From: Octopus sinensis
Taxonomy: Eukaryota
Length of the DNA stretch: 64,000 nt
Direction: 5' to 3'
Assembly: GCF_006345805.1 (NCBI RefSeq)
Contig: NC_043020.1
Span: 28,520,001 to 28,584,000, forward strand
Shown here: positions 1 to 64,000 of the stretch, piece after piece
Position numbering within the stretch: the stretch's first letter is position 1
How the letters are laid out: every line of letters begins with the position of its first letter
The notes under the pieces: model-generated
The model's input: only the letters and a program-made list of their open reading frames with translations
Databases searched by the model: none
Told to the model about the DNA's origin: nothing
Program-made: the position numbers and the translations under genes

Positions 1-96
1 TCAGCATGTTGTCTGACTGGGATATGGATGCGGCCTGCCAGTGTGCTTCGGAACCGTATCTTAAGCTTAAAGTTGACCTGAAGCCATTTGAGGAAG
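1..96 (+). CDS. TBC1D25: TBC1D25/OATL1-like Rab-GAP, internal exon (5' truncated by window edge)
   Basis: Translates SMLSDWDMDAACQCASEPYLKLKVDLKPFEE-G, resembling the TBC1D25 N-terminal region. Donor G|GTATGT after 96 (phase 1). Confidence 0.85.
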
Positions 97-299
97 GTAT
101 GTCAAAATCTCTTCTTAGCCTCTTAAACAATAACAACAACAGCAAAAAAAAAAAAAAGTTAAAGTTAACTGTCTTTTTTTTTAACTAAAGTCGATGAACA
201 ATCTTTTATGGATGTGCTTTAACCCTTTAGCTTTCAGATTATTTTTGTCAAATGTAATGCATTTTATTCACATTATTTTGATTAATCGTGCATCCTTCG

Positions 300-620
300 T
301 GTCCGATGGCATCACTTTGTCTCTAACAATTCAGTGCGACACCAGTGCAGAATCACCTTCCTCCGACAAGTCATGCCCTCCGTCGTCAACCAGGAGAATT
401 CATCTACGAAGCAATTGCCCCAGCTCCCCATCAGGGTTGGCGAAAGCAATGTGGTGGACAACGAAAGACCTGGCTGATCTGGAACCCAACCTAGGTCCCC
501 CATATCTACGGCATTCGCCGCTGGAATAAGGAGTGGTTGGAGATCATGCGGTCGTTAGCCTCAAATCGCCAGGACTGGTCGGCGTTTGTGAGAGATGCAG
601 TATTGAGGATGAATGAATGC
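300..620 (+). mobile_element. RTE-clade LINE 3' fragment in TBC1D25 intron
   Basis: Frameshifted translation ...HALRRQPGEFIYEAIAPAPHQGWRKQCGGQRKTW...IYGIRRWNKEWLEIMRSLASNRQDWSAFVRDAV resembles RTE ORF C-termini. Confidence 0.65.
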
Positions 621-2099
621 TGTCTCAAGACAAGAAGATGAAGACTCATGCTTTATCTTATATCTTTGAGATTTCAATAGTGTAATTTTTTCTATTTTTT
701 AGGATAGATGTGAGAGGCTGGATCTGGCCAGTTTGAACATAAAACGGGTGGAATATGGATGGTTCAATTGCAAAAGGATTAAAAAGAGTATATGTGGAGT
801 GTGAATGTGTTATGGCTGAATGGTAAATGAAATAAACTCTATATTTTCATTTGAAGATATTCACCACATACAATTCCAATTAAATCTGGCAATTTCTGCT
901 TTTGTTTTTGAATTTTGCGGTTGAAATAGAAGGTTCAGGCTCCCATTATATTTAACAGAATATGTTTTTGTAGTTTTGGCCCTTTGCTATTTAAATTGGC
1001 CATATGGGGCTATAATATTTTATCTGTTTTATGATCAGATTGGTCAGATCCAACCTCTCACACCAACCCTACATTGTCAGTCTCAAAATAAACTATCACA
1101 TCACCAAAATGTCAAAGGTACAAAAAAATGCATGATTAACCCTTTCGTTACTGAATTTATTTTGAGATGCTTTGTGTTTCTTTCAATTAATTTTAAATAT
1201 AACAAAGAATTTAGTAAAATGACTTATCATTAAACTGGTTTTAGGAACATAAATTGTGACTAAGGTTTGGTGGAAGATTTTAATTCAAAACTTTTGAAAA
1301 CAAGACATTTGTACTACAGAGCCAGAGGCGGTTTCAGCCGGGTTGGTATCGAAAGGGTTAAATCAATACAATGTGAATAAATAAGCAGTACATATTTGAC
1401 AGAGTAATTTAGTAATTTGAATGCTAGAGTTAACATTTTTGGGATTAGTACTTGAGTGTGTGTGTATTCTTCTAGTAGTGTATATACAGAAACTAAGTAC
1501 GTCTCATTGTTTGTGTTTCTGTGTTGGCCTTTTTTAATTTCTGTCTTCAAATTTGATTTTTGGTTGAATGGCTCTCTTCAATATAGAAGATTGCTGACAT
1601 GGGGTACATCTGATCGGAACTCACCCCAGCAGAATTCAAACTCAGATGTGAAACCTGTAGACCAGTGTTTGGTTCCAGCCCCCCTCCAATCACATGAAAC
1701 CAAAAAGGTCACAGCTTTTGTTGGCTGCCCTCAATTAATGCACCCCAGAGTTAGCTCCTTTTCTTGCCAAACGTTTCACATATTCCGCCCACTGTGCTAA
1801 CTACTATGTCTAATTCACAAGGAGAAACAACCTCTTTGACCCCCACCTACTTATTGTTCTCATTATTTTGACATTTCAAATATTATGTAAACAGCCATTT
1901 AATAATAACTGTTTCCTTCAACAATTTAAGTCCCTTTCCCTCCAGTACAGTTGAACCAGATCTGCTGATGACCTAATCTCTTGTCTTACTCACCATCAAG
2001 AAATATTGTTACATTGTTTACATTTGATGGATATTTGTTCTCATCTTGTTTGTTAGTAACAGCGTTTCGGCTGATAACCCTCCAGCCTTCATCAGGTGT

Positions 2100-2404
2100 C
2101 TTGGCGAAATTTTGAACCTAAAGTATTTTTCAATGTTATTGTTATTATTATTATCATTACTATCATTATTATTATTATTCTGGTCACTGCCTGGAATCAA
2201 GCTCGGAATCTTGGGGTTAGTAGCCCACGCTCTTAATCACTACGCAATTGGCATAGTGATTAAGAGCGCGGGCTACTAACCCCAAGATTCTGAGTTTGAT
2301 CCCAGGCAGTGACCTGAATAATAATAATAATAATAACAACAACAACAACAACAACATCGAAAAATACCTTAGGAATGAGAACCCAGGTTTGAAATTTCTC
2401 CAAT
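2100..2404. repeat. Head-to-head palindrome of a tRNA-derived SINE-like unit (centre 2246-2250)
   Basis: 2168-2245 is about 90% reverse-complementary to 2251-2330. The arm has an A-box-like TGGCATAGTGATTAAG, a B-box-like GAGTTTGATCCC and an (AAT/AAC)n tail. Confidence 0.75.
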
Positions 2405-2648
2405 GTGTGATCTTCAGATGGATAATTTTTTTGTTCTTACATCATAAATATTAATTATGATGTAAGAAAGAAAAATTGAAAAACAACTTTAATAAAAATC
2501 AGTAAAAACAAAGTCAACTATGTGACTGCGTTTGTGAAGTTTCTTCAGGTTTTGGTTTGGTGGCTAATTTTCTTTAACTGATGCCAAAGAGTAATGACCA
2601 AAAAAAAGTTAAAAGAAAAGAAAAATATATCTTTTAAAATTATTTCAG

Positions 2649-2801
2649 GTCTTGAAGATTGGGACATCATAACCCCAGGGGACATCCCTCAGCTGAAAGT
2701 GACAGCAAGCATGTTTGAGAAGAACTCCTTTCTTGGTGCCTTGACTGGTAGCATCACAAGCCACGTGGAGAAGACTTTATCGCAGGTTCAAAAAGTCATG
2801 G
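2649..2801 (+). CDS. TBC1D25: TBC1D25 exon carrying the LIR-type motif EDWDII
   Basis: Acceptor tttcAG at 2647-2648 and donor G|GTATGT after 2801, phase 1 to phase 1. Reads GLEDWDIITPGDIPQLKV...VQKVM. Confidence 0.88.
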
Positions 2802-3252
2802 GTATGTATTAGTCAGAATATACTTAGAAATGCACCAAACACTGACGAAGTTTATGAAATAATTACTTAATGAATTTTACATCCTTAAACATCTGTGTTT
2901 CCATCGTCTGTCCAGGTTTTCTGTTTCTAGCATTGGAGTAAGTATTTTTATTTAACTGGATGTAATTTTAAATGACAATACTTTATTCTAACAAGGACAA
3001 ACGGATTAAGTCGATTATATCGACCCCAGTGCATAACTGGTACTTTAACAGTGTACTTTATCATTGTGTCTAGTTTCTTGGTAAGCAGTCCAAAGTTTTA
3101 CTCAGAGATGCACTACAAGATTTTTGGTAAGCTATGACCTCTGCATAAATGCTAGCTCAATGTTTGACAATTTCTAACCAAATAATATAAAGTATTGTCT
3201 GTGTGTTACTTAAGGAAATCTTTGACGTTCTCTCTTTTCTATTTTCCCTCAG

Positions 3253-5633
3253 GTTTTAAATCTTACGAAGACAATGCTGTGAAAGCCTTAAAACCAGCCA
3301 TGACGGATATGGAGTTTCACAACTACTTAGACGTTGATGGACATCTCATCAGACCCCAGGAACTCCGACTGAGTATTTACCAAGGCGGTATTGAACCATC
3401 ACTGCGTAAAGTGGTCTGGCGGCATCTTCTAAATATTTTCCCTGATAACATGTCGGGGAAGGAGCGTTACGACTACTTGAAACGAAAGGAGCAGGAGTAC
3501 TACAAGGTGCGGAAGCAGTGGAAGGCACATTTAGAGACGGACACAGCTTCCGACGAAATCAAGAACATCATTTCAGTGGTCAAGAAGGATGTGTTAAGAA
3601 CAGACCGGACTTATAAGTTTTATGCTGGGTCAGACGATAGCAACAATATTCTGTCATTAATTCACATCTTAGTAACCTATGCAGTCACACATCCTGATAT
3701 CTCCTACTGTCAAGGCATGAGTGATCTAGCCTCACCTTTACTAGTCGTTCAGAAAGACGAGTCTCACGCCTATCTCTGCTTTTGTGGCTTGATGAAACAT
3801 ATGAAGATCAACTTTCATCCAAGCGGTCAAGCAATGAAGATCAAGCTACAGCATTTGTCACTGCTTCTCCAACTCTACGATCCTGTATTCTACACTTACC
3901 TCTGTGAAAGCAGCCCGAATCACCTTTTCTGCTTCCGATGGCTTCTTCTGGAACTGAAGCGTGAATTTCCTTTGGACGATGCTCTTTATATGCTGGAGGT
4001 GATGTGGAGTACGCTGCCTCCAGACCCGCCTGCTGTTGAACTCGAACTGACCGACCCGCATTATTCCCCCAGTTTAATTTCCTCTTCACCTTCATCCCCA
4101 ACACTAAATTTCCCCCAGAGCATGTACGCCAATTTCCTTGCACTTCGCCTAAAAGACGCTGCCAAAGCGCGAAACGTAGCTCATTCGAATAGTTACGATT
4201 CCGACAAGACGACCGATGCGGAGTCAAACGTGAGACTGAACGGAGTGAAGAAATCTTCTAATTGCATTAACATCCAAATTAATCAGCACGATGTCTCACC
4301 TATGGAAGAAAGTTACTCCGGTGGAGATTTCCCAGCCATGGAGGATGCTACAGCCAAGATGATGCAGGCTCGTTCTTCAAGCATCGATAAGTCGTTGTGC
4401 AGTTCCCCTCCCCCTCAGTTGCTCAGTGGTAGTGATGAGGATGTGTTTGCATTTGAAAGTTCTTCTTCCTCATCAGGTAAAAGCAAGTTAAGTGTCGGAA
4501 GCATCAATTCGTGTCCCAAAACCGATTCGGAAGAGACGAGAGACAACGGTTCTTACGAAGACACTCAGTTTCATTTATCTCTTGAGAATGTAGAGAAATT
4601 TCAAACCACGGAACCATCCAGTTCATTTCATTCCCCAGACTCTGAAGTTCCAAAGACCAAAACAAAAGTAAAGCACAAACCGGCTCAGCTGTCTCTGACC
4701 GTGTCGTCCAAACCGATGGTCACTCTGACTTCTCCAAACTGTGATAAAAGTCACACTGACGATGCTGACTATGTTGACGCCACTGATAGTGAGAACGTGA
4801 CCCCGACATCCTACGGCCAACAATGCCCACAGTTTAGGTCAGCTGTTAAGACCCCGTCTCCAGGCAACCTGCCTCCCCTCCCCCTATCACTTCCACTAAC
4901 ACTCCCACCACCCCCACTGCCGCTACCATCACAAATGAAAAAAGTGCACACTAACGACTCCAGTCTATCTACTTCTTCTTCGTCTGTGGCGTCGTCTCAG
5001 ATGGTTACCCCAAGCGAGTCCCCCGCCAGTGGTGACCCCTCCCATCTTCCTACGGTCCCTTGTTCCTTGCAATCATCGCAACATCCGGACATACCTCCAC
5101 TTCCGTTGCCGCCTTCCAATATTTCAACATCATCATCTTCACTGTCATCTCCCCCTTACCCTCCCCCGGCAGACTCTGCCTCGACCCATTCCTCCTTTGA
5201 TGCCAGCTCCCCAACCCAGCTCACTGTAAATGGTTCCACTGGTGTGACCACCACCACCATGTCTAATCCTGCTTCTTCGCCAACCAACATCACCAACACC
5301 AATACCATCACTACTGCTAATACTTCTACTACTCCTGTAAATGATAATGCTACTCTGGACCGGTCGCAGAAACTGCCTCCACCACAGGACTTTGGCGCCG
5401 GCAACCCATTCCTCATGTTCCTTTGCCTCACTATCCTCCTCCAACACCGAGATTTAATTATTAACAAGAAACTGGAATGTGAAGAGATAGATATGTATTT
5501 CCAGAGATTAACTCGCAAACAAAATGTTCACAAAGTCCTTCACCAAGCCAGGACTCTCTACACGGAGTACCTTCGCAATCAGCAGAAACTCGATGAAGAA
5601 TTCAAATCCATTGAAGACAGTTTAAGTATCTGA
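3253..5633 (+). CDS. TBC1D25: TBC1D25 terminal coding exon: TBC domain, long S/P/T-rich insert, conserved C-terminal helical motif
   Basis: Acceptor ccctcAG at 3251-3252. Contains LRLSIYQGGIEPSLRKVVWRHLL, R-finger KDVLRTDR, Q-finger YCQGMSDLA, LFCFRWLLLELKREF and C-terminal PPPQDFGAGNPFLMFLCLTILLQHRD. Stop TGA at 5631-5633. Confidence 0.92.
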
Positions 5634-7852
5634 GACCCATTCTTAATGATTTCATTTGTCGGTAAGCGAAAGGAAATGCAAACAAACCAGAAAAGCTAAG
5701 GAACTGTGATCACGTTTTGTCGGTGTGTTCACCATATGATGTTGTGTATGATTGCGCCATTTCACAGTGTACCATTATGGTCGAACCATTTGGGACCCAT
5801 CTCTACAGACCCACAACTTCCCCTTATTTAATATTTCACCCTAAAATAAACCTTGTAAAATTTTGTATATTTACGAAAGTGCACATAGAAAAAAAAAAAA
5901 TTGCACATGCATACACACACACACACATACATACATATATGCACTCACCAACACATATATAGACATTGCAATCTGTGACCTTTACTATTCTGTCAACTTG
6001 TATACAACTATTTTTTGTTGTATGTGTGTTGGTGTACAACACAAGCTTGACAAAGTGCAACGGTGTGCAATGCAACACCAGCATATTAATAATGCTTTAA
6101 TGAATTAATTATTTAAAAAAAAAAAACATTCTCGTTAATGTTTTTCAACCATTGTCCTGCAGATTTATCTCATTGCAGAAGTTTGTTCCAAAAAGTTAAA
6201 TTCATTATATGTAAATAAATTTTAAAATATTGAAATTTTTTTCTTTCTGTTTGAAGAAAAATAATGTTGCATGGTTGGAGACATTTGCTCTTGATATGGT
6301 GTAAAGGTTATCAACTATTTCTAATTATTTATTTATAATTATTTATTGTTAACGATATGAAGGGTGATAAACAAACTTAAATAGATCATGATATGATAAC
6401 ACATTTCTATTAATTCTTTTAAGTGCTTTAGAAGCTGGACACACACACACATTTATTTCATCATCATGTAACACCCACTTTTCCACGCTTGCAAGGGTCT
6501 GACAGAATTTGTCAAGGCAAATTTTCTATGGCCGGATGCCTTTCCTGTCACCAACTCTCACCTGTTTCCTAGCAAAGGTAATATTTCCCCAAAGCCAGAG
6601 ATATTTATCATGGAAGACTGAGAATGAACAACCTAGATGTCACGTCATGTCTAGACAAGAGTACATCCCACCCACACACACAATGGGCTTCTTTCAGTTT
6701 CCGTCTACCAAATCCACTCAAGGCTTTGGTCGGCCCGAGGCTATAGAAGACACTTGCCCAAGGTGCCACGCAGTGGGACTGAACCCAGAACCATGTGGTT
6801 GGCAGACAAGCTACTTACCACACAGCCCCTCCTCTGCCTATGTACATCAGAAGAAGCTGCACATAACCATCAGTCATTTCTCCTGTTAGACTTTTGGTCT
6901 CGATAAATCTTTCTCATCCAAGAACAACCAAAGCATATCATATTCGTGAGGGTCCTTTGGCATTTGTTAAGTAACCACTTGGCACAGATCAAATGGCTTT
7001 CCTATGCCTTTGCAGATATGAGCCGGCCTATCCTCACCACATACGACTTATATATGAACTATCAAATATCCTCATACACATTGGTGTTCTGTGGTAATGG
7101 CTATCATTGATTTCCTGAGATCATTGATATTATGAATCTGTTGGATGAGTTGCGATCTCCTTATTGTGTCAAAGTGTTTTTGATTCCATCCAAACTTTAT
7201 ATACAAAATATCTTGGAACATTTAGAATTTAGTTTCTAAATCGCTGTGTTCTGCATGTATGGCAACAACGACAGCATATCTTTTCATTTGTTCTGTCAGC
7301 ATTTTATCTGCCAGCACAACAGGCTGTTCTTGTCACAAACCAACCAGATTGCTGTTTACAAGTTCCACTCGTCACAAATCGATCTGATTGTTGCCAACAG
7401 ATTCCACTCACCACTCAGCCAATCAAACTGCTGTTTACTGACTTTGCTTGTCATGAGCTGAGATTCTATTTACAGGCTCCACACATCACAAACCAACCAG
7501 GTTGTTGGATGCAGTAGTTTTCTTTCAGTTTGGACAAATCCCAAGGGTCAGTTATCCTTCTCTACTCTTTCTTTACATGAACCCTTCGGAGACGGGGCCT
7601 CATTTGTAGTTTCAGTGCCAAGAAGATAGAGCCCTTTTCACAAGCCCTACATAGGAATGCACTTATTTTTCAATATAAAAAAATAAAGTACTTTACATAT
7701 ATAAAGCTATATATATTGTTGTAGGAAATTGAATGAACTAATTTAATCTTCTTTGTCATTCGACTTTTCGGTCGCTAGATCAGCCCCGTTGTCTCCTAAG
7801 GGTCAATGATCTTATATATAACATCACTAAACCACACAACACTTCTCCAAAC

Positions 7853-8317
7853 AAGACCAGCTTCACTTGAGAAGGGGAGATAATCGCATCTCACCATTCA
7901 AGAACTCTCCACAGTTTACATGGCAACCAGCCATTGTGATGCACAGAACATATTTCCCTTGCGTCCATGCATTATATATGATGCACATTCCCCAGGAGTA
8001 ACTCGAGGCTTATGAAAGGAAAGCTCTCATATTACTCAGAACAAATGGTTAACCAAGAGTCTGAAACGAAGCACGACAGAGCAAGCTTATGAAAACTCAT
8101 TGGAGAGGCAAAGGGCAAGATTATTGACTGGAAATATAAAGACAGCCATGGAGACGTGTTTCTCGCTCAATAGCTGGTGTCATTATGACAACTGTCCAAC
8201 CTTATCTCCAGTAACTTATACAGAAAGAGAGAAGAACACATTTACGGCCAAAATAAAATTTAAACAAAAATTCTAGAATCTTGAGATTATCTCCCCTTCT
8301 CAGGTGAAACTAGTCTT
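7853..8317. mobile_element. MITE-like element with ~32-bp terminal inverted repeats
   Basis: aagaccagcttcacttgagaaggggagataatc (7853-7885) versus gattatctccccttctcaggtgaaactagtctt (8285-8317). Confidence 0.55.
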
Positions 8318-8599
8318 AATCGTCATTTGGTAATTATGACATCCTCTCTAGGCAGAGAGAACCTTAGTACATCAAGAATTTATATTGTATGGTATTTGAC
8401 AGACCTGTATTAGTCTCTGTTGTTCACACACATGCTACTGACTACTGGGTAATTTTCTCTTAGCTCTCTTTTCTTAGGAAAATAGAAAGACAGGATGGCT
8501 GATGAAAAGGGGTCAATATCTAGGGAGATAAACAAACAATAATAGTAACAGACAGCTGACATGGTGAACACAACCCTATACAAATGTAAAAGCAAGCAA

Positions 8600-8850
8600 C
8601 ACATATCACAGGCAATCCATCAGTTATGACGAAGGTTCCAGTTGATCCGGAAAAACCTACTCGTGAAATTAATGTGTAAGTGACCGACCAATCCACAGAC
8701 ACGTGTACCCTTAACGTAGTTATCAGGGAGATTGTGTGACACAGCTGAGTGGAGTGGAGCCACGTGTGCTCAACGACACAACGCATTGCCAGGAAATGAA
8801 CTCACAACCCTGCGATCATGATCCGGATATCCTAACCACTTGGCCTCCAA
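8600..8850 (-). mobile_element. tRNA-derived SINE copy
   Basis: Reverse complement begins ggccaagtggttaggatatccggatcatgatcgcagggttgtgagttcatttcctggc, a tRNA-like head with A- and B-box-like motifs. Confidence 0.55.
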
Positions 8851-11800
8851 CCTTCACGAACATAACGCATGATATCAACGAAGCAAGGTTGTTGTGAAAG
8901 GAGCATGTCTGCTCCTCCATCTCCACACACAAACCACTGGACAGGCAAAGGCAGGATGTAGAGTGTGTAATGTTTGTAAATGGATGTAGAAAAATAAGAA
9001 GGAATAAAACACTTACAGAAGTCAGTGAACACAGCAGAGGTTCCTACATTGGAAATAAAGGGTTGGTCTTTAATTCTTTAGTATTTAAACCAATCGGATC
9101 GGACTCAAATATATTCTACCTGTTAATTCTCAAAATGGCCAGATTTCGCCCCTTAAACCTATTCTACAAAGTCATTCTAAGAATTAACAATCACATCGCT
9201 ATGAGACAATGGCCTGACTGTTGGTTACGGTAAGAGAGGTCAATTTTGCCTTTCTGTATACTGACCTTTTCCACTACCCCCCCCCCCACACTTAGATCAG
9301 GCTATTTTCATAATTTATAGATGCAGCAGATGTCACTGCACAGTTAAGAAACTTGCTTCCAAACCCCATGGTCCTGTGTTCAGTCCCACAGCGTGACACC
9401 TTGAGCCATTGACTTCTACTATAGCCCATAGCAGACCAAGGCTTTGTGAATGGATTTAGTTCACAAGACCTGAAAGACCATTGAGGATATATATATATAT
9501 ATATACATACAGACACAAAATAGTTCAGAGGTGATCTAAATAATTAGGTATGCCAGGTAAGTGCTGTAACAGATTACTAGGGATCCATGGTTGTAGCCGA
9601 GACGGTAGTTATGGAGCCATTGCAGATTTCTAATACGGTGGATATATAATTGTTAAAGAGGACATCCTTTGGAAATGGATGAGATAGTTTATATGACAGA
9701 GACACTTATTTTACAAATATCACATAAAGTCAAGACAAATACACACACATGTGATAGGCTTCTTTCAATTTCTATCTATCACATAATATATAGATTTTTA
9801 TAAAAGGAGATTTTCAGATGCGGAGAGAAAGTGGCTGAATTCCTTTCGAGTGTTGGGCCTCACAGAGGCAACGACTGAGACCTTTGGCATTGTGTCATGC
9901 TTAAGAAGACCCATCAAGCTGAGCAAAATTGCAATCGTGGCAGGTACTGGTGTCGGGCAAATTGGCATCCATGTCAGTGGCATGTAAAAGCATCCATTAC
10001 ACTTTCAGAGTGTTTAGCATTAGGAAGGGCAGCATCCAGCCATAGAAAACCCATGCCAAATCAGACTGGAGCCTGGTGCAGCTCTCCAGCCCTGGTCAAA
10101 CCATCTAACCCATGCCAACATGGACAACAAACGGTAAATGATGATGATGATGTCATCCACTCACAAGGCTTTGGTCATCCTGGGGCTATAGTAGAAGACA
10201 CTCGCCCAAGGTGTCACGCAGTGAGACTGAACCCAGAACCATGTGGTTGGGAAGCAAGCTTCTTACCACACAGCCACACCCAAGAATATAGAGAATGTTT
10301 ATGAAAACATGAAATAATTCAAGGAAGAGGAGAGGTTTTATAAAAGGATATTCTTGTTTGGTGAAATTAAGTGGGGACACAGGCTCTGGAGGTCCACATA
10401 TACTGTACATAAAAATGCTGCAATAACCTGAGGAAATAGAAAATGTGTATAAAAACAAGAAATGAACAATTTACAGTGATGATATCGAATACAATAGTGT
10501 GTGATATCTTTTTTATTATAACTATAAAACGAACCATATAAACAGGGTTCATAAAACTAATATATTCAGAGTTTATATAAAATAAGTTGATAATTTTTTT
10601 TTTTTAATTTTAACAGGACATCATGAGAGAATAGATATCAGTTGTAAATATATATATGTATGTGTGTGTGTGTATGTGTGTATATGTGCATGCATGGATG
10701 GATGCACACATGTGCACACATAGACACTAACTGACAAGCTGGGAACTAAATATTGTTCTGAGAGAAGATATGCAATGATAGGGAAAAAGTTCAGTTCAAA
10801 ATGAATGTTTGTAGAGCTGGGGAGTGACAGGGATGGGGGGAAAGGGGGGAAGAAAAGAAAACAAACAAAAAAATTAGGGAACAGCAGAGAGCACGAATTG
10901 GCAACATTGGAGAATCCCCATTTTACTTTATACATGACTAATTATCAGATAAGACAATCCACACACCACGATGTTTGCAGTGCAATCACAAGGAAGTTCC
11001 ACGACCACCACTCCCCACCTTTTTAATTATTTGGGGGAGTGGGGGAGGGGGTTAATGAATATTCCACTTTGCTCAGATGTCGTAATCTATCTTCAGGCAT
11101 CACTTACTTGTATGCGCCAGAAACATGCACAGCAAGCGCACATCTGAGATCATCTTGGCTGCTGAGAGAACCAAAGATGCAAGCGACAACAGGTGGTGGT
11201 TGCCTTAACGAGGCTCCTTAGGTCAAAACCCTTTCAGCCTTCGTGTTTTGTTGATGCCAGGGGGGTGAGATGACTAGCAAATTTAACCTAAATTCTAAGG
11301 CACCAAATCTGATATCGGAAAGTATTCAACCCAGTATTATTATTATTATTATCCATCTATCATCATTCACTCTCTCATCCACACACACATGCATGATCCA
11401 ATGACAGAGCCTCTTGTGTTGCTCAACCTGCAAGAAATAACTCATAAATCTCCCTCAGATCACAAACTTAGAAAGAACACACCGAATAATGTAGTCGCAG
11501 ATACACTACGCTTGGAAATTAAAAAAATGGAAACTAAAGACAAGATGGTCACAGCTTTAATCATAGGTCTACTCGATCAGGACTGACCTAGGGCTAAACA
11601 ATACATATGTAGCTACTGTCTAAGGGATAGACATCAAAACAAGGTAGAGATGAAAGAAGGACAAGTAACATAATGAATGGAGAGATATTCTGGGATGAAC
11701 GATTGTCTTACATACACAGAATTCTATTGTGTGTAGAAGACCAGGCATTCTATGTAGATAAGACAGGAATTACCAAGGAATAGGGAGAGAAAATATAAAA

Positions 11801-12044
11801 AAATAAAAGAAATAGTTTTAATATCACAATTTTTTTTTTTTCTTTTTTGCATCCTTTTATGATTGAAATCGGAATCTTAGGAGAATAAATATTAATCTGA
11901 CAAATGTGGTGTGTATGTGTGTGTGTGTATGAGAACTTTATACAAGAGTTGTTTGTTTTATTCTGCTGATCCAGATCAAAGCAAGAGATGCCAGGGAGAT
12001 TAGATTCCCATGGTTGTTGGTACAGACATTGAGGACTAAAAAAA

Positions 12045-12090
<46 letters not shown>

Positions 12091-13765
12091 GCATTTCTAT
12101 TAAAAAATATTTTTTACATAGGCATAAAACATCCAGGTGAAGGATAACTGGATTTTGTGACATTCATGCCTTTCCGAAAGGCATTAAACAAAGTGAGGTC
12201 GTTCCAGTCAGGAATTGGAACTGGATCATGGACTCAGTTTTGCAGAGAATGGTTCGCCACACTATGGCACTCACAATGATTAAATAAAAAATATAAATTA
12301 AAAATAAATATGATTTTTATTTTTGGTTTTTTTCTTTAAATATTACATCCAAAGATACTCCACGGAAACTTCCAAAGTTTCCGTGGCACCATTGTTTCTA
12401 GAGAGAAAGACACTTTATATGATTGTCAAAATACCGTCTGCTATGTCCAAAACTTTTAGTCACTTTGGTTGAGTCGACAAATGGCAGACGAAGTAAACGT
12501 AAGAACCGTGTAGCTTTGTGTGACTATTCGGAGGGGTGGGTGGGAGAGATAGAGAGAGAGGAACCCCCCACTGTTGATGAGGTGGGGGAATAAAGACAAC
12601 AGATATCAGTTAGGCATCAATGTAAGGGACGAGGGGGGAGGGAGGAATGGGTGGAATATTTGGTTTCAATGTCTTGTGTTATTCACTGAAAATTAACACA
12701 AAGGAAAAAAACGAGACAACAACATCGAATGTTAGCAGTCTCGATATATACTCTATGGATTGTAACAGGTCATCTTGTTACAGTGTAACATCATTATATG
12801 CTGTCACACTACATCTATATTCTGAATGTAACTACAACTTTAATATAGCATTCTTAAATTTCAACCATTATGGGTCTAGCAAATCTAGATCACTTTTACT
12901 CCCTTAAAATCTCTGTTACACTTAACTAAGAATATTCTAGTATATATCTATATATATAATCTAATATAAAGTCTCTTCAAAGCTGTATCATTACTTTACG
13001 TCTATATAAAGGTTAATCTGTGCAACTATGAATCACTACTCACTCAACAATGATATTTTCAAAACTGAAAATTGATAATTTAAGGATTTTGTATGGAATG
13101 GAATTCAACGTAATTTTTCTTATGAATGGTTAGTTTCAAATTACTAACCACTCAATTTAGTTTCCCACACACACAAACTACTAGTTCGCCTTCTTAAAAG
13201 TACTACTTTGCCACAGAAAGTAGCAAATTCATTATCTAAGTAATAAGTGAAACAGCAACTTGCATATAAAAAGAAACTTTCTGCAACGTATGTTTTGATT
13301 TCCCTCACGTTTTCTTATGAGGAAGAATATTTTCAGTACCACAGACACTCTAGTGAAATACCACCCCAAAGGAAATATAAGAAAGTGGTTCTTGTAACTT
13401 ACCCTTTCTGAGCAACAAAAAATATATTCGAGAATACCTAGAATCATCTACAAAGGAATAACGAAGAAATGTATGGAGATATTTATAAGGAAACGAATGC
13501 AACACCTTGAAGACATATTTTACTATCAGGTGAAAGCTCAGGTATTCTCTGGAGATGATCACTCATTGCTAATGTCAAATCATATACATATATATATATA
13601 CATACATATAATCATCATCGTTTAACGTCCGCTTTCCATGCTAGCATGGGTTGGACATATGACTGAGGGCTGGCGAACCAGATGGCTGCACCTGGCTTCA
13701 ATCTTGATCTGGCAGAGTTTCTACAGCTGGATGCCCTTCCTAACGCCAACCACTCTGAGAGTGTA

Positions 13766-13769
<4 letters not shown>

Positions 13770-13809
<40 letters not shown>

Positions 13810-14026
13810 GTATGTATATATACACATATATATATATATATATGTATATATACACATATATATATATACATACATATATATATATGTATACATACATACA
13901 TATATATATATACATACATATATATATATATATACATACATACATATATATATATACATACATACATATAATATATACATACATACATACATATATACAT
14001 ACATACATATATACATACATATATAT

Positions 14027-14058
<32 letters not shown>
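13770..14058. repeat. (TA)n/(TACA)n microsatellite
   Basis: Almost pure TA/TACA repeat; source of the spurious I/Y-rich ORFs. Confidence 0.95.
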
Positions 14059-14059
<1 letters not shown>

Positions 14060-14888
14060 TGTAGAAGTGTTTGGGTTTGCAATGGAAAGTTTTTCAGAGC
14101 CCTGACAATATACATAAACTGGGATGGGTGGAGATATTCAGAGCTGCCAACAACAAAAGTTTACTTCTAAGATCACTTGGTGGGAATAAAAGAAATTCTC
14201 TTTGTAAGTCACTACTGGATTGAAATTGAAGAAAATATATAACAACAAAATCAGCCATTATATACGGACATATAATATTGCTGTTAAGTACACTGGTTAT
14301 TGTAGTATTGCTGATGTACTTATTAAATAAAATAGATATTTTGTTTTTTTTCAGTAACACACCAAAAAGACTACATATTGCTTTCAAGATGATATATTTT
14401 TAAAGATGTATTATGAACAAATCCTACGGAACAGATGAAAATAGTAAAATCGGGTGGTGGGGGGAAAACCATTCTGCATTCAGTCAGCGTAAAAAAACGA
14501 GCCTGTAGATGTCTTCATACACAGTGAATAACATGTACAGAGACATGTGTACTGACGCAGGGTCTGGCCAGGCAATGGATATTTTCTTTAATTAAAATCT
14601 AAGGCAACAATTAAGTTTTAACACTTTTGTAGACTGGCAGCACCAAACATCTTTGGAGATACTAAGCTGGTACTGACTGTTAAGACTTTCTCCTTCCTTT
14701 CACCAACGCCTATTTTTTCACCCATTCACGCACGCACGCATGCACACGCACACTCGGACACCACATCTTTTAACTGCTAAATCACATTTTGTTGACATTA
14801 CAAAGATCCCAAGAAATATTACATAATCTATAGATTGACAGAAGTAAAAAATATATTTCTGAACTTGTTTGACAAATTTCAGGCAGTG

Positions 14889-15821
14889 TCAGGATTGGTT
14901 GGACGATAAGGTATAAAGTGGGAACGTCTCTCCAGAAGAAGCTACTAAACTGACTGGATAGGGCGAAGCCCCTGTGGTGGCACAAGTAGAAATACTTTCC
15001 ATTGGGGTCAACTCTATGCCTGATTCACATTTACTGGGTGTCATATAAGTTCTTGTAACCTTACTTGAAATGTGCCCTTGAGATGATCGTCTATGGGGTT
15101 CCGAGTTGGAACTGTCGTCCGTGTAACCTTTGCCACTCTGATTGATATTGGGTTTGCATTGTTTGATGTCCTCTTGCGAGAGATTGTAGTCTGTGACATC
15201 ATCGTCTAAGATCTCAATTGGTTCAGTCTTGATGCCGCATTCAGAAGGAATGCCACTGACCGAACTGCTACCTTGTAGTGACATGGAAGAGGCTTGGGAA
15301 GTGGAAGGAAACTGATTTTGGTGAGAAGTTAAATAATTATGCTGCTCGTTAAGAGACTGAAGCCTCTCGTCGAGCAGCGAATTATGAACATCTTCCAGGT
15401 GAGAATGCGACAATCCAACGTTCTGTTCTTGGTTGTCAAAAGTTACATCAGCAGGATTGGAATCGTCGCTCAATGTCAACACCACTGTTTGACGATTGCT
15501 CTGTGACTTGGGAAGAGAATCTCGGTGACGGGGCGTCAACGTTGACGGGGAGCTGGTCATTTGCTTGTGTTCGTTTAGACTGGCAGCAAACTCTCGGCAG
15601 TGTTTCTGAATTTTATCGACTTTTAAGAGATTAGATATTCGTTCGACATCCTTGTACAGATGTTCGTTAAGGTTAAGGACACCGTCGTAGAGAAAGCTGA
15701 CAAAGATTTTCAGTCCGTCTTCGCTAATCCCTGGTGGAAGATTCACTTCCAAGTCAGCACCATCGGTAATATTTTTTTCCATCAAGTGAGGACTGGCAGC
15801 AAACAAAACCAAACGATGTAA
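14889..15821 (-). CDS. BTB/POZ protein constant exon C3 (BTB core plus low-complexity tail, stop)
   Basis: Acceptor ttcttttcCAG, phase 0. Reads LHRLVLFAASPHL...GISEDGLKIFVSFLYDGVLNL...VERISNLLKVDKIQKHC (BTB signature HR-VL-A-S, F++FLY-G, L+V--+---C), then an S/T-rich tail with a GIKTEP SUMO-type motif. TGA at 14891-14889. Confidence 0.88.
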   Translation of the reverse strand, partial: LHRLVLFAASPHLMEKNITDGADLEVNLPPGISEDGLKIFVSFLYDGVLNLNEHLYKDVERISNLLKVDKIQKHCREFAASLNEHKQMTSSPSTLTPRHRDSLPKSQSNRQTVVLTLSDDSNPADVTFDNQEQNVGLSHSHLEDVHNSLLDERLQSLNEQHNYLTSHQNQFPSTSQASSMSLQGSSSVSGIPSECGIKTEPIEILDDDVTDYNLSQEDIKQCKPNINQSGKGYTDDSSNSEPHRRSSQGHISSKVTRTYMTPSKCESGIELTPMESISTCATTGASPYPVSLVASSGETFPLYTLSSNQS

Positions 15822-15886
15822 CTGGAAAAGAAATCAACAACACTCCGTAAGAAATACTGTAAGTAATTAGGCATCCAGATCTACAG

Positions 15887-16421
15887 CAGTGGGTCCCAAC
15901 TGGGGACCCATGGAAGATTTTGTTGATAAAATTTATGTGCAATAAACAAAATATGTTGATGTTTTAAAAAATACAATTTCTAATAATAATAATCATCATT
16001 TAACATCCGCTTTCCATGCTGACATGGGTTGGACAGTTTGACTGAGGACTGGCAAGCCAGAAGGCTGCACCAGGCTCCAATCTGATCTGGCAAGGTTTCT
16101 ACAGCTGGATACCCTTCCTAATGCCAGGGTACTTTTTACATGCCACATTTGAATGATGCTTTTTACATGCCACTGGCACCAACCATGTTCACATGGTGCA
16201 TTTTATGTGCCACCAACATGGGAACCAGGCCAGACAGACTTGCATCAACCACTCTCGAATGCTGCTATTTACATGCCACTGGCATGAGAGCTTGTCATAT
16301 TTAATTATAAAAATACAGTAAGATTTTTTTTTTATGTACATCGAATACGTATGGGGGGGGTCCAGTTGAGTAAAATACAAATCAGAGGGGTCGATAAGTG
16401 AAAAATGGTTGGGAACCACTG
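15887..16421. mobile_element. hAT/Charlie-type MITE with a nested SINE, in the C2-C3 intron
   Basis: TIRs CAGTGGGTCCCAAC (15887-15900) and GTTGGGAACCACTG (16408-16421). The 8-bp flanks atctacag and ttctatag match at 6/8. Confidence 0.7.
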
Positions 16422-16595
16422 TTCTATAGCATTTGAAATATAATAGTAAAGCAAAGCAGAGACCCCTGAAATAATGAGTATGACCATATGGACATGGTTT
16501 CCAAGACATTTTTTTTTTTACAAACAATAACAAAATTAAATTTCAGATAATCTTTAAAAGCAGAAAAATAATCAAATAAATAAAAATATTCTTAC

Positions 16596-16746
16596 AGTCA
16601 CATTTTTGTTTCCACTACAAATTTTAGCATCACATAAACGCCGCTTCCTCCATAAACTTGCCAACGATTTCATCATCCCATCTGCATGTTCTGGATCGAC
16701 ATAGGTTTTCTTGAAGACGGTTGCAGGGCGGGAAGAAGCGGAAAAG
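16596..16746 (-). CDS. BTB protein constant exon C2 (BTB N-terminal part)
   Basis: Acceptor tatttaacAG (phase 2), donor ACT|GTAAGA (phase 0). Reads FSASSRPATVFKKTYVDPEHADGMMKSLASLWRKRRLCDAKICSGNKNVT (Y-D--H----L--L-----LCD BTB start). In frame with C3. Confidence 0.88.
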
Positions 16747-17009
16747 CTGTTAAATACAAATGAGAGATTAACATGAATATCATTGTCTATGTTTTCATCA
16801 ACTCACACACACAGATCTATATGTTAGTCACTGATTGTCCGTTTGTCTGTCCTTGTTTGTCCCCTCTGTGTTTAACCCCTTGTGGGTAGTAAAGAAATAT
16901 ATATGTTAGTCACTGATTTTACCTGTACTGCAATGAATGCATACTTAATGAACTTGGCAATTTTGCTGCAAGTGGAACACTCAAAGATTTGGAAGAGCAA
17001 TACTTTGCA

Positions 17010-17330
17010 TGGAATTCTGTTTTAAATTGAGAAAAAATTTTTATGGAGAATTTCCTAAAGCTGAAACGAGTCTACAGCAAGAATTGTTTGAAGCAGACAC
17101 ACTGTCACGCATGATGCCAGCGTTTAAAGTTGGGGAAAGCATGGACTAAAGATGACCTCAAATCTGGACAATCTTCTACAACAGACAACAATCACACTGA
17201 GAAAGTGTGAGCTGTGAAAAGTGTCACCTAACGATCCATGAAGTTGCCGAAGAAATAAGCAGCTGCAAAAATTCCAAGTTATGTGATTTTAAAAGAAAAA
17301 ACAAAAAAGATGCATCTGTGTCATGTCCCC
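17010..17330 (+). mobile_element. Degenerate mariner transposase N-terminal fragment
   Basis: Broken translation resembles FCFKL...LKRVY..NCL...FKVG....DDLKSGQSST...EKV...LTIHEVAEEI. Confidence 0.55.
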
Positions 17331-17949
17331 TGCCAGAGGAAGCAAAAGGAGAATTGAATCAGAAAGAACTAAGAGCTGTTTGGTCCTTCCAATGTTGATG
17401 CAAGCTTTCACAAAAGCGTCATCACAAGAGAGCCTGTGGTTACAATGTCAAACTAACAAGACAGGTGATACGGTGGGGGTTGGATCATCACCACAGCCAA
17501 AAAACATCATGTTGAGCTCACTCTAATATGAAAGTGGTCATGATAAGGTTTTCATGGGAAATACTGTGATAGGGATCACTTATACACCACGGGGAAGTGG
17601 GGAACTGGTCCTGTGAGTCCTTGGACTGGAGACATGTCCATAGGGTTGAAGATTGCTCCATCCACACAATATGGTAATGCTAGGAGACATAATAATAATA
17701 ATCCTTTCTACTGTAGGCCTGAAATTTGTGGGGAGGGAGGAGCTAGTCAATTATACAGACCCTAGTGAATAACTGGTACTTAGTTCATTGACTCCAAAAG
17801 GATGAAACACAAAGTCAACCTTGGTGGAATTTGAACTTAGAACATGACGAAATGCCGCTAAGCATTTTGCCCAGTGTCCTAACAGTTCTGCCAGTATGCT
17901 GCCTTAATAATAATAATAATAATAATAATAGTAATAATAATGTTCTTAC

Positions 17950-18095
17950 CTTACAGACAAATCTTTTTCCTGATTTATTCTTATCTTGGAATTTTGGATT
18001 GTGTGCACTGGTTCTGGTTCATAAGTCTCAACTTCAGGCTGACCAATAATAGCGCCAGTGGCTGCTGCTACAGCGGACTGAACCTCCATTGCCTC
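17950..18095 (-). CDS. BTB protein constant exon C1 (146 nt; phase-0 acceptor, phase-2 donor)
   Basis: Acceptor gtttgtttaatttacAG|GAG, donor GTAAG|GTAAGA. Open frame EAMEVQSAVAAATGAIIGQPEVETYEPEPVHTIQNSKIRINQEKDLSV-S joins C2 in frame (AG+C = Ser). Confidence 0.8.
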
Positions 18096-20879
18096 CTGTA
18101 AATTAAACAAACAATCCAGTGAGAATACAGAAGAAAATCCACAAAAATAACATTGCTAAGGTCACCATCATCCCCACGGTCATTTCCATATATTGTTGAT
18201 TAGGGGTGGGCTAAGTTTGCTGTACAGCAGGACTTGATCCTTTGTTATTTTATCCAACCGATTCCATGTCAAAACTTCACATCTTGCCCGTTCAAGAAGT
18301 TGTAGATGGCTCTGCGGTTTAAAAGCTTGCTCTAAAAACATGTGGTTTCGGGTTCAGTTCCACTGCACAGCACCTTGAACATGTGTCGTTTATTATAGCT
18401 GTAGAATGACCAATGCCTTGTGCGTTGATTTGGTCAAGGGAAACTGTGTGGAAACCCATTGTGTATATACAGGTGTGTGGTGGGGTGAGAGTGTGTTTGC
18501 CACCCTCACTGCATGACAACTGGTGTTGGTTTGTTTACATCCCTTGAACTTAGCAGTTTGGTAAAAGAGACGAACAAAAGTAAAAGACAAACGAACTATT
18601 TTGCTATCCATCAACAGCATATGTGCTGCCACCTCTCCATCAGCCGATCCCATCATACCAAATCAGTCTTTTATGCCACAACAGATTTCCAGGCTGATCT
18701 CCTACAGTTAAAGCTCCATAACGATTACATAAGCTTGATGAAGTAAACAGTCAAACCATTACAACTGCAAGGAATCTACAAACAGCTCCACATTTCTAGC
18801 AACAATCCAAAACGGCTCAAATTCCAACCAAGATATAAATAAACAAAAATATGAAAGTCACAAACCTTAATACCTCAACCACCACTAATGGGAACACTAA
18901 TAGAAATTTCTAACATAGGCGCACATGTGGTTTCAGGTTCAGTCCCACACTGCAGCACCTTGGGCCCATGTCTTTTACTATAGCCCTAGGCCAACCAAAG
19001 CCATCTGAGTAGATCTGGAAGACAGAAACTGTAAGATGTGTGTTGTGCATCAGTGTGTGTGTGACTTTGTGTCTCCTTGTTTTGACATCATATGTGAGTT
19101 GTAAACGAATGTCACTGTTATACAAGCAGTGTCATTCATTCCGAATATTCTGCAAGAACATGACTGGCTGCTTAGAAACAGTTGGGGGTTGGCAGCAGTT
19201 GAAAATCTGCCTCAATAAACTCTGTCCAACCCATGCCAGCATAGAATAGCGAATGTTATGATGAACATAAATACAAACCCATCATCAAAAGGGAGGCAGG
19301 GTATAGTGAAGGTGAACGACAAAACTCCCAAAAAGATATATGTGAATATGGAGAAAGCAAGAGGAAATGTCACAGTGCTCCTACATAATTCTGTCAACGA
19401 TATATTAAATAGGGCAATTATCCAACCAATTACAGAAAAATGTAATTAAAAAGTTCGACAAGCAGACAAGGTACAATCATGCTCTGTGATGGAGCAAATA
19501 GATTCGTGCACCTCCACTTTAAGGGAATATGGTGAAGACAATTTGATCCACTGTGAGGGGTCATCTGCAGCAGTTGAATACCAATAAAAAACATTCTGCG
19601 TCAGTTGATCTGTTTAAAACAGGCAGATTCCAAGGCATCGTTCTAACGAGAGTTATCTTCCCTTGCACATAATTTATTTGGAAAATGGTAAATACCACTG
19701 AAATTTCTATTAAGACATCTTACCTTTTGGATCACTAAAAATCTTTTCGTGGGACCTAGTTTGAGAAGCCCTTCAGCCACCAATTGATTAACAATAAAAC
19801 GTACTTTTGGCTTCCACTTTGAGAACAGACAAATGTGCTGCTTTGATTCACGGATGTCAACTTATGGTGCAAGCATGGTGTTTTATATGTAAACTGAGAT
19901 ATTATCTGCCTTATCCACATTGAGTCATGTTTTGCTGCTTTTATTTGTTCACTAGTAACGCGGCTGATAACTTGAAGTAATTCCTAACCCTATCATCAGG
20001 TGTTAATCTACCTGAAAACTGGTGTTAGAGGATTTAACAGTTGTGGTTGTTGAGAATAAGTTCCTGACCATCAGAGAAAACAGTAGAAATAGTTACAAGT
20101 ATCAGCAGAAACGATGATTATCTGACAGAATAGAGGAAAAGGGAATGCGTATGAGAGCTTAGTGATTTGACCATATAGGTCAATGGACTCTGCTGACCAA
20201 GTTAAAACTATGGCTGTTGTCTGAAGCACTGAGGAAACCAAACAAGAGCTTAGAGCTGGTTACATTACATGTTGTTCAGTGTATCAGAGTTTTATTGAGG
20301 CTGATTTTCTATGGTTGGATAGCCAGCCTGTCACCAACCTTCACTTCCTTCCAAGCTAGGTAATATTTACCCAAGGCCAGATACGTTTTCACAGAATTTT
20401 GGGTACAAGTGGCACTGCTTGTATGACAGTGACACTCATTTACAACTAACATGCTATATCAAGACAAGGAGACACTAGCACACACATATATATGTGATGG
20501 GCTTCTTTTAGCCTCTATCTACTGAATCCATTTACAAGGCATTGGTCAGTCTGTGTCTATAGCAGAAGACACTTGGTCAAGGTGCCTAACCGTGGGACTG
20601 AGCCCGAAACCACAGGACAGAGTTGAAGAACAGACAGATTGGATTTAAAAGTAGGGTGGCTGCTGTGTAAAACCGCAAGATAATACAGCAACCATATGCA
20701 TTCATCTGACAGGTCTAAATCACTAGTAAAATGTGCACAGCACACTCCAGCCATAATGGAAGGTGTTGCAGATAGAATGCTAATGAGTAAGAAGTTCTGT
20801 GTTGGATGCACAGAAAGGCTTTCAGCAAATAAAAGTTTTGATGGGCTTCTTTACAGAGGGCTTGAGGCCAGCGGAGAGC

Positions 20880-21070
20880 AAGGGACGAGAGAGAAGTAAA
20901 AGAAGGGGCTTACAACTTCAAAAGATGTTGATTGACAGAAAGGCTTAAGGGACTGAATATCATAGACAAGAGGAAAAACTAGACAATGGTAGGGAGTTCC
21001 GGAGAGTGGCAGTTTGAGGAAAGAAGCTATTAGAAAAAGACTTATGACTAACAGGAAGCTCAAAACGAAA
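20880..21070 (-). mobile_element. CR1/L2-type LINE 3' fragment
   Basis: Frameshifted SNSFFPQTATLRNSLP / VFPLVYDIQSLK, like CR1-clade ORF2 ends. Confidence 0.55.
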
Positions 21071-22789
21071 CAAAGTCTCTGGGTAGAAGAGAAGCAGGTT
21101 CCACATTTAAAGGTCTTCAGAGGTGACTAGATCAGAAAGGTCATCACACCAATGACCAAGGAAATACTTAGACACAACAAAGATACTTTGGACAGTATTT
21201 GTGGTCATTGGCAATATTTCTGAGTGTTTTCTGAGTTAAAGATCTGACAAATGTTTACAAACCATTTTATAAAGTATATAAAAACTAAAGTCTAAACCTG
21301 AATCCAAGAAAACTTGGTTAATTTTTGAGCAAGTAAAATAGCTTGGAGACCTACAAACCACAGGATCTACGTAAATTTTCTGCTCTTTGTATTTTACAAT
21401 AAATCTTTAAAACTAATAAACTCAGAATGGCCAAAAGTTTGTGTCACTGTAAAATTCCACACCTGAGAAACTTTGCCCATATGTAATACGCAGGTTACTA
21501 ACAGAAATTCACCTATTAACAAATCATAGTATGTAATATTCTTTTCTGGCAGGAAAGAGAGATATTACTCTTAGTTCTAATATCACATTGAAATTTAGTT
21601 TGTGACATACAAAAGGTATGTAAAATTATGTACTACACATCACCATCAAATATTATAAATCACAACCCAAAATTTGAGGAAAGCCTTGAAAAGATAGAAG
21701 AGATGTTAATATTGGATCAACATACCCAGGTTTTAACTTTTTTGGATGGCCTCAATTGAATTGGCAAAGGGCCAGATTCTCTCTACTGTCACAGCAAGAC
21801 TAAACACAAGCAGTATCCCTATTCATACAAAAAGATGGTCCTCTTTACTAAGTGCCAACAACACACTGAATCTCCTCTTCATAAATAATGTAGAATACAT
21901 TAAAACAGCAATGAATAACCCCCTACAATCTTCTCTGATCAAAACCTAGAAGATGTGATCCTATAGTTCAGCATTTCAACAACAAGCAGTCCAATTAAAA
22001 GAGGTTGTATGCAAGATAATGAAAGGATGCAGATTGGAGCCTGGTGCAGCCATCTGGTTCGCCAGTCCTCAATCAAATCGTCCAACCCATGCTAGCATGG
22101 AAAGCAGACGTTAAACGATGATGACTGAAACATTTTGTCATTAATGCAAACAAAACTCATTAGATATTTCCCAAGGAGAAGAAGCAAGCTTCCTAAAAAA
22201 TATTCCAAATTTTCATACAACAAAGATGAAAATAACCTCAAATTGTTTGACCGGATAAACTAGACAAACAAAAAGCCCTCTAACTGAAAATTAAATGAAA
22301 TGCTTCCATTCAAAGGAAAAGAGTAAAAGAAACCAAAAATCTGATGAAGATTCACAAGAGACAGTTCTGGTGCATTACAAAATAAACCTTTGTTTCAAAG
22401 AAATGAACTACTCACAAGATACTCTGAAAAGGTAAATGAAATACAAAATGAACAATATTTTCACTATCCCACTCGAACACGTACAAATAAACAAGCCAGA
22501 TAAATTCTTCAATAATACTGTATCTCTGTATAAAGAAGTGGTAATTTTAGCAATTACATTGCTAAAATGAGCCTGGACCTCACAACAAGCCATTGTGGTT
22601 TTTTGGACTGCTCCATCGCACTTTCCTTGAAGGTCCTATCCATAAGGGACGAAGCAGAAATGCTAAATATTAAGCATATCTCACTGTCTTTACATATCAG
22701 CAAGGAAATGTAAAGACTCACCAAAATTGAATTGATTCTATGTACCCTAATAAAAGTTATCTTTTTACACCTATTGTAGCATCATGATT

Positions 22790-23190
22790 CATCATCATCA
22801 TCGTTTAACGTCCGCTTTCCATGCCAGCATGGATTGGACGATTTGACTGAGGGCTGGCGAACCAGATGGCCGCACCAGGCTTCAATCTTGATCTGGCAGA
22901 GTTTCTACAGCTGGATGCCCTTCCTAACGCCAACCACTCTGAGAGTGTAGTGGTTGCATTTACGTGCCACTGGCACAGGGCCCATAAGGCGATGCTGGTA
23001 ACGATCACGCTCAAATGGTGTCTTTTATGTGCCACCGGCACGGAGGCCAGATAGCTGCTCTGGCAATGATCACGCTCGGATGGTGCTCTTAACACCCTAC
23101 TAGCACGGGGCTCGAGTGCCAGTAAGGCAATGCTGGTAACGATCACACTCGAATGGTGCCTTTTAAGTGCCACTTGCACGGAAGCCGGTT
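22790..23190. mobile_element. Abundant (CAT)n-ended SINE/LINE-tail family, representative copy
   Basis: catcatcatcgtttaacgtccgctttccatgc...ctggatgcccttcctaacgccaaccactc recurs near 9950-10150, 13610, 15995, 22020, 33900, 43000, 44785, 45945, 60500, 61110 and 63600-64000. Confidence 0.85.
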
Positions 23191-23569
23191 GAAGATTTTC
23201 AACCAGATGTGAACCTCCATTCCAGCAATCCAGATATTCCAAGCAGCTCCAGAGGAACACCTGTGCGCTTTAGCAAGAAGTAGTTTACCATATGTTGTAC
23301 AATGCTGCCTTTTGCATTTTTGTTATTTCTGTAATGTCCAGACACTCACCAGCATGTCACCTCTATTTAGTACTCCTATTCACTGTTTCATCATTATTAT
23401 TCTGTTGCTCCACACCAGGCTCAGAGCTTTTGGGGAGTTCATCTGAGATACTCCAGGCTTCTGTATCAGTCGTCTTGGTTTGAGAGAGACAAGGGGAGGT
23501 GTGAGCAAGGGAATCATTGAAGATAAGATGCCAAGCCATCCTCAATGCAACTGAACAACAGACTGAAGC

Positions 23570-23725
23570 AAGCATGGCTGTGTGGTTAAGAAGCTTGCTT
23601 CCCAACCATGTGATCTTGGGTTCAATCCCAATGCGCAGCACCTTAGGTAACTGTCTTCCACTATAGCCCTGGGCTAACCAAAAGCCTTGTGAGTGGACGG
23701 AAATTGAAAGAAGCCCATCATATAT
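23570..23725 (+). mobile_element. tRNA-related SINE family 2, representative copy
   Basis: gtggttaagaagcttgcttcccaaccat...caccttgggcaagtgtcttctactatagc...ccaaagccttgtgagtgga recurs near 6690, 9340, 10150, 18330, 18920, 20490, 33230, 39420, 51050 and 53305. Confidence 0.8.
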
Positions 23726-23794
23726 CATCATAATTTAACATCCGTGTTCAATGCTGGCATGGATTGGATGGTTTGACAGCCCAAGAAAGGCAAT

Positions 23795-23993
23795 GAGCTG
23801 GCAGAAACGTTAGCACGCCGGGCGAAATGTGTAGCTGTATTACGTCTGCTGATACGTTCTGTGTTCAAAATTCCGCCGAGGTCTTCTTTGCCTTTCATCC
23901 TTTCGGGGTCGATTAAATAAGTACCAGTTACGCACTGGGGTCGATATAATCGACTTAATCCGTTTGTCTGTCCTTGTGGGTAGTAAAGAAATA
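23795..23993 (+). mobile_element. tRNA-derived SINE family 3, representative copy
   Basis: gagctggcagaaacgttagcacgccgggcgaaatg...ctttgcctttcatcctttcggggtcgat...gggtagtaaagaaata. Near-identical copies at 43918-44141, 55335-55532 and 62568-62778. Confidence 0.85.
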
Positions 23994-24600
23994 GGTTTGA
24001 CAGCCCAAGAACTGCATCACCCCCCAGTGTTTGCTTGCTGTGGTTTCTCTGGCTGAATGCCCTTCCCAATGACAGTTTACAGTGTGCCCTGAGTGCTATT
24101 TTCATGCCAGCAGCACAAGTGAGGGTTGCCATGCAGCTTGCAAGACTATGAACCGACAGAATAAGAACTGAACCCCGCTTAGAAATAAAAAGTGGGATCG
24201 ATTTGATGGCCTAAACCCTTCGAAGTAATGCTACAGCATGGCCACAGCCCGCTGACTGAAACAAGTAAAAGATCTCAGAAACATTTATGACAATAAAATA
24301 AAACAATTATCTTTTTTCGCATTTTTTTTTCGTTTTTTTTCTTCTCCAAAACCTATTTTAAAGAAGCGTGTTGTCACACACGTACAAGCTGTTTGCCTAT
24401 GTTATCAAAAGTATTTTGCCAACTTAAACACTTCATTATCCTATCTTTAATATTTAACCCCATAAAATAATTTCATTTATCTTTCGGGTGTGTGTTGTTT
24501 TTCATTTTTTTTTTGTTACCAACACTAGCAACCGTTAAATTGTTGGCCCATCCCCACACGGCAATTCTTTCTTGATTTTGTTTAAATTTTATCTATCATC

Positions 24601-24642
<42 letters not shown>

Positions 24643-25173
24643 ACTGAAACAAAGAAAATTAAATAGAAGCTGGTCAAGTTATAGCTAACATTCCCTTACT
24701 CGATCGTAAATATGATTGTACCAGCAGTTTCCTTCACCGTGTGTACATTTTTCTTTTTATATTAGGAGTTGATTCGACAAATATTAAAACAGCAGAGTAC
24801 TGCAAAGAACCAAACACCGATGTTTTAATAATATAGATAAACCGAAAATTAATTCCAAAAAAATCAATTAATTCCACACGTAATCAATTAACAGAGGAGG
24901 ATTCAACAGTATGCCAAACTGCACCAATCTATCCGCTAGGCTTAGCCAAGTAAATAAAACTACCTGCAGTATGGAGACAAATGATGTCTAAGCAGGACAT
25001 GTAGCATTTCTGTTCTCATGTAGGATCCAAAATAACGAGAAGCATGAAAGAATTTAAAAAGAAAAAAAAAAAACCAACAGGGAAGTTGATGGATAAGATC
25101 CATCCTACCTCACACACACACACCATTCAGTGTTAATTATTGGAAACAGGCGACTCAATACAACAGTAGAGAT

Positions 25174-25212
<39 letters not shown>

Positions 25213-26589
25213 AATTTTGATTGAGTCAGTCCCTTCCTACTGAGTCTCGCCTGTGGGTGCACAGGATCTCGAGGAAAATCATAGCTTGCCTGAAGAGCCT
25301 GTGTCCCTGCAGAGTAACAAGAGACTGACTTGATCAGAATTAATATTTATATAATTCTACCCGCGGTACTTTCGCACCCGTACTCGTTATTTTCCCGTGT
25401 CTATGTCATCTAACCGTCCTCAATTAAATAAGTGTTGTGTGTCGGGGATGTCGCAGTGCGGTGCCAGGTTCTCGATGAATCGAGTCGACACAAACCCAGT
25501 TTTGCTTACAAAACAGAATTGTTTCCACCCCTTTAAAAACTGAAGCCTCAATAAACGACGATCGTTGTTTTGTATCCATTTGCACAAAATTTCAAACATT
25601 GCATAAAATGCTTTACAATAACTGAAACCAGCTTCATTCAAACCTCGCCAGAATCGACGAGTTTTCAACGCAACCCGACCAAAGATCGATAAAACAAGAA
25701 GGATCGATTCAATAGACATACTCCCTTTCCCTTATAAAATATAGATTTGTTTAATTAAATTTCTATCGTTAATAAACCAAGAGTTTCTGTCGGTTTAACA
25801 TAAATTTGGGGGAAAAAAAGGAAGTTAAAAAACTCACCTAAGTTTGGATAGACAGAGCTAGATAGACATTTTGCTCTTGTTCTATGAAAATAACACCAGG
25901 AAATTGAATTTCTGAAGGGTTCTAAGGTCAGTGTTACTATATAAATCAATCATCTTAGAAGATCGATAATTGGAAATTTCTTTAGAAATCGTTAAACTAC
26001 AGGATATATATTTGAAGAACTACCTCTTAACCAAGTCGCTTTTCTATGTCAACCTCTGTTGAAATGTAAACAAAAACAGTGAAGTATGATCACATACGGC
26101 AAGTAAACAGATCACCTTACATAAATACACACACACAGATCAACGATGGGGGCCTCAAAGAGAGTACTCGACCTACTAGAGATAGCAACCAAAGAAAACT
26201 GCCTTTAAAAAAGCTGGGGAACATATTAGAAGTATAATCCGAGATACGGAATGCCCCGAGAAGACGGAATGGTCATTGCTGGAGCACCTTTTATTATAGG
26301 TCTCCTTACTACTCAGGCACTAACATTGTGTGTGTGTGTGTGTGTGTGGATATATAGGTAAATTTTTCGATATATATATATATATATATATATATAACAT
26401 AAAATAAGTTAGGGGTTATGGGTGCAACCCACTAAGGGATAGCATTTATCCAATATACTGTTTGGTAAAGTACCCAAATTCTTAATACAAAAATGTTTTA
26501 AATTGCAATGCAATTAACTTATTGTATTAAACGGGTGAAGGTAAAGCAATATTTTACCGTTAATTTATAATACAAATAAGAAAATGGAG

Positions 26590-26730
26590 AAACATACATA
26601 TATCTATATATACATATACATATATATATATACATATACATATATATATATACACATATACATATATATATATACATATATATATATACATATACATATA
26701 TATATATACATATACATATATATATACATA
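26590..26730. repeat. (TA)n/(TACA)n microsatellite
   Basis: Direct inspection. Confidence 0.95.
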
Positions 26731-27211
26731 TCACCATCTTACAGTTTGTTTTCTGGAACTATATAAACGAAAGGTGAATAAACCCATCAAAACGTTATCA
26801 ATGCTGAGAGGCAGATTAAATATGGTATAAAATATCAACTGCAAATTATATTAAAACCAAAACACCACATTATACAAACATATTAAACGCTGCATCATAT
26901 TTTATGCAACATATGTATTATTTAAATACAAAAGATACTTTTCCAATAAATTTGCAATTAAGAAATATTTTGGTTGCTAAAAGAAATAACATTTTGAAAT
27001 TGTATTTATATTATAAACAAAGGTACTTGTGTGTGTATATATGTGGACAGGAATATATAAAAGGTGCAGAGATATAAACATAGGGAGATGGGTGAAGTGT
27101 GTGTGTGCCCCACCATGGGGACACTGACAGACAACAAATCCTGCCAGGATTTTAATATTGAGGACTGGGTGCTTTAAGCGGATGATTAGGAACACGAAAA
27201 CACGCACTTAC

Positions 27212-28519
27212 CTGTCGGTTCAGAGCAATTTCACTCAAATTAGGCAGGTGGGGGAAAGTATTGTCAGTATCGGTCTGTACCATTGACACACGCAGGCCAG
27301 ACGGGTGTGGGCTGTAATTCATAGAACCCGCATTCGTATCGTGGGTCGCCTGCATTTCGTGGGACGACAGGGTGTTTAGGCCAGATATCGAACTGATACC
27401 GGGCAAAGCGAGCGACTGAGATGGGGTCGTCAAAGAGCTGCTGGTACCTTGTTGGGGGTCGAACTGAAATGCATCGAACACCTGAAAGAGGACGAACTTG
27501 GCTGTTGCACGGATGCAGTGGTTTGTGTAGACCCGGGAGAGTTTGGCCGTAAGCGCTATCCTTTTCATCATCGTGGACAAAGCTTCTTTTCCGAGTGGAG
27601 ATGCATTATACCAGATGGAGTCCTGGAAGGATGTGGTCCGAGGATGCTGGAACAGAGCTAACTCGTGCGGGTTTCGCTTCCGCAGGTAGCGCTCGAACGT
27701 GGCCACTGGACACACGGCATTACCTGTAGCATACATCCTCGCACTGCGACTGGAGTCTGGGGACAACGGGGAGCTGTTCGATTCGATGCTACATCCGTTG
27801 GTGTACTGAGACAGCGATTTCCGTTTGTAGACGTATTTTCGACCATATTCATCGGTACCAAAGCCAAAATGGTGAGGGGTGAGATAGCGCTGGTTCTCCT
27901 GTCCCCGACGAAAGAAATAAAATGTAATTTCAAACCAGACCTTGTTGAGGAGGCCTTCTGGTGTGTTGGGGTTAAACACCTGACTGTGGGAATAGAGAGT
28001 AGCCATGTCAGCCTGGCTGATCGGCTCTTTGTGTTCGATCGACCCTTTGCCAGCTTCTTTCAGTCGCTTCAAAGCCACTTTAAACGACATGTTCGATTTA
28101 CGGAATGCCGGGTCGTTCACGATGTTCACAGTTTTCAGGTAACGGTTCAGTCCATGGCGAAGTGCAACCAACGAGGAAAAACTATAGAACTGGCCGCCTT
28201 GTGTACGGACATTGATGTAGAAATCAGAGAGCAGTTCATCCAACTCACTCTTGGCCATATCTTCAATGGCAGTATTGATACCACGGCTATGGCAGAAGTC
28301 ACGGAATATTTTCGCGCTGTACTTGGTGGCTTCTTTGGTTTTTTTGCTGTCATACTGATGGGGTTCTTTCGATGGTGGAGGCATGACCAATAGAGGGACA
28401 TCTTCGTGAATAACTCCAGCCGATTGTAAAGGAATGTTAGTGCTAGCAAGCAGAGAGTTTGCAGTAGAAGTGCACGGCGGAGGAGTCGGCGACGACGAGT
28501 CTAGTGGATTGGAAGCCAT
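27212..28519 (-). CDS. Variable first exon V1: Crypton-derived tyrosine-recombinase-like (DUF3504) domain, 436 aa, predicted catalytically dead
   Basis: ATG at 28519, uninterrupted ORF with KTKEATKYSAKIFRDF, GLNRYL, WFEITFYFFRRGQENQR, CPVATFERYL, PLGKEALSTMMK and VYTNHCIRAT. No GH...Y box follows. Donor CAG|GTAAGT after 27212 (phase 0). Confidence 0.82.
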
Positions 28520-28640
28520 TAGTAACCTTCTTCCGCACGGCACTACGTTCTAGTAGCGTGACGTCACGGCAACATAGATGCGTAGTGAGCACTACGAGAA
28601 GACATAGTGCCCCAACACTATAGAAGCCAAATAAATATTA
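28520..28640 (-). promoter_or_regulatory. Candidate promoter/5'UTR of V1 with CRE palindrome
   Basis: GTGACGTCAC at 28558-28567, locally CpG-rich, repeated ACTACG/CGTAGT. No polypyrimidine-AG acceptor just before the ATG. Confidence 0.45.
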
Positions 28641-29149
28641 CAGATTTATATAAAAGTTGCACGGATTTTTTCCCTCCTTGTAAATTTTTCGCACGGCTAT
28701 ATATTTCCGGGAATACTCTGCTTATACGTTGTTGAAAGAAAGCAAAGAAGCAAATTAATAGTCGATAGCACCTCTCCCACTATCTCTCTCAGTCTATCAT
28801 ACACATCACTATATCCTTATATGTTGCTGACCGCTTCACTCACAAAAGAAAAAAAATATATAAGATTAGTCCGCCGTGACGATAGAATGGCGGCCCAACT
28901 ACAGACAATAACACAAGTCAGCTTAGTTAGTTAACTAATTAAATGTTGAGGAAGACGAAACGAAGAGGGGGGTGCGTGGATAGAAATACGTATTCCTTCA
29001 GAAGTAGGGTATATATATATATTTACGGAAAATAACTGTGTTATCATAGATTGGCGATGTAGCCCAAAAACATGAAGAAATAGTAATTATTAAATGACCA
29101 TTTCAATATAATTTTACTAATTATAATTAAGCTGGTGTGGGTATATAAT

Positions 29150-29361
29150 ATATATGTAGGAAAAAGAGATAGACAGATATATGTATAAATGTGTGTGTGT
29201 GTGTGTATACATATCTATCTATACATCTATATCTCTATATATATGCATATCTATATATATATATATGCATATCTATATATATATCTATATCTATATATAT
29301 ATATATATATATATCATATCTATATATATTCTATATATATATATATATATATATATGCATA

Positions 29362-29404
<43 letters not shown>

Positions 29405-29909
29405 ATCTATATCTATAATATATATATATATCTATATATCTATATATATATATATATCTATCTATATCTATATATATATATATATCTATATCTATATAAT
29501 ATCTATATATATATATATTATCTATATCTATATAGGCATATCTATATATATATATGCATATCTATATATATATAATATGCATATCTATATATATATATAT
29601 ATGCATATCTATATATATCTATATATATATATATATGCATATCTATATATATATATATATTATAATATATCTATATATATATATATATATATATGTATAT
29701 CTATAAAATATGCATATCTATAATATATATATATATGGCCTATCTATATATATATATATATATTATATCTATATATATATATATATATATATGCATATTC
29801 TATATATATATCTATATATATATCTATATATATATCTATATATATGCATATCTATATATATATCTATATATATGCATATCTATATATATATATGCATATC
29901 TATATAACA

Positions 29910-29955
<46 letters not shown>

Positions 29956-30150
29956 TATCTATATATATATCTATATATATATATATAATATATATATATA
30001 TATTATATATGCATATCTATATATATATCTATATATATATATATTATATATATATATCTCATATCTATATATATATCTATATATATATATATCTATATAT
30101 ATATATATGCATATCTATATATATATCTATATATATATATATCTATATCT

Positions 30151-30186
<36 letters not shown>

Positions 30187-30695
30187 ATATCATATATATG
30201 CATATCTATATATATATATCTATTATATATATATAATATATATTATATCATACTATATTATATATATATATATATATATGCATATCTATATATATATATA
30301 TATATATATATATGCATATCTATATATATATATATGCATATCTATATATATATATATTATGCATATCTATATATATATATAATAATGCATCTATATATAT
30401 ATATATATATGCATATCTATATATATTATCATATGCATATCTATATATATATATATATATATATATGCATATCTATATATATATATATATATATATATGC
30501 ATATCTATATATATATATAATATATATATAATATATATATATATATCTATCTATAATATATAATATATATATATATGCATATCTATATATATATATATAC
30601 TATATGCAATATCTATATATATATATATATATGCATATCTATATATATATATATTATATATATGCATATCTATATATAGATATATATATATATGC

Positions 30696-30737
<42 letters not shown>

Positions 30738-31971
30738 TATCTATATATATATATATATATATCAATATCTATATATATAATATATATATAAGCATATCTA
30801 TAATATATATTATATATAGAATATATGCATATCTATATATTATTATATATATATATATGCATATCTATCTATATATATATATATATAATGCATATCTATA
30901 TATATATATATATATGCATATCTATATATATATATGCATATCTATATATATATATATATATATGCATATCTATATATATAATGCTATATCTATATATATA
31001 TATATATATGCATATCATATATATAGATATATATATATATATGCATATCTATATATATATATATCCTAGCAGTATCACCCGGCGTTGCTCGGGTTTGTAA
31101 GGGAAATAACTATAAAGCATTTTTAGAGAGTTATAGCCAAAAAATAGCAAAAAAATGGGAAAAAAATGATGGTAAATTTTTTGAGAATTAAAAAGGTCGA
31201 GTTGCGTCCCTAGAGAGTCTGTGGTTTGTGTTTCTGATTCTCGACCCCACGTCGAATTTATCAATTTTTTTTTGCAGAACTGGAGGAACTTTTCAAGATT
31301 TTTCGCTGCGTTAGTTTTGAATTATGACATTGGCTATGTGTGTATCAAGTTTCATCAGATCGGTTGAAAGCCGTGGTCAGGGTGAGGGTACAACCTAACA
31401 GACACCCAGACACACACCACAGACAAACTGCGTTTTTATAGAGAGAGATATATATATATGCATATCTATATATATATATATATGCATATCTCATCTATAT
31501 ATATATAATATATGCATATCTATATATATATATATGCAATATACAAATATAATATAAATATATATATATATATATATATTATATACAATATAAATATAAA
31601 TATATATATATATATACATATATATACAAATATAAATATAAATATATATATATATTATATATATATATATATACAAATATAAATATAAATAGATATATAA
31701 TATATATATATATATATACAAATATAATATAAATATTATATATATATATATTATATACAAATATAAATATAAATATATATATATATACATATATATACAA
31801 ATATAATATAAATATATATATATATATATACACAATATAAATAAAATATATATTAATATATATACAAATATAAATATAAAATAATAGATATATATATATA
31901 TATACAAATATAATATATATAATATATATATATATACAAATATAAATATATATATATATATATATATACAA

Positions 31972-32011
<40 letters not shown>

Positions 32012-32170
32012 TATATATACAAATATAAATATATATCTTATATATTATATATACAAAATAAATATATATATTATATATAATATATACAAATATAAATATA
32101 TATATATATATATATATATCCAAATATAATATATATATATATATATATAATATCACAAATATAAATAAAA

Positions 32171-32210
<40 letters not shown>

Positions 32211-32468
32211 ATCTAATAAAACTGTATATATATATATATATAATATATATCTATATATATATATGCATATCTATATATATATATATATATATGCATATCT
32301 ATATTATATAATAATATATATGCATATCTATATATATATATATATATGCATATCTATATATAATATGTATATCTATATATATATATGTATGCATATCTAT
32401 ATATATATATGTATGTAAATCTATATATATATATGTATGCATTCTATATAATATATATATATATATAT

Positions 32469-32499
<31 letters not shown>

Positions 32500-32865
32500 C
32501 TATATATATATATTATATATATCTATACACATATATATCTATATCTATACACACACACACATATATATATACACACATATATATAAATACACACACACAC
32601 AAATATATATATGTTTATGTATGCGTATGTATATATAAATGCACAGGCATACGTACGGCTCTGTGTGTGTGTGTGTGTGTGCATATATAGACAGATTACT
32701 ATTGCCTCTATATTGTGTGCGCGCGCGATTGTGTATATCACTATAGGGAAATGGTTAATTGGGACTTCGAAGCTTCGGCTTACTCATCAGATTGTCAGCC
32801 ACAACTTCGAAGTTACTCTCAACATTTTCCTTCCTGAAATTAAAATTATATATATCTATATATAT

Positions 32866-32910
<45 letters not shown>
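29150..32910. repeat. ~3.7-kb AT satellite, (AT)n-GCATATCT units, with a variant (AT)n-ACAAATATAAAT block at ~31540-32215
   Basis: Direct inspection; interrupted by a Helitron-like insert at 31066-31448. Confidence 0.9.
31066..31448 (-). mobile_element. Non-autonomous Helitron-like element
   Basis: On - it starts TCTCTCT..ATAAAA and ends with the hairpin CCCGAGCAACGCCGGG followed by ...CTAG. Same family at 49411-49698 (+) and 61761-62140 (-). Confidence 0.65.
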
Positions 32911-33163
32911 CTTTATTTTTGTTTCAATCATTTGGCTGCGGCCATGCTGGAGCACCGCCTTTAGTCGGACAAATCGACCCCGGGACTGACTTATCCTTTG
33001 TAAGCCTAGTACTTAATGTACTGTCCTGTTTTGCCGAACTGCTAGGTTACGAGGACGTAAACACACCAACAGCGGTTGTCAAGCAGTGGTGGGGAACAAG
33101 CACAAAGACAAAACCCCCCACACAACCCATACCAGCATGGACAAAAGTCGTTAAATGATGATG

Positions 33164-33204
<41 letters not shown>

Positions 33205-34146
33205 TGTGTGTGTATTTTTTGGTATCTGGCTACCAAATCCACTCGGTTTTGGACACCCAGAAGCTATAACTGGAGACACTTGGTGAAGGTGCCACCCTGT
33301 GGGACTGAACTCAGAACCATGTGGTCAAGAAATATATATAAATTTAATACAAATGTATATATTATATATATATATATATATATTATATATACATACAAAT
33401 ATACCTATATGCATATACATATATATACATATCCATATATATACATATATATACACACACACACATATATATATATACACATATATATACATATATAAAC
33501 ACATACACACGTGGTGGGTGCTGAATAAATACTGGTTCTGGGTAAAATTTAGGAGGGTCAATTAATAAGGTTGGGCCTCCAACAAGACACCCTGAAAGCC
33601 AGGAACTTTTCAATGTCCCCCCCATATGTGTGTGTGTGTGAAAGTGCATGGTGCAGTCAGGCCCCTGTGCTCATGATCACCAGACTGTAGTTTCAATTCC
33701 CAAACCGAGCGGCATCATGTCCTTCAGCAAGGTGTTTCATTTTATGTCACTTTCACTGGGTGTAGATTAACCTTGTGATGGCCTGGAACTGCATTCAAAG
33801 GTATTGCAATCCCAGGTGCAAAAATGTCATTGAAATCAAGACAGACTCTAGCCTATAGGCTGGAAAGATACACACATAGATATATATGTATATGCCTCGT
33901 GTGGCACCTGTGCAGGTGGCACATAAAAAGCACCCACTACACTCACGGAGTGGTTGGCGTTAGGAAGGGCATCCAGCTGTAGAAACACTGCCAGATCAGA
34001 CTGGGCCTGGCGCAGCCTACTGGCTTCCCAGACCCCAGTTGAACCATCCAACCCATGCTAGAATGGAAAACGATGATGATGATATATATATATGAAAAAA
34101 CAAGTAAAAAATAGAAAATGCTAAAATAATTTTATAGTGAACATTT

Positions 34147-34184
34147 CAGTACCGGTTTCGGTCATTTTGAGACCTTTTCAACTG
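34147..34184 (-). ncRNA. Second copy of the same hammerhead ribozyme in the left pLTR
   Basis: Exact reverse complement of 35510-35547. Confidence 0.65.
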
Positions 34185-35509
34185 TAACGATTAAATAATT
34201 AAATTTAGAAAAATTAGAAGAAAAGTTTTTTTAAAAGAATATTTCTATAAGTAGTGTTCAGATTTAAGTGGCATTCTGCCTTTCTCCACACACAACCCTC
34301 TCAATAACGAAGCCTTCGACACCATCCTCCACAACATACCCCTCCTAAAAAAAGACCACAGAATGAACACAATCCTCCAAACACACACGATCATAAAAAG
34401 CAAAAGACAGCCTAGATCCATGAAAAGTCTCCTTACACAAGCCCGAATTCACTCAACACAGAAGCCGACAGTAAAAAAATGTGGAAGACCCAATTGCGGG
34501 ATATGCGACTATCTAATCGAGTGTTCTGAGTTCTCCTTCAAACAGGGACAACGTTTTACAGTGAAAAGCAACTTCACATGTGCTTCGGAGAACCTAATAT
34601 ACTCACTAATCTGCTCCGGGTGTCAAGAGCAGTACATAGGCCAAACAAAAAATGGTTTGCGTAAACGAATGGCCCTGCACAGATCCCAGATAAAAATTCC
34701 CCAAAACAGAAAAATAGCTTTTAGCCAACACATAGATACTTGCGCCAACAAAAAAACACCAAACTTCAGAATTTTCCCCCTCTACCAATTTAGGGACGAT
34801 ACAACCTCGAGACAACGAATAAGTAAAGAAAATCTCTTTATTACAAAATACAAGCCACTTCTTAACGGGTCTACAATTAATATACCTCAACTTTAGAATA
34901 AAAGAAAAAAATATATATACACACACAAATACTACACTCCATAGAATCCATTACTAATCAGCCCCTTCATAGCTATATTTACACCCATTCATATTCTCCC
35001 TTCTCTGTTTTTTTCTTCTTCTTCTTCTTCCTCATCATCGTTATCATCATCATCAGCATCATCACCACCATCTTCTCCTTCTCCTCCTCCTCCTTCTTCT
35101 TCTTCATCATCATCGTCGTCATAATCATCACCACCATCACCATCATCGTCATCTTCTCCACCCCCTACCCCTTAAGTTTGTCACTAATGTTTTTTAGTAT
35201 AACACCTACGCTAATTCTATAAACAAGCCTGTCAATATAAATATTCTCCTGAATTGAACTGAGACTGCCAGCCGCCACTGACCATTCAAAATACGACCAT
35301 CAGGGCACTCCCAGATTCTCCCACCCCCTTTCCTCACCAGCCTTCCCTCTACTACCCTACCAAGAACTCACAACTACCTCGAACACACAAGTGCAAACAA
35401 GGGAGTCAGAGAAAGGCAGAATGCCACTTAAATCTGAACACTACTATAGAAATATTCTTTTAAAAAAACTTTTCTTCTAATTTTTCTAAATTTAATTATT
35501 TAATCGTTA

Positions 35510-35547
35510 CAGTTGAAAAGGTCTCAAAATGACCGAAACCGGTACTG
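35510..35547 (+). ncRNA. Minimal type I hammerhead ribozyme (U3-A8 variant) in Penelope pLTR
   Basis: CAG-TTGAAAA-GGTC(TCAAAAT)GACC-GAAA-CCGG-TA-CTG: stem I CAG/CTG, stem II GGTC/GACC, palindromic mini stem III, GUA cleavage triplet. Confidence 0.65.
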
Positions 35548-36628
35548 AAATGTTCACTATAAAATTATTTTAGCATTTTCTATTTTTTACTTGTTTTTTC
35601 ATATATATCAACTCGTGTGTTCCTTTTCACCCGTATACATATATATATATATATTATATATATATATATAATATATATATAATATATTAATAATATTATT
35701 ATAATAATAGTCACTCCCTCTGTATGTGTGTGTGTTCATCTCTCTGAGTATGTCATTGCTGCCACCCACTAGATAAGCTATGTTGGTTTGTTTACGTCCC
35801 CATAAGTGGTTCAGCCAAAGGAACTGAAAGAATAGGTACCAGACTATAAAAATAAGCGTTGGGGTAGATTTGTTTGACTAAACCCGTAAAGGTGGGGCTT
35901 CATTTTGGTTGCAATCCAATGACAGAAGCGTGGAACAACAGAATAAAGAGTTGTTGTTCTTAAAATATCTATAAAGCATCTTATTTCGTTACTTTTGTCC
36001 TTTAGTGGATCAAATTATAAAAATTCTATGGTTCAACGAGTTATTAGCTGTTTTTAGTATAACAGCGGCTGACGAGGTGAAAAGTTAGTCAAACACGCAG
36101 CTGTCCTACGAAATAGCATATGGTAAATATTCCATATTGTTCTGTGTGATACGTCTGAGGTCCGTTCGTCCCGTTTGATTATACCAGACATAAACTGGGG
36201 CACCAATTACCTGTCCGGTTAAAGTGTGTGCGCGCGAGGGCGCAGCACACACAGAAACCACCCCAAAATATTTATACTTAATCCATCTTGGCTGCAAACA
36301 ATATTCTGTGAACCATTTATATTGGCGATTTGGTCAGGATTATAAACTTCGTGAATTATAGGAAGAATAGATTCAAGATATATATATAAAACATATACAA
36401 TAAGGAAAAAAAACAAGCAAAAACCATGAACATCATAAAAAAACGTTTACTACTACTACTACTACTACTACTACATTAACACGTATTATGATAAACAATA
36501 AGTGAATTAGAAAAGTGATTTCTAACTACAGTGACCTAGTTACTGATCAGCATTAGTGACCCAGGTTTGGAACACAGAGAACTGTTGAAGTTACGAAGTA
36601 CCAAATACTACACAGACACACACACGAT

Positions 36629-36685
<57 letters not shown>

Positions 36686-37828
36686 TATAGTGCTTCGTTG
36701 CTGGTGATATCAACAAGAAAAAGCACTCCATCTAGTGAGAGAGATAAATATTTTAATATACACAGGATTTAAATGCGAGTTACTATCAGTTTCATGTCTC
36801 TGAAAATACGAAATAACACTGTGTGTTAGTGTAAGTGTGAGCTTACACATCTATCTAATGATGAAGACACACTGGTGCTAATCTCCACACACACACATAC
36901 ATACAAGAGTGGGAGAAGCGATATAGAACAGGATTTTGCTCCAACTTGTTCATCCTTAATCGAGCTCATTTGCCTGTCTCTCTCAACCCTTCCATCCACA
37001 CACAACAATAAGAGCCTGCTAATAGAATGGTAGTAGTCTTCAGTAGAAACTCCTAACTTTATATAGTGCCGCCACGCTTAGTCTCTTCTCACACCCATCG
37101 TATCACACAATCTGCATTATTATTATCATCATCATAACTAATCGATAACAGATTATTTAATCTATCACAAGACATCGAACTACTCTTGAATATTATTAGA
37201 ATGTTCTTTTGTTCGCTTTTTTTATCTCCTTTCTTTCTTTCCAGATTATAGTTGGACATCAAATACTACCACTATATTCGCTATTCGAAGCCTCGAGACA
37301 CGAAAGCTAAATTAATCGAAACTTCGAAACCTGCATTTTCGTCTCAAGAACTATATTTTGGTTCGCTTCCTTGTAGTTTTAGTATTTTTGTTGTTATTTC
37401 AACCCCCATTCAACACTGATCGCACACAAAAGGATTTAAACAGCTATAACCGTCTCATTCGCCCCTAATTCAGCTTATCTAGGACTACCATTATCCAGGA
37501 CTATTTTATGAGTGAAGTTTTACTGCTATTTCTAGCAGGTGAAGTGCAATATTGAGACTCCCTCGTTGGCTAACTAGAAATAACAGCTAACTTAAACTCA
37601 TATCACATCCCACTGCCTTTAAAACGACCAAGGAAAAGTGTTGCACAGTGTAGTCCCAAATACACTGTATCTGTCTGGGTAATTTTTTTTTTTAAAGAGA
37701 CGATTATCCTTAACTGAAAGGTTTTCCATCGGGCACTGGCAATCTGAAATGCCGCGCCTAACCACAAATTACCTTCAACTTTTTTTTTTCTTTCTGTTAA
37801 TAGTGTGGTCCGCCTGATAAATAATGTG

Positions 37829-38125
37829 TAGTGGTTCACAACCAGGGTCCATTATAAAATTTTGGGGATCCATGCAGCAAAATACGAAATTGTACTTTAA
37901 GGGCCCTTGAAAAACATTTTGATCTAGATGTATGTATTGTTAGAGCTAGGTTCTTTCTCTACCTAGTTCAAACTACACAATTAATGAGTGAAAAGCAAAG
38001 TAGGAATTTTAAAAGAAGTTTCTATAAAACTAGTTCTTTAATCATCGGAAGGCAACGGGGTCCACCAAAATAAAATATCAATCAAGGGGATCCATAGATT
38101 TTTAAAAAATGGTTGACAACCCTTG
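37829..38125. mobile_element. hAT-like MITE remnant
   Basis: Ends tagtggttcacaacc and ggttgacaacccttg resemble the termini of the 15887-16421 element. Confidence 0.45.
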
Positions 38126-38160
38126 AGTTATGTATCTCATATGGCCCACTTCTCGAAAAT

Positions 38161-38844
38161 GGTACCCAGTATTTTGACTGCCAGTCAATTTCACCCCCCG
38201 ATGTTAGGAAAAAATAAAACGTTGAATAAAGAGATACAATAAAAAGCCAAATCGACTGAGCGATTGGAGGGTCACTTACTTTTGCTTGACGCCAGTTCCT
38301 GATATTGCGACTTACATGCGAAGAGGGAGGCATGAGAGCCATTTCCTTGTCATCAAGCTTTTCACGAATGGTCGCAATTAACGAACGGGAAGATTCCTGG
38401 GAAGCAGCTGCTTGGGCCTTCAGGTCCGCCAAAGTTTTGCGAACTTTGGGCACGGAAGCACACGAACTATGAAGATGTTCACCAACGCGCTTCACTATGG
38501 TATAATCTTCGTCGTGTGTCATGGTGTGGACTCGGGCTTTACAGGACCTAATTTCGCATTTCCAGTAAGTCTTAGATCCATCGGAATTTTTTTTCTGTGT
38601 TTCATATATGTAATTCATGTTATCCACAAGTTTCTTCCCTCCGCGGATGCTGTTAAATACGTGAGGCATGGTGCGTGTGTATTTTCTCTTTAAGTAACGG
38701 ATGAGGCAAGAACGGATCCCGGATAAACCTATAAACTCATGTTTTTTTTTTTTCTAATATCAGGAGTGAAATTACCGGAAGTGAAACTGACTGGCAGTCA
38801 AATTACCGGAGTCAAAATACCGGAAGTAAAATTACCTAGAATCC
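38161..38844 (-). mobile_element. Internally deleted Mutator-like (MULE) element carrying a FLYWCH ORF
   Basis: Imperfect TIRs (cagtattttgactgccagtcaatttcac versus gtgaaactgactggcagtcaaattaccg), subterminal tandem repeats at 38761-38840, and flanks tcgaaaat (38153-38160) / tcgaaaac (38845-38852) as a 7/8 TSD. Confidence 0.75.
38280..38669 (-). CDS. Candidate variable first exon V2: FLYWCH domain (MULE transposase N-terminus), 130 aa
   Basis: ACCATG start; GGKKLVDNMNYIY...KTYWKCEIRSCKARVHT...GEHLH. Donor AAA|GTAAGT after 38280 (phase 0). Confidence 0.55.
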
Positions 38845-40529
38845 TCGAAAACGTTGCTCAATGGAACCAAACAAAAATTGGGGGGAGGGGTACTACAGAC
38901 AGCTCTCTCTCTCTCTCTCTCACACACACATATATACACGAGAAAATAAAATTTACTTAGGGTGTGTAAACCCAGGTTTAAAAATTTTTTTTTTACAAAC
39001 CTTGTTTGGAAGAGATTTGTAAAATCTTCGGGGGAGGTGACCTTGCACCAGCTGCACTCCCTATTCCCGGGCCTATAACACACACTCACGGTCCGCTCAT
39101 ACATTTACCCCTATTCTCAAGTAAACAACCGAGGTGTTTAACTGTTTTCTGGATGTCCATCCACTTTGAGTTGTCAGAAACATGTGAAAGGGGTTAGAGA
39201 TGATCCCTATCAACAGGGTCCTCGGACAGATTTGATTTTACTTGATATATCTTCTATGTTTCAGTCATTAGTTTGCTACTTATTCTATTAGTCTCTTTTG
39301 CTGAACTGCTAGTTCACAGGGATGTAAAACTCACCAACAGCAGTTGTCAAGTGGTAGCAGGGGACAAACAGACAAACAGACACGAAGACACACACATACA
39401 GATATAAATATATACAATGGGCTTCATACAGTTTCCGCCTGCCAAATCCACTCACAAGGCTTTGGTCAGCCCAACATTATAGTAGAAGACAGTTGGCCAA
39501 TATGCTACACAGTGGGACTGAACCAGGAACGTTGTGGTTGGGACGCAAGCTTCTTACCACACAGCCATTTATTCCTAAATTAAAGCAAAGAACCCCAAAG
39601 CATACAAATGTAAAGGTTTTGCCTAAATTTTTGTTTCTTTTCCTTTTTTCTTTGGTATGAGACTGATGTTGCCTAATTAATTTGAATAACGATGAAGAAG
39701 ACTACGTGGAGTTGATTACATTTATTTGTTGATTGTTTTTAAGCCCTACTAAATGGTATTCAGCGAATTCTGAATTCTGTCAATTTGGTAAATAATAAAA
39801 GAATTATTTCTATCTACAGAAACAGTGGAATCCCTTATACACTTTTAGCCAATCATATTAAGAGCCCCTATGAAGGGGCTCTTAATGTAATTAAACCAAC
39901 CATTTCTGACCAAAATATAGTACCCGTTTTATGGTCAAACTGACTAGAATTGGCCTAACCTACAGTGTTATTCCAAAATTATATAATCACATCATTGAAA
40001 CCTCAAAGCTACGAGATAATGAAGGATTAACTCAAAATGATGTGAATAAAAAAACATTTGACAAAATAATCTGAAAGCCAAAGGGATAAGGACAGTGAAA
40101 CACTAATGATGGCTGGCATTATGAAGATTGGGGAAAGAAGTGACATAGCTGAGTGTGCTGTCCAAGGCAACCCTTGTGTTTGCCAAAGCATGCTTATACA
40201 GCAGACCCAAGGGTGCTGCCCTGATAAAAGCATTGGATGGGGCAGGCTGTCCCTTCGTCCCTAGCTATGTAATTGGGGAAGCTAAGTAAAAGCATGGTTT
40301 TACTTAGTCTTTGCACACTGGCTAGTCCCTTGCAACCCTCTCCAGCTGAGCATCTCTAATCTTGGGAGCTCATAAGTGCTGGTGCCATGTATATAATAAT
40401 GAAATTATTGTATAAAGTGCTCAGGTGCACCACAACTTGTCAAAAGTGCGTATAAAGCATATACAGTAATGTACAAATGTCTGGGAAGTGAACAGTGTAT
40501 GAGTCAGATACATGCTTGTGTGTGAATGA

Positions 40530-40740
40530 AGGGGAGAAAATCAGGTATAGTGTTGGCGAATCTCAGGAAGAATGGAGGTTTTGAAGGATGCAGTGCTCCG
40601 ATAACTAACAACTGATGCCGGCAGTTTGTTCCGTACTTCAGCAACTCTTAGCGTGAAAAAAATTTTCTGAAAGTCATGGGAGCTGTGCTGTTTTCTGACT
40701 TTGTAAACATGTCCACAGGTGCTGCGTAAAAGCATCAAGT
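40530..40740 (-). mobile_element. CR1-clade LINE 3' end
   Basis: TCGHVYKVRKQHSSHDFQKIFFTLRVAEVRNKLPASVVS..STASFK matches the CR1 ORF2 C-terminal pattern TRGH..K...FF..RV...WN.LP..VV. Confidence 0.7.
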
Positions 40741-41522
40741 ACACATGGTAAAGGGGTTGGTGTTAGGAAGGGCACCCAGCCGTAGAAACCACGTCAAAAT
40801 AGACATGGAACCAGAACAGTATTTCAGCTGGCCAGCTTCAGTCACGCAATCCAGCCCATGCCATCACGGAAAACAGATATTAGATGATGTATACAATAGT
40901 TGTAACTGTAGTATCATGCATAAATCTGTAAAACAAAAACAATCTCAAAACCAATTTCATTCATTTACAATGGTTACTGGTTCAATCCCACCGGTTGACA
41001 CCTTGGGTAAATAAATATCTTCCACTATAGTTCTAGGGCAACCAATGCATTATGGAGGAAACTATGTAGAAGCCTGTTGTACATCCTCATCATCATTTAA
41101 CATTCATTTCCCATACTGGCATGGGTTGAATCGCTTGGCAGGAACAGGCAAGACAGAGGACTGCACCAAGATCTACTGTCTGCTGTTGCATGGTTTCTAC
41201 AGTTGGATAGCTTTTTTAGCGCCAACTACTTTCCAGAGTGTAGTGGATGTTTTTTACAAGGCACCAGCAAGGTCACCAAGTAACTTGCAATACAAAGATC
41301 CCAAAATACCTGTTACATGGTAGCAGGGCATTCAAAAAATAGCAGCCAAATCTTTCCTTTTTCTGGGGAAGGGAGCCGTTTACACATGATTTCGATGTCA
41401 CATTTGTTGAAAGCATGCGAAATAACCTGGAAAAGAAAAAAATCCACGAAACAAAACACTGTTGCTGGGAAACTCCCAGTTTCCTGGTGACCCAATGGGT
41501 CACAGGTTGTCTAGTATGTATA

Positions 41523-41611
<89 letters not shown>

Positions 41612-41615
<4 letters not shown>

Positions 41616-42478
41616 TCAATCTAGCTAAAACTAAAGTCGTAATAAGTAGGAAGGTAGACAAATCACAAACGCCTTCAGGTAGATGGCCCTGCTCGATCTG
41701 TAGAAAAGGTGTAGGTAGAAACTCTATAAGATGCACCAAGTGTAAGCTATGGACACATAAGAGGTGCAGCAATGTCATAGGAAGGCTAACTAGGAAGATG
41801 GTTTTTGTATGTGGCAGATGCTCGGGAGCATTAACCTCTGAAAATCTGCAGAAAACAACTTCCGTCACTTTCCAGGGGGAAAAACTAGAAGTAGTTGATA
41901 GCTTCCATTATCTTGGTGACCAAGTCAGTAGTGGGGGGTGGGTGTGCTGAAAGTGTAACGGCTAGAGTAAGAATAGCCTGGGAAAAGTTTAGGGAGCTCT
42001 TACCTCTGTTGGTGACTAAAGGCCTCTCGCTCAGAGTAAAAGGCAGACTGTATGATGCATGTGTACGAACAGCCATGCTACATGGCAGTGAAACATGGGC
42101 CGTGACTGCTGAGGACATGCGTAAGCTCGCAAGAAATGAAGCTAGTATGCTCCGTTGGATGTGTAATGTCAGTGTTCATAGTCGACAGAGTGTAAGTACC
42201 TTGAGAGAAAAGTTGGACCTAAGAGGCATCAGATGTTGAGTGCAAGAGAGACGATTGCGCTGGTATGGTCATGTGGCGAGAATGGATGAAGATAGGTGTG
42301 TGAAAAAGTGCCACACCCTAGCAGTTGAGGGGACCTGTGGAAGAGGTAGACCCAGGAAAACCTGGGTCGAGGTGGTGAAGCACGACCTTCGAACTCTAGG
42401 TCTCACCAAGGAAATGACCAGAGACCGAGACCTATGGAAGTATGCTGTGCGTCAGAAGACCCGGCAAGACCAGTGAAA
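41612..42478 (+). mobile_element. 5'-truncated RTE-clade LINE (RT C-terminus with Cys-rich PHD-like insert), frameshift near 41940 and stop at 42237
   Basis: VNLAKTKV...CSICRKGVGRNSIRCTKCKLWTHKRC...LEVVDSFHYLG...MLHGSETW...QERRLRWYGHVARM...RGRPRKTW. Confidence 0.9.
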
Positions 42479-42519
42479 ACAATCAAAATCAAATCATATA
42501 TCAGAAAGCAGGGGTTAAG

Positions 42520-43000
42520 TGACCCATCCGTTCGTGTCCACTGCCAGCCTCGTCTGGCACCCGTGTCGGTGATAAGTAAAAGCACCATTCGCTCGTGGCC
42601 GTTTGCCAGCTCTGTCTGGCCCCGTGTCGGTGGCACATAAAAGCACCATCCGTTCGTGTTCGTTGCCAGCCTCGGCTGGCCCCCATGCCGGTGACACGTA
42701 AAAGTACCGTCCGTTCGTGGCCGTTTGCCAGCTCTCTCTGGCCCTGTGTCGGTGGCACGTAAAAGCACCATCCGTTCGTGTCCGTTGCCAGCCTCGGCTG
42801 GCCCCCGTGCCGGTGACACGTAAAAGCACTGTCCGTTCGTGGCCGTTTGCCAGCTCTGTCTGGCCCCATGTCAGTGGCACGTAAAAGCACCATCCGTTCG
42901 TGTCCGTTGCCAGCATCGCCTGGCCCCGTGCCGGTGATACGTAAAATCACCATCCGTTCGTGGCCGTTTGCCAGCTCTGTCTGGCACCTGTGCAGGTGGC
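42520..43000. repeat. ~60-bp alternating-unit minisatellite expanded inside a SINE
   Basis: Repeated cacgtaaaagcaccatccgttcgtg(g/t)ccgttgccagc...; shorter versions occur in other copies of the same SINE. Confidence 0.85.
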
Positions 43001-44284
43001 ACGTAAAAAACACCCACTACACTCGCGGAGTGGTTGGCGTTAGGAAGGGCATCCAGCCGTAGAAACACTGCCAGATCTGACTGGGCCTGACGAAGCCTTC
43101 CAGCTCCACAGACCCCAGTTGACCCGTCCAACCCATGCTAGCATGGAAAGCGGACGCTAAATGATGATGATGATGATGATATATGCGTGTATGTGTGTAT
43201 GTATGTATGAAAGAGTGCAGAAAAGTTCCTGGCTTTGAGTAAAAGAAAATAGAGGAGGATCAGTTAATTATGATTTTATTCAAAATATTCCCTCTAAGAT
43301 TAACACACTTATTGCAGTAATCCTTCAGTTTTTCTAAGCCCTGTAAAAGAACTCAGAAGGCCTTCAACCAGGCCTTTCGCCCTTACAGCACCTCCTTGCA
43401 TATATACATACATGTATGCACATTCAGCCTTAACTAGCTTAACTTTCCCTAATCATACATCATCGACCTGCAAACTAAACCCCACACGTCAAACTTGCAT
43501 TGATTCCATAAAGGGAGACATTGAGCACATCCTTGAGTGGGGCCATGCCAACTTTGTCCCTTAATAGCACAAACACTCAAGCACAACTCATATCAAGAAA
43601 ACACCATCATGCTACACTCCCGCTAAACATAAGTGGAACTCAGAACCCTTAGGGTCGGTCCAAATGCTGGTCCTCAATATCACTGAGGATCTATCCTAGC
43701 AAAAGCTAGCAGACACTCCACAAGACCAGAGAGCAGCCCACAGAGGAATGCTGCCCCTATATTTGAGACAGTGATGCTGTTTCACAGACATCCTAGATCA
43801 GAGCCAAAGAAGAGCCACTCGCATCCACTCACTGTGATGGACACATACTCCAACATCAGACTCACAGGCATACTGCCTCCTTTTCCTCGATTTCTTTATT
43901 ACTACTATAATAGCCTCTGAGCTGGCAGACGCGTTAGCACGCCGGGCGAAATGCTTAACTGTATTTCGTCTGCCGTTACGTTCTGAGTTCAAATTCTGCC
44001 GAGGTCGACTTTACTTTTCATCCTTTCGGGGTCGATAAATTAAGTACCAGTTGCGCACTGGGGTCGAGGTAATCGACTTAATACCTTTGTCTGTCCTTGT
44101 TTGTCTCCTCTATGTTTAGCCCCTTGTGGGTAGTAAAGAAATATATAATAGCCTCTGCCCTTTGGAAACAACTGGCTATGTACCGCCATCACTCGAGCAC
44201 CCTTCACCCACTCATTACCTTAGTTGCATCTACCCCTACCTCCACTAACCACTATTTCTAGTCCTTTCTTCCTAAAACATTACC

Positions 44285-45786
44285 GGTACTTGTCTATTGT
44301 CGTGGTCCCGTTTTCGCACACGCGAATTCGCGCGCGCGCGCACGCCAGACTTGGGTACTCGATACTCGAGATCCTACGAGGTGACTTGCGCATGCGCAGT
44401 GCAGAATTCGCGCATGCGCGTTACCCCCCCCCCCCTAAAAAAAAGGTGTTGGATTTCACTAAAAATATATATATGTGTGTGTGTGTGTATATAACATTTT
44501 CAATTTTACACAAAAAAATTACATAGTCGCTTTCCTCGCGGATTTACAGATAAATGAATTAATTACTATTTTACAGAATAAAATTAATGAATTAATTATA
44601 TAAATTAAATAATTCTTGAAAATTAATTAATATTAACAATATTTTTTGAACAAAGTAAATAATTTATAAAACTTGGTTAATAATTTTTTTTACACAAACG
44701 CGAACGTATATAATTTGTGAAACTTTTTTTTTTTTTACAGACGTATATAATTTGGTAAACTTAATGAATTAATTTCTTCTCATCATCATCATCGTTTAAC
44801 GTCCGTTCTCCATGCCAGCATGGGTTGGACGGTTCGACCGGGGATCTGGGAAGCCAGAAGGCTGCACCAGACTCCAGTCTTATCTGGCAATGTTTCTACA
44901 GCTGGATGCCCTTCCTAACGCCAACCACTCCGAGAGTGTAGTGGGTGCTTTTTACATGCCACCCGCACAGGTGCCAGGAGAGGCTGGCAACGGCCACGGT
45001 CGGATTGGTGCCAGTCGAGGCGGCTCTGGCATCGGCCACGATTCGGATAGTGCTTTTTACGTACCACCAGTCCAGGGGTCCTGGCATTTGCCGGGTGCCA
45101 CACTTGCCCCAACATGTCTTCGCAAGCAAAGGGGGTTGGCGTGGGTGCCTGTCGTGGGATGAGGTTCGATATCAACTTCGCTTGCCTCAACAGGTCTTTG
45201 TGTATAAATGTATAAATTTTTCGCACTAAATTCTTTCCGTAGAATTTATCAAAAAACGCGCAAAATTATTCCGTAGAATTTATCAAATTAAAAAACGCAA
45301 AATTAATATATTTTTTGAAATTGCAAATTATTTAGAATATAAAACAAATGAAGTTAAATTTTTAAAATAAATGTCATATACTTATACTCTGTAAGGTGGT
45401 GTGTTCACACTTCAATTTACTATTTTCTAGAAATGTTGCTTTTCTAATTGAAACAATTTTTCTCAATCTCCATTTAAAAGTCCATAATGCCTCTTGAGCC
45501 ATATCAAAATGAACAACTTTGAATTACGCGGCGGTGGTGGTGGTGGTGGTGTGAGGTTCTAATTTTTTTTTCTGATCTCTCTTTGCCCCCTCTTTATCTC
45601 AGTTGTTCATTCCGCTAATATTTAGAAAAATTTTCGCGCCCAATTTTTGTTGTCGCGGGAAAAGATGAACGATTTAAAATAAATATATCTTAATTGTAGT
45701 GTGAGAAAGTATATATATTCTGATGACAAAATATATTATCTTTCAAAAACATCCCAAATTTATAGACTATATCGTGTAGGTTTAAG

Positions 45787-45832
<46 letters not shown>

Positions 45833-46805
45833 CTTAAACCTACACGATATAGTCTATAAATTCTACGGAAAGAATTTAGTGCGAAAAATTTATACATTTA
45901 TACACAAAGACCTGTTGAGGCAAGCGAAGTTGATATCGAACCTCATCCCACGACAGGCACCCACGCCAACCCCCTTTGCTTGCGAAGACATGTTGGGGCA
46001 AGTGTGGCACCCGGCAAATGCCAGGACCCCTGGACTGGTGGTACGTAAAAAGCACTATCCGAATCGTGGCCGATGCCAGAGCCGCCTCGACTGGCACCAA
46101 TCCGACCGTGGCCGTTGCCAGCCTCTCCTGGCACCTGTGCGGGTGGCATGTAAAAAGCACCCACTACACTCTCGGAGTGGTTGGCGTTAGGAAGGGCATC
46201 CAGCTGTAGAAACATTGCCAGATAAGACTGGAGTCTGGTGCAGCCTTCTGGCTTCCCAGATCCCCGGTCGAACCGTCCAACCCATGCTGGCATGGAGAAC
46301 GGACGTTAAACGATGATGATGATGAGAAGAAATTAATTCATTAAGTTTACCAAATTATATACGTCTGTAAAAAAAAAAAAGTTTCACAAATTATATACGT
46401 TCGCGTTTGTGTAAAAAAAATTATTAACCAAGTTTTATAAATTATTTACTTTGTTCAAAAAATATTGTTAATATTAATTAATTTTCAAGAATTATTTAAT
46501 TTATATAATTAATTCATTAATTTTATTCTGTAAAATAGTAATTAATTCATTTATCTGTAAATCCGCGAGGAAAGCGACTATGTAATTTTTTTGTGTAAAA
46601 TTGAAAATGTTATACACACACACACACATATATATTTTTAGTGAAATCCAACACCTTTTTTTTAGGGGGGGGGTAACGCGCATGCGCGAATTCTGCACTG
46701 CGCATGCGCAAGTCACCTCGTAGGATCTCGAGTACCTACGTCTGGCGTGCGCGCGCGCGCGAATTCGCGTGTGCGAAACCGGGACCACGACAATAGACAA
46801 GTACC
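44285..46805. repeat. Large inverted repeat (~960-bp arms) with an internal (TA)n-centred palindrome
   Basis: 44285-~45250 is the reverse complement of ~45858-46805, including a shared SINE; mirrored ORFs in the track confirm this. 45758-45863 is a perfect palindrome around (AT)n. Confidence 0.92.
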
Positions 46806-47292
46806 CTGAATTTGTTACGCGACTTATACCCGAATAGATACGGTGCATAGTTTCGAAGCTGAGTGCAACCTGTAAGGTAAATTATTTATGTCAGTGCATA
46901 AAAATGAAACCTCGTGTCACCATTCCCAAGACAAGTGTTACCACGCTGTTTTGAAACGATAACCCCCAGAAAATCCCTGGCCTCTTCTACAAAACAATGC
47001 CTATAAATACTTCAAAGAAATAAAAATTACAAACTCGGCCTTATATGAAATGACAGTCTCTATGTTGAGTGAAACAGGTTACGAAAATTATTCATGTCAG
47101 AGTATGAAGCGAAACTTCGATTGATTGGCGAGGAGTGAGGGTCACCATTCCCAAGACATGTGCAACCACGCTGTTTTGAAATGATAATAATAATATCCAA
47201 GAACATCGCTGGCCTCCACTGCAAAATATAACGACGTTGTTTTGAAAGTAATGTAAAATGCAAATATGATAAACAATTTTATCCAGACATAC

Positions 47293-47853
47293 CTTCCCAT
47301 ACTTGATATCAGCGATAGTCGCGATTTGTTGACTGGCATCCCAGTTAATTCCAGGTAGGTAGGACGACGATTCATAAGCGGAGATTAAGTTAGCGGCAAC
47401 AACTTCTGTCTTGATGGCATGTTCCAACTGTAGAGATGTGCTGCTAGTAAGGGCACTTTGCTGGTCATCTTGGAATTTTAACGGAAGCCCGTCAATGTTC
47501 GGGGCTTTCAGTAAACGCCTCGCGGGTTTCGGTAATCTCTTCAAAGAACTCGCCGTCGACCTGTTACGTATGGAAGGCCGATCGTTGCTGTGATTGTGGT
47601 TCTCCCTAAACGATATTAGCTCTTGTTTGTTCGACATGACAGCGCTAGAGAGACAGCCCAGTGTTTTACACTTCCAGTAAATTCTGTCTTTGCGTTTATA
47701 GTTAAGACGAAACAGATAGCCATTTAAGGCCAAGAGTTGTCCGCCTCTCGTCGTCACGACCAGTTCGTACTCCGGCTGGCGCGGTTTGAATGTCTGCCTT
47801 TTTTTATTTAGTTTATAATCGTGGTTAACATTGAGAAACGAATCGTTCGCCAT
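47293..47853 (-). CDS. Variable exon V3: FLYWCH domain plus linker, 187 aa
   Basis: ATG at 47853; YELVVTTRGGQLLALNGYLF...RIYWKCKTLGC...RENHNH; AIKTEV SUMO-type motif. Donor AAG|GTATGT after 47293 (phase 0). No TIRs seen nearby. Confidence 0.78.
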
Positions 47854-49025
47854 AATGACAACACCTCTGTAGCAAATGCTTCGGCAGAGATGTAAATAAA
47901 CTAAATATATATTCTCCTGTGCTGTATATTCAACGACAGTATACGCAAGACACTGATACGTTACGCAAATCGAGCAGACATTCGAAACAAGTAAAACTTG
48001 AAGGCGAATAAGGCAAAATTAGGACAAGGCGAAAAACAACAAAAAGCAGGCGAAACGACTAGCTTTGCTGAAATGTTAATGGAAAAAAATGTACTTTTAC
48101 CAGATAAATTCAAACTGATATATTACAAACTATCAGCCTTAGTTTCCTATTTGTCAACAACAAATACAAACAGCGAGCATCAATTTATTTCTATGCTGCA
48201 TAATGATTTATACGGAGTTTTATGAAACTACCATAGTACAGTTATGTTAATCTGTAAAGGCACTACAAAAGTAAGACTGGGCAAGACGGAACGAAACTTA
48301 ATTTTTATATCTGTTTTTTTTCGTTTTTGCTGCAGCATACCTACACAAGTGTGCCCCTTCCTCACGATATTGTTTCTCCCATAACTTTTAGAAAAGTGAA
48401 TGGATTTTAATGAAATTTTCAACAGATATCTTACAGATGGTGCATATTACGATTATATAAAGTGAAAAAGATTGAAGGGGGCACACACAAACATGCTAGC
48501 ACATCACATCTATCTTCAAAATAAAATTTGAAAAAAAGTATGTGGTGCGTGTGAACATTGTACGTACGTACGTACGCCCATCCTTATTTTTATTTATTAT
48601 TTTTTTTTACACATTAAACTCCAATATAATTGGTATCAACACTGTCTGAAAGATATCTGTAGAAAATCTCATTTAAAAATATCAATTTCTCTGAAAGTTA
48701 TAAAGAAACAAAGTCGTACAAAGCACACTTGTTTCGTATGTCGCTTTTTCTATGGTTTATGCGAGAGCGTTCTTACGATCTAGGTTTCCATTGCAGTTAT
48801 TTCGGTAAAGTTCATTAATGCTTCGGGGAAGGGATGATTTCTAAATACATTATGTTCCCTACATCCCTGCTAATGCTATGAGGATAGCATTTAATTGATA
48901 ATTTTAATACAGAACGGTTGAGCCATTGTTTTGTTACACTAGTAATTCAAATAAAATTATTAAGTTTTATTAACTCTGAAAGGCACAAAAAGAAAATGAC
49001 TCTCCCCAGACACAACAGAATATGC

Positions 49026-50175
49026 GGTTAATATCTAGATCCGCACCCGGTGGAAAAAATGGAAACGCAAATGTGTAACAGTTGTAAGGCATCGTATATT
49101 GACGTAATAAGACGGAAAAAAAGGGCGCTGACGAACGGGGGTGGGGGAGGGGGGTCGGAAAGGGGGGCGTGGTCGGAAAATTCCCAGGATCAACCGTAGA
49201 GGATCCACGCCCAGGTGGCAAAAATGGAAAAAAGTATGTGTAAGAGGTGTAAGGCACCGTATATTGAAGGAATATGACGAAAAAAAAGCGCGCTGACAAA
49301 CGGGGGGGGGGAGGGGGCTCGGAAAATTGCCTACGATTTAAAGAAAAATTTACCATCAATTTTCACCATTTAAACGCATTGTTGGCATAAGGGAAGTAAC
49401 TCTCTAAAAATCTCTATATATAAACGGCAGTTTTTCTGTGTGTCTGTCAGGTTGTACCCTCACCCTGACCACGGCTTTCAACCGATTCTGATGAAACTTG
49501 ACACACACATAGCCCAATGTCATAATTCAAAACTAACGCAGCAAAAATTTTGAAAAGTTCCCCCAGTTCTGATAAAGATCGATAAATTTGACATGGGGTC
49601 GAGAATTTCAATTTTTTTGCTATTTTCAATATTTTTGCTAAAAATGCTTTATAGTTATTTCCCTTACAAACCCGAGCAACGCCGGGCGATACTGCTAGTC
49701 TATATATATATTTTTTTTTATTTTACAAACAAAAAGTGAAAACTGAAGTAATGGAATTTGAATTTTTGAAGTTGCGATTGATAATTATTCTGTGACAATC
49801 AATAATATTGGGAAAATATAATCTGTACTTACCACATGCGTGGTAGATTTATGCCAACAATGCGTTTAAATGGTGAAAATTGATGGTAAATTTTTCTTTA
49901 AATCGTAGGCAATTTTCCGACCCCCCCCCCGTTTGTCAGCGCCCTTTTTTTACGTCTTATTCCGTCAATATACGATGCCTTACAACTGTTAGACATTTTA
50001 GATTCCAGGTTGATCCTGGGAATTTTCCGCCCCCCCACCCCTTCCGAACCCCCTCCCCCACCCCGTTCGTCAGCGCCCTTTTTTTCCGTCTTATTACGTC
50101 AATATACGATGCCTTACAACTGTTACACATTTGCGTTTCCATTTTTTCCACCGGGTGCGGATCTAGATATTAACC
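49026..50175. mobile_element. Long-TIR (~365 bp) non-autonomous DNA transposon with 8-bp TSD GAATATGC
   Basis: GAATATGC at 49018-49025 and 50176-50183; TIR begins GGTTAATATCTAGATCCGCACCCGG; arms 49026-49390 and 49850-50175. Confidence 0.85.
49411..49698 (+). mobile_element. Helitron-like element nested in the long-TIR element
   Basis: 5' TCTCTATATAT, 3' hairpin CCCGAGCAACGCCGGG then CTAG. Confidence 0.7.
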
Positions 50176-50719
50176 GAATATGCTTCAACACACGAACTCA
50201 CATAAAGAATCTTGCAAACCAAATCCAAAAACGAAATATTATTACTAGAATGTACGGATTTCCCTTTTAAATATGCAAGATAAAACAAAAAAATAATAAA
50301 GAAACTATAGAACAAAAAATTTAGTTTAAAAATCGAATTTTAAAAAAGAAATTTTCACCTGGTGTCTGAATGGAACAGAAGTTTGGTTGGGTTCTTGTTT
50401 CACAACTGTTTCAAGCTACAAAGAGAAAAAATTTGAACAAAAATTCATTTGAACAATAGGAGATCAGCATTTAGTAAGAATATAATATAAAATATTGATT
50501 TCAAAATTTTGGCACAAGGCCAGCAATTTCCGGGGATTACATCGACCTTAGTTCTCAACTGGTATTTATTTTATCGATCCTGAAGGATGAAAGGCAAAGT
50601 GGAACTCAGAATGTAAAATCGGAAGGAATGCTGCTAAGAATTTTGTCCGGCGCGGTAACGGTTCTGCCAGCTCGCCGACTTGAAGTACAATATGAAATAT
50701 TGATTTTGAGGTAGAGATA

Positions 50720-52217
50720 TAGGTTGAAATCCCTTATCCGAAATTCCTAAAGATTTCGGAATATTTTTATACTTGCATCCATGAAATAGGACACCTTGGG
50801 GGATGGGACCCAAGTCTAAACACAATATCCACTTACATCTTATATTATATATATTTTTTTTTATTCTTTTGCTTGTTTCAGTCATATGACTGCAACCAGG
50901 ACTTTTTTTTTCAAACTCTAGTACTTATTCTATTGCTCTCCTTTGCCGAATTGCTAAGTTACGAGGATGTAAACACACCAGCACCGGTTGTCAAGCGGTG
51001 GTAGGGGACAAATACAAACACAATAACGTGCACACACACACACACACACACAATGAGCTTCTTTCAGTTTCCGTCTACCAAGTCCTCTCACAAGGCTTTG
51101 GTCGGCCCGAAGCTATAGTATAAGGTACTAGCCAAAGGTACCGCGCAGTGGGACTGAACCCGGAACCATGTGGTTGGGAAGTAGGCTTCTTACCACACCC
51201 CCACGCTTAACATTAGAACAGTAAGATATCCGCTTCGATGTCATGTTTTGATTAAAAGATTACACTACATGTACGCCATTTGTATTTCATTCTTTGCTCT
51301 ACGGATATTGGGTTTAATGTAAGATATAAACATTTTTAAAAAGCCAAAGCATTGAACATGATTACAGGTAAATAAAATGAAAACTGAAAAAGTCAACATA
51401 GCATTTTAAAAAAAAGTAATGTACAAATAACGATGTTAGTCATGTTATACTTATACACGGATGTGAAATTCGGGTCTAAAATAAGAATCACGTTTTGGGC
51501 TTACTGTTTTTAAAGATTTAATGCCGTGCCTTTTCCTAAATTTTTGCAACCAGTCTGCAGAATATTCACAGCTACCCTTAATTTTCAGTTTGTTATGATA
51601 GATTTTTGCCTGTTTCGTGATCAGCAATGCATTAAGCGGGATGTGTTTACTCTGGCACTGACGAATCCATTCCATTAGAACACGATCGTGATTTTCATTT
51701 TTCGCTCTATGTAATTTTTTCCTGTACTTCATCAAGCTTTGATCATCGCTTTCTTCATAGAACTGTCTTTTCAGGTCGTAAACAGTCGTTGTTCCGACAC
51801 CAAACTCCTCCGCCAGTTGCTTCACACTTACACCGCTCTCAAGTTTTTTCAACAACTTAACTTTCTGCATTATAGTTAGACATTGATGTTTTCTCTTTTC
51901 ACGATTACCCATGTGGGTATTTCCAGGCCTTTTCGACATTTCCGACATCTTCTTCTCGTCACAGGGCACAAAACAGGCGGCAATCACAAGTAACGAGCGA
52001 AGGTGTCACTCTGATGGCTGCTAACAAACTTCCAACTGAACTCTGGACGATAAAACTGCACCCAGGGTAGGTGAGGTCACATACGATAACGGCACACATC
52101 TGCACTTGGTGGAACTTTCTTAGCACTTTGTAGAATATTCTATTTGAGGTATGTCATGTTAGAATCCACAAAAAAACTTTCGGATTTGGGAATTTCGGAT
52201 ACAGGATTTTCAGCATG
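50720..52217 (-). mobile_element. Tigger/pogo (Tigger4/Zombi-like) element, internally deleted, with SINE insertions
   Basis: Ends taggttgaaatcccttatccgaaa (50720) and tttcggatacaggattttcagcatg|ta (52217); internal psq-HTH plus CENP-B HTH ORF. Confidence 0.75.
51505..51948 (-). CDS. Candidate variable first exon V4: HTH_psq plus CENP-B HTH, 148 aa
   Basis: MSEMSKRP...KRKHQCLTIMQKVKLL...GVGTTTVYDL...EYSADWLQKFRKRHGIK. Donor ACA|GTAAGC after 51505 (phase 0). DDD domain absent. Confidence 0.6.
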
Positions 52218-53759
52218 TATAGTCGATTAAATTGACCCCAGTAGTATGTAGTAGAATTTCAACGTCCACGATGCTTTCGCCGTGGGAGGTAGACAGTAAT
52301 ACCTTTATTTCTTGGATACTACAATAAATCAAACGAAATGTGTTGACATACAAGTTGTCTTGGTCTGTGATATAAATTACATTGTTAGAGAAGGGCTTAT
52401 AGAACTGAGTGCCCATAGTAACATCAACCATACAGTTACTAAGGCAGGTAAAGATGTGTGGAGATGTGAACTGTAATATATTCCACATCTCTATATTTCA
52501 GCCGCCTAAAATCTTCAACGTAACTTTCCAAGTTTTTCTCACGAACACAACTTCGGCAAGTTTTCAATTATTATAGAAGAAATACAAGTAAAGTTTGCTA
52601 TTTTATTTGAAGGTATTTTTTTAAAATGCAGTAAAAACTATCATCGCATCTCTTTCGATTAACTCCTCATTAACTCTCAGTCCAAGACAAAATAAAAGCT
52701 TGAAGGGTGACACAGGAGATTTTACTCTGAAATATATTTTAGCCGAGATGTGTGCCTTGTCGATGGAAGTTTGGGGCGAATAACGAACCATGTTAGAAAG
52801 AGAACATCTCAAATTTTTATAACTTTTTCCTTTTTACTAATTAACACCATGACTTTTATTTCACAACATAGCATAACTTAAGTGAAATACCTTTCTTACA
52901 ATGCTATAACCATGCAGCATTATAATTCGAATTATGTACATAACAATTTTATAACAGTCCCCAAAACTACCACAATATTAAATAATACCCTTTATCAATA
53001 CTTTAAATTTCAGCAGGCAACCATCTACCCTTTGCCATATAGACACTTTTTTTGTGTATTGTTACAATGCTCGCGTTCAACAGTGTTAAAAATAAAGTTA
53101 GTTTTACATTCGTTTAGCGTTGCAATGTCAGAATTATGTTAGAATCTATGTGCAATGGTGTTAAATATATAAAAAAAAAGACAATTACAGTTGTTTGTTA
53201 TTGTGATGCCCCTTACCAGATTAGAACCCACGATCAATGATGTTAAAGTTAAGATGCATCCGTTTATATCTACAGTACCCCTATATATATATATACACAC
53301 ACACACAATGAGCTTCTTTCAGTTTCCGTCTACCAAGTCCTCTCACAAGGCTTTGGTCGGCCCGAAGCTATAGTAGAAGGTACTAGCCAAAGGTACCGCG
53401 CAGTGGGACTGAACCCGGAACCATGTGGTTGGGAAGTAGGCTTCTTACCACACCCCCACGCTTAACATTAGAACAGTAAGATATCCGTTTCGATGTCATG
53501 TTTTGATTAAAAGATTACACTACATGTACGCCATTTGTATTTCATTCTTTGCTCTACGGATATTGGATTTAATGTAAGATATAAACATTTTTAAAAAGCC
53601 AAAGCATTGAACATGATTACAGGTAAATAAAATGAAAACTGAAAAAGTCAACATAGCATTTAAAAAAAAAGTAATGTACAAATAACGATGTTAGTCATGT
53701 TATACTTATACACGGATGTGAAATTCGGGTCTAAAATAAGAATCACATTTTGGGCTTAC

Positions 53760-54218
53760 TATTTTTAAAGATTTAATGCCGTGCCTTTTCCTAAATTTTT
53801 GCAACCAGCCTGCAGAATATTCACAGCTACCCTTAATTTTCAGTTTGTTATGATAGATTTTTGCCTGTTTCGTGATCAGCAATGCATTAAGCGGGATGTG
53901 TTTACTCTGGCACTGACGAATCCATTCCATTAGAACACGATCGTGATCTTCATTTTTCGTTCTATGTAATTTTTTCCTGTACTTCATCAAGCTTTGATCA
54001 TCGCTTTCTTCATAGAACTTCAACAGTTTGTCCTTTTGTTTCTTCAGGTCGTAGACAGTCGTTGTTCCGACACCAAACTCCTCGGTCAATTGCTTCACAC
54101 TTACACCGCTCTCAAGTTTTTTCAACAACTTAACTTTCTGCGTTATAGTTAGACATAGATGTTTTCTCTTTTTCCTTTCACGATTACCCATGTGGGTATT
54201 TCCAGGCCTTTTCGGCAT
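53760..54218 (-). CDS. Candidate variable first exon V5: HTH_psq plus CENP-B HTH, 153 aa (paralogue of V4)
   Basis: MPKRP...KKRKHLCLTITQKVKLL...YSAGWLQKFRKRHGIKSLKI. Donor ATA|GTAAGC after 53760 (phase 0). Confidence 0.62.
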
Positions 54219-56599
54219 TTCCGACAATATCTTCTTCACGCCACAGGGCACAAAACAGGCGGCAATCACAAGTAACGAGCGAAGGTGTCACTCTGATGGC
54301 TGCTAACAAACTGCCGTCAAACGGGCAACTGATGACGGGAAAACTGCGCCCGGGGTAAGTGATGTCACGTGCCATAACGGCACACAACATCTGCACTTGG
54401 TGGAATTTTCCTAGCACTCTGTAGAATATTCTATTTGAGGTATGTCTTGTTAACATTCACAAAAAAAACTTTCGGATTTGGGAATTTCGGATAAAGGATT
54501 TTCAGCATGTATAGTCGATTAAATCGACCCCAGTAGTATGTGACTGATACTCCCTAATCAAGGAAGATGAAAAGTAAAGGCACTTTCGGTAGAATATAAA
54601 TTTTTAAAGATACTTTTACTACAGCAATGTACTTCCGTCCGCCACTCTACCAATCCAAAAGTTAGGATTATTTCAGGTTGTTGGTAGAATGAAAAACAGA
54701 GTTTTTTCAAGAAAATGCAGTTTTATGAAAATGTTTGGCCCGAGGTTTGGAAAGTGAAAAAAAAAAATCGTGAACACTCGAGGTCGCTACAACAGCTAAA
54801 TTTCCCGTTACTGAGGATCTCTCTTAATAATCCCACATACTTAATACACCAAAGACTACAGAACAAAAAATATCCTTTCCCTTTAGGGCCCGAAAATACT
54901 CGAGTCCCCAACAACTAACTTTCTACGAGGCCCGTGTGAGATCCAGAATGAAGTACCGCATTAAAAAAAAAAGGCCACTCGACAAAACCTGATATGAATT
55001 CGCTCATCATCTCTCCAAACTTCGGTGTCAAAGCATGTTGCCTCCTCTCAGTCATTTCTACTATTAGAGAGGCTTCTGCTTCTTTGAGCAAGTTGGTTTT
55101 GTGCCACTTCTACTCCAACACCATAGATTCGTCCATTCTCCCTCACGCCACCGCAGGCCAGTACGATCTTAGGAACTTTATAGGGCCCGGGAAAATCAAT
55201 GCACAGCTGTGAGTACTGAGTGACAACATACAAGCGAGGTTTAAACTATTGGGGGATCGTAATAAAATCTAGATAACCACAAATTCAATAATTTTATCAA
55301 ACGCAAACAACTCATGAGACCTATACTTCAAAATGTTTCAGAATATACACGGTATTTTGTCCGCCGTTATGTTCTAAGTTCAAATTCCGCCGATGTCGAC
55401 TTTGCCTTTCATCCTTTCGGGGTCGATAAATTTAGTACCAGTTACGCACAAGGGTCGATGTAATCGACTTAATCCTTTTGTATGCTCTTATTTGTCCCCT
55501 CTATGTTTAGCTCCCTGTGGGCAATAAAGAAATAAATATATACACTTAACCTATTCGAATATATTCGGGATATTCGATTTAAATCCTAAACCAACATCAC
55601 CTCCATCTTCTCAAAAGACTGCAGACTCAGGAAACTCTCTCCTCCCTTTCTATGTTCCTACAATGCATTAACCTCCCAAATTTCAACGTCCACGATGCTT
55701 TCGCCGTGGGAGGTAGACAGTAATACCTTTATTTCTTGGATACTACAAATAAATCAAACGAAATGTGTTGACATACAAGTTGTCTTGGTCTGTGATATAA
55801 ATTACATTGTTAGAGAAGGGCTTATAGAACTGAGTGCCCATAGTAACATCAACCATACAGTTACTAAGGCAGGTAAAGATGTGTGGAGATGTGAACTGTA
55901 ATATATTCCACATCTCTATATTTCAGCCGCCTAAAATCTTCAATGTGACTTTCCAAGTTTTTCTTCGGCAAGTTTTCACTTATTATAGAAGAAATACAAG
56001 TAAAGTTTGCTATTTTATTTGAAGGTATTTTTTTAAATGCAGTAAAAACTATCATCGCATCTCTTTACATTAACAGTCTCAGGCCAAGACAAAATAAAAG
56101 CTTGAAATAAAAGATTTTACTCTGAAATATATTTTAGCCGAGATGTGTGCCTTGCCGATGGAAGTTTGGGGCGAATAACGAACCATGTTAGAAAGAGAAC
56201 ATCTCAAATTTTTATAACTTTTTCCTTTTTACTAATTAACACCATGACTTTTATTTCACCCCAATTATCATAGCATAACTTAAGTGAAATACCTTTCTTA
56301 CAATGCTATAACCATGCAGCATTATAATTCGAATTATGTACATAACAATTTTATAACAGTCCCCAAAACTACCACAATATTAAATAATACCCTTTATCAA
56401 TACTTTAAATTTCAGCAGGCAACCATCTACCCTCTGCCATATAGACACTTTTTTTGTGTATTGTTACAATGCTCGCGTTCAACAGTGTTAAAAATAAAGT
56501 TAGTTTTACATTCGTTTAGCGTTGCAATGTCAGAATTATGTTAGAATCTATGTGCAATGGTGTTAAATATATAAAAAAAAAGACAATTACAGTTGTTTG

Positions 56600-57040
56600 T
56601 TATTGTGATGCCCCTTACCAGATTAGAACCCACGATCAATGATGTTAAAGTTAAGATGCATCCGTTTATATCTACATACCCCTATTCATGTTAATCCATG
56701 TTTAATAGCGTTAAATAAGTTATATATATATTTGTTTAATGTTACACTGACCCCAGTCGGATTAGAACCGACGTTTAATGGTGTTAAATCTTTTTTTTTT
56801 AATGTAATATACATCTGGCTATCGTTTACAGTGTACCCCATTCGGGGTGGACCCCACGTTTAATAGCGTTAAATAAATAAAGTTATATATATTTGTTTAA
56901 TTATAGATTGACCCCAGTCGGATTAGAACCGACGTTTAATGGTGTTAAATTTTTTTTTAAATGTAATATACATCTGGTTATCGGTGCAATGTGCCCCATT
57001 CGGGGTGGGCCCCCACGTTTAATGGTGTTAAATAAAGAGC
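56600..57040 (-). repeat. Array of six ~78-bp degenerate units with tRNA T-arm-like hairpins
   Basis: Each unit on - reads tttaac(a/g)c(c/t)attaaacgt...gggg. Alternate units carry GTCGG-TTCTAAT-CCGAC. Confidence 0.65.
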
Positions 57041-57083
57041 AGAACGGAAAGAGAGTCCAGGGGAGACAAATATATAAACTTAC

Positions 57084-57668
57084 ATTTTCCATCACCAAGT
57101 CCTCACTTTTCAATATCCTCAACATAAACAGTTCCGACTGCGACTGGTCATTCTTGTCGTTCCATCGACCCGTCGCCGGATTTGCTGACTTCACTGGACT
57201 CTTGTTGAATCTGGCCTTACTACAATGGTTCTTGTAATTTCCATGTCTGCGACTACTGCACCTCGGACACAGAGAAATATAGATTTTTATGGCTTCGGCC
57301 GTCACATTGGCATATAATTGACGGGTGATGTTCTGCATTCTGTTGATACCAGCATGAGAATGTGTTAAGTGAACAGCTTTCAGGGCTCGGAATAAATCCT
57401 CGTCGGCGATGTAAGGACGAACGGATTCCGAGTCTCTTCGTCTTCTTCTCTTAATTAGTTTGGTTCCTTGATCATTGGTGACCAAATCAAAACGGCGAGT
57501 TACATTGTATTCTTCCCCAGTCCAAGCGGTTTTCTTGTCCCAAGCCCCTTTCAAAATGAGCAGGTATTTGTTGTATTGTTCCTTTGTCATGCTAACTACA
57601 TTTTTACCTATTTTCTCATTTTTCTTCACTCTCCACGTTCTCAAGAATTCTTCTTCGGACGTCAACAT
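57084..57668 (-). CDS. Variable first exon V6: integrase-type H2C2 zinc-binding domain (KRBA2/Ginger2-like N-terminus), 195 aa, no DDE core
   Basis: ATG at 57668; DEDLFRALKAVHLTHSHAGINRMQNITRQLYANVTAEAIKIYISLCPRC. Donor AAT|GTAAGT after 57084 (phase 0). Confidence 0.78.
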
Positions 57669-60600
57669 GATGAGACAAGTTGTATTTACCTCATGTGTTT
57701 TCTCCTTACCCCTGGGCCGTTATCAAACGAGCAGGTTGGTGTTGGTCAGTTAGTTTCAAGTTGAGACACACGGACCAAATTTGATGTTTATTTTATACAC
57801 TATTTCCATGTACACTCCTTTCGGACGTGAGCTATTTATTATTTAAATTCAATTTTCTTTTTTAAATCCCCTTCCCGTGTTAGAAAAATAGACGAGGTAT
57901 AAATACCGAATTAATCTTGTTCCACTGGTTTCAGATGTCTATATAAAGTGGTGATATTTGAAGATATTATTGATCGTAATATGCCTATTTTTAACAAAAA
58001 TATCCCATCTATGAAGAGATATATTTATATGTGTTATCCGGATGGTTAACTCGCGATCCAAATATATCAGACTTATCCATAGATGTAATTTGCTATCCAG
58101 GGAAAAGATGTTAAAAAGAGATCTACAAAGAAAAATGTCCAGAGTGAAAAGATAGGCAAAAATATGCCAGTTGGGCGGGAAATAAAGTTTTATCAGTTGA
58201 GATAAATGGATTAGATTAAATAAATTGGAAACTATATCATAACGAAAAACATAGAATTCATTGCGATAATAAGGCAAATGTTGGATCGTAGAGCGAGTGG
58301 TATATATTACAAATCATATATAGTTTATGCAGTCTCAAAATAGATAAATGCACGATGCTTAAAAATGACAAAGACGTAAAACGAACAGCTTTAAAGAATA
58401 TATATATATATTGCTCAACTAAAATCGATATGCAGACATGTAATATTAATCGTATATAAAATTATATGGTTTTTCCTGAATAAGCCATCATTCCTTCTCA
58501 GAAAACAGTCTTAGTTCCATAAGGTGAAAGTAGTAAAATGAAATAAGGTCATAATTTCATCTCCAAGTGACATGGAAGTTAACTGAAACAAAATAATAAG
58601 TATGGTATATAAATATGTGCGCGTAGAAATGTTAGTCTGGTATAAAAAATATTTTGTTTAAGCAGTTTCTTTTAGATGTTTAGTTATCCGAAGTTTGTTT
58701 GCTTCCTTGGTCAGTTTCTATATCGTAGAATAAGAGCATTATATTCGGTAAATCTACACTAAGTAGGTGAATATGATAAAGTTCACAGCTGGTGAAATTC
58801 ATGAAATGTAGGCTGTTCGTTCTTACGGCATACAGAGGCCCGGGCCAGTTTCCTTGGCAACGAGGGAAGTGCTTTTGATTGATTGACTGTATCTAGAGAC
58901 GGCGGTGGCGGCGATGGTGGTGGTGACGGTGGCGGTTGTAATAGTTGTGCTATTTGCGTTGGTGGAGGAGCCGAGAGGGGTGTTGCTGTCAATGACGCTG
59001 GTAATGGTGGTGGCGGCGGCGGCGATGGTGCCGTATATGCGTATATTGCACATCTTTATATATTCCACGCTGACTGCTGCATTGTGTATGCTCAGATACT
59101 ATTAACATAAATATGCAATATTGGAGAGGTTAACCTGAATAAGGTGTGGTGGTAGCAGCAGATGTATGTATCTGATTTGTACATGTTTGTGTGTATTTTT
59201 AATCTATATATGATGCAAAACCAACTTGGCTCTAATGCATGCCTGCTGTAATTTGAGTGGCTAGCGCTTCGTCATTAACTTTCTATATACATGAATCTAA
59301 ACTTAAAATATATGGATACCGTATATAATTACATTATGTGCCAGCTTGCTAGTGCTCTGTCTACACATCTATCAAACACGTAGTTATAAGTGTATGTGTG
59401 TGCTTATAACACTAATAATGTATGTGTACTTTTAATGTAATGTATGCACGTTGGAGTGCTTAAGCTTAGAGCTGGACTACACCGGCTGAAATCAAACTGG
59501 AAAATTATAAACATCATAAGAGGTTTGTGAGTTGTAAACGGAATAAATTTGGTAGCGTTTTGGACTGTGCTTGTCACCAAAATGGGAAAGATATAGATGG
59601 AATTATATGGATTTCGATATTAGAGAAACAGAAAAAAGAAATATTGTGTGAAATGTTTGAAAAGAGGAAGGTAAGACAACTGCGCAGGGTGAATTGTAAG
59701 AGGGAGATAGAATAATGATCTCTTAAGAAAAGCTTAACGGGAACGGGTGGTTAGGGGGGGTCCCTAGGTGGAAACAAAGAGGGGACGCTAAAAGACAGGA
59801 CTGATTGTGAGAATCGGAAGGTTTTTCAAAGAGCAGAGAAAGGGAACAAGGATAAAAGAGGGAGAGAAAAAGGAATCGAGTAGAGTGAAAGGTCAGTGCA
59901 AGAAATGGAAAATGGTGACAAACACACACGTGTGTGTGTGTTTAATGTAACTGGAATCTTTATATATATATAAAAACCACCCTTTAAAAAAAAATTTTTT
60001 TCGACACAACCCCACCGCTTTTCGGCTACGGGGAATAGGAATATGCAAAAAAATTTTCCTTTTTCAAAATATGCAGGAAAATACGGAGATTATGGATTCT
60101 GAAAAAAATTTCCAAAAATTTTTGTAAATTTTTTTTTTTCTAAATATGGGGAAAAATTCGGACAAAAATTTTAAAACATTTCTGTGGTTACGGTTTTAGG
60201 GTTTAGGGGGTTTTAGGGTTGGAGAGAAAAGTCAAAATTGAAGAAGTTGGGGGGAATTTCACAATGGCAATTTTCTGGAACCTCCGTATCCGAAAACTGG
60301 GATTTTTGGCAAAAAAAATTTTTTTAATAAACAAATTTGGAAGAAAATGGGGGGGCGGGGATGGGCGAAAGTCTTTCCTTGTTAAGGGTTAATAAAGCCA
60401 TGAAAATGAATGGCACTTAAAAACACATCAGAAATAATTAATTTTAATATCCTGTCTAAGATAAACTATTAATAATTATGTTGTGATGGGTCATTAAAAG
60501 ATCATCATCATCGTTTAACGTCGGTTTTCCATGCTAGCATGGGTTAGACGATTTGACTGAGGACTGGTGAACCAGATGGCTGCACCAGGCTCCAATCTGA

Positions 60601-61760
60601 TCTAGCAAGGTTTCTACACAGATGCTCTTCCTAATGCCAACCGCTCCAAGAGTGTAATGGGTGCTTTTCACGTGCCACCGGCACGGGAGCCAGTCAGGCA
60701 GCACTGGCATTGGCCACGTTTGGATGGTGCATTTTTCGTACCACTGGCACAGGAGCCAGTCAGGGTGTAGGTGAAGGCTGGCATCAACCACATTTGGATG
60801 GTGCTTTTTACGTACCACTGACACAGGAGCTAGTCGGTGAGATGGTTGTTTTTGAGATAGCACCATACTTCCAACAGTTTTATGATATGCACCAGGTGGA
60901 CCTTATGCCTGATATAATGGATAAGCATTTTCTCTTTTGCACGAGCAATCCAAATTTTCCTTCCTAATAGGTTGACTTGAGATTAATGCCTGTAACACAA
61001 CTGTAACTGGTTTTCACAAAATCCCTGTTGAAAATTTTCCTACACCTACCTATGTTCTGCTTGTGTTTTATATTATTTTTTGTAATTTTATTGCAATTTA
61101 TCATGTGCCACCTAAAAGCACCTGGTACACTGTGTAAAGTGGTTGGTGTTTGGAAGGGCATCCAGCCATAGCGACCATACCAAAACAGACAAATGGAGCT
61201 TGGTGCAGCTCTCTGACTGGCCAGTTCTATGTTGAACTCTCCAACCCATACCAGCATGGAAAAACAGACGTTAACTGATGATGATGATGAAAATAATTAT
61301 TTAATATATTTATTGAAGCTGATACTTTGCAAAATGCTTTATGAAGTTTTCACTCCCAATAAATCTGTTGTGAGGGGTCAAACAGACAGTTGTTGGAGCA
61401 TTGGCTAGAAAGCTTCCCACTATTTGTTCTGGCCCTCAGTGATCTAAGTTCAATTTGTGCCTTTTATCCCTTCAGGATCAATAAAATAAAGTACTAGACC
61501 AGTGCAGAAAGCATCCCTTCTTTCTCTTTTTCTTTATCTGTTTGTCTCTCCTTCTCTCTCTATTTTCCTCCTTCTCTCTCTCTAAAAAAATTCAGCTGTG
61601 ACCAGAATTGCAGGGGAATGGGTCCCCTCTGATTTAAATCCCACAGATATTCCACATGTCATGTTGGAGTCCCTGTGACTCCATCAGTTGTTGAAAGCAC
61701 TGTACACATTTCATGCATACAAACATAACCTTGCACACACAAATAACCATTTATATAAAA

Positions 61761-62140
61761 CTAGCTGTACCACCCGGCATTGCTCAGGTTTGTTTCGACC
61801 CTTTAGAATAGGAATTTTTGAAAAGTAAAAATTTTACATTATGTAGCTTGTTATTCTCTTTAAGTGAACATTTTTCTGGTTGAAATACACCGAAAAACGG
61901 CGACACAGCAGTCAAAATATTGTAAAAATTAGGGATTTTCATAGAAAAAAAGCACCTTTTTGATGTAAATAATTTTTGGTGTTAACATGGTCCGATTTGA
62001 ATTTTACAGAAGGAAGAGCAAGCCTTCTATCATACTCTCAATTTTGGTGAACTTGCGCTGCAGGGTCTTGGAGGAGATAGTGTTAGTTGAAGCCTACCAA
62101 ACCTGCCATACACAGACAACTTCAGCTTTATATATAGAGA
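61761..62140 (-). mobile_element. Helitron-like element (same family as 31066 and 49411)
   Basis: actagctgtaccacccggcattgctcaggtttg at the left end and tatatagagaga at the right end. Confidence 0.6.
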
Positions 62141-64000
62141 GAGAGATAACATAAGTGTAGTGGAAGCTAAGGTTATAATCATAATGTCAGTGATATTATG
62201 CAAATGGCTACCATCAGTCGTACAAATGACTCAATGATCAGTTTTTATATCTTTGCAGGTTCCAGCCATCTTTTGGATGCATTGCATTCTGTTGCCTTGG
62301 CTACATTAAAAATACCAAACTTTGAGTCTCCATTATATTTCATTATGTTTTATTTCTTTTTATCTCCAGGTGACTCTTTTAAGACCTTTGATTGTAAGCA
62401 GGTGATACACACAACAGATAAGGTGATGAGATGGCAGAATCGTTGCTGTGCATTTTTAATTGGCATTGATGAAGCAGTCCACCACATAGTTTGTTCCTTG
62501 CTGTAGCATGGTAGCTTGTGTCCCTCAATGACCCTGGAGCTATGCCAGCAGAGCATAAGCTCCAGTTGAGCTGGCAGAGTGGTTAGCACGCCGGGCGAAA
62601 TGCTTAGCAGTATTTTGTCTGTCGCTACGTTCTGAGTTCAAATTCTGCCATGGTTGACTTTGCCTTTCATCCTTTCGGGGTTGATTAAATAAGTACCAGT
62701 TACGCACTGGGGTCAATATAATCGACTTAATCCATTTGTCCCCTCTCTGTGTAGCCCCTTGTGGGCAGTAAAGAAATAAGCAGAGCATAAGTTCCTGGTA
62801 GGTATTCCCATGCTGGACATGGCTAAGGACAGCGACCAGACTAATTAGGACTACCTCTTCCCAGAGATAAAAATGGGCCAGAAGCACTGATGCCATTTCA
62901 AAACCAATGAGCTAGGAAAAGAAGGTCACTCCTAATCTAAAAGCCCAGAGCCAAGAGCAGTGGAGAAAAGTTGTCAATGGCCTACATTTCATTGGGAGCA
63001 ATGGGCCTAAGTAATTGATAAAGTAACAGCTTTCTAAAAGTTCAGATTTAAATTAATGAATTTAGGTATTATATTGCTTGGTATTTTAGAAGTTTTGTTA
63101 TTTTGTATTGCTGCCTCAAAGCATAGGAATACCTACCAAGGACAGAAGCAACCAACAAATTGATTAGTCATGCAAGAATGAGTGCAGATTGGTTGAGAAG
63201 TTCAGTTCTCAACAATATGGTTCTGGATTTGATCCCGTTATGCAAGCATCTTCATCAGCTGCTTTCTATCAAAGCATTGAGTTGAGCAAAACTTTGTGAA
63301 TGGAATTTGGTCGATGGGACTACTACGTCCTACAATAGTTCCTTTGTGGTGAACTCCATCAGGGAAAGCGGATGGTTGTGGAGTAAAGGAAATGGTTAAG
63401 GTGCAAGGACTGCTGAAAAACATCTCTGAAAGGCTGCAACAAGTTTACAGGTGAATGACTGGTAGATGATGATGATGATGAAGGACTGTTGTTGGAGTTG
63501 GAACATTGTGCACTCAACAATTGGCCATTTTCACCATTGGTCCCTGTGCATGTCATGTGACAGCAACAGACACATGTATATAAAAGACGTATGAGCGTGA
63601 TCGTTGTTAGAGCTGGTGGCACGTAAAAGGGCACCATTCAAGCATGATTGTTACCAGCATCGCCTTACTGGCATTTGTGCCCGTGCTAGTAGGGTGCCAA
63701 GAGCACCATCCGAGCGTGATCGTTGCCAGAGCAGCCAACTGGCTTCCGTGCCAGTGACTCGTAAAAGGGCATCATTCGAGCGTGATCGTTACTAACGTCG
63801 CCTTACTGGCACCTGTGCCGGTGGCATGTGTAAAAAGATTCGAGCGAGGTCGTTGCCAGTACCGCCTGACTGGCCCCCCCTGTGCTGTGGCATGTAAAAA
63901 GCACCCACTACACTCTCAGAGTGGTTGGCATTAGGAAGGGCATCCAGCTGTAGAAACTCTGCCAGATCAAGATTGGAGCCTGGTGCAGCCATCAAGTTCA

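Follow-up and report, generated by a model that had tools for sequence, protein, structure and literature searches.

The gene LOC115223832 of Octopus sinensis raises the question whether six transposon-derived cassettes, lying upstream of it in tandem on one strand, serve as alternative first coding exons of a single BTB protein, as a preliminary description of this locus had proposed. Within the window, i.e., the whole stretch of 64,000 nucleotides that was analyzed, we could reproduce the framework of this proposal in full, comprising the six open reading frames on the minus strand (V1 to V6) with their ATGs and phase-0 donors, the 409-aa frame formed by splicing the constant exons C1, C2, and C3, and the predicted fusion lengths of 845, 539, 596, 557, 562, and 604 aa for V1 to V6, respectively. 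All features discussed below are on the minus strand, and a slash in a splice site marks the exon boundary.

The constant part begins with exon C1 (18095-17950), which has a conserved phase-0 acceptor (TTTACAG/GAG) and, two codons past it at 18089, an ATG of its own (GCAATGG) that is absent from the preliminary description. It is followed by C2 (16746-16596; acceptor in phase 2, donor in phase 0), which encodes the N-terminal part of the BTB domain (..SLASLWRKRRLCDAKICSGNKNVT) and shows 90-94% identity in Argonauta and a cuttlefish-like contig, and by C3 (15821-14889), which carries the C-terminal two thirds of the domain (Pfam BTB match of the constant part, 5e-10), a long low-complexity tail, and the stop codon (dN/dS 0.04 versus O. 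bimaculoides). The first coding exon V1 (28519-27212) encodes a Crypton-derived DUF3504 module (Pfam, 5e-11), and its donor CAG/GTAAGT is the top-scoring one of the window in an unbiased weight-matrix scan (8.7). V1 is spliced to C1: the resulting 845-aa protein is identical over its full length to RefSeq XP_029650369.1 (LOC115223832 isoform X1; C3 alone likewise matches at 100%), corresponds to CAI9739953.1 in O. vulgaris, and has orthologues in O. bimaculoides, Argonauta, and Sepia. Because of this identity and because spliced transcript contigs from other cephalopods contain the junction SEIALNRQ/EAMEVQSAV, the isoform is real and already annotated; NRQ/EAMEVQ is also found in the transcript-derived proteins P0007 and P0008. 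Downstream of V3, conservation of unique sequence between Argonauta and Octopus is confined to C1, C2, C3, and the V1 exon together with its leader.

The cassettes V2 (38669-38280; 130 aa; donor AAA/GTAAGT, phase 0) and V3 (47853-47293; 187 aa; donor AAG/GTATGT, phase 0) both encode FLYWCH domains (Pfam, 4e-8 and 5e-12). Per-exon dN/dS against O. bimaculoides, a check suggested earlier and run for three cassettes, amounted to 0.03 for V1, 0.18 for V2 (p=1e-5), and 0.06 for V3 (p=2e-11), at a dS of ca. 0.23 for V2 and V3 that equals that of V1 and C3. Both donors are kept in O. bimaculoides, where neither exon is covered by an annotated gene, and the Argonauta orthologue of V3 (56% aa identity) ends after 189 aa at a phase-0 ACG/GTAGGT; V2 was not found in Argonauta, and a genome search gave no further copy of V3. 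The V2-V6 frames each run on from their ATG for 17-66 codons beyond the GT before reaching a stop, and, their splice partners being putative, they could be read as independent single-exon genes with coincidental GT sites. We consider this very improbable, since the V2 exon has 7.4% substitutions and no indel whereas the stretch past its donor has 21.8% and eight indels, of which seven have a length not divisible by 3, and since V3 has three frame-breaking indels past its donor (its tail carries a frameshift in O. bimaculoides and amounts to just 4 aa in Argonauta) and none within the exon. Judged by these substitution patterns, V2 and V3 are selected, functional coding exons whose constraint stops at the predicted donors.

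That cassettes of this kind can be joined to a BTB body is apparent from a paralogue in the same genome, LOC115220336 (at C16; LOC106879774 in O. bimaculoides), which belongs to the same BTB family with ca. 30% identity in the BTB region and likewise has transposon-derived first exons in tandem, on one strand, and upstream. While only V1 is annotated for LOC115223832, RefSeq lists isoforms X1-X7 for this paralogue, in which four first exons, each running from an ATG to a phase-0 donor, share one BTB body: the constant body is preceded by DUF3504-1 in X1, DUF3504-2 in X2, FLYWCH-b in X3, and FLYWCH-a in X4, the distal FLYWCH exons being spliced over both DUF3504 exons. Donor-based prediction recovered RefSeq X2 exactly. 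The variable-5'-exon/BTB architecture thus exists in this genome, though the two genes differ in that the FLYWCH isoforms of LOC115220336 use two small shared linker exons without counterpart in the LOC115223832 window, and in that the latter adds pogo-HTH and integrase-like cassettes. A second paralogue (at a location designated C3, not to be confused with the exon) combines the same constant region with a pogo-HTH module at the front in O. bimaculoides and with a THAP module in Argonauta; three DUF3504 open reading frames lie in between.

The remaining cassettes are more heterogeneous. V4 (51948-51505; 148 aa) and V5 (54218-53760; 153 aa) are of the pogo/Tigger HTH type, with Pfam matches to CENP-B_N and HTH_Tnp_Tc5 down to 1e-13, and end at weak phase-0 donors (ACA/GTAAGC and ATA/GTAAGC, scoring 1.3 and 0.8). 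As had been cautioned, they are not independent but recent tandem duplicates with 89% aa identity and three indels of 3, 6, and 18 nt. V6 (57668-57084; 195 aa; donor AAT/GTAAGT, phase 0) resembles an integrase N-terminal HHCC module, though its Integrase_H2C2 match (1e-3) stays below the Pfam cut-off (19.6 versus 25.5 bits). Of the four transposon groups proposed, Crypton, FLYWCH, and pogo are matched by Pfam, and the Ginger-type assignment of V6 is tentative; the claim that the cassettes lack the catalytic end agrees with the finding of no DDE remnant anywhere in the window. Further transposon fragments in the cassette interval are a GIY-YIG fragment (34255-34896) and a PHD-finger open reading frame (41426-41950).

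V1, V2 (3.8; another phase-0 GTAAGT, 12 codons further upstream, reaches 4.6), V3 (5.0, the best of its region), Argonauta V3, and the cuttlefish HTH cassette each have a phase-0 site as the top-scoring donor near the cassette end, and for V6 (3.8, with a phase-1 site) and the Argonauta HTH cassette such a site ties for the top. The weak V4 and V5 scores are not disqualifying, since scores down to 1.8-2.5 occur among RefSeq-confirmed donors of the paralogous cassettes. These scores nevertheless fit with V4, V5, and/or V6 being non-functional transposon relics or recent duplicates that by chance lie upstream of a gene comprising V1 and perhaps V2 and V3, as do the very recent local duplication of V4 and V5 with flanks of 99-100% identity, the 6 codons that V4 lacks within CENP-B_N, the sub-threshold Pfam match and unusable AlphaFold model of V6, and the GIY-YIG and PHD-finger fragments sharing their interval. 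We regard this as quite unlikely: all three frames are intact (272 codons for V6, a single copy without another match in the 2.7-Gb genome) though close, young copies elsewhere are lacking, and the next genomic relatives of V4 and V5 are only 45-55% identical, the closest ones being interrupted by stop codons. In addition, all three V4/V5 indels are in frame, and the cassettes share strand, ATG, content limited to the DNA-binding domain, phase-0 GT, and equally weak donors with the RefSeq-validated cassettes of the paralogue. Argonauta and the cuttlefish-like contig have also retained, at the analogous position upstream of V1, HTH cassettes with 25-30% identity to V5. In the cuttlefish-like relative, a single HTH cassette is present in the ca. 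16 kb upstream of V1, which counts against the proposed array.

Regarding the proposed array itself, the V1-C1 junction stands in RefSeq and transcripts, while database searches including a collection of 15 billion proteins yielded neither a protein nor a transcript in which any of V2-V6 is joined to C1. Queries with the constant part and the V1 fusion gave only V1 fusions and genomic calls of exon C3 alone, and the predicted V2, V3, V5, and V6 fusions had no exact look-up match; the same collection does include six isoforms of LOC115220336. This absence is consistent with a reading in which the cassettes are transcribed and spliced yet join local exons or an acceptor in the V1 leader rather than the BTB exons, giving short proteins with only a DNA-binding domain, e.g., competitors of the full-length factors, or else long uORFs or 5' leader variants that would control how the V1-BTB mRNA is translated or degraded. 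The conserved leader or promoter of V1 (28911-28520) shows 98% identity in O. bimaculoides, 85% in Argonauta, and 76-78% in the cuttlefish-like contig, and contains a perfect CRE palindrome (TGACGTCA, 28559-28566), CGTAGTG/CACTACG repeats, and a YAG acceptor (CTATAG/TG, exon start at 28617) that is conserved across cephalopods together with its pyrimidine tract. The only annotation using the V2 donor, a 98-aa O. vulgaris model confirmed by exact look-up, joins it not to C1 but to this acceptor, which precedes the V1 ATG by 98 nt, and comprises V2 from M50 to K130 plus 17 leader codons. Similarly, in Argonauta the annotation splices the HTH cassette to a nearby exon and presents it as a stand-alone product of 177 aa; V4, which is present in O. 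vulgaris, is part of a 224-aa gene model there that extends into junk-like exons.

We nonetheless hold such a lack of BTB fusion to be rather unlikely. It leaves the phase-0 donors of every cassette in three species unexplained, for which our own arithmetic gives a chance of ca. 1/81 to 1/729, and the tail encoded by the leader, where a stop is reached after 0-22 codons, shows no conservation at the coding level: it measures 17 aa in Octopus and 22 aa in Argonauta, and the cuttlefish-like contig runs straight into a TGA. Transcripts with a stop codon followed by several exon junctions are normally targeted by nonsense-mediated decay. Paralogous FLYWCH and HTH cassettes are BTB-fused in RefSeq, and ab initio prediction may account for part of the O. 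vulgaris and Argonauta models, because the O. vulgaris pipeline mixes transcripts and proteins with Augustus/GeneMark predictions (PMC10700109).

On balance, it seems somewhat probable that V2 and V3, and probably also V4-V6, are further alternative first coding exons that join C1 in LOC115223832. The gene would then belong to a cephalopod BTB family in which constant 3' exons provide a linker, the BTB dimerization domain, and a tail, while each of the self-contained 5' exons begins with an ATG of its own, encodes a domesticated transposon-derived module, and closes with a phase-0 donor. Transcription of V2-V6 would begin at individual starts or at a common one further upstream, and splicing would bypass V1 and connect the cassette in frame to C1. 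The resulting isoforms would measure 539-604 aa and might, like those of the paralogue, include small additional linker exons. These proteins may bind DNA via the variable module and homo- or heterodimerize or recruit partners via the shared BTB domain, which could result in combinatorial DNA specificity.

Several known systems share parts of this organization. Isoform b of vertebrate KCTD1 resembles the V1 fusion: a Crypton-derived module, inserted as one exon in front of a BTB gene, gives rise to an alternative transcript in which DUF3504 is N-terminal and BTB C-terminal (Kojima and Jurka 2011, PMC3212892). It has a single transposon-derived exon and belongs to the KCTD family, whereas Pfam finds only BTB/POZ (PF00651) in the octopus gene; though the Sepia orthologue was automatically named KCTD1_15, the octopus DUF3504-BTB gene looks like a case of independent origin and not an orthologue. 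A V6-C1 fusion as predicted would share with vertebrate ZBTB11 the order of an N-terminal integrase-like HHCC zinc-binding domain followed by BTB (PMC12062965). ZBTB11 differs in having C-terminal zinc fingers and in not being a product of alternative exons.

In host-transposase fusions, DNA-binding exons of transposases are alternatively spliced onto host regulatory domains and, as in the octopus cassettes, the catalytic parts are lost (Cosby et al., bioRxiv 10.1101/2020.05.07.082677). Transposon-derived alternative 5' exons on a BTB body appear, with partial support, to be a form of such fusion. We found no paper describing fusion by alternative 5' exons of this kind, in line with the earlier impression of novelty, but the V1-BTB isoform was already in RefSeq. 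The fusions of Cosby et al. are mostly single captures with a typically 3' transposase exon and a transposon-borne acceptor (bioRxiv 10.1101/2020.05.07.082677). At the octopus locus there would be several captures, lying at the 5' end and using donors.

Clustered protocadherin and UGT1A genes have tandem alternative first exons that each encode a complete N-terminal module and share one set of constant exons. Their variable exons are tandem-duplicated paralogues with proven promoters, whereas the octopus first exons are unrelated transposon-derived domains with putative promoters and a proposed joining to one constant set. Drosophila mod(mdg4) and lola similarly produce an isoform family from one locus around BTB, in which a constant BTB is paired with any of numerous alternative exons for DNA binding or specificity, some of them of the FLYWCH type (PMC5666082). 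The octopus locus is their mirror image, with variable exons at the 5' end and a C-terminal BTB where the flies have an N-terminal BTB and variable 3' exons. The variable exons of mod(mdg4) and lola are partly joined by trans-splicing, and, unlike theirs, the octopus modules come from four different transposon-derived domain families.

Gene LOC115223832 was examined in the 2.72-Gb Octopus sinensis assembly (13,516 contigs), in which the window is G000:C24:28520001-28584000. All elements reported in the preliminary description are present on the minus strand, namely six ORFs (V1 to V6, the candidate alternative first coding exons) that start with ATG and run in phase 0 to a GT site, and the constant exons C1 (18095-17950), C2 (16746-16596) and C3 (15821-14889), which join into a 409-aa frame and reproduce the predicted fusion lengths of 845, 539, 596, 557, 562 and 604 aa. 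The ORFs lie in tandem on the gene strand and encode DNA-binding domains only, and the donors of all six match the phase-0 acceptor of C1. Their proposed descent from four transposon groups holds by Pfam for DUF3504 (V1), FLYWCH (V2 and V3) and CENP-B_N with HTH_Tnp_Tc5 (V4 and V5) but is less firm for V6, whose match to Integrase_H2C2 is sub-threshold; the constant part matches BTB. The catalytic ends are indeed missing, with no DDE domain or remnant of one downstream of V4 and V5 or anywhere in the window, and no Pfam-detectable integrase core after the CxxC of V6. The locus thus has the make-up of a host-transposase fusion, in which a transposon-derived DNA-binding exon is separate from the host-domain exon and the catalytic part is lost. 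The 10 kb upstream of the window contain no long non-repetitive ORF that could be a further cassette.

The opposite strand of the array contains ordinary transposon fragments, namely a GIY-YIG ORF (34255-34896, plus strand) and a PHD-finger ORF (41426-41950, plus strand) followed by a 114-aa ORF without Pfam match (41895-42239, plus strand). A near-identical, inverted SINE-like pair (44800-45265 and 45786-46305) between V3 and V2 encodes the same 120-aa and ca. 116-aa ORFs, one per strand. V1 and V2 are separated by a microsatellite tract of ca. 4 kb (29100-33500) with GC content down to 14%, and the V2-V1 interval is ca. 3.2 kb shorter in the O. vulgaris assembly. Downstream of C3, a convergent RabGAP-TBC gene (window 1 to ca. 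5800, plus strand) is annotated in O. vulgaris and O. bimaculoides, so that conservation of the 3' neighbor extends at least across Octopus; in Argonauta, too, the downstream gene is convergent, but it has no Pfam match on record.

The fusion of V1 to C1 is real, conserved across coleoids and already annotated. The 845-aa product of V1-C1-C2-C3 equals XP_029650369.1 (100% identity and coverage; "uncharacterized protein LOC115223832 isoform X1", a name that implies one or more further isoforms) and also matches O. vulgaris CAI9739953.1, while its orthologues include O. bimaculoides XP_014789876.1 (>90%, as a member of the same 90% cluster, with exon identities of 97-98%), Argonauta hians GAB1609177.1 (87%) and, among the decapodiforms (75-79%), Sepia pharaonis CAE1277972.1. 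PF12012 and PF00651 are present in all of these orthologues. Besides the identical RefSeq protein, spliced transcript contigs of 3.2-4.5 kb confirm the proposed use of the V1 donor with the C1 acceptor: the proteins called on them, P0007 and P0008, carry the junction ...SEIALNRQ|EAMEVQSAV, and one junction-bearing protein of this kind was seen on 36 contigs. The name KCTD1_15 of the Sepia protein is an automatic label, and neither membership in the KCTD family nor orthology to KCTD1/15 is supported: in Pfam the BTB/POZ domain PF00651 is the only match of the kind, and a comparison with 1.84 billion proteins gave cephalopod paralogues and ZBTB-like proteins as the best representatives.

V2 and V3 were compared with the orthologous locus of O. 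bimaculoides (L030), which keeps the order V3-V2-V1-C1-C2-C3. A dN/dS test per variable exon, as had been proposed, was run on V1, V2 and V3 by the Nei-Gojobori method and found purifying selection on each (0.03, 0.18 and 0.06, respectively, next to 0.07 for C1 and 0.04 for C3), at a dS of ca. 0.23 for V1, V2, V3 and C3 and of 0.13 for the short C1 exon. The non-synonymous deficit is significant for both V2 (p=1e-5) and V3 (p=2e-11), their donors are kept in O. bimaculoides and neither exon contains an indel. Substitutions amount to 7.4% in V2 but to 21.8% directly past its donor, where there are also eight indels, seven of which are not multiples of three; three frame-breaking indels fall inside the 240 nt past the V3 donor. 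This pattern of dN/dS and indels rules out that V2 and V3 are decaying transposon fragments. Likewise, they cannot be single-exon genes that read on to downstream stops because their tails are unconstrained, and for the array at large we consider stand-alone single-exon genes highly improbable on the same grounds. In Argonauta, the V3 orthologue shares 56% amino acid identity with a nearly identical FLYWCH core, and its top donor (ACG|GTAGGT), again of phase 0, closes a 189-aa exon (187 aa in Octopus) four codons ahead of a stop. Judged by this comparison of genomes, both V2 and V3 function as coding exons and terminate at the predicted donors; they are absent from, or mis-modelled in, current annotations, with no gene at either exon in that of O. 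bimaculoides.

The donors were also scored with a weight matrix blind to reading frame, which strongly supports those of V1 (8.7, the top site on the minus strand of the window), V3 (5.0, the top site of its region) and V2 (3.8, with another phase-0 GTAAGT 12 codons upstream), moderately that of V6 (3.8, tied with a phase-1 site) and weakly those of V4 and V5 (1.3 and 0.8). Since the same matrix gives RefSeq-confirmed donors of paralogous cassettes scores down to 1.8-2.5, these low values weaken the case for V4 and V5 without excluding them. As already cautioned, the two are not independent but form a recent tandem duplicate with a period of ca. 2.26 kb and flanks that are 99% identical.

Their weak donors would fit a reading of V4-V6 as inert, which we nevertheless hold to be improbable: the three indels between the V4 and V5 exons (3, 6 and 18 nt) are all in frame, accompanied by clustered substitutions, and V6 has no second match in the genome while its frame of 272 codons is still open. 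The nearest genomic relatives of V4 and V5 are only 45-55% identical, the closest ones with stop codons, and intact frames of V4, V5 and V6 without close young copies suggest constraint at the sequence level. A PDB sequence search with V6 gave no match, and its single-sequence AlphaFold model was unusable (mean pLDDT 32.7). Pogo-type HTH cassettes also occur in Argonauta and on a cuttlefish-like contig, where they precede V1 on its strand by 2.3-3.1 kb and each have an ATG, a phase-0 top donor and no DDE domain; they are 25-30% identical to V4/V5 and to one another and therefore putative counterparts by position. No FLYWCH-like or V6-like cassette was found in the ca. 12 kb upstream of the HTH cassette on the cuttlefish-like contig. 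The V5-V4 and V6-V5 intervals also share a second local duplication (52323-53166 and 55748-56568), whose copies are spaced by ca. 3.4 kb and 96-100% identical, with a stretch of 300 nt at 100%; it suggests a very recent rearrangement or an assembly artefact.

That all cassettes are spliced to C1, as had been proposed, stands for V1 but found no match in protein collections for V2-V6. Searches of a collection of 5.8 billion protein clusters returned no V2-V6 product with the constant part (lengths of 225-716 aa) and no V2-V6 fusion with the V1 fusion (lengths of 465-1479 aa), a scope that fragments <225 aa (below the length filter), short fragments generally and rare isoforms would escape. Exact look-ups of the V2, V3, V5 and V6 fusions, of the stand-alone ORFs and of a constant protein starting with M yielded no V2-V6 product either. 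The same collection does hold six isoforms of a paralogue, so that this absence is meaningful, though not conclusive.

A different splice is found in a 98-aa gene model of O. vulgaris, which we rebuilt and confirmed by exact look-up: it runs through V2 from M50 to the predicted donor and on to the acceptor CTATAG|TG at 28617, 98 nt ahead of the V1 ATG, from which the frame stays open for 17 codons before it stops. The model supports use of the V2 donor and the presence of V2 in the same transcription unit, and it indicates the V1 leader, not C1, as the splice partner; given that the annotation pipeline combined ab initio predictions with assembled Iso-Seq and RNA-seq data (PMC10700109), it cannot be weighed precisely. 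In the region directly upstream of V1 (28520-28911, minus strand), the ca. 100 nt before the ATG hardly differ among Octopus, Argonauta and the cuttlefish-like contig and include a perfect CRE palindrome, TGACGTCA (28559-28566, minus strand), and three copies of a CGTAGTG/CACTACG motif; a second conserved block in this region spans 28755-28876. Among the cassettes, such a deeply conserved, CRE-bearing upstream block was seen for V1 only, and from its sequence the region 28520-28911 probably serves as promoter or leader of V1. A phase-0 cassette joined to this leader would gain a peptide that lacks conservation: it is 17 aa long in Octopus and 22 aa long in Argonauta, and in the cuttlefish-like contig a stop follows at once. 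Alternatively, the cassettes could be spliced only into the V1 leader or local exons and yield DNA-binding products alone or regulatory leaders, an account that we regard as rather unlikely: it agrees with the O. vulgaris model and with the lack of any V2-V6 to C1 junction in our searches, but phase-0 donors are not required by such a route.

Related loci offer a precedent for splicing to the BTB body. When the genome was searched with V1 and the constant part, contigs C23, C16, C2 and C3 of the assembly (distinct from exons C1-C3) proved to carry related BTB exons that are preceded, at 14-48 kb and on one strand with them, by DUF3504 ORFs. At LOC115220336 on contig C16, isoform X1 (911 aa) joins DUF3504-1 and isoform X2 (897 aa) DUF3504-2 to one constant body, while X3 (698 aa) and X4 (680 aa) join FLYWCH-b and FLYWCH-a, respectively, to it through two small shared exons, counterparts of which were sought in the window and not found. 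Each of the four first exons begins with ATG and ends at a phase-0 donor (GTG|GTGAGT, CAG|GTAAGT, AAT|GTAGGT and CCG|GTAAGC), and splicing from the FLYWCH exons, which are located farther upstream, skips both DUF3504 exons. When X2 was rebuilt from the genome, the highest-scoring phase-0 donor joined to the first acceptor of the constant body gave the RefSeq protein (100% identity and coverage). In a second paralogue, on contig C3, a pogo-HTH first exon ends in phase 0 (ACG|GTATGA) ca. 180 kb upstream of the constant exons, with three DUF3504 ORFs and a FLYWCH-like ORF in between, a region examined in pieces. Annotation gives its constant region a pogo-HTH front end in O. bimaculoides (XP_014782195.1; supplement of PMC10027918), whereas the Argonauta protein (GAB1599653.1) starts with THAP instead. 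These two loci establish that alternative, transposon-derived first exons on a BTB body, as proposed for the window, exist in the same genome and gene family.

Further sequences related to these loci were noted along the way. Two more gene-strand ORFs between the DUF3504 ORF and the constant exons of the paralogue on contig C3 (C3:139743339-139744454; reverse strand 2547-3662 of locus L033), one with a weak zf-C17orf113 match, may be further cassettes. An HTH-like ORF at C3:141960695 was rejected as a cassette and taken for an ordinary Tigger fragment because its frame reads on into the first part of a DDE domain. A tandem cluster of at least five related BTB exons, with 49-92% identity to XP_014774301.1, occupies ca. 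105 kb at C3:141877933-141982622, and the confirmed HTH first exon of this cluster has a phase-1 donor (C|GTGAGT). The closest BTB paralogue (C11:12850550-12853142; L023-L028) shares 35-51% identity with exons C2 and C3. In its orthologue from Argonauta (P0022, 741 aa), the N-terminal region contains no Pfam domain; this region begins MKFHVTLGYKKKVLD, is also encoded ca. 12 kb upstream of the BTB exon on contig C11 and may be a front end of non-transposon origin. Partial copies of exon C3 at C4:71185467-71186245 (47-71% identical, many stops) and C2:170873195-170873377 (90% identical over the last 61 aa) are probably pseudogene fragments.

Taken together, we find it moderately probable that at least some of V2-V6 are alternative first coding exons of the BTB body. 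In-frame joining to C1 is favored by the phase-0 best or co-best terminal donor of every cassette in three species, by the conserved phase-0 acceptor of C1 and by the fact that, downstream of V3, exon-like blocks conserved between Argonauta and Octopus are limited to V1 with its leader, C1, C2 and C3. It is also favored by protein-level selection on V2 and V3, which requires a productive mRNA, and by the fusions of the sister loci; against it stand the missing V2-V6/C1 junction, the one annotation that uses another acceptor and the weak donors of V4 and V5. If the cassettes do feed the BTB body, unrelated DNA-binding modules of transposons would have been captured repeatedly as alternative first exons at one locus, a compact path to new transcription factor isoforms in a lineage with unusual genome and transcriptome innovation. 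The RefSeq isoforms of LOC115220336 show that this principle is already at work in Octopus.

More tentatively, and as a whole with somewhat less than an even chance of being right, we picture a coleoid family of BTB "sockets" that comprises LOC115223832, LOC115220336, the contig C3 loci and possibly those on contigs C23 and C2. Each gene would have acquired, as alternative first coding exons, a series of modules domesticated from transposons (DUF3504, FLYWCH, pogo HTH, THAP or integrase HHCC), and one locus would thereby give rise to a set of transcription or chromatin factors with a common dimerization domain. The window, with six cassettes from four transposon-derived domain families, would be the most diverse array so far, grown from HTH and DUF3504 in decapodiforms to six cassettes in Octopus.

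The closest known system is the annotated paralogue LOC115220336, and our literature search for alternative transposon-derived exons on an octopus BTB gene found no published description, in line with the earlier impression that the architecture is undescribed in cephalopods. Mukherjee and Moroz, in the only paper found to remark on this co-occurrence, reported that most Octopus CENPB and THAP factors carry a BTB domain, which they read as transposon-derived (PMC10027918). Host-transposase fusions arise via alternative splicing (Cosby et al., bioRxiv 10.1101/2020.05.07.082677), and ZBTB11 has an integrase-HHCC domain N-terminal to its BTB (PMC12062965). In vertebrates, a Crypton inserted upstream of a BTB gene created the DUF3504-BTB variant KCTD1 isoform b (PMC3212892), which follows the same principle as LOC115223832 but with one exon and a different BTB gene; the octopus array, if true, would be a multi-capture extension of this and the host-transposase-fusion paradigm. 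Drosophila lola and mod(mdg4) join a constant N-terminal BTB to variable 3' exons, whereas the octopus locus has its BTB in C2 and C3 at the 3' side and its variable exons at the 5' side. The suggested mirror image is borne out in the layout of 5' cassettes and 3' BTB; joining of V2-V6 to the BTB was not found in the protein collections. The two fly genes are mirror-image functional analogues, not relatives, and the octopus locus would be their convergent counterpart if its upstream cassettes feed the BTB body.

What the first reader, a model, noticed from the sequence alone, without database searches (positions are those of the whole stretch)
27212..28519. Domesticated, catalytically dead Crypton recombinase exon positioned to fuse with BTB (KCTD1-like convergence)
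SEEN: a 436-codon intact ORF with the first catalytic Arg (FFRRGQEN) and H-x-x-R (TNHCIRAT), but no GH...Y box. It runs into a low-complexity linker and a perfect phase-0 donor. KNOWN: Crypton-derived DUF3504 genes include ZMYM2-4, QRICH1, KIAA1958 and a long KCTD1 isoform that also pairs DUF3504 with a BTB of the T1 class. INFERRED: an independent DUF3504-BTB fusion using a ZBTB/tramtrack-like BTB, retaining DNA binding but not recombination.
Basis: partly seen in the sequence, partly recalled or inferred. Interest (0 to 1): 0.72.

Follow-up and report, generated by a model that had tools for sequence, protein, structure and literature searches.

The report
Dead Crypton recombinase fused to BTB
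This octopus exon is a transposon recombinase that has lost its cutting residues and is spliced onto a BTB protein-interaction domain, giving a conserved cephalopod gene that parallels, apparently independently, the long form of vertebrate KCTD1.

Summary
On the minus strand, an ATG at 28519 opens 436 codons that end at a CAG|GTAAGT phase-0 donor after 27212. The product hits Pfam DUF3504 (E 5.5e-11).

The window is Octopus sinensis chromosome CM016882.1. RefSeq XP_029650369.1 (845 aa, uncharacterized) is encoded 100% by this exon plus three downstream exons: 18095-17950, 16746-16596 and 15821-14889. Those three carry a BTB/POZ domain (PF00651).

The same fusion is annotated in O. vulgaris, O. 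bimaculoides and Argonauta. It also appears as one continuous ORF in an RNA-seq contig from the cuttlefish Sepia esculenta, so the junction is seen in RNA and predates the octopus/cuttlefish split.

- **Selection:** both domains are under strong purifying selection.
- **Catalytic residues:** the first Arg and H-x-x-R are kept. The conserved Lys, the last His and the tyrosine nucleophile are missing, and no remnant lies elsewhere in the window.
- **Relation to KCTD1:** the tree, the BTB class and the decay pattern all argue for an origin separate from KCTD1.

This is a new member of a known kind. It sits in databases but I found no description of it in the papers I could search. Five upstream exons encoding other transposon-derived DNA-binding domains may feed the same BTB; this is suggestive but unproven.

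The parts
27212..28519 (-). Coding part of the Crypton-derived exon: 436 codons, from the ATG to the phase-0 donor CAG|GTAAGT
   Evidence: residues 1-436 of XP_029650369.1 map here at 100% identity
27482..28354 (-). Tyrosine-recombinase-like two-domain core, residues 56-346 (core-binding-like domain plus truncated catalytic domain). R205 is the codon at 27905-27907, H334 at 27518-27520, R337 at 27509-27511
   Evidence: Pfam; alignments; AF2 core pLDDT mostly above 85 and Foldseek hits to QRICH1 and Cre; coordinates
27212..27481 (-). Ser/Thr/Gln-rich linker, residues 347-436. It replaces the C-terminal recombinase segment that would carry the last His and the Tyr
   Evidence: 68% aa identity to Sepia against 93% for the core
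28520..28620 (-). Highly conserved 5' leader. It holds an acceptor-like tctatag|TG (exon base 28617), a 13-codon uORF (28605-28564) and the TGACGTCA palindrome (28566-28559)
   Evidence: 100% identical in O. vulgaris and O. bimaculoides over 141 nt, and about 88% identical to the Sepia transcript. The acceptor is used in O. vulgaris model CAI9739954.1
17950..18095 (-). Constant exon C1, with a phase-0 acceptor ttacag|GAG and a phase-2 donor. It contains an in-frame ATG at 18089-18087 in good context, a possible start for a BTB-only isoform
16596..16746 (-). Constant exon C2 (151 nt), which encodes the first half of the BTB/POZ domain.
14889..15821 (-). Constant exon C3: the second half of the BTB domain, a 220-residue tail with the conserved motif GIKTEPIEILDDD and an invariant C-terminus, and the stop codon
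38280..38669 (-). Upstream exon encoding a FLYWCH zinc finger, with phase-0 donor AAA|GTAAGT. The donor is used in an O. vulgaris gene model
   Evidence: Pfam; donor; splice to 28617 confirmed by exact look-up of CAI9739954.1; pN/pS 0.20 against O. bimaculoides
47293..47853 (-). Upstream exon encoding a FLYWCH zinc finger, with phase-0 donor AAG|GTATGT
   Evidence: pN/pS 0.07 against O. bimaculoides; conserved in Argonauta at 51% aa identity on the same strand, with ACG|GTAGGT following the ORF
51505..51948 (-). Upstream exon encoding CENP-B_N and Tc5 HTH domains (copy b of a tandem duplication), with a phase-0 donor
53760..54218 (-). Upstream exon encoding CENP-B_N and Tc5 HTH domains (copy a), with a phase-0 donor
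57084..57668 (-). Upstream exon with a weak integrase H2C2 zinc-binding match and a phase-0 donor. The recorded range of LOC115223832 begins exactly at its ATG
   Evidence: (E 0.0016, below the Pfam cut-off)

Best explanation
This is the 5' coding exon of a single-copy cephalopod host gene (O. sinensis LOC115223832).

**Origin (inferred).** A CryptonA-type transposon inserted upstream of, or within the 5' region of, a BTB/POZ gene. Its whole tyrosine-recombinase ORF, minus the last segment, was captured by splicing: a phase-0 donor arose downstream of the H-x-x-R helix and joins the phase-0 acceptor of exon C1.

**Product (shown).** The protein is 845 aa. It consists of a Cre-like two-domain clamp that cannot perform catalysis, a flexible linker, a dimerising BTB/POZ domain and a disordered tail. 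The clamp lacks the tyrosine nucleophile, the last His and the conserved Lys.

**Evidence status.** Shown here: the exon structure, the RNA junction in a cuttlefish, conservation, purifying selection, the residue losses and the fold.

**Function (inferred).** The protein most likely acts as a nuclear chromatin or transcription regulator. The dead recombinase would supply target recognition, either by binding DNA directly or, as QRICH1 does in Zincore, by clamping a DNA-bound zinc-finger factor. The BTB would supply dimerisation and recruitment of a co-repressor or CUL3. The similarity to vertebrate KCTD1 isoform b is convergent.
For: - **Exon map:** the window is 100% identical to O. sinensis CM016882.1, and XP_029650369.1 maps to four exons at 100%.
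- **Orthologues with the same architecture:** O. vulgaris, O. bimaculoides, Argonauta hians and two further transcript-type contigs.
- **RNA evidence:** L001 is a 4211-nt contig from Sepia esculenta larval RNA-seq run SRR25114245. It carries one continuous 862-aa DUF3504-BTB ORF.
- **Selection:** all 21 coding differences between O. sinensis and O. vulgaris are synonymous (with both assemblies encoding P0001). pN/pS against O. bimaculoides is 0.04 for this exon. Against Sepia, the core is 93% and the BTB 98% identical in protein, with synonymous sites saturated.
- **Residues:**
- **No catalytic remnant or second copy in the window:**
- **Fold:**
- **Synteny:** a RabGAP-TBC neighbour is present in three octopus assemblies.
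- **Independence from KCTD1:**
- **KCTD1b precedent:** PMC3212892.
- **Capture by splicing as a general route:** bioRxiv 10.1101/2020.05.07.082677.
Against: - No functional data exist. DNA binding, nuclear localisation and BTB partners are all inference.
- R205, H334 and R337 are retained and invariant in cephalopods. This could reflect phosphate or DNA contact, but it is not explained.
- The O. vulgaris annotation splices an upstream FLYWCH exon onto an acceptor 98 nt before this ATG. The exon may therefore not always be a first exon, and the promoter is not defined.
- Support for the nearest intact Crypton as sister is only 46 of 100 bootstraps, and the NJ tree is crude.
- No RNA reads from octopus itself were examined. 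The octopus junction rests on gene models plus the cuttlefish transcript.
Confidence: 0.85

Rival explanations
1. The exon is a decaying or autonomous Crypton insertion sitting in an intron, and the DUF3504-BTB protein is a gene-prediction chimera.
For: The fusion in octopus itself is known to me only from gene models. The exon has its own ATG and a conserved leader.
Against: A cuttlefish RNA-seq contig carries the joined ORF. The junction peptide is invariant in five species. pN/pS is 0.04, and 21 of 21 differences are synonymous. There is one copy in the window and no catalytic tail. Synteny is conserved.
Confidence: 0.03
2. The fusion shares a single ancient origin with vertebrate KCTD1 isoform b and is not convergent.
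For: Fish KCTD1 long isoforms are among the better non-cephalopod hits, at about 41% identity. Both proteins place DUF3504 N-terminal to a BTB-fold domain.
Against: The BTB families differ: PF00651 here against PF02214 plus the KCTD1/15 C-terminal domain. The two groups are sister in 6 of 100 bootstraps, and intact Cryptons are closer. KCTD1 lost the second Arg but keeps the Lys, whereas cephalopods show the opposite pattern. Kojima and Jurka place the KCTD1 insertion after the KCTD1/KCTD15 duplication in early vertebrates (PMC3212892).
Confidence: 0.05
3. The dead recombinase domain does not read DNA itself. It is a protein-protein module that grips DNA-bound zinc-finger factors, as QRICH1 does in the SEPHS1-QRICH1 Zincore complex. 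The BTB then brings in effectors.
For: The top structural match of the model is QRICH1 chain 9hjt_H in Zincore bound to ZFP91 on DNA. The Zincore complex is cited in PMC13538652. There is a weak Pfam QRICH1-domain hit at residues 77-150.
Against: TM-score to 9hjt_H is only 0.34-0.39, against about 0.5 for Cre. Sequence identity is 17%. Retention of R205, H334 and R337 fits phosphate contact at least as well.
Confidence: 0.3
4. The exon is not an independent first exon. Transcripts start further upstream, at the FLYWCH exon or beyond, and the DUF3504-BTB ORF is translated after a short upstream ORF.
For: O. vulgaris protein CAI9739954.1 equals the FLYWCH exon (donor 38280) spliced to acceptor 28617, with a stop at 28564. 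The recorded range of LOC115223832 reaches 57668.
Against: The Sepia transcript is collinear with the genome through that acceptor, out to the position matching 28643. That means a start upstream of the acceptor within the same exon.
Confidence: 0.3

Closest known systems
KCTD1 isoform b (vertebrates)
   Same: A Crypton-derived DUF3504 domain lies in one 5' exon and is spliced onto a BTB-fold domain. The catalytic Tyr is lost. The host gene is strongly conserved (PMC3212892; Pfam of a fish KCTD1).
   Different: KCTD1 has a T1-type BTB_2 plus the KCTD1/15 C-terminal domain, and it lost the second Arg. The octopus protein has a PF00651 BTB/POZ with an N-terminal extension, keeps H-x-x-R and lost the Lys. 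The two are not sister in the tree.
WOC / ZMYM2-4 / QRICH1 / KIAA1958 (other domesticated Crypton genes)
   Same: Inactive DUF3504 in a nuclear regulator. The QRICH1 structure is the top fold match.
   Different: In those proteins DUF3504 is C-terminal or paired with MYM zinc fingers or a CARD domain, not with BTB. They also lost the His and the second Arg.
Active CryptonA transposons (for example P0005, and Mytilus P0006)
   Same: 43-50% identity over residues 56-345, with the same two-domain layout.
   Different: Those are intronless ORFs of 450-480 aa with the full R-H-R-H-Y set and the conserved Lys.
Host-transposase fusion genes formed by splicing (Cosby et al.)
   Same: A transposon-encoded DNA-recognition domain sits in its own exon and is joined by splicing to a host regulatory domain.
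   Different: That survey covers tetrapod DDE transposases, mostly joined to KRAB. Here the source is a tyrosine recombinase and the host is a mollusc.
Drosophila mod(mdg4) and lola (from my own knowledge, not tested here)
   Same: One BTB module combined with alternative exons encoding different DNA-binding domains, FLYWCH in mod(mdg4).
   Different: There the BTB is N-terminal and the variable exons are 3'. Here the BTB is C-terminal and the candidate variable exons are 5'. Use of the other exons with this BTB is unproven.

Membership tests
Domesticated Crypton (DUF3504) host gene | DUF3504 / tyrosine-recombinase-like domain above the Pfam threshold | tested here: met
   43.2 bits against a cut-off of 29.7; Cre and QRICH1 fold matches
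Domesticated Crypton (DUF3504) host gene | Incomplete catalytic set (R-H-R-Y) | tested here: met
   Tyr, the last His and the conserved Lys are absent; R, H and R are kept
Domesticated Crypton (DUF3504) host gene | Orthologous single-locus conservation under purifying selection | tested here: met
   Five species, conserved synteny, pN/pS 0.04
Domesticated Crypton (DUF3504) host gene | Expressed as part of a host mRNA | tested here: met
   Sepia esculenta RNA-seq contig with the joined ORF. Octopus reads were not examined.
Autonomous Crypton transposon | Intact R-H-R-[HW]-Y recombinase in a self-contained ORF | tested here: not met
Autonomous Crypton transposon | Multiple near-identical genomic copies | tested here: inconclusive
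   One copy in the window, and only orthologue clusters above 50% identity in the protein libraries. Whole cephalopod genomes could not be scanned.
KCTD1 orthologue | T1-type BTB_2 (PF02214) and KCTD1/15 C-terminal domain (PF20871) | tested here: not met
   Only PF00651 was found, whereas fish KCTD1 shows both
BTB/POZ (PF00651) protein | BTB/POZ domain above threshold | tested here: met
   38.7 bits against a cut-off of 20.5, residues 516-614; PDB hits to gigaxonin, ZBTB17, BACH1 and BCL6
ZBTB transcription factor | C-terminal C2H2 zinc fingers | tested here: not met
   No zinc-finger family in the Pfam scan of the 845-aa protein
mod(mdg4)/lola-type multi-isoform BTB locus | Several alternative exons with different DNA-binding domains, each joined to the common BTB exons in mRNA | tested here: inconclusive
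   Six same-strand exons all have phase-0 donors. FLY1 and FLY2 are under selection, and the recorded gene range reaches 57668. However, none of 16 predicted isoform sequences is in the protein collection.

The most novel reading that the evidence does not exclude
The DUF3504 exon is one of about six alternative 5' exons spread over 43 kb. Each encodes a different transposon-derived DNA-recognition module: an integrase H2C2 finger, two CENP-B/Tc5 HTH, two FLYWCH, and the Crypton recombinase. All have phase-0 donors able to join the same BTB exons. This would be a mirror image of Drosophila mod(mdg4)/lola.

In addition, this BTB gene family may have trapped Crypton recombinases more than once. 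P0099 has a homologous BTB and tail, but its recombinase domain comes from another Crypton sublineage and still carries the Tyr.
Probability: 0.4. Interest if true: 0.75.

Novelty: new member of a known kind. Interest (0 to 1): 0.5.

Why it matters
Domesticated Crypton recombinases have so far been described mainly from vertebrates and Drosophila: KCTD1, KIAA1958, ZMYM2-4, QRICH1 and WOC. This adds a deeply conserved coleoid cephalopod gene in which a dead recombinase was again joined to a BTB-fold domain.

The recurrence suggests that a recombinase clamp paired with an oligomerising BTB is a favoured solution. This protein also decays differently from KCTD1, keeping H-x-x-R while losing Lys and Tyr, which gives a natural comparison for working out what DUF3504 domains actually bind.

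If the upstream exons also feed the same BTB, the locus would show how one host gene can collect several transposon DNA-binding domains. That is relevant to the expansion of transposon-derived regulators reported in octopus (PMC10027918).

Tried and rejected
- **Direct C1->C3 splice.** I first joined C1 (donor TCT|GTAAGG) directly to the 3' exon, which gave a plausible 793-aa protein. Alignment to orthologues showed a missing 52-residue block, and tblastn located the extra exon. The true C1 donor is two codons later, in phase 2.
- **Predicted alternative isoforms.** I looked up 16 isoform sequences by exact match. They comprised each upstream exon plus the constant exons for O. sinensis and O. 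bimaculoides, BTB-only forms, and upstream exons joined to acceptor 28617. Only the 98-aa O. vulgaris model was found.
- **Homology search with the constant region.** It returned only 3'-exon ORF fragments and did not return even P0001. Absence of other isoforms in that tool is therefore weak evidence.
- **Homology search with concatenated upstream exons.** It returned only Tigger/jerky-type proteins and no octopus isoform.
- **Profile search of PDB by sequence.** It hit only KCTD1 BTB chains, through the fish sequences in the alignment, and was uninformative for DUF3504.
- **dN/dS against Sepia.** It could not be computed because synonymous sites are saturated (pS 0.87), so I report pN and identity instead.
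- **pN/pS between the two HTH exon copies.** The value is 0.42 on 14 differences, which is inconclusive.
- **Organism of SRR8281680-84 (P0099).** It could not be identified. P0092 has no contig on record.

Full report
**What is there**

The window is 100% identical to Octopus sinensis chromosome CM016882.1 (GCA_006345805.1) over 59 kb. On the minus strand an ORF spans 28543-27152. Its first ATG is at 28519, and 436 codons later the sequence AACCGACAG|GTAAGTGC gives a phase-0 donor after base 27212. This is by far the best donor in the ORF (score 12.7).

The product matches Pfam DUF3504 above the curated threshold (43.2 against 29.7 bits, E 5.5e-11). It also has a sub-threshold QRICH1-domain match in its N-terminal part. 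A full HMMER pass over 1.8 billion representatives finds 4509 relatives, 323 of them at E<=1e-30. Every alignment stops at query residue 340-350.

**The fusion is real**

A search with the predicted spliced product found XP_029650369.1, "uncharacterized protein LOC115223832 isoform X1", 845 aa, with DUF3504 and BTB. tblastn and an exact reconstruction show that it is encoded at 100% by four minus-strand exons:
- 28519-27212
- 18095-17950
- 16746-16596
- 15821-14889

The same protein is annotated in O. vulgaris (CAI9739953.1, identical sequence), O. bimaculoides (XP_014789876.1) and Argonauta hians (81% identity). Two transcript-sized contigs encode 862- and 813-aa versions. One of these, L001, is a 4211-nt contig with a single continuous ORF. 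It comes from run SRR25114245, which is RNA-seq of Sepia esculenta larvae (PMC10442824). The junction peptide ...LNRQ|EAMEVQSAVAAAT... is invariant in all five sequences. The splice is therefore seen in RNA in a cuttlefish, and the fusion predates the octopus/cuttlefish split.

**It is a host gene under selection**

- O. sinensis and O. vulgaris differ at 21 coding positions across the four exons. Both assemblies encode the identical protein, so all 21 differences are synonymous. The flanking intron is about 94% identical.
- Against O. bimaculoides, pS is about 0.20 everywhere. pN/pS is 0.04 for this exon and 0.05 for the last exon.
- Against Sepia, synonymous sites are saturated (pS 0.87). 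Even so, the recombinase-like core is 93% identical in protein and the BTB 98%. The linkers and tail are 62-68% identical.
- A RabGAP-TBC gene lies downstream in convergent orientation in all three octopus assemblies.
- tblastn with 11 intact Crypton proteins finds only this one copy in the 64 kb.

**Catalytic residues**

I aligned 137 near-full-length relatives, 57 of which carry the complete R-H-R-H-Y set. The cephalopod proteins compare as follows:
- **Kept:** R205 (FFRRGQEN, invariant in 44 of 44 sequences), H334 and R337 (TNHCIRAT).
- **Lost:** immediately after ...RATA the sequence departs from the family. The SGH....Y segment is absent.
- **Also lost:** the T-K-N-H motif, whose Lys is present in 56 of 57 intact relatives, is replaced by Y-T-N-G-C. 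That loop is poorly modelled and its alignment is less certain.

No remnant of the lost segment exists in any frame in the window. Without the nucleophile the protein cannot perform recombinase chemistry. This is a direct reading of the sequence, given the established mechanism of tyrosine recombinases.

Vertebrate KCTD1 shows a different pattern: R, H, then Gly in place of the second Arg, with the Lys kept. This agrees with Kojima and Jurka (PMC3212892).

**Fold**

An AlphaFold2 model of residues 1-360 has mean pLDDT 73. Most of residues 57-346 are above 85. Residues 1-54, 236-257 and 347-360 are disordered. Foldseek against PDB ranks QRICH1 in the Zincore-ZFP91-DNA complex (9hjt_H) first. 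Some twenty Cre or Tre recombinase chains follow, aligned over about 310 columns with TM about 0.5. Both recombinase domains are therefore retained: the core-binding-like N-terminal domain and the catalytic-type domain up to the H-x-x-R helix.

**The BTB partner**

The constant exons give a PF00651 BTB/POZ domain (38.7 bits, residues 516-614). The best solved relatives are gigaxonin, ZBTB17, BACH1 and BCL6. No zinc fingers, BACK or Kelch domains follow. The tail carries an invariant GIKTEPIEILDDD motif and an invariant C-terminus.

C1 contains an in-frame ATG in good context two codons after its acceptor. A BTB-only isoform is therefore conceivable, as in KCTD1a, but I found no record of one.

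**Relation to KCTD1**

A fish KCTD1 long isoform has DUF3504 plus BTB_2 (PF02214) plus the KCTD1/15 C-terminal domain, which is a different BTB class.

In a neighbour-joining tree of the 290-column core, cephalopods and KCTD1 are each monophyletic in 100 of 100 bootstraps, but they are sister in only 6 of 100. The nearest sequence to the cephalopod clade is P0005 (50% identity, intact RHRHY), which is sister in 46 of 100. P0005 is an intronless 484-aa ORF on a 64.6-kb contig.

Together with the different decay patterns and the vertebrate-specific history of KCTD1b, this supports an independent domestication. The tree method is simple, and the support for the sister relationship is modest.

**How unusual is the pairing?**

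I scanned 42 long representatives of the family with Pfam. They show fusions of DUF3504 with KRAB, SCAN, C2H2 fingers, THAP, ATF7IP, GTF2I and the MYM finger. Besides P0001, three further members carry PF00651 BTB. I identified two of them.
- **P0092** (805 aa) has a canonical BTB directly after the recombinase domain.
- **P0099** (926 aa) comes from 24 transcript-sized contigs of runs such as SRR8281680, -81 and -84, from an organism I could not identify. Its BTB is clearly homologous to the octopus one (36% identity, E 6e-23, including the SLASLW.K..LCDA extension), and it has a similar IKSEPISIDDD motif. Its recombinase domain, however, belongs to another Crypton sublineage: it ranks 59th of 135 by distance to the octopus domain, and its nearest neighbours are intact elements. 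It also still has the C-terminal segment, with Gln in place of the last His and the Tyr retained.

Either homologous BTB genes captured Cryptons twice, or one exon replaced another.

**The wider locus**

Upstream on the same strand lie five more ORFs encoding transposon-type DNA-recognition domains:
- a weak integrase H2C2 match (57668-57084)
- two CENP-B_N/Tc5 HTH copies in a 3.4-kb tandem duplication (54218-53760 and 51948-51505)
- two FLYWCH fingers (47853-47293 and 38669-38280)

Each ends at a phase-0 GT donor, compatible with the phase-0 acceptor of C1. The range recorded for LOC115223832 runs from 57668, exactly the ATG of the first of these ORFs, to 14889.

FLY1 and FLY2 are conserved in O. 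bimaculoides with intact donors, at pN/pS 0.07 and 0.20. In Argonauta, a FLY1 orthologue (51% identity) and an HTH exon lie upstream on the same strand, and phase-0 GT donor sequences follow each. A published survey noted that most octopus CENPB-type factors are associated with BTB (PMC10027918).

Against the array idea, none of my 16 predicted isoform sequences is in the protein collection. The one splice I could verify joins the FLY2 donor to an acceptor at 28617, 98 nt upstream of the DUF3504 ATG, where the FLYWCH frame stops at 28564 (O. vulgaris CAI9739954.1). The Sepia transcript, in contrast, is collinear with the genome through that acceptor. I therefore treat the array as a hypothesis with probability about 0.4.

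**Mechanism**

Shown here: a conserved, expressed protein made of a catalytically disabled Cre-like clamp, a linker, a BTB/POZ domain and a tail.

Inferred: the clamp provides target recognition, and the BTB provides dimerisation and effector recruitment. That would make the protein a chromatin or transcription regulator.

Whether the clamp reads DNA itself or grips DNA-bound zinc-finger factors as QRICH1 does cannot be decided here. The invariant R205, H334 and R337 are compatible with phosphate-backbone contact.

**Novelty**

The gene model and its automatic Pfam domains are already in RefSeq and UniProt, under "uncharacterized" or "BTB domain-containing" names. Full-text searches found no paper linking DUF3504 or Crypton with cephalopods or with this BTB fusion. 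It is a new member of a known kind: a domesticated Crypton recombinase captured by splicing onto a host domain.

Noticed in passing
window 28559-28620 (minus strand): About 100 nt upstream of the DUF3504 ATG are more conserved than the coding sequence. They are 100% identical in O. vulgaris and O. bimaculoides and about 88% identical in the Sepia transcript. The stretch holds a 13-codon uORF (MSSRSAHYASMLP; MSSRSMHYASIRV in Sepia) whose stop lies inside a TGACGTCA (CRE-like) palindrome.
   Followed up: partly
window 51505-51948 and 53760-54218 (minus strand): The CENP-B/Tc5 HTH exons are 66-71% identical in protein to mammalian 'jerky-like' or Tigger-derived proteins (Tupaia, Castor, Cavia, Callithrix and others). 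This is unexpectedly high for octopus against mammal, and raises the possibility of horizontal spread of a pogo/Tigger lineage.
   Followed up: no
window 51040-56685: A tandem duplication of about 3.4 kb, 94-95% identical, carries the two HTH exons. Copy b has in-frame deletions inside the CENP-B_N domain.
   Followed up: partly
window 44469-45249 and 45856-46635: A large near-perfect inverted repeat: arms of about 790 nt, 99-100% complementary, about 606 nt apart. Each arm holds an identical 116-aa ORF. The peptide motif [10 protein letters not shown] within that ORF also appears in ORFs near 13.7 kb and 22.9 kb, so it looks like a SINE-like repeat family or possibly an assembly artefact.
   Followed up: partly
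window 29100-33500: About 4.4 kb of TA-rich microsatellite (TATATG/TATACA-type; GC down to 14%) lies immediately upstream of the conserved leader of the DUF3504 exon.
   Followed up: no
window 34363-34896 (plus strand): A 177-aa ORF with a GIY-YIG nuclease domain (E 5e-5) lies on the opposite strand inside the locus. It is probably a Penelope-like element fragment.
   Followed up: no
window 41462-42239 (plus strand): ORFs that look like the C-terminal part of a LINE reverse transcriptase, with a zinc-knuckle-like segment. This is judged by eye only.
   Followed up: no
window 3195-5633 (plus strand): A large exon of a RabGAP-TBC gene (Pfam E 7e-35), convergent with the BTB gene. The same neighbour is present in O. 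vulgaris and O. bimaculoides.
   Followed up: partly
window 14889-15821 (minus strand), protein residues 730-745 and 821-845: The tail has an invariant GIKTEPIEILDDD motif, which resembles a SUMO-consensus site followed by a SUMO-interaction-like acidic stretch. It also has an invariant C-terminus, SPYPVSLVASSGETFPLY.LSSNQS. A similar IKSEPISIDDD occurs in the distant homologue P0099.
   Followed up: no
L007 (transcript contig, run SRR8281680), ORF 1461-4241: A 926-aa DUF3504-BTB protein from an unidentified organism keeps the recombinase C-terminal segment with the Tyr, but has Gln in place of the last His. It has a 1.46-kb 5' leader without notable ORFs.
   Followed up: partly
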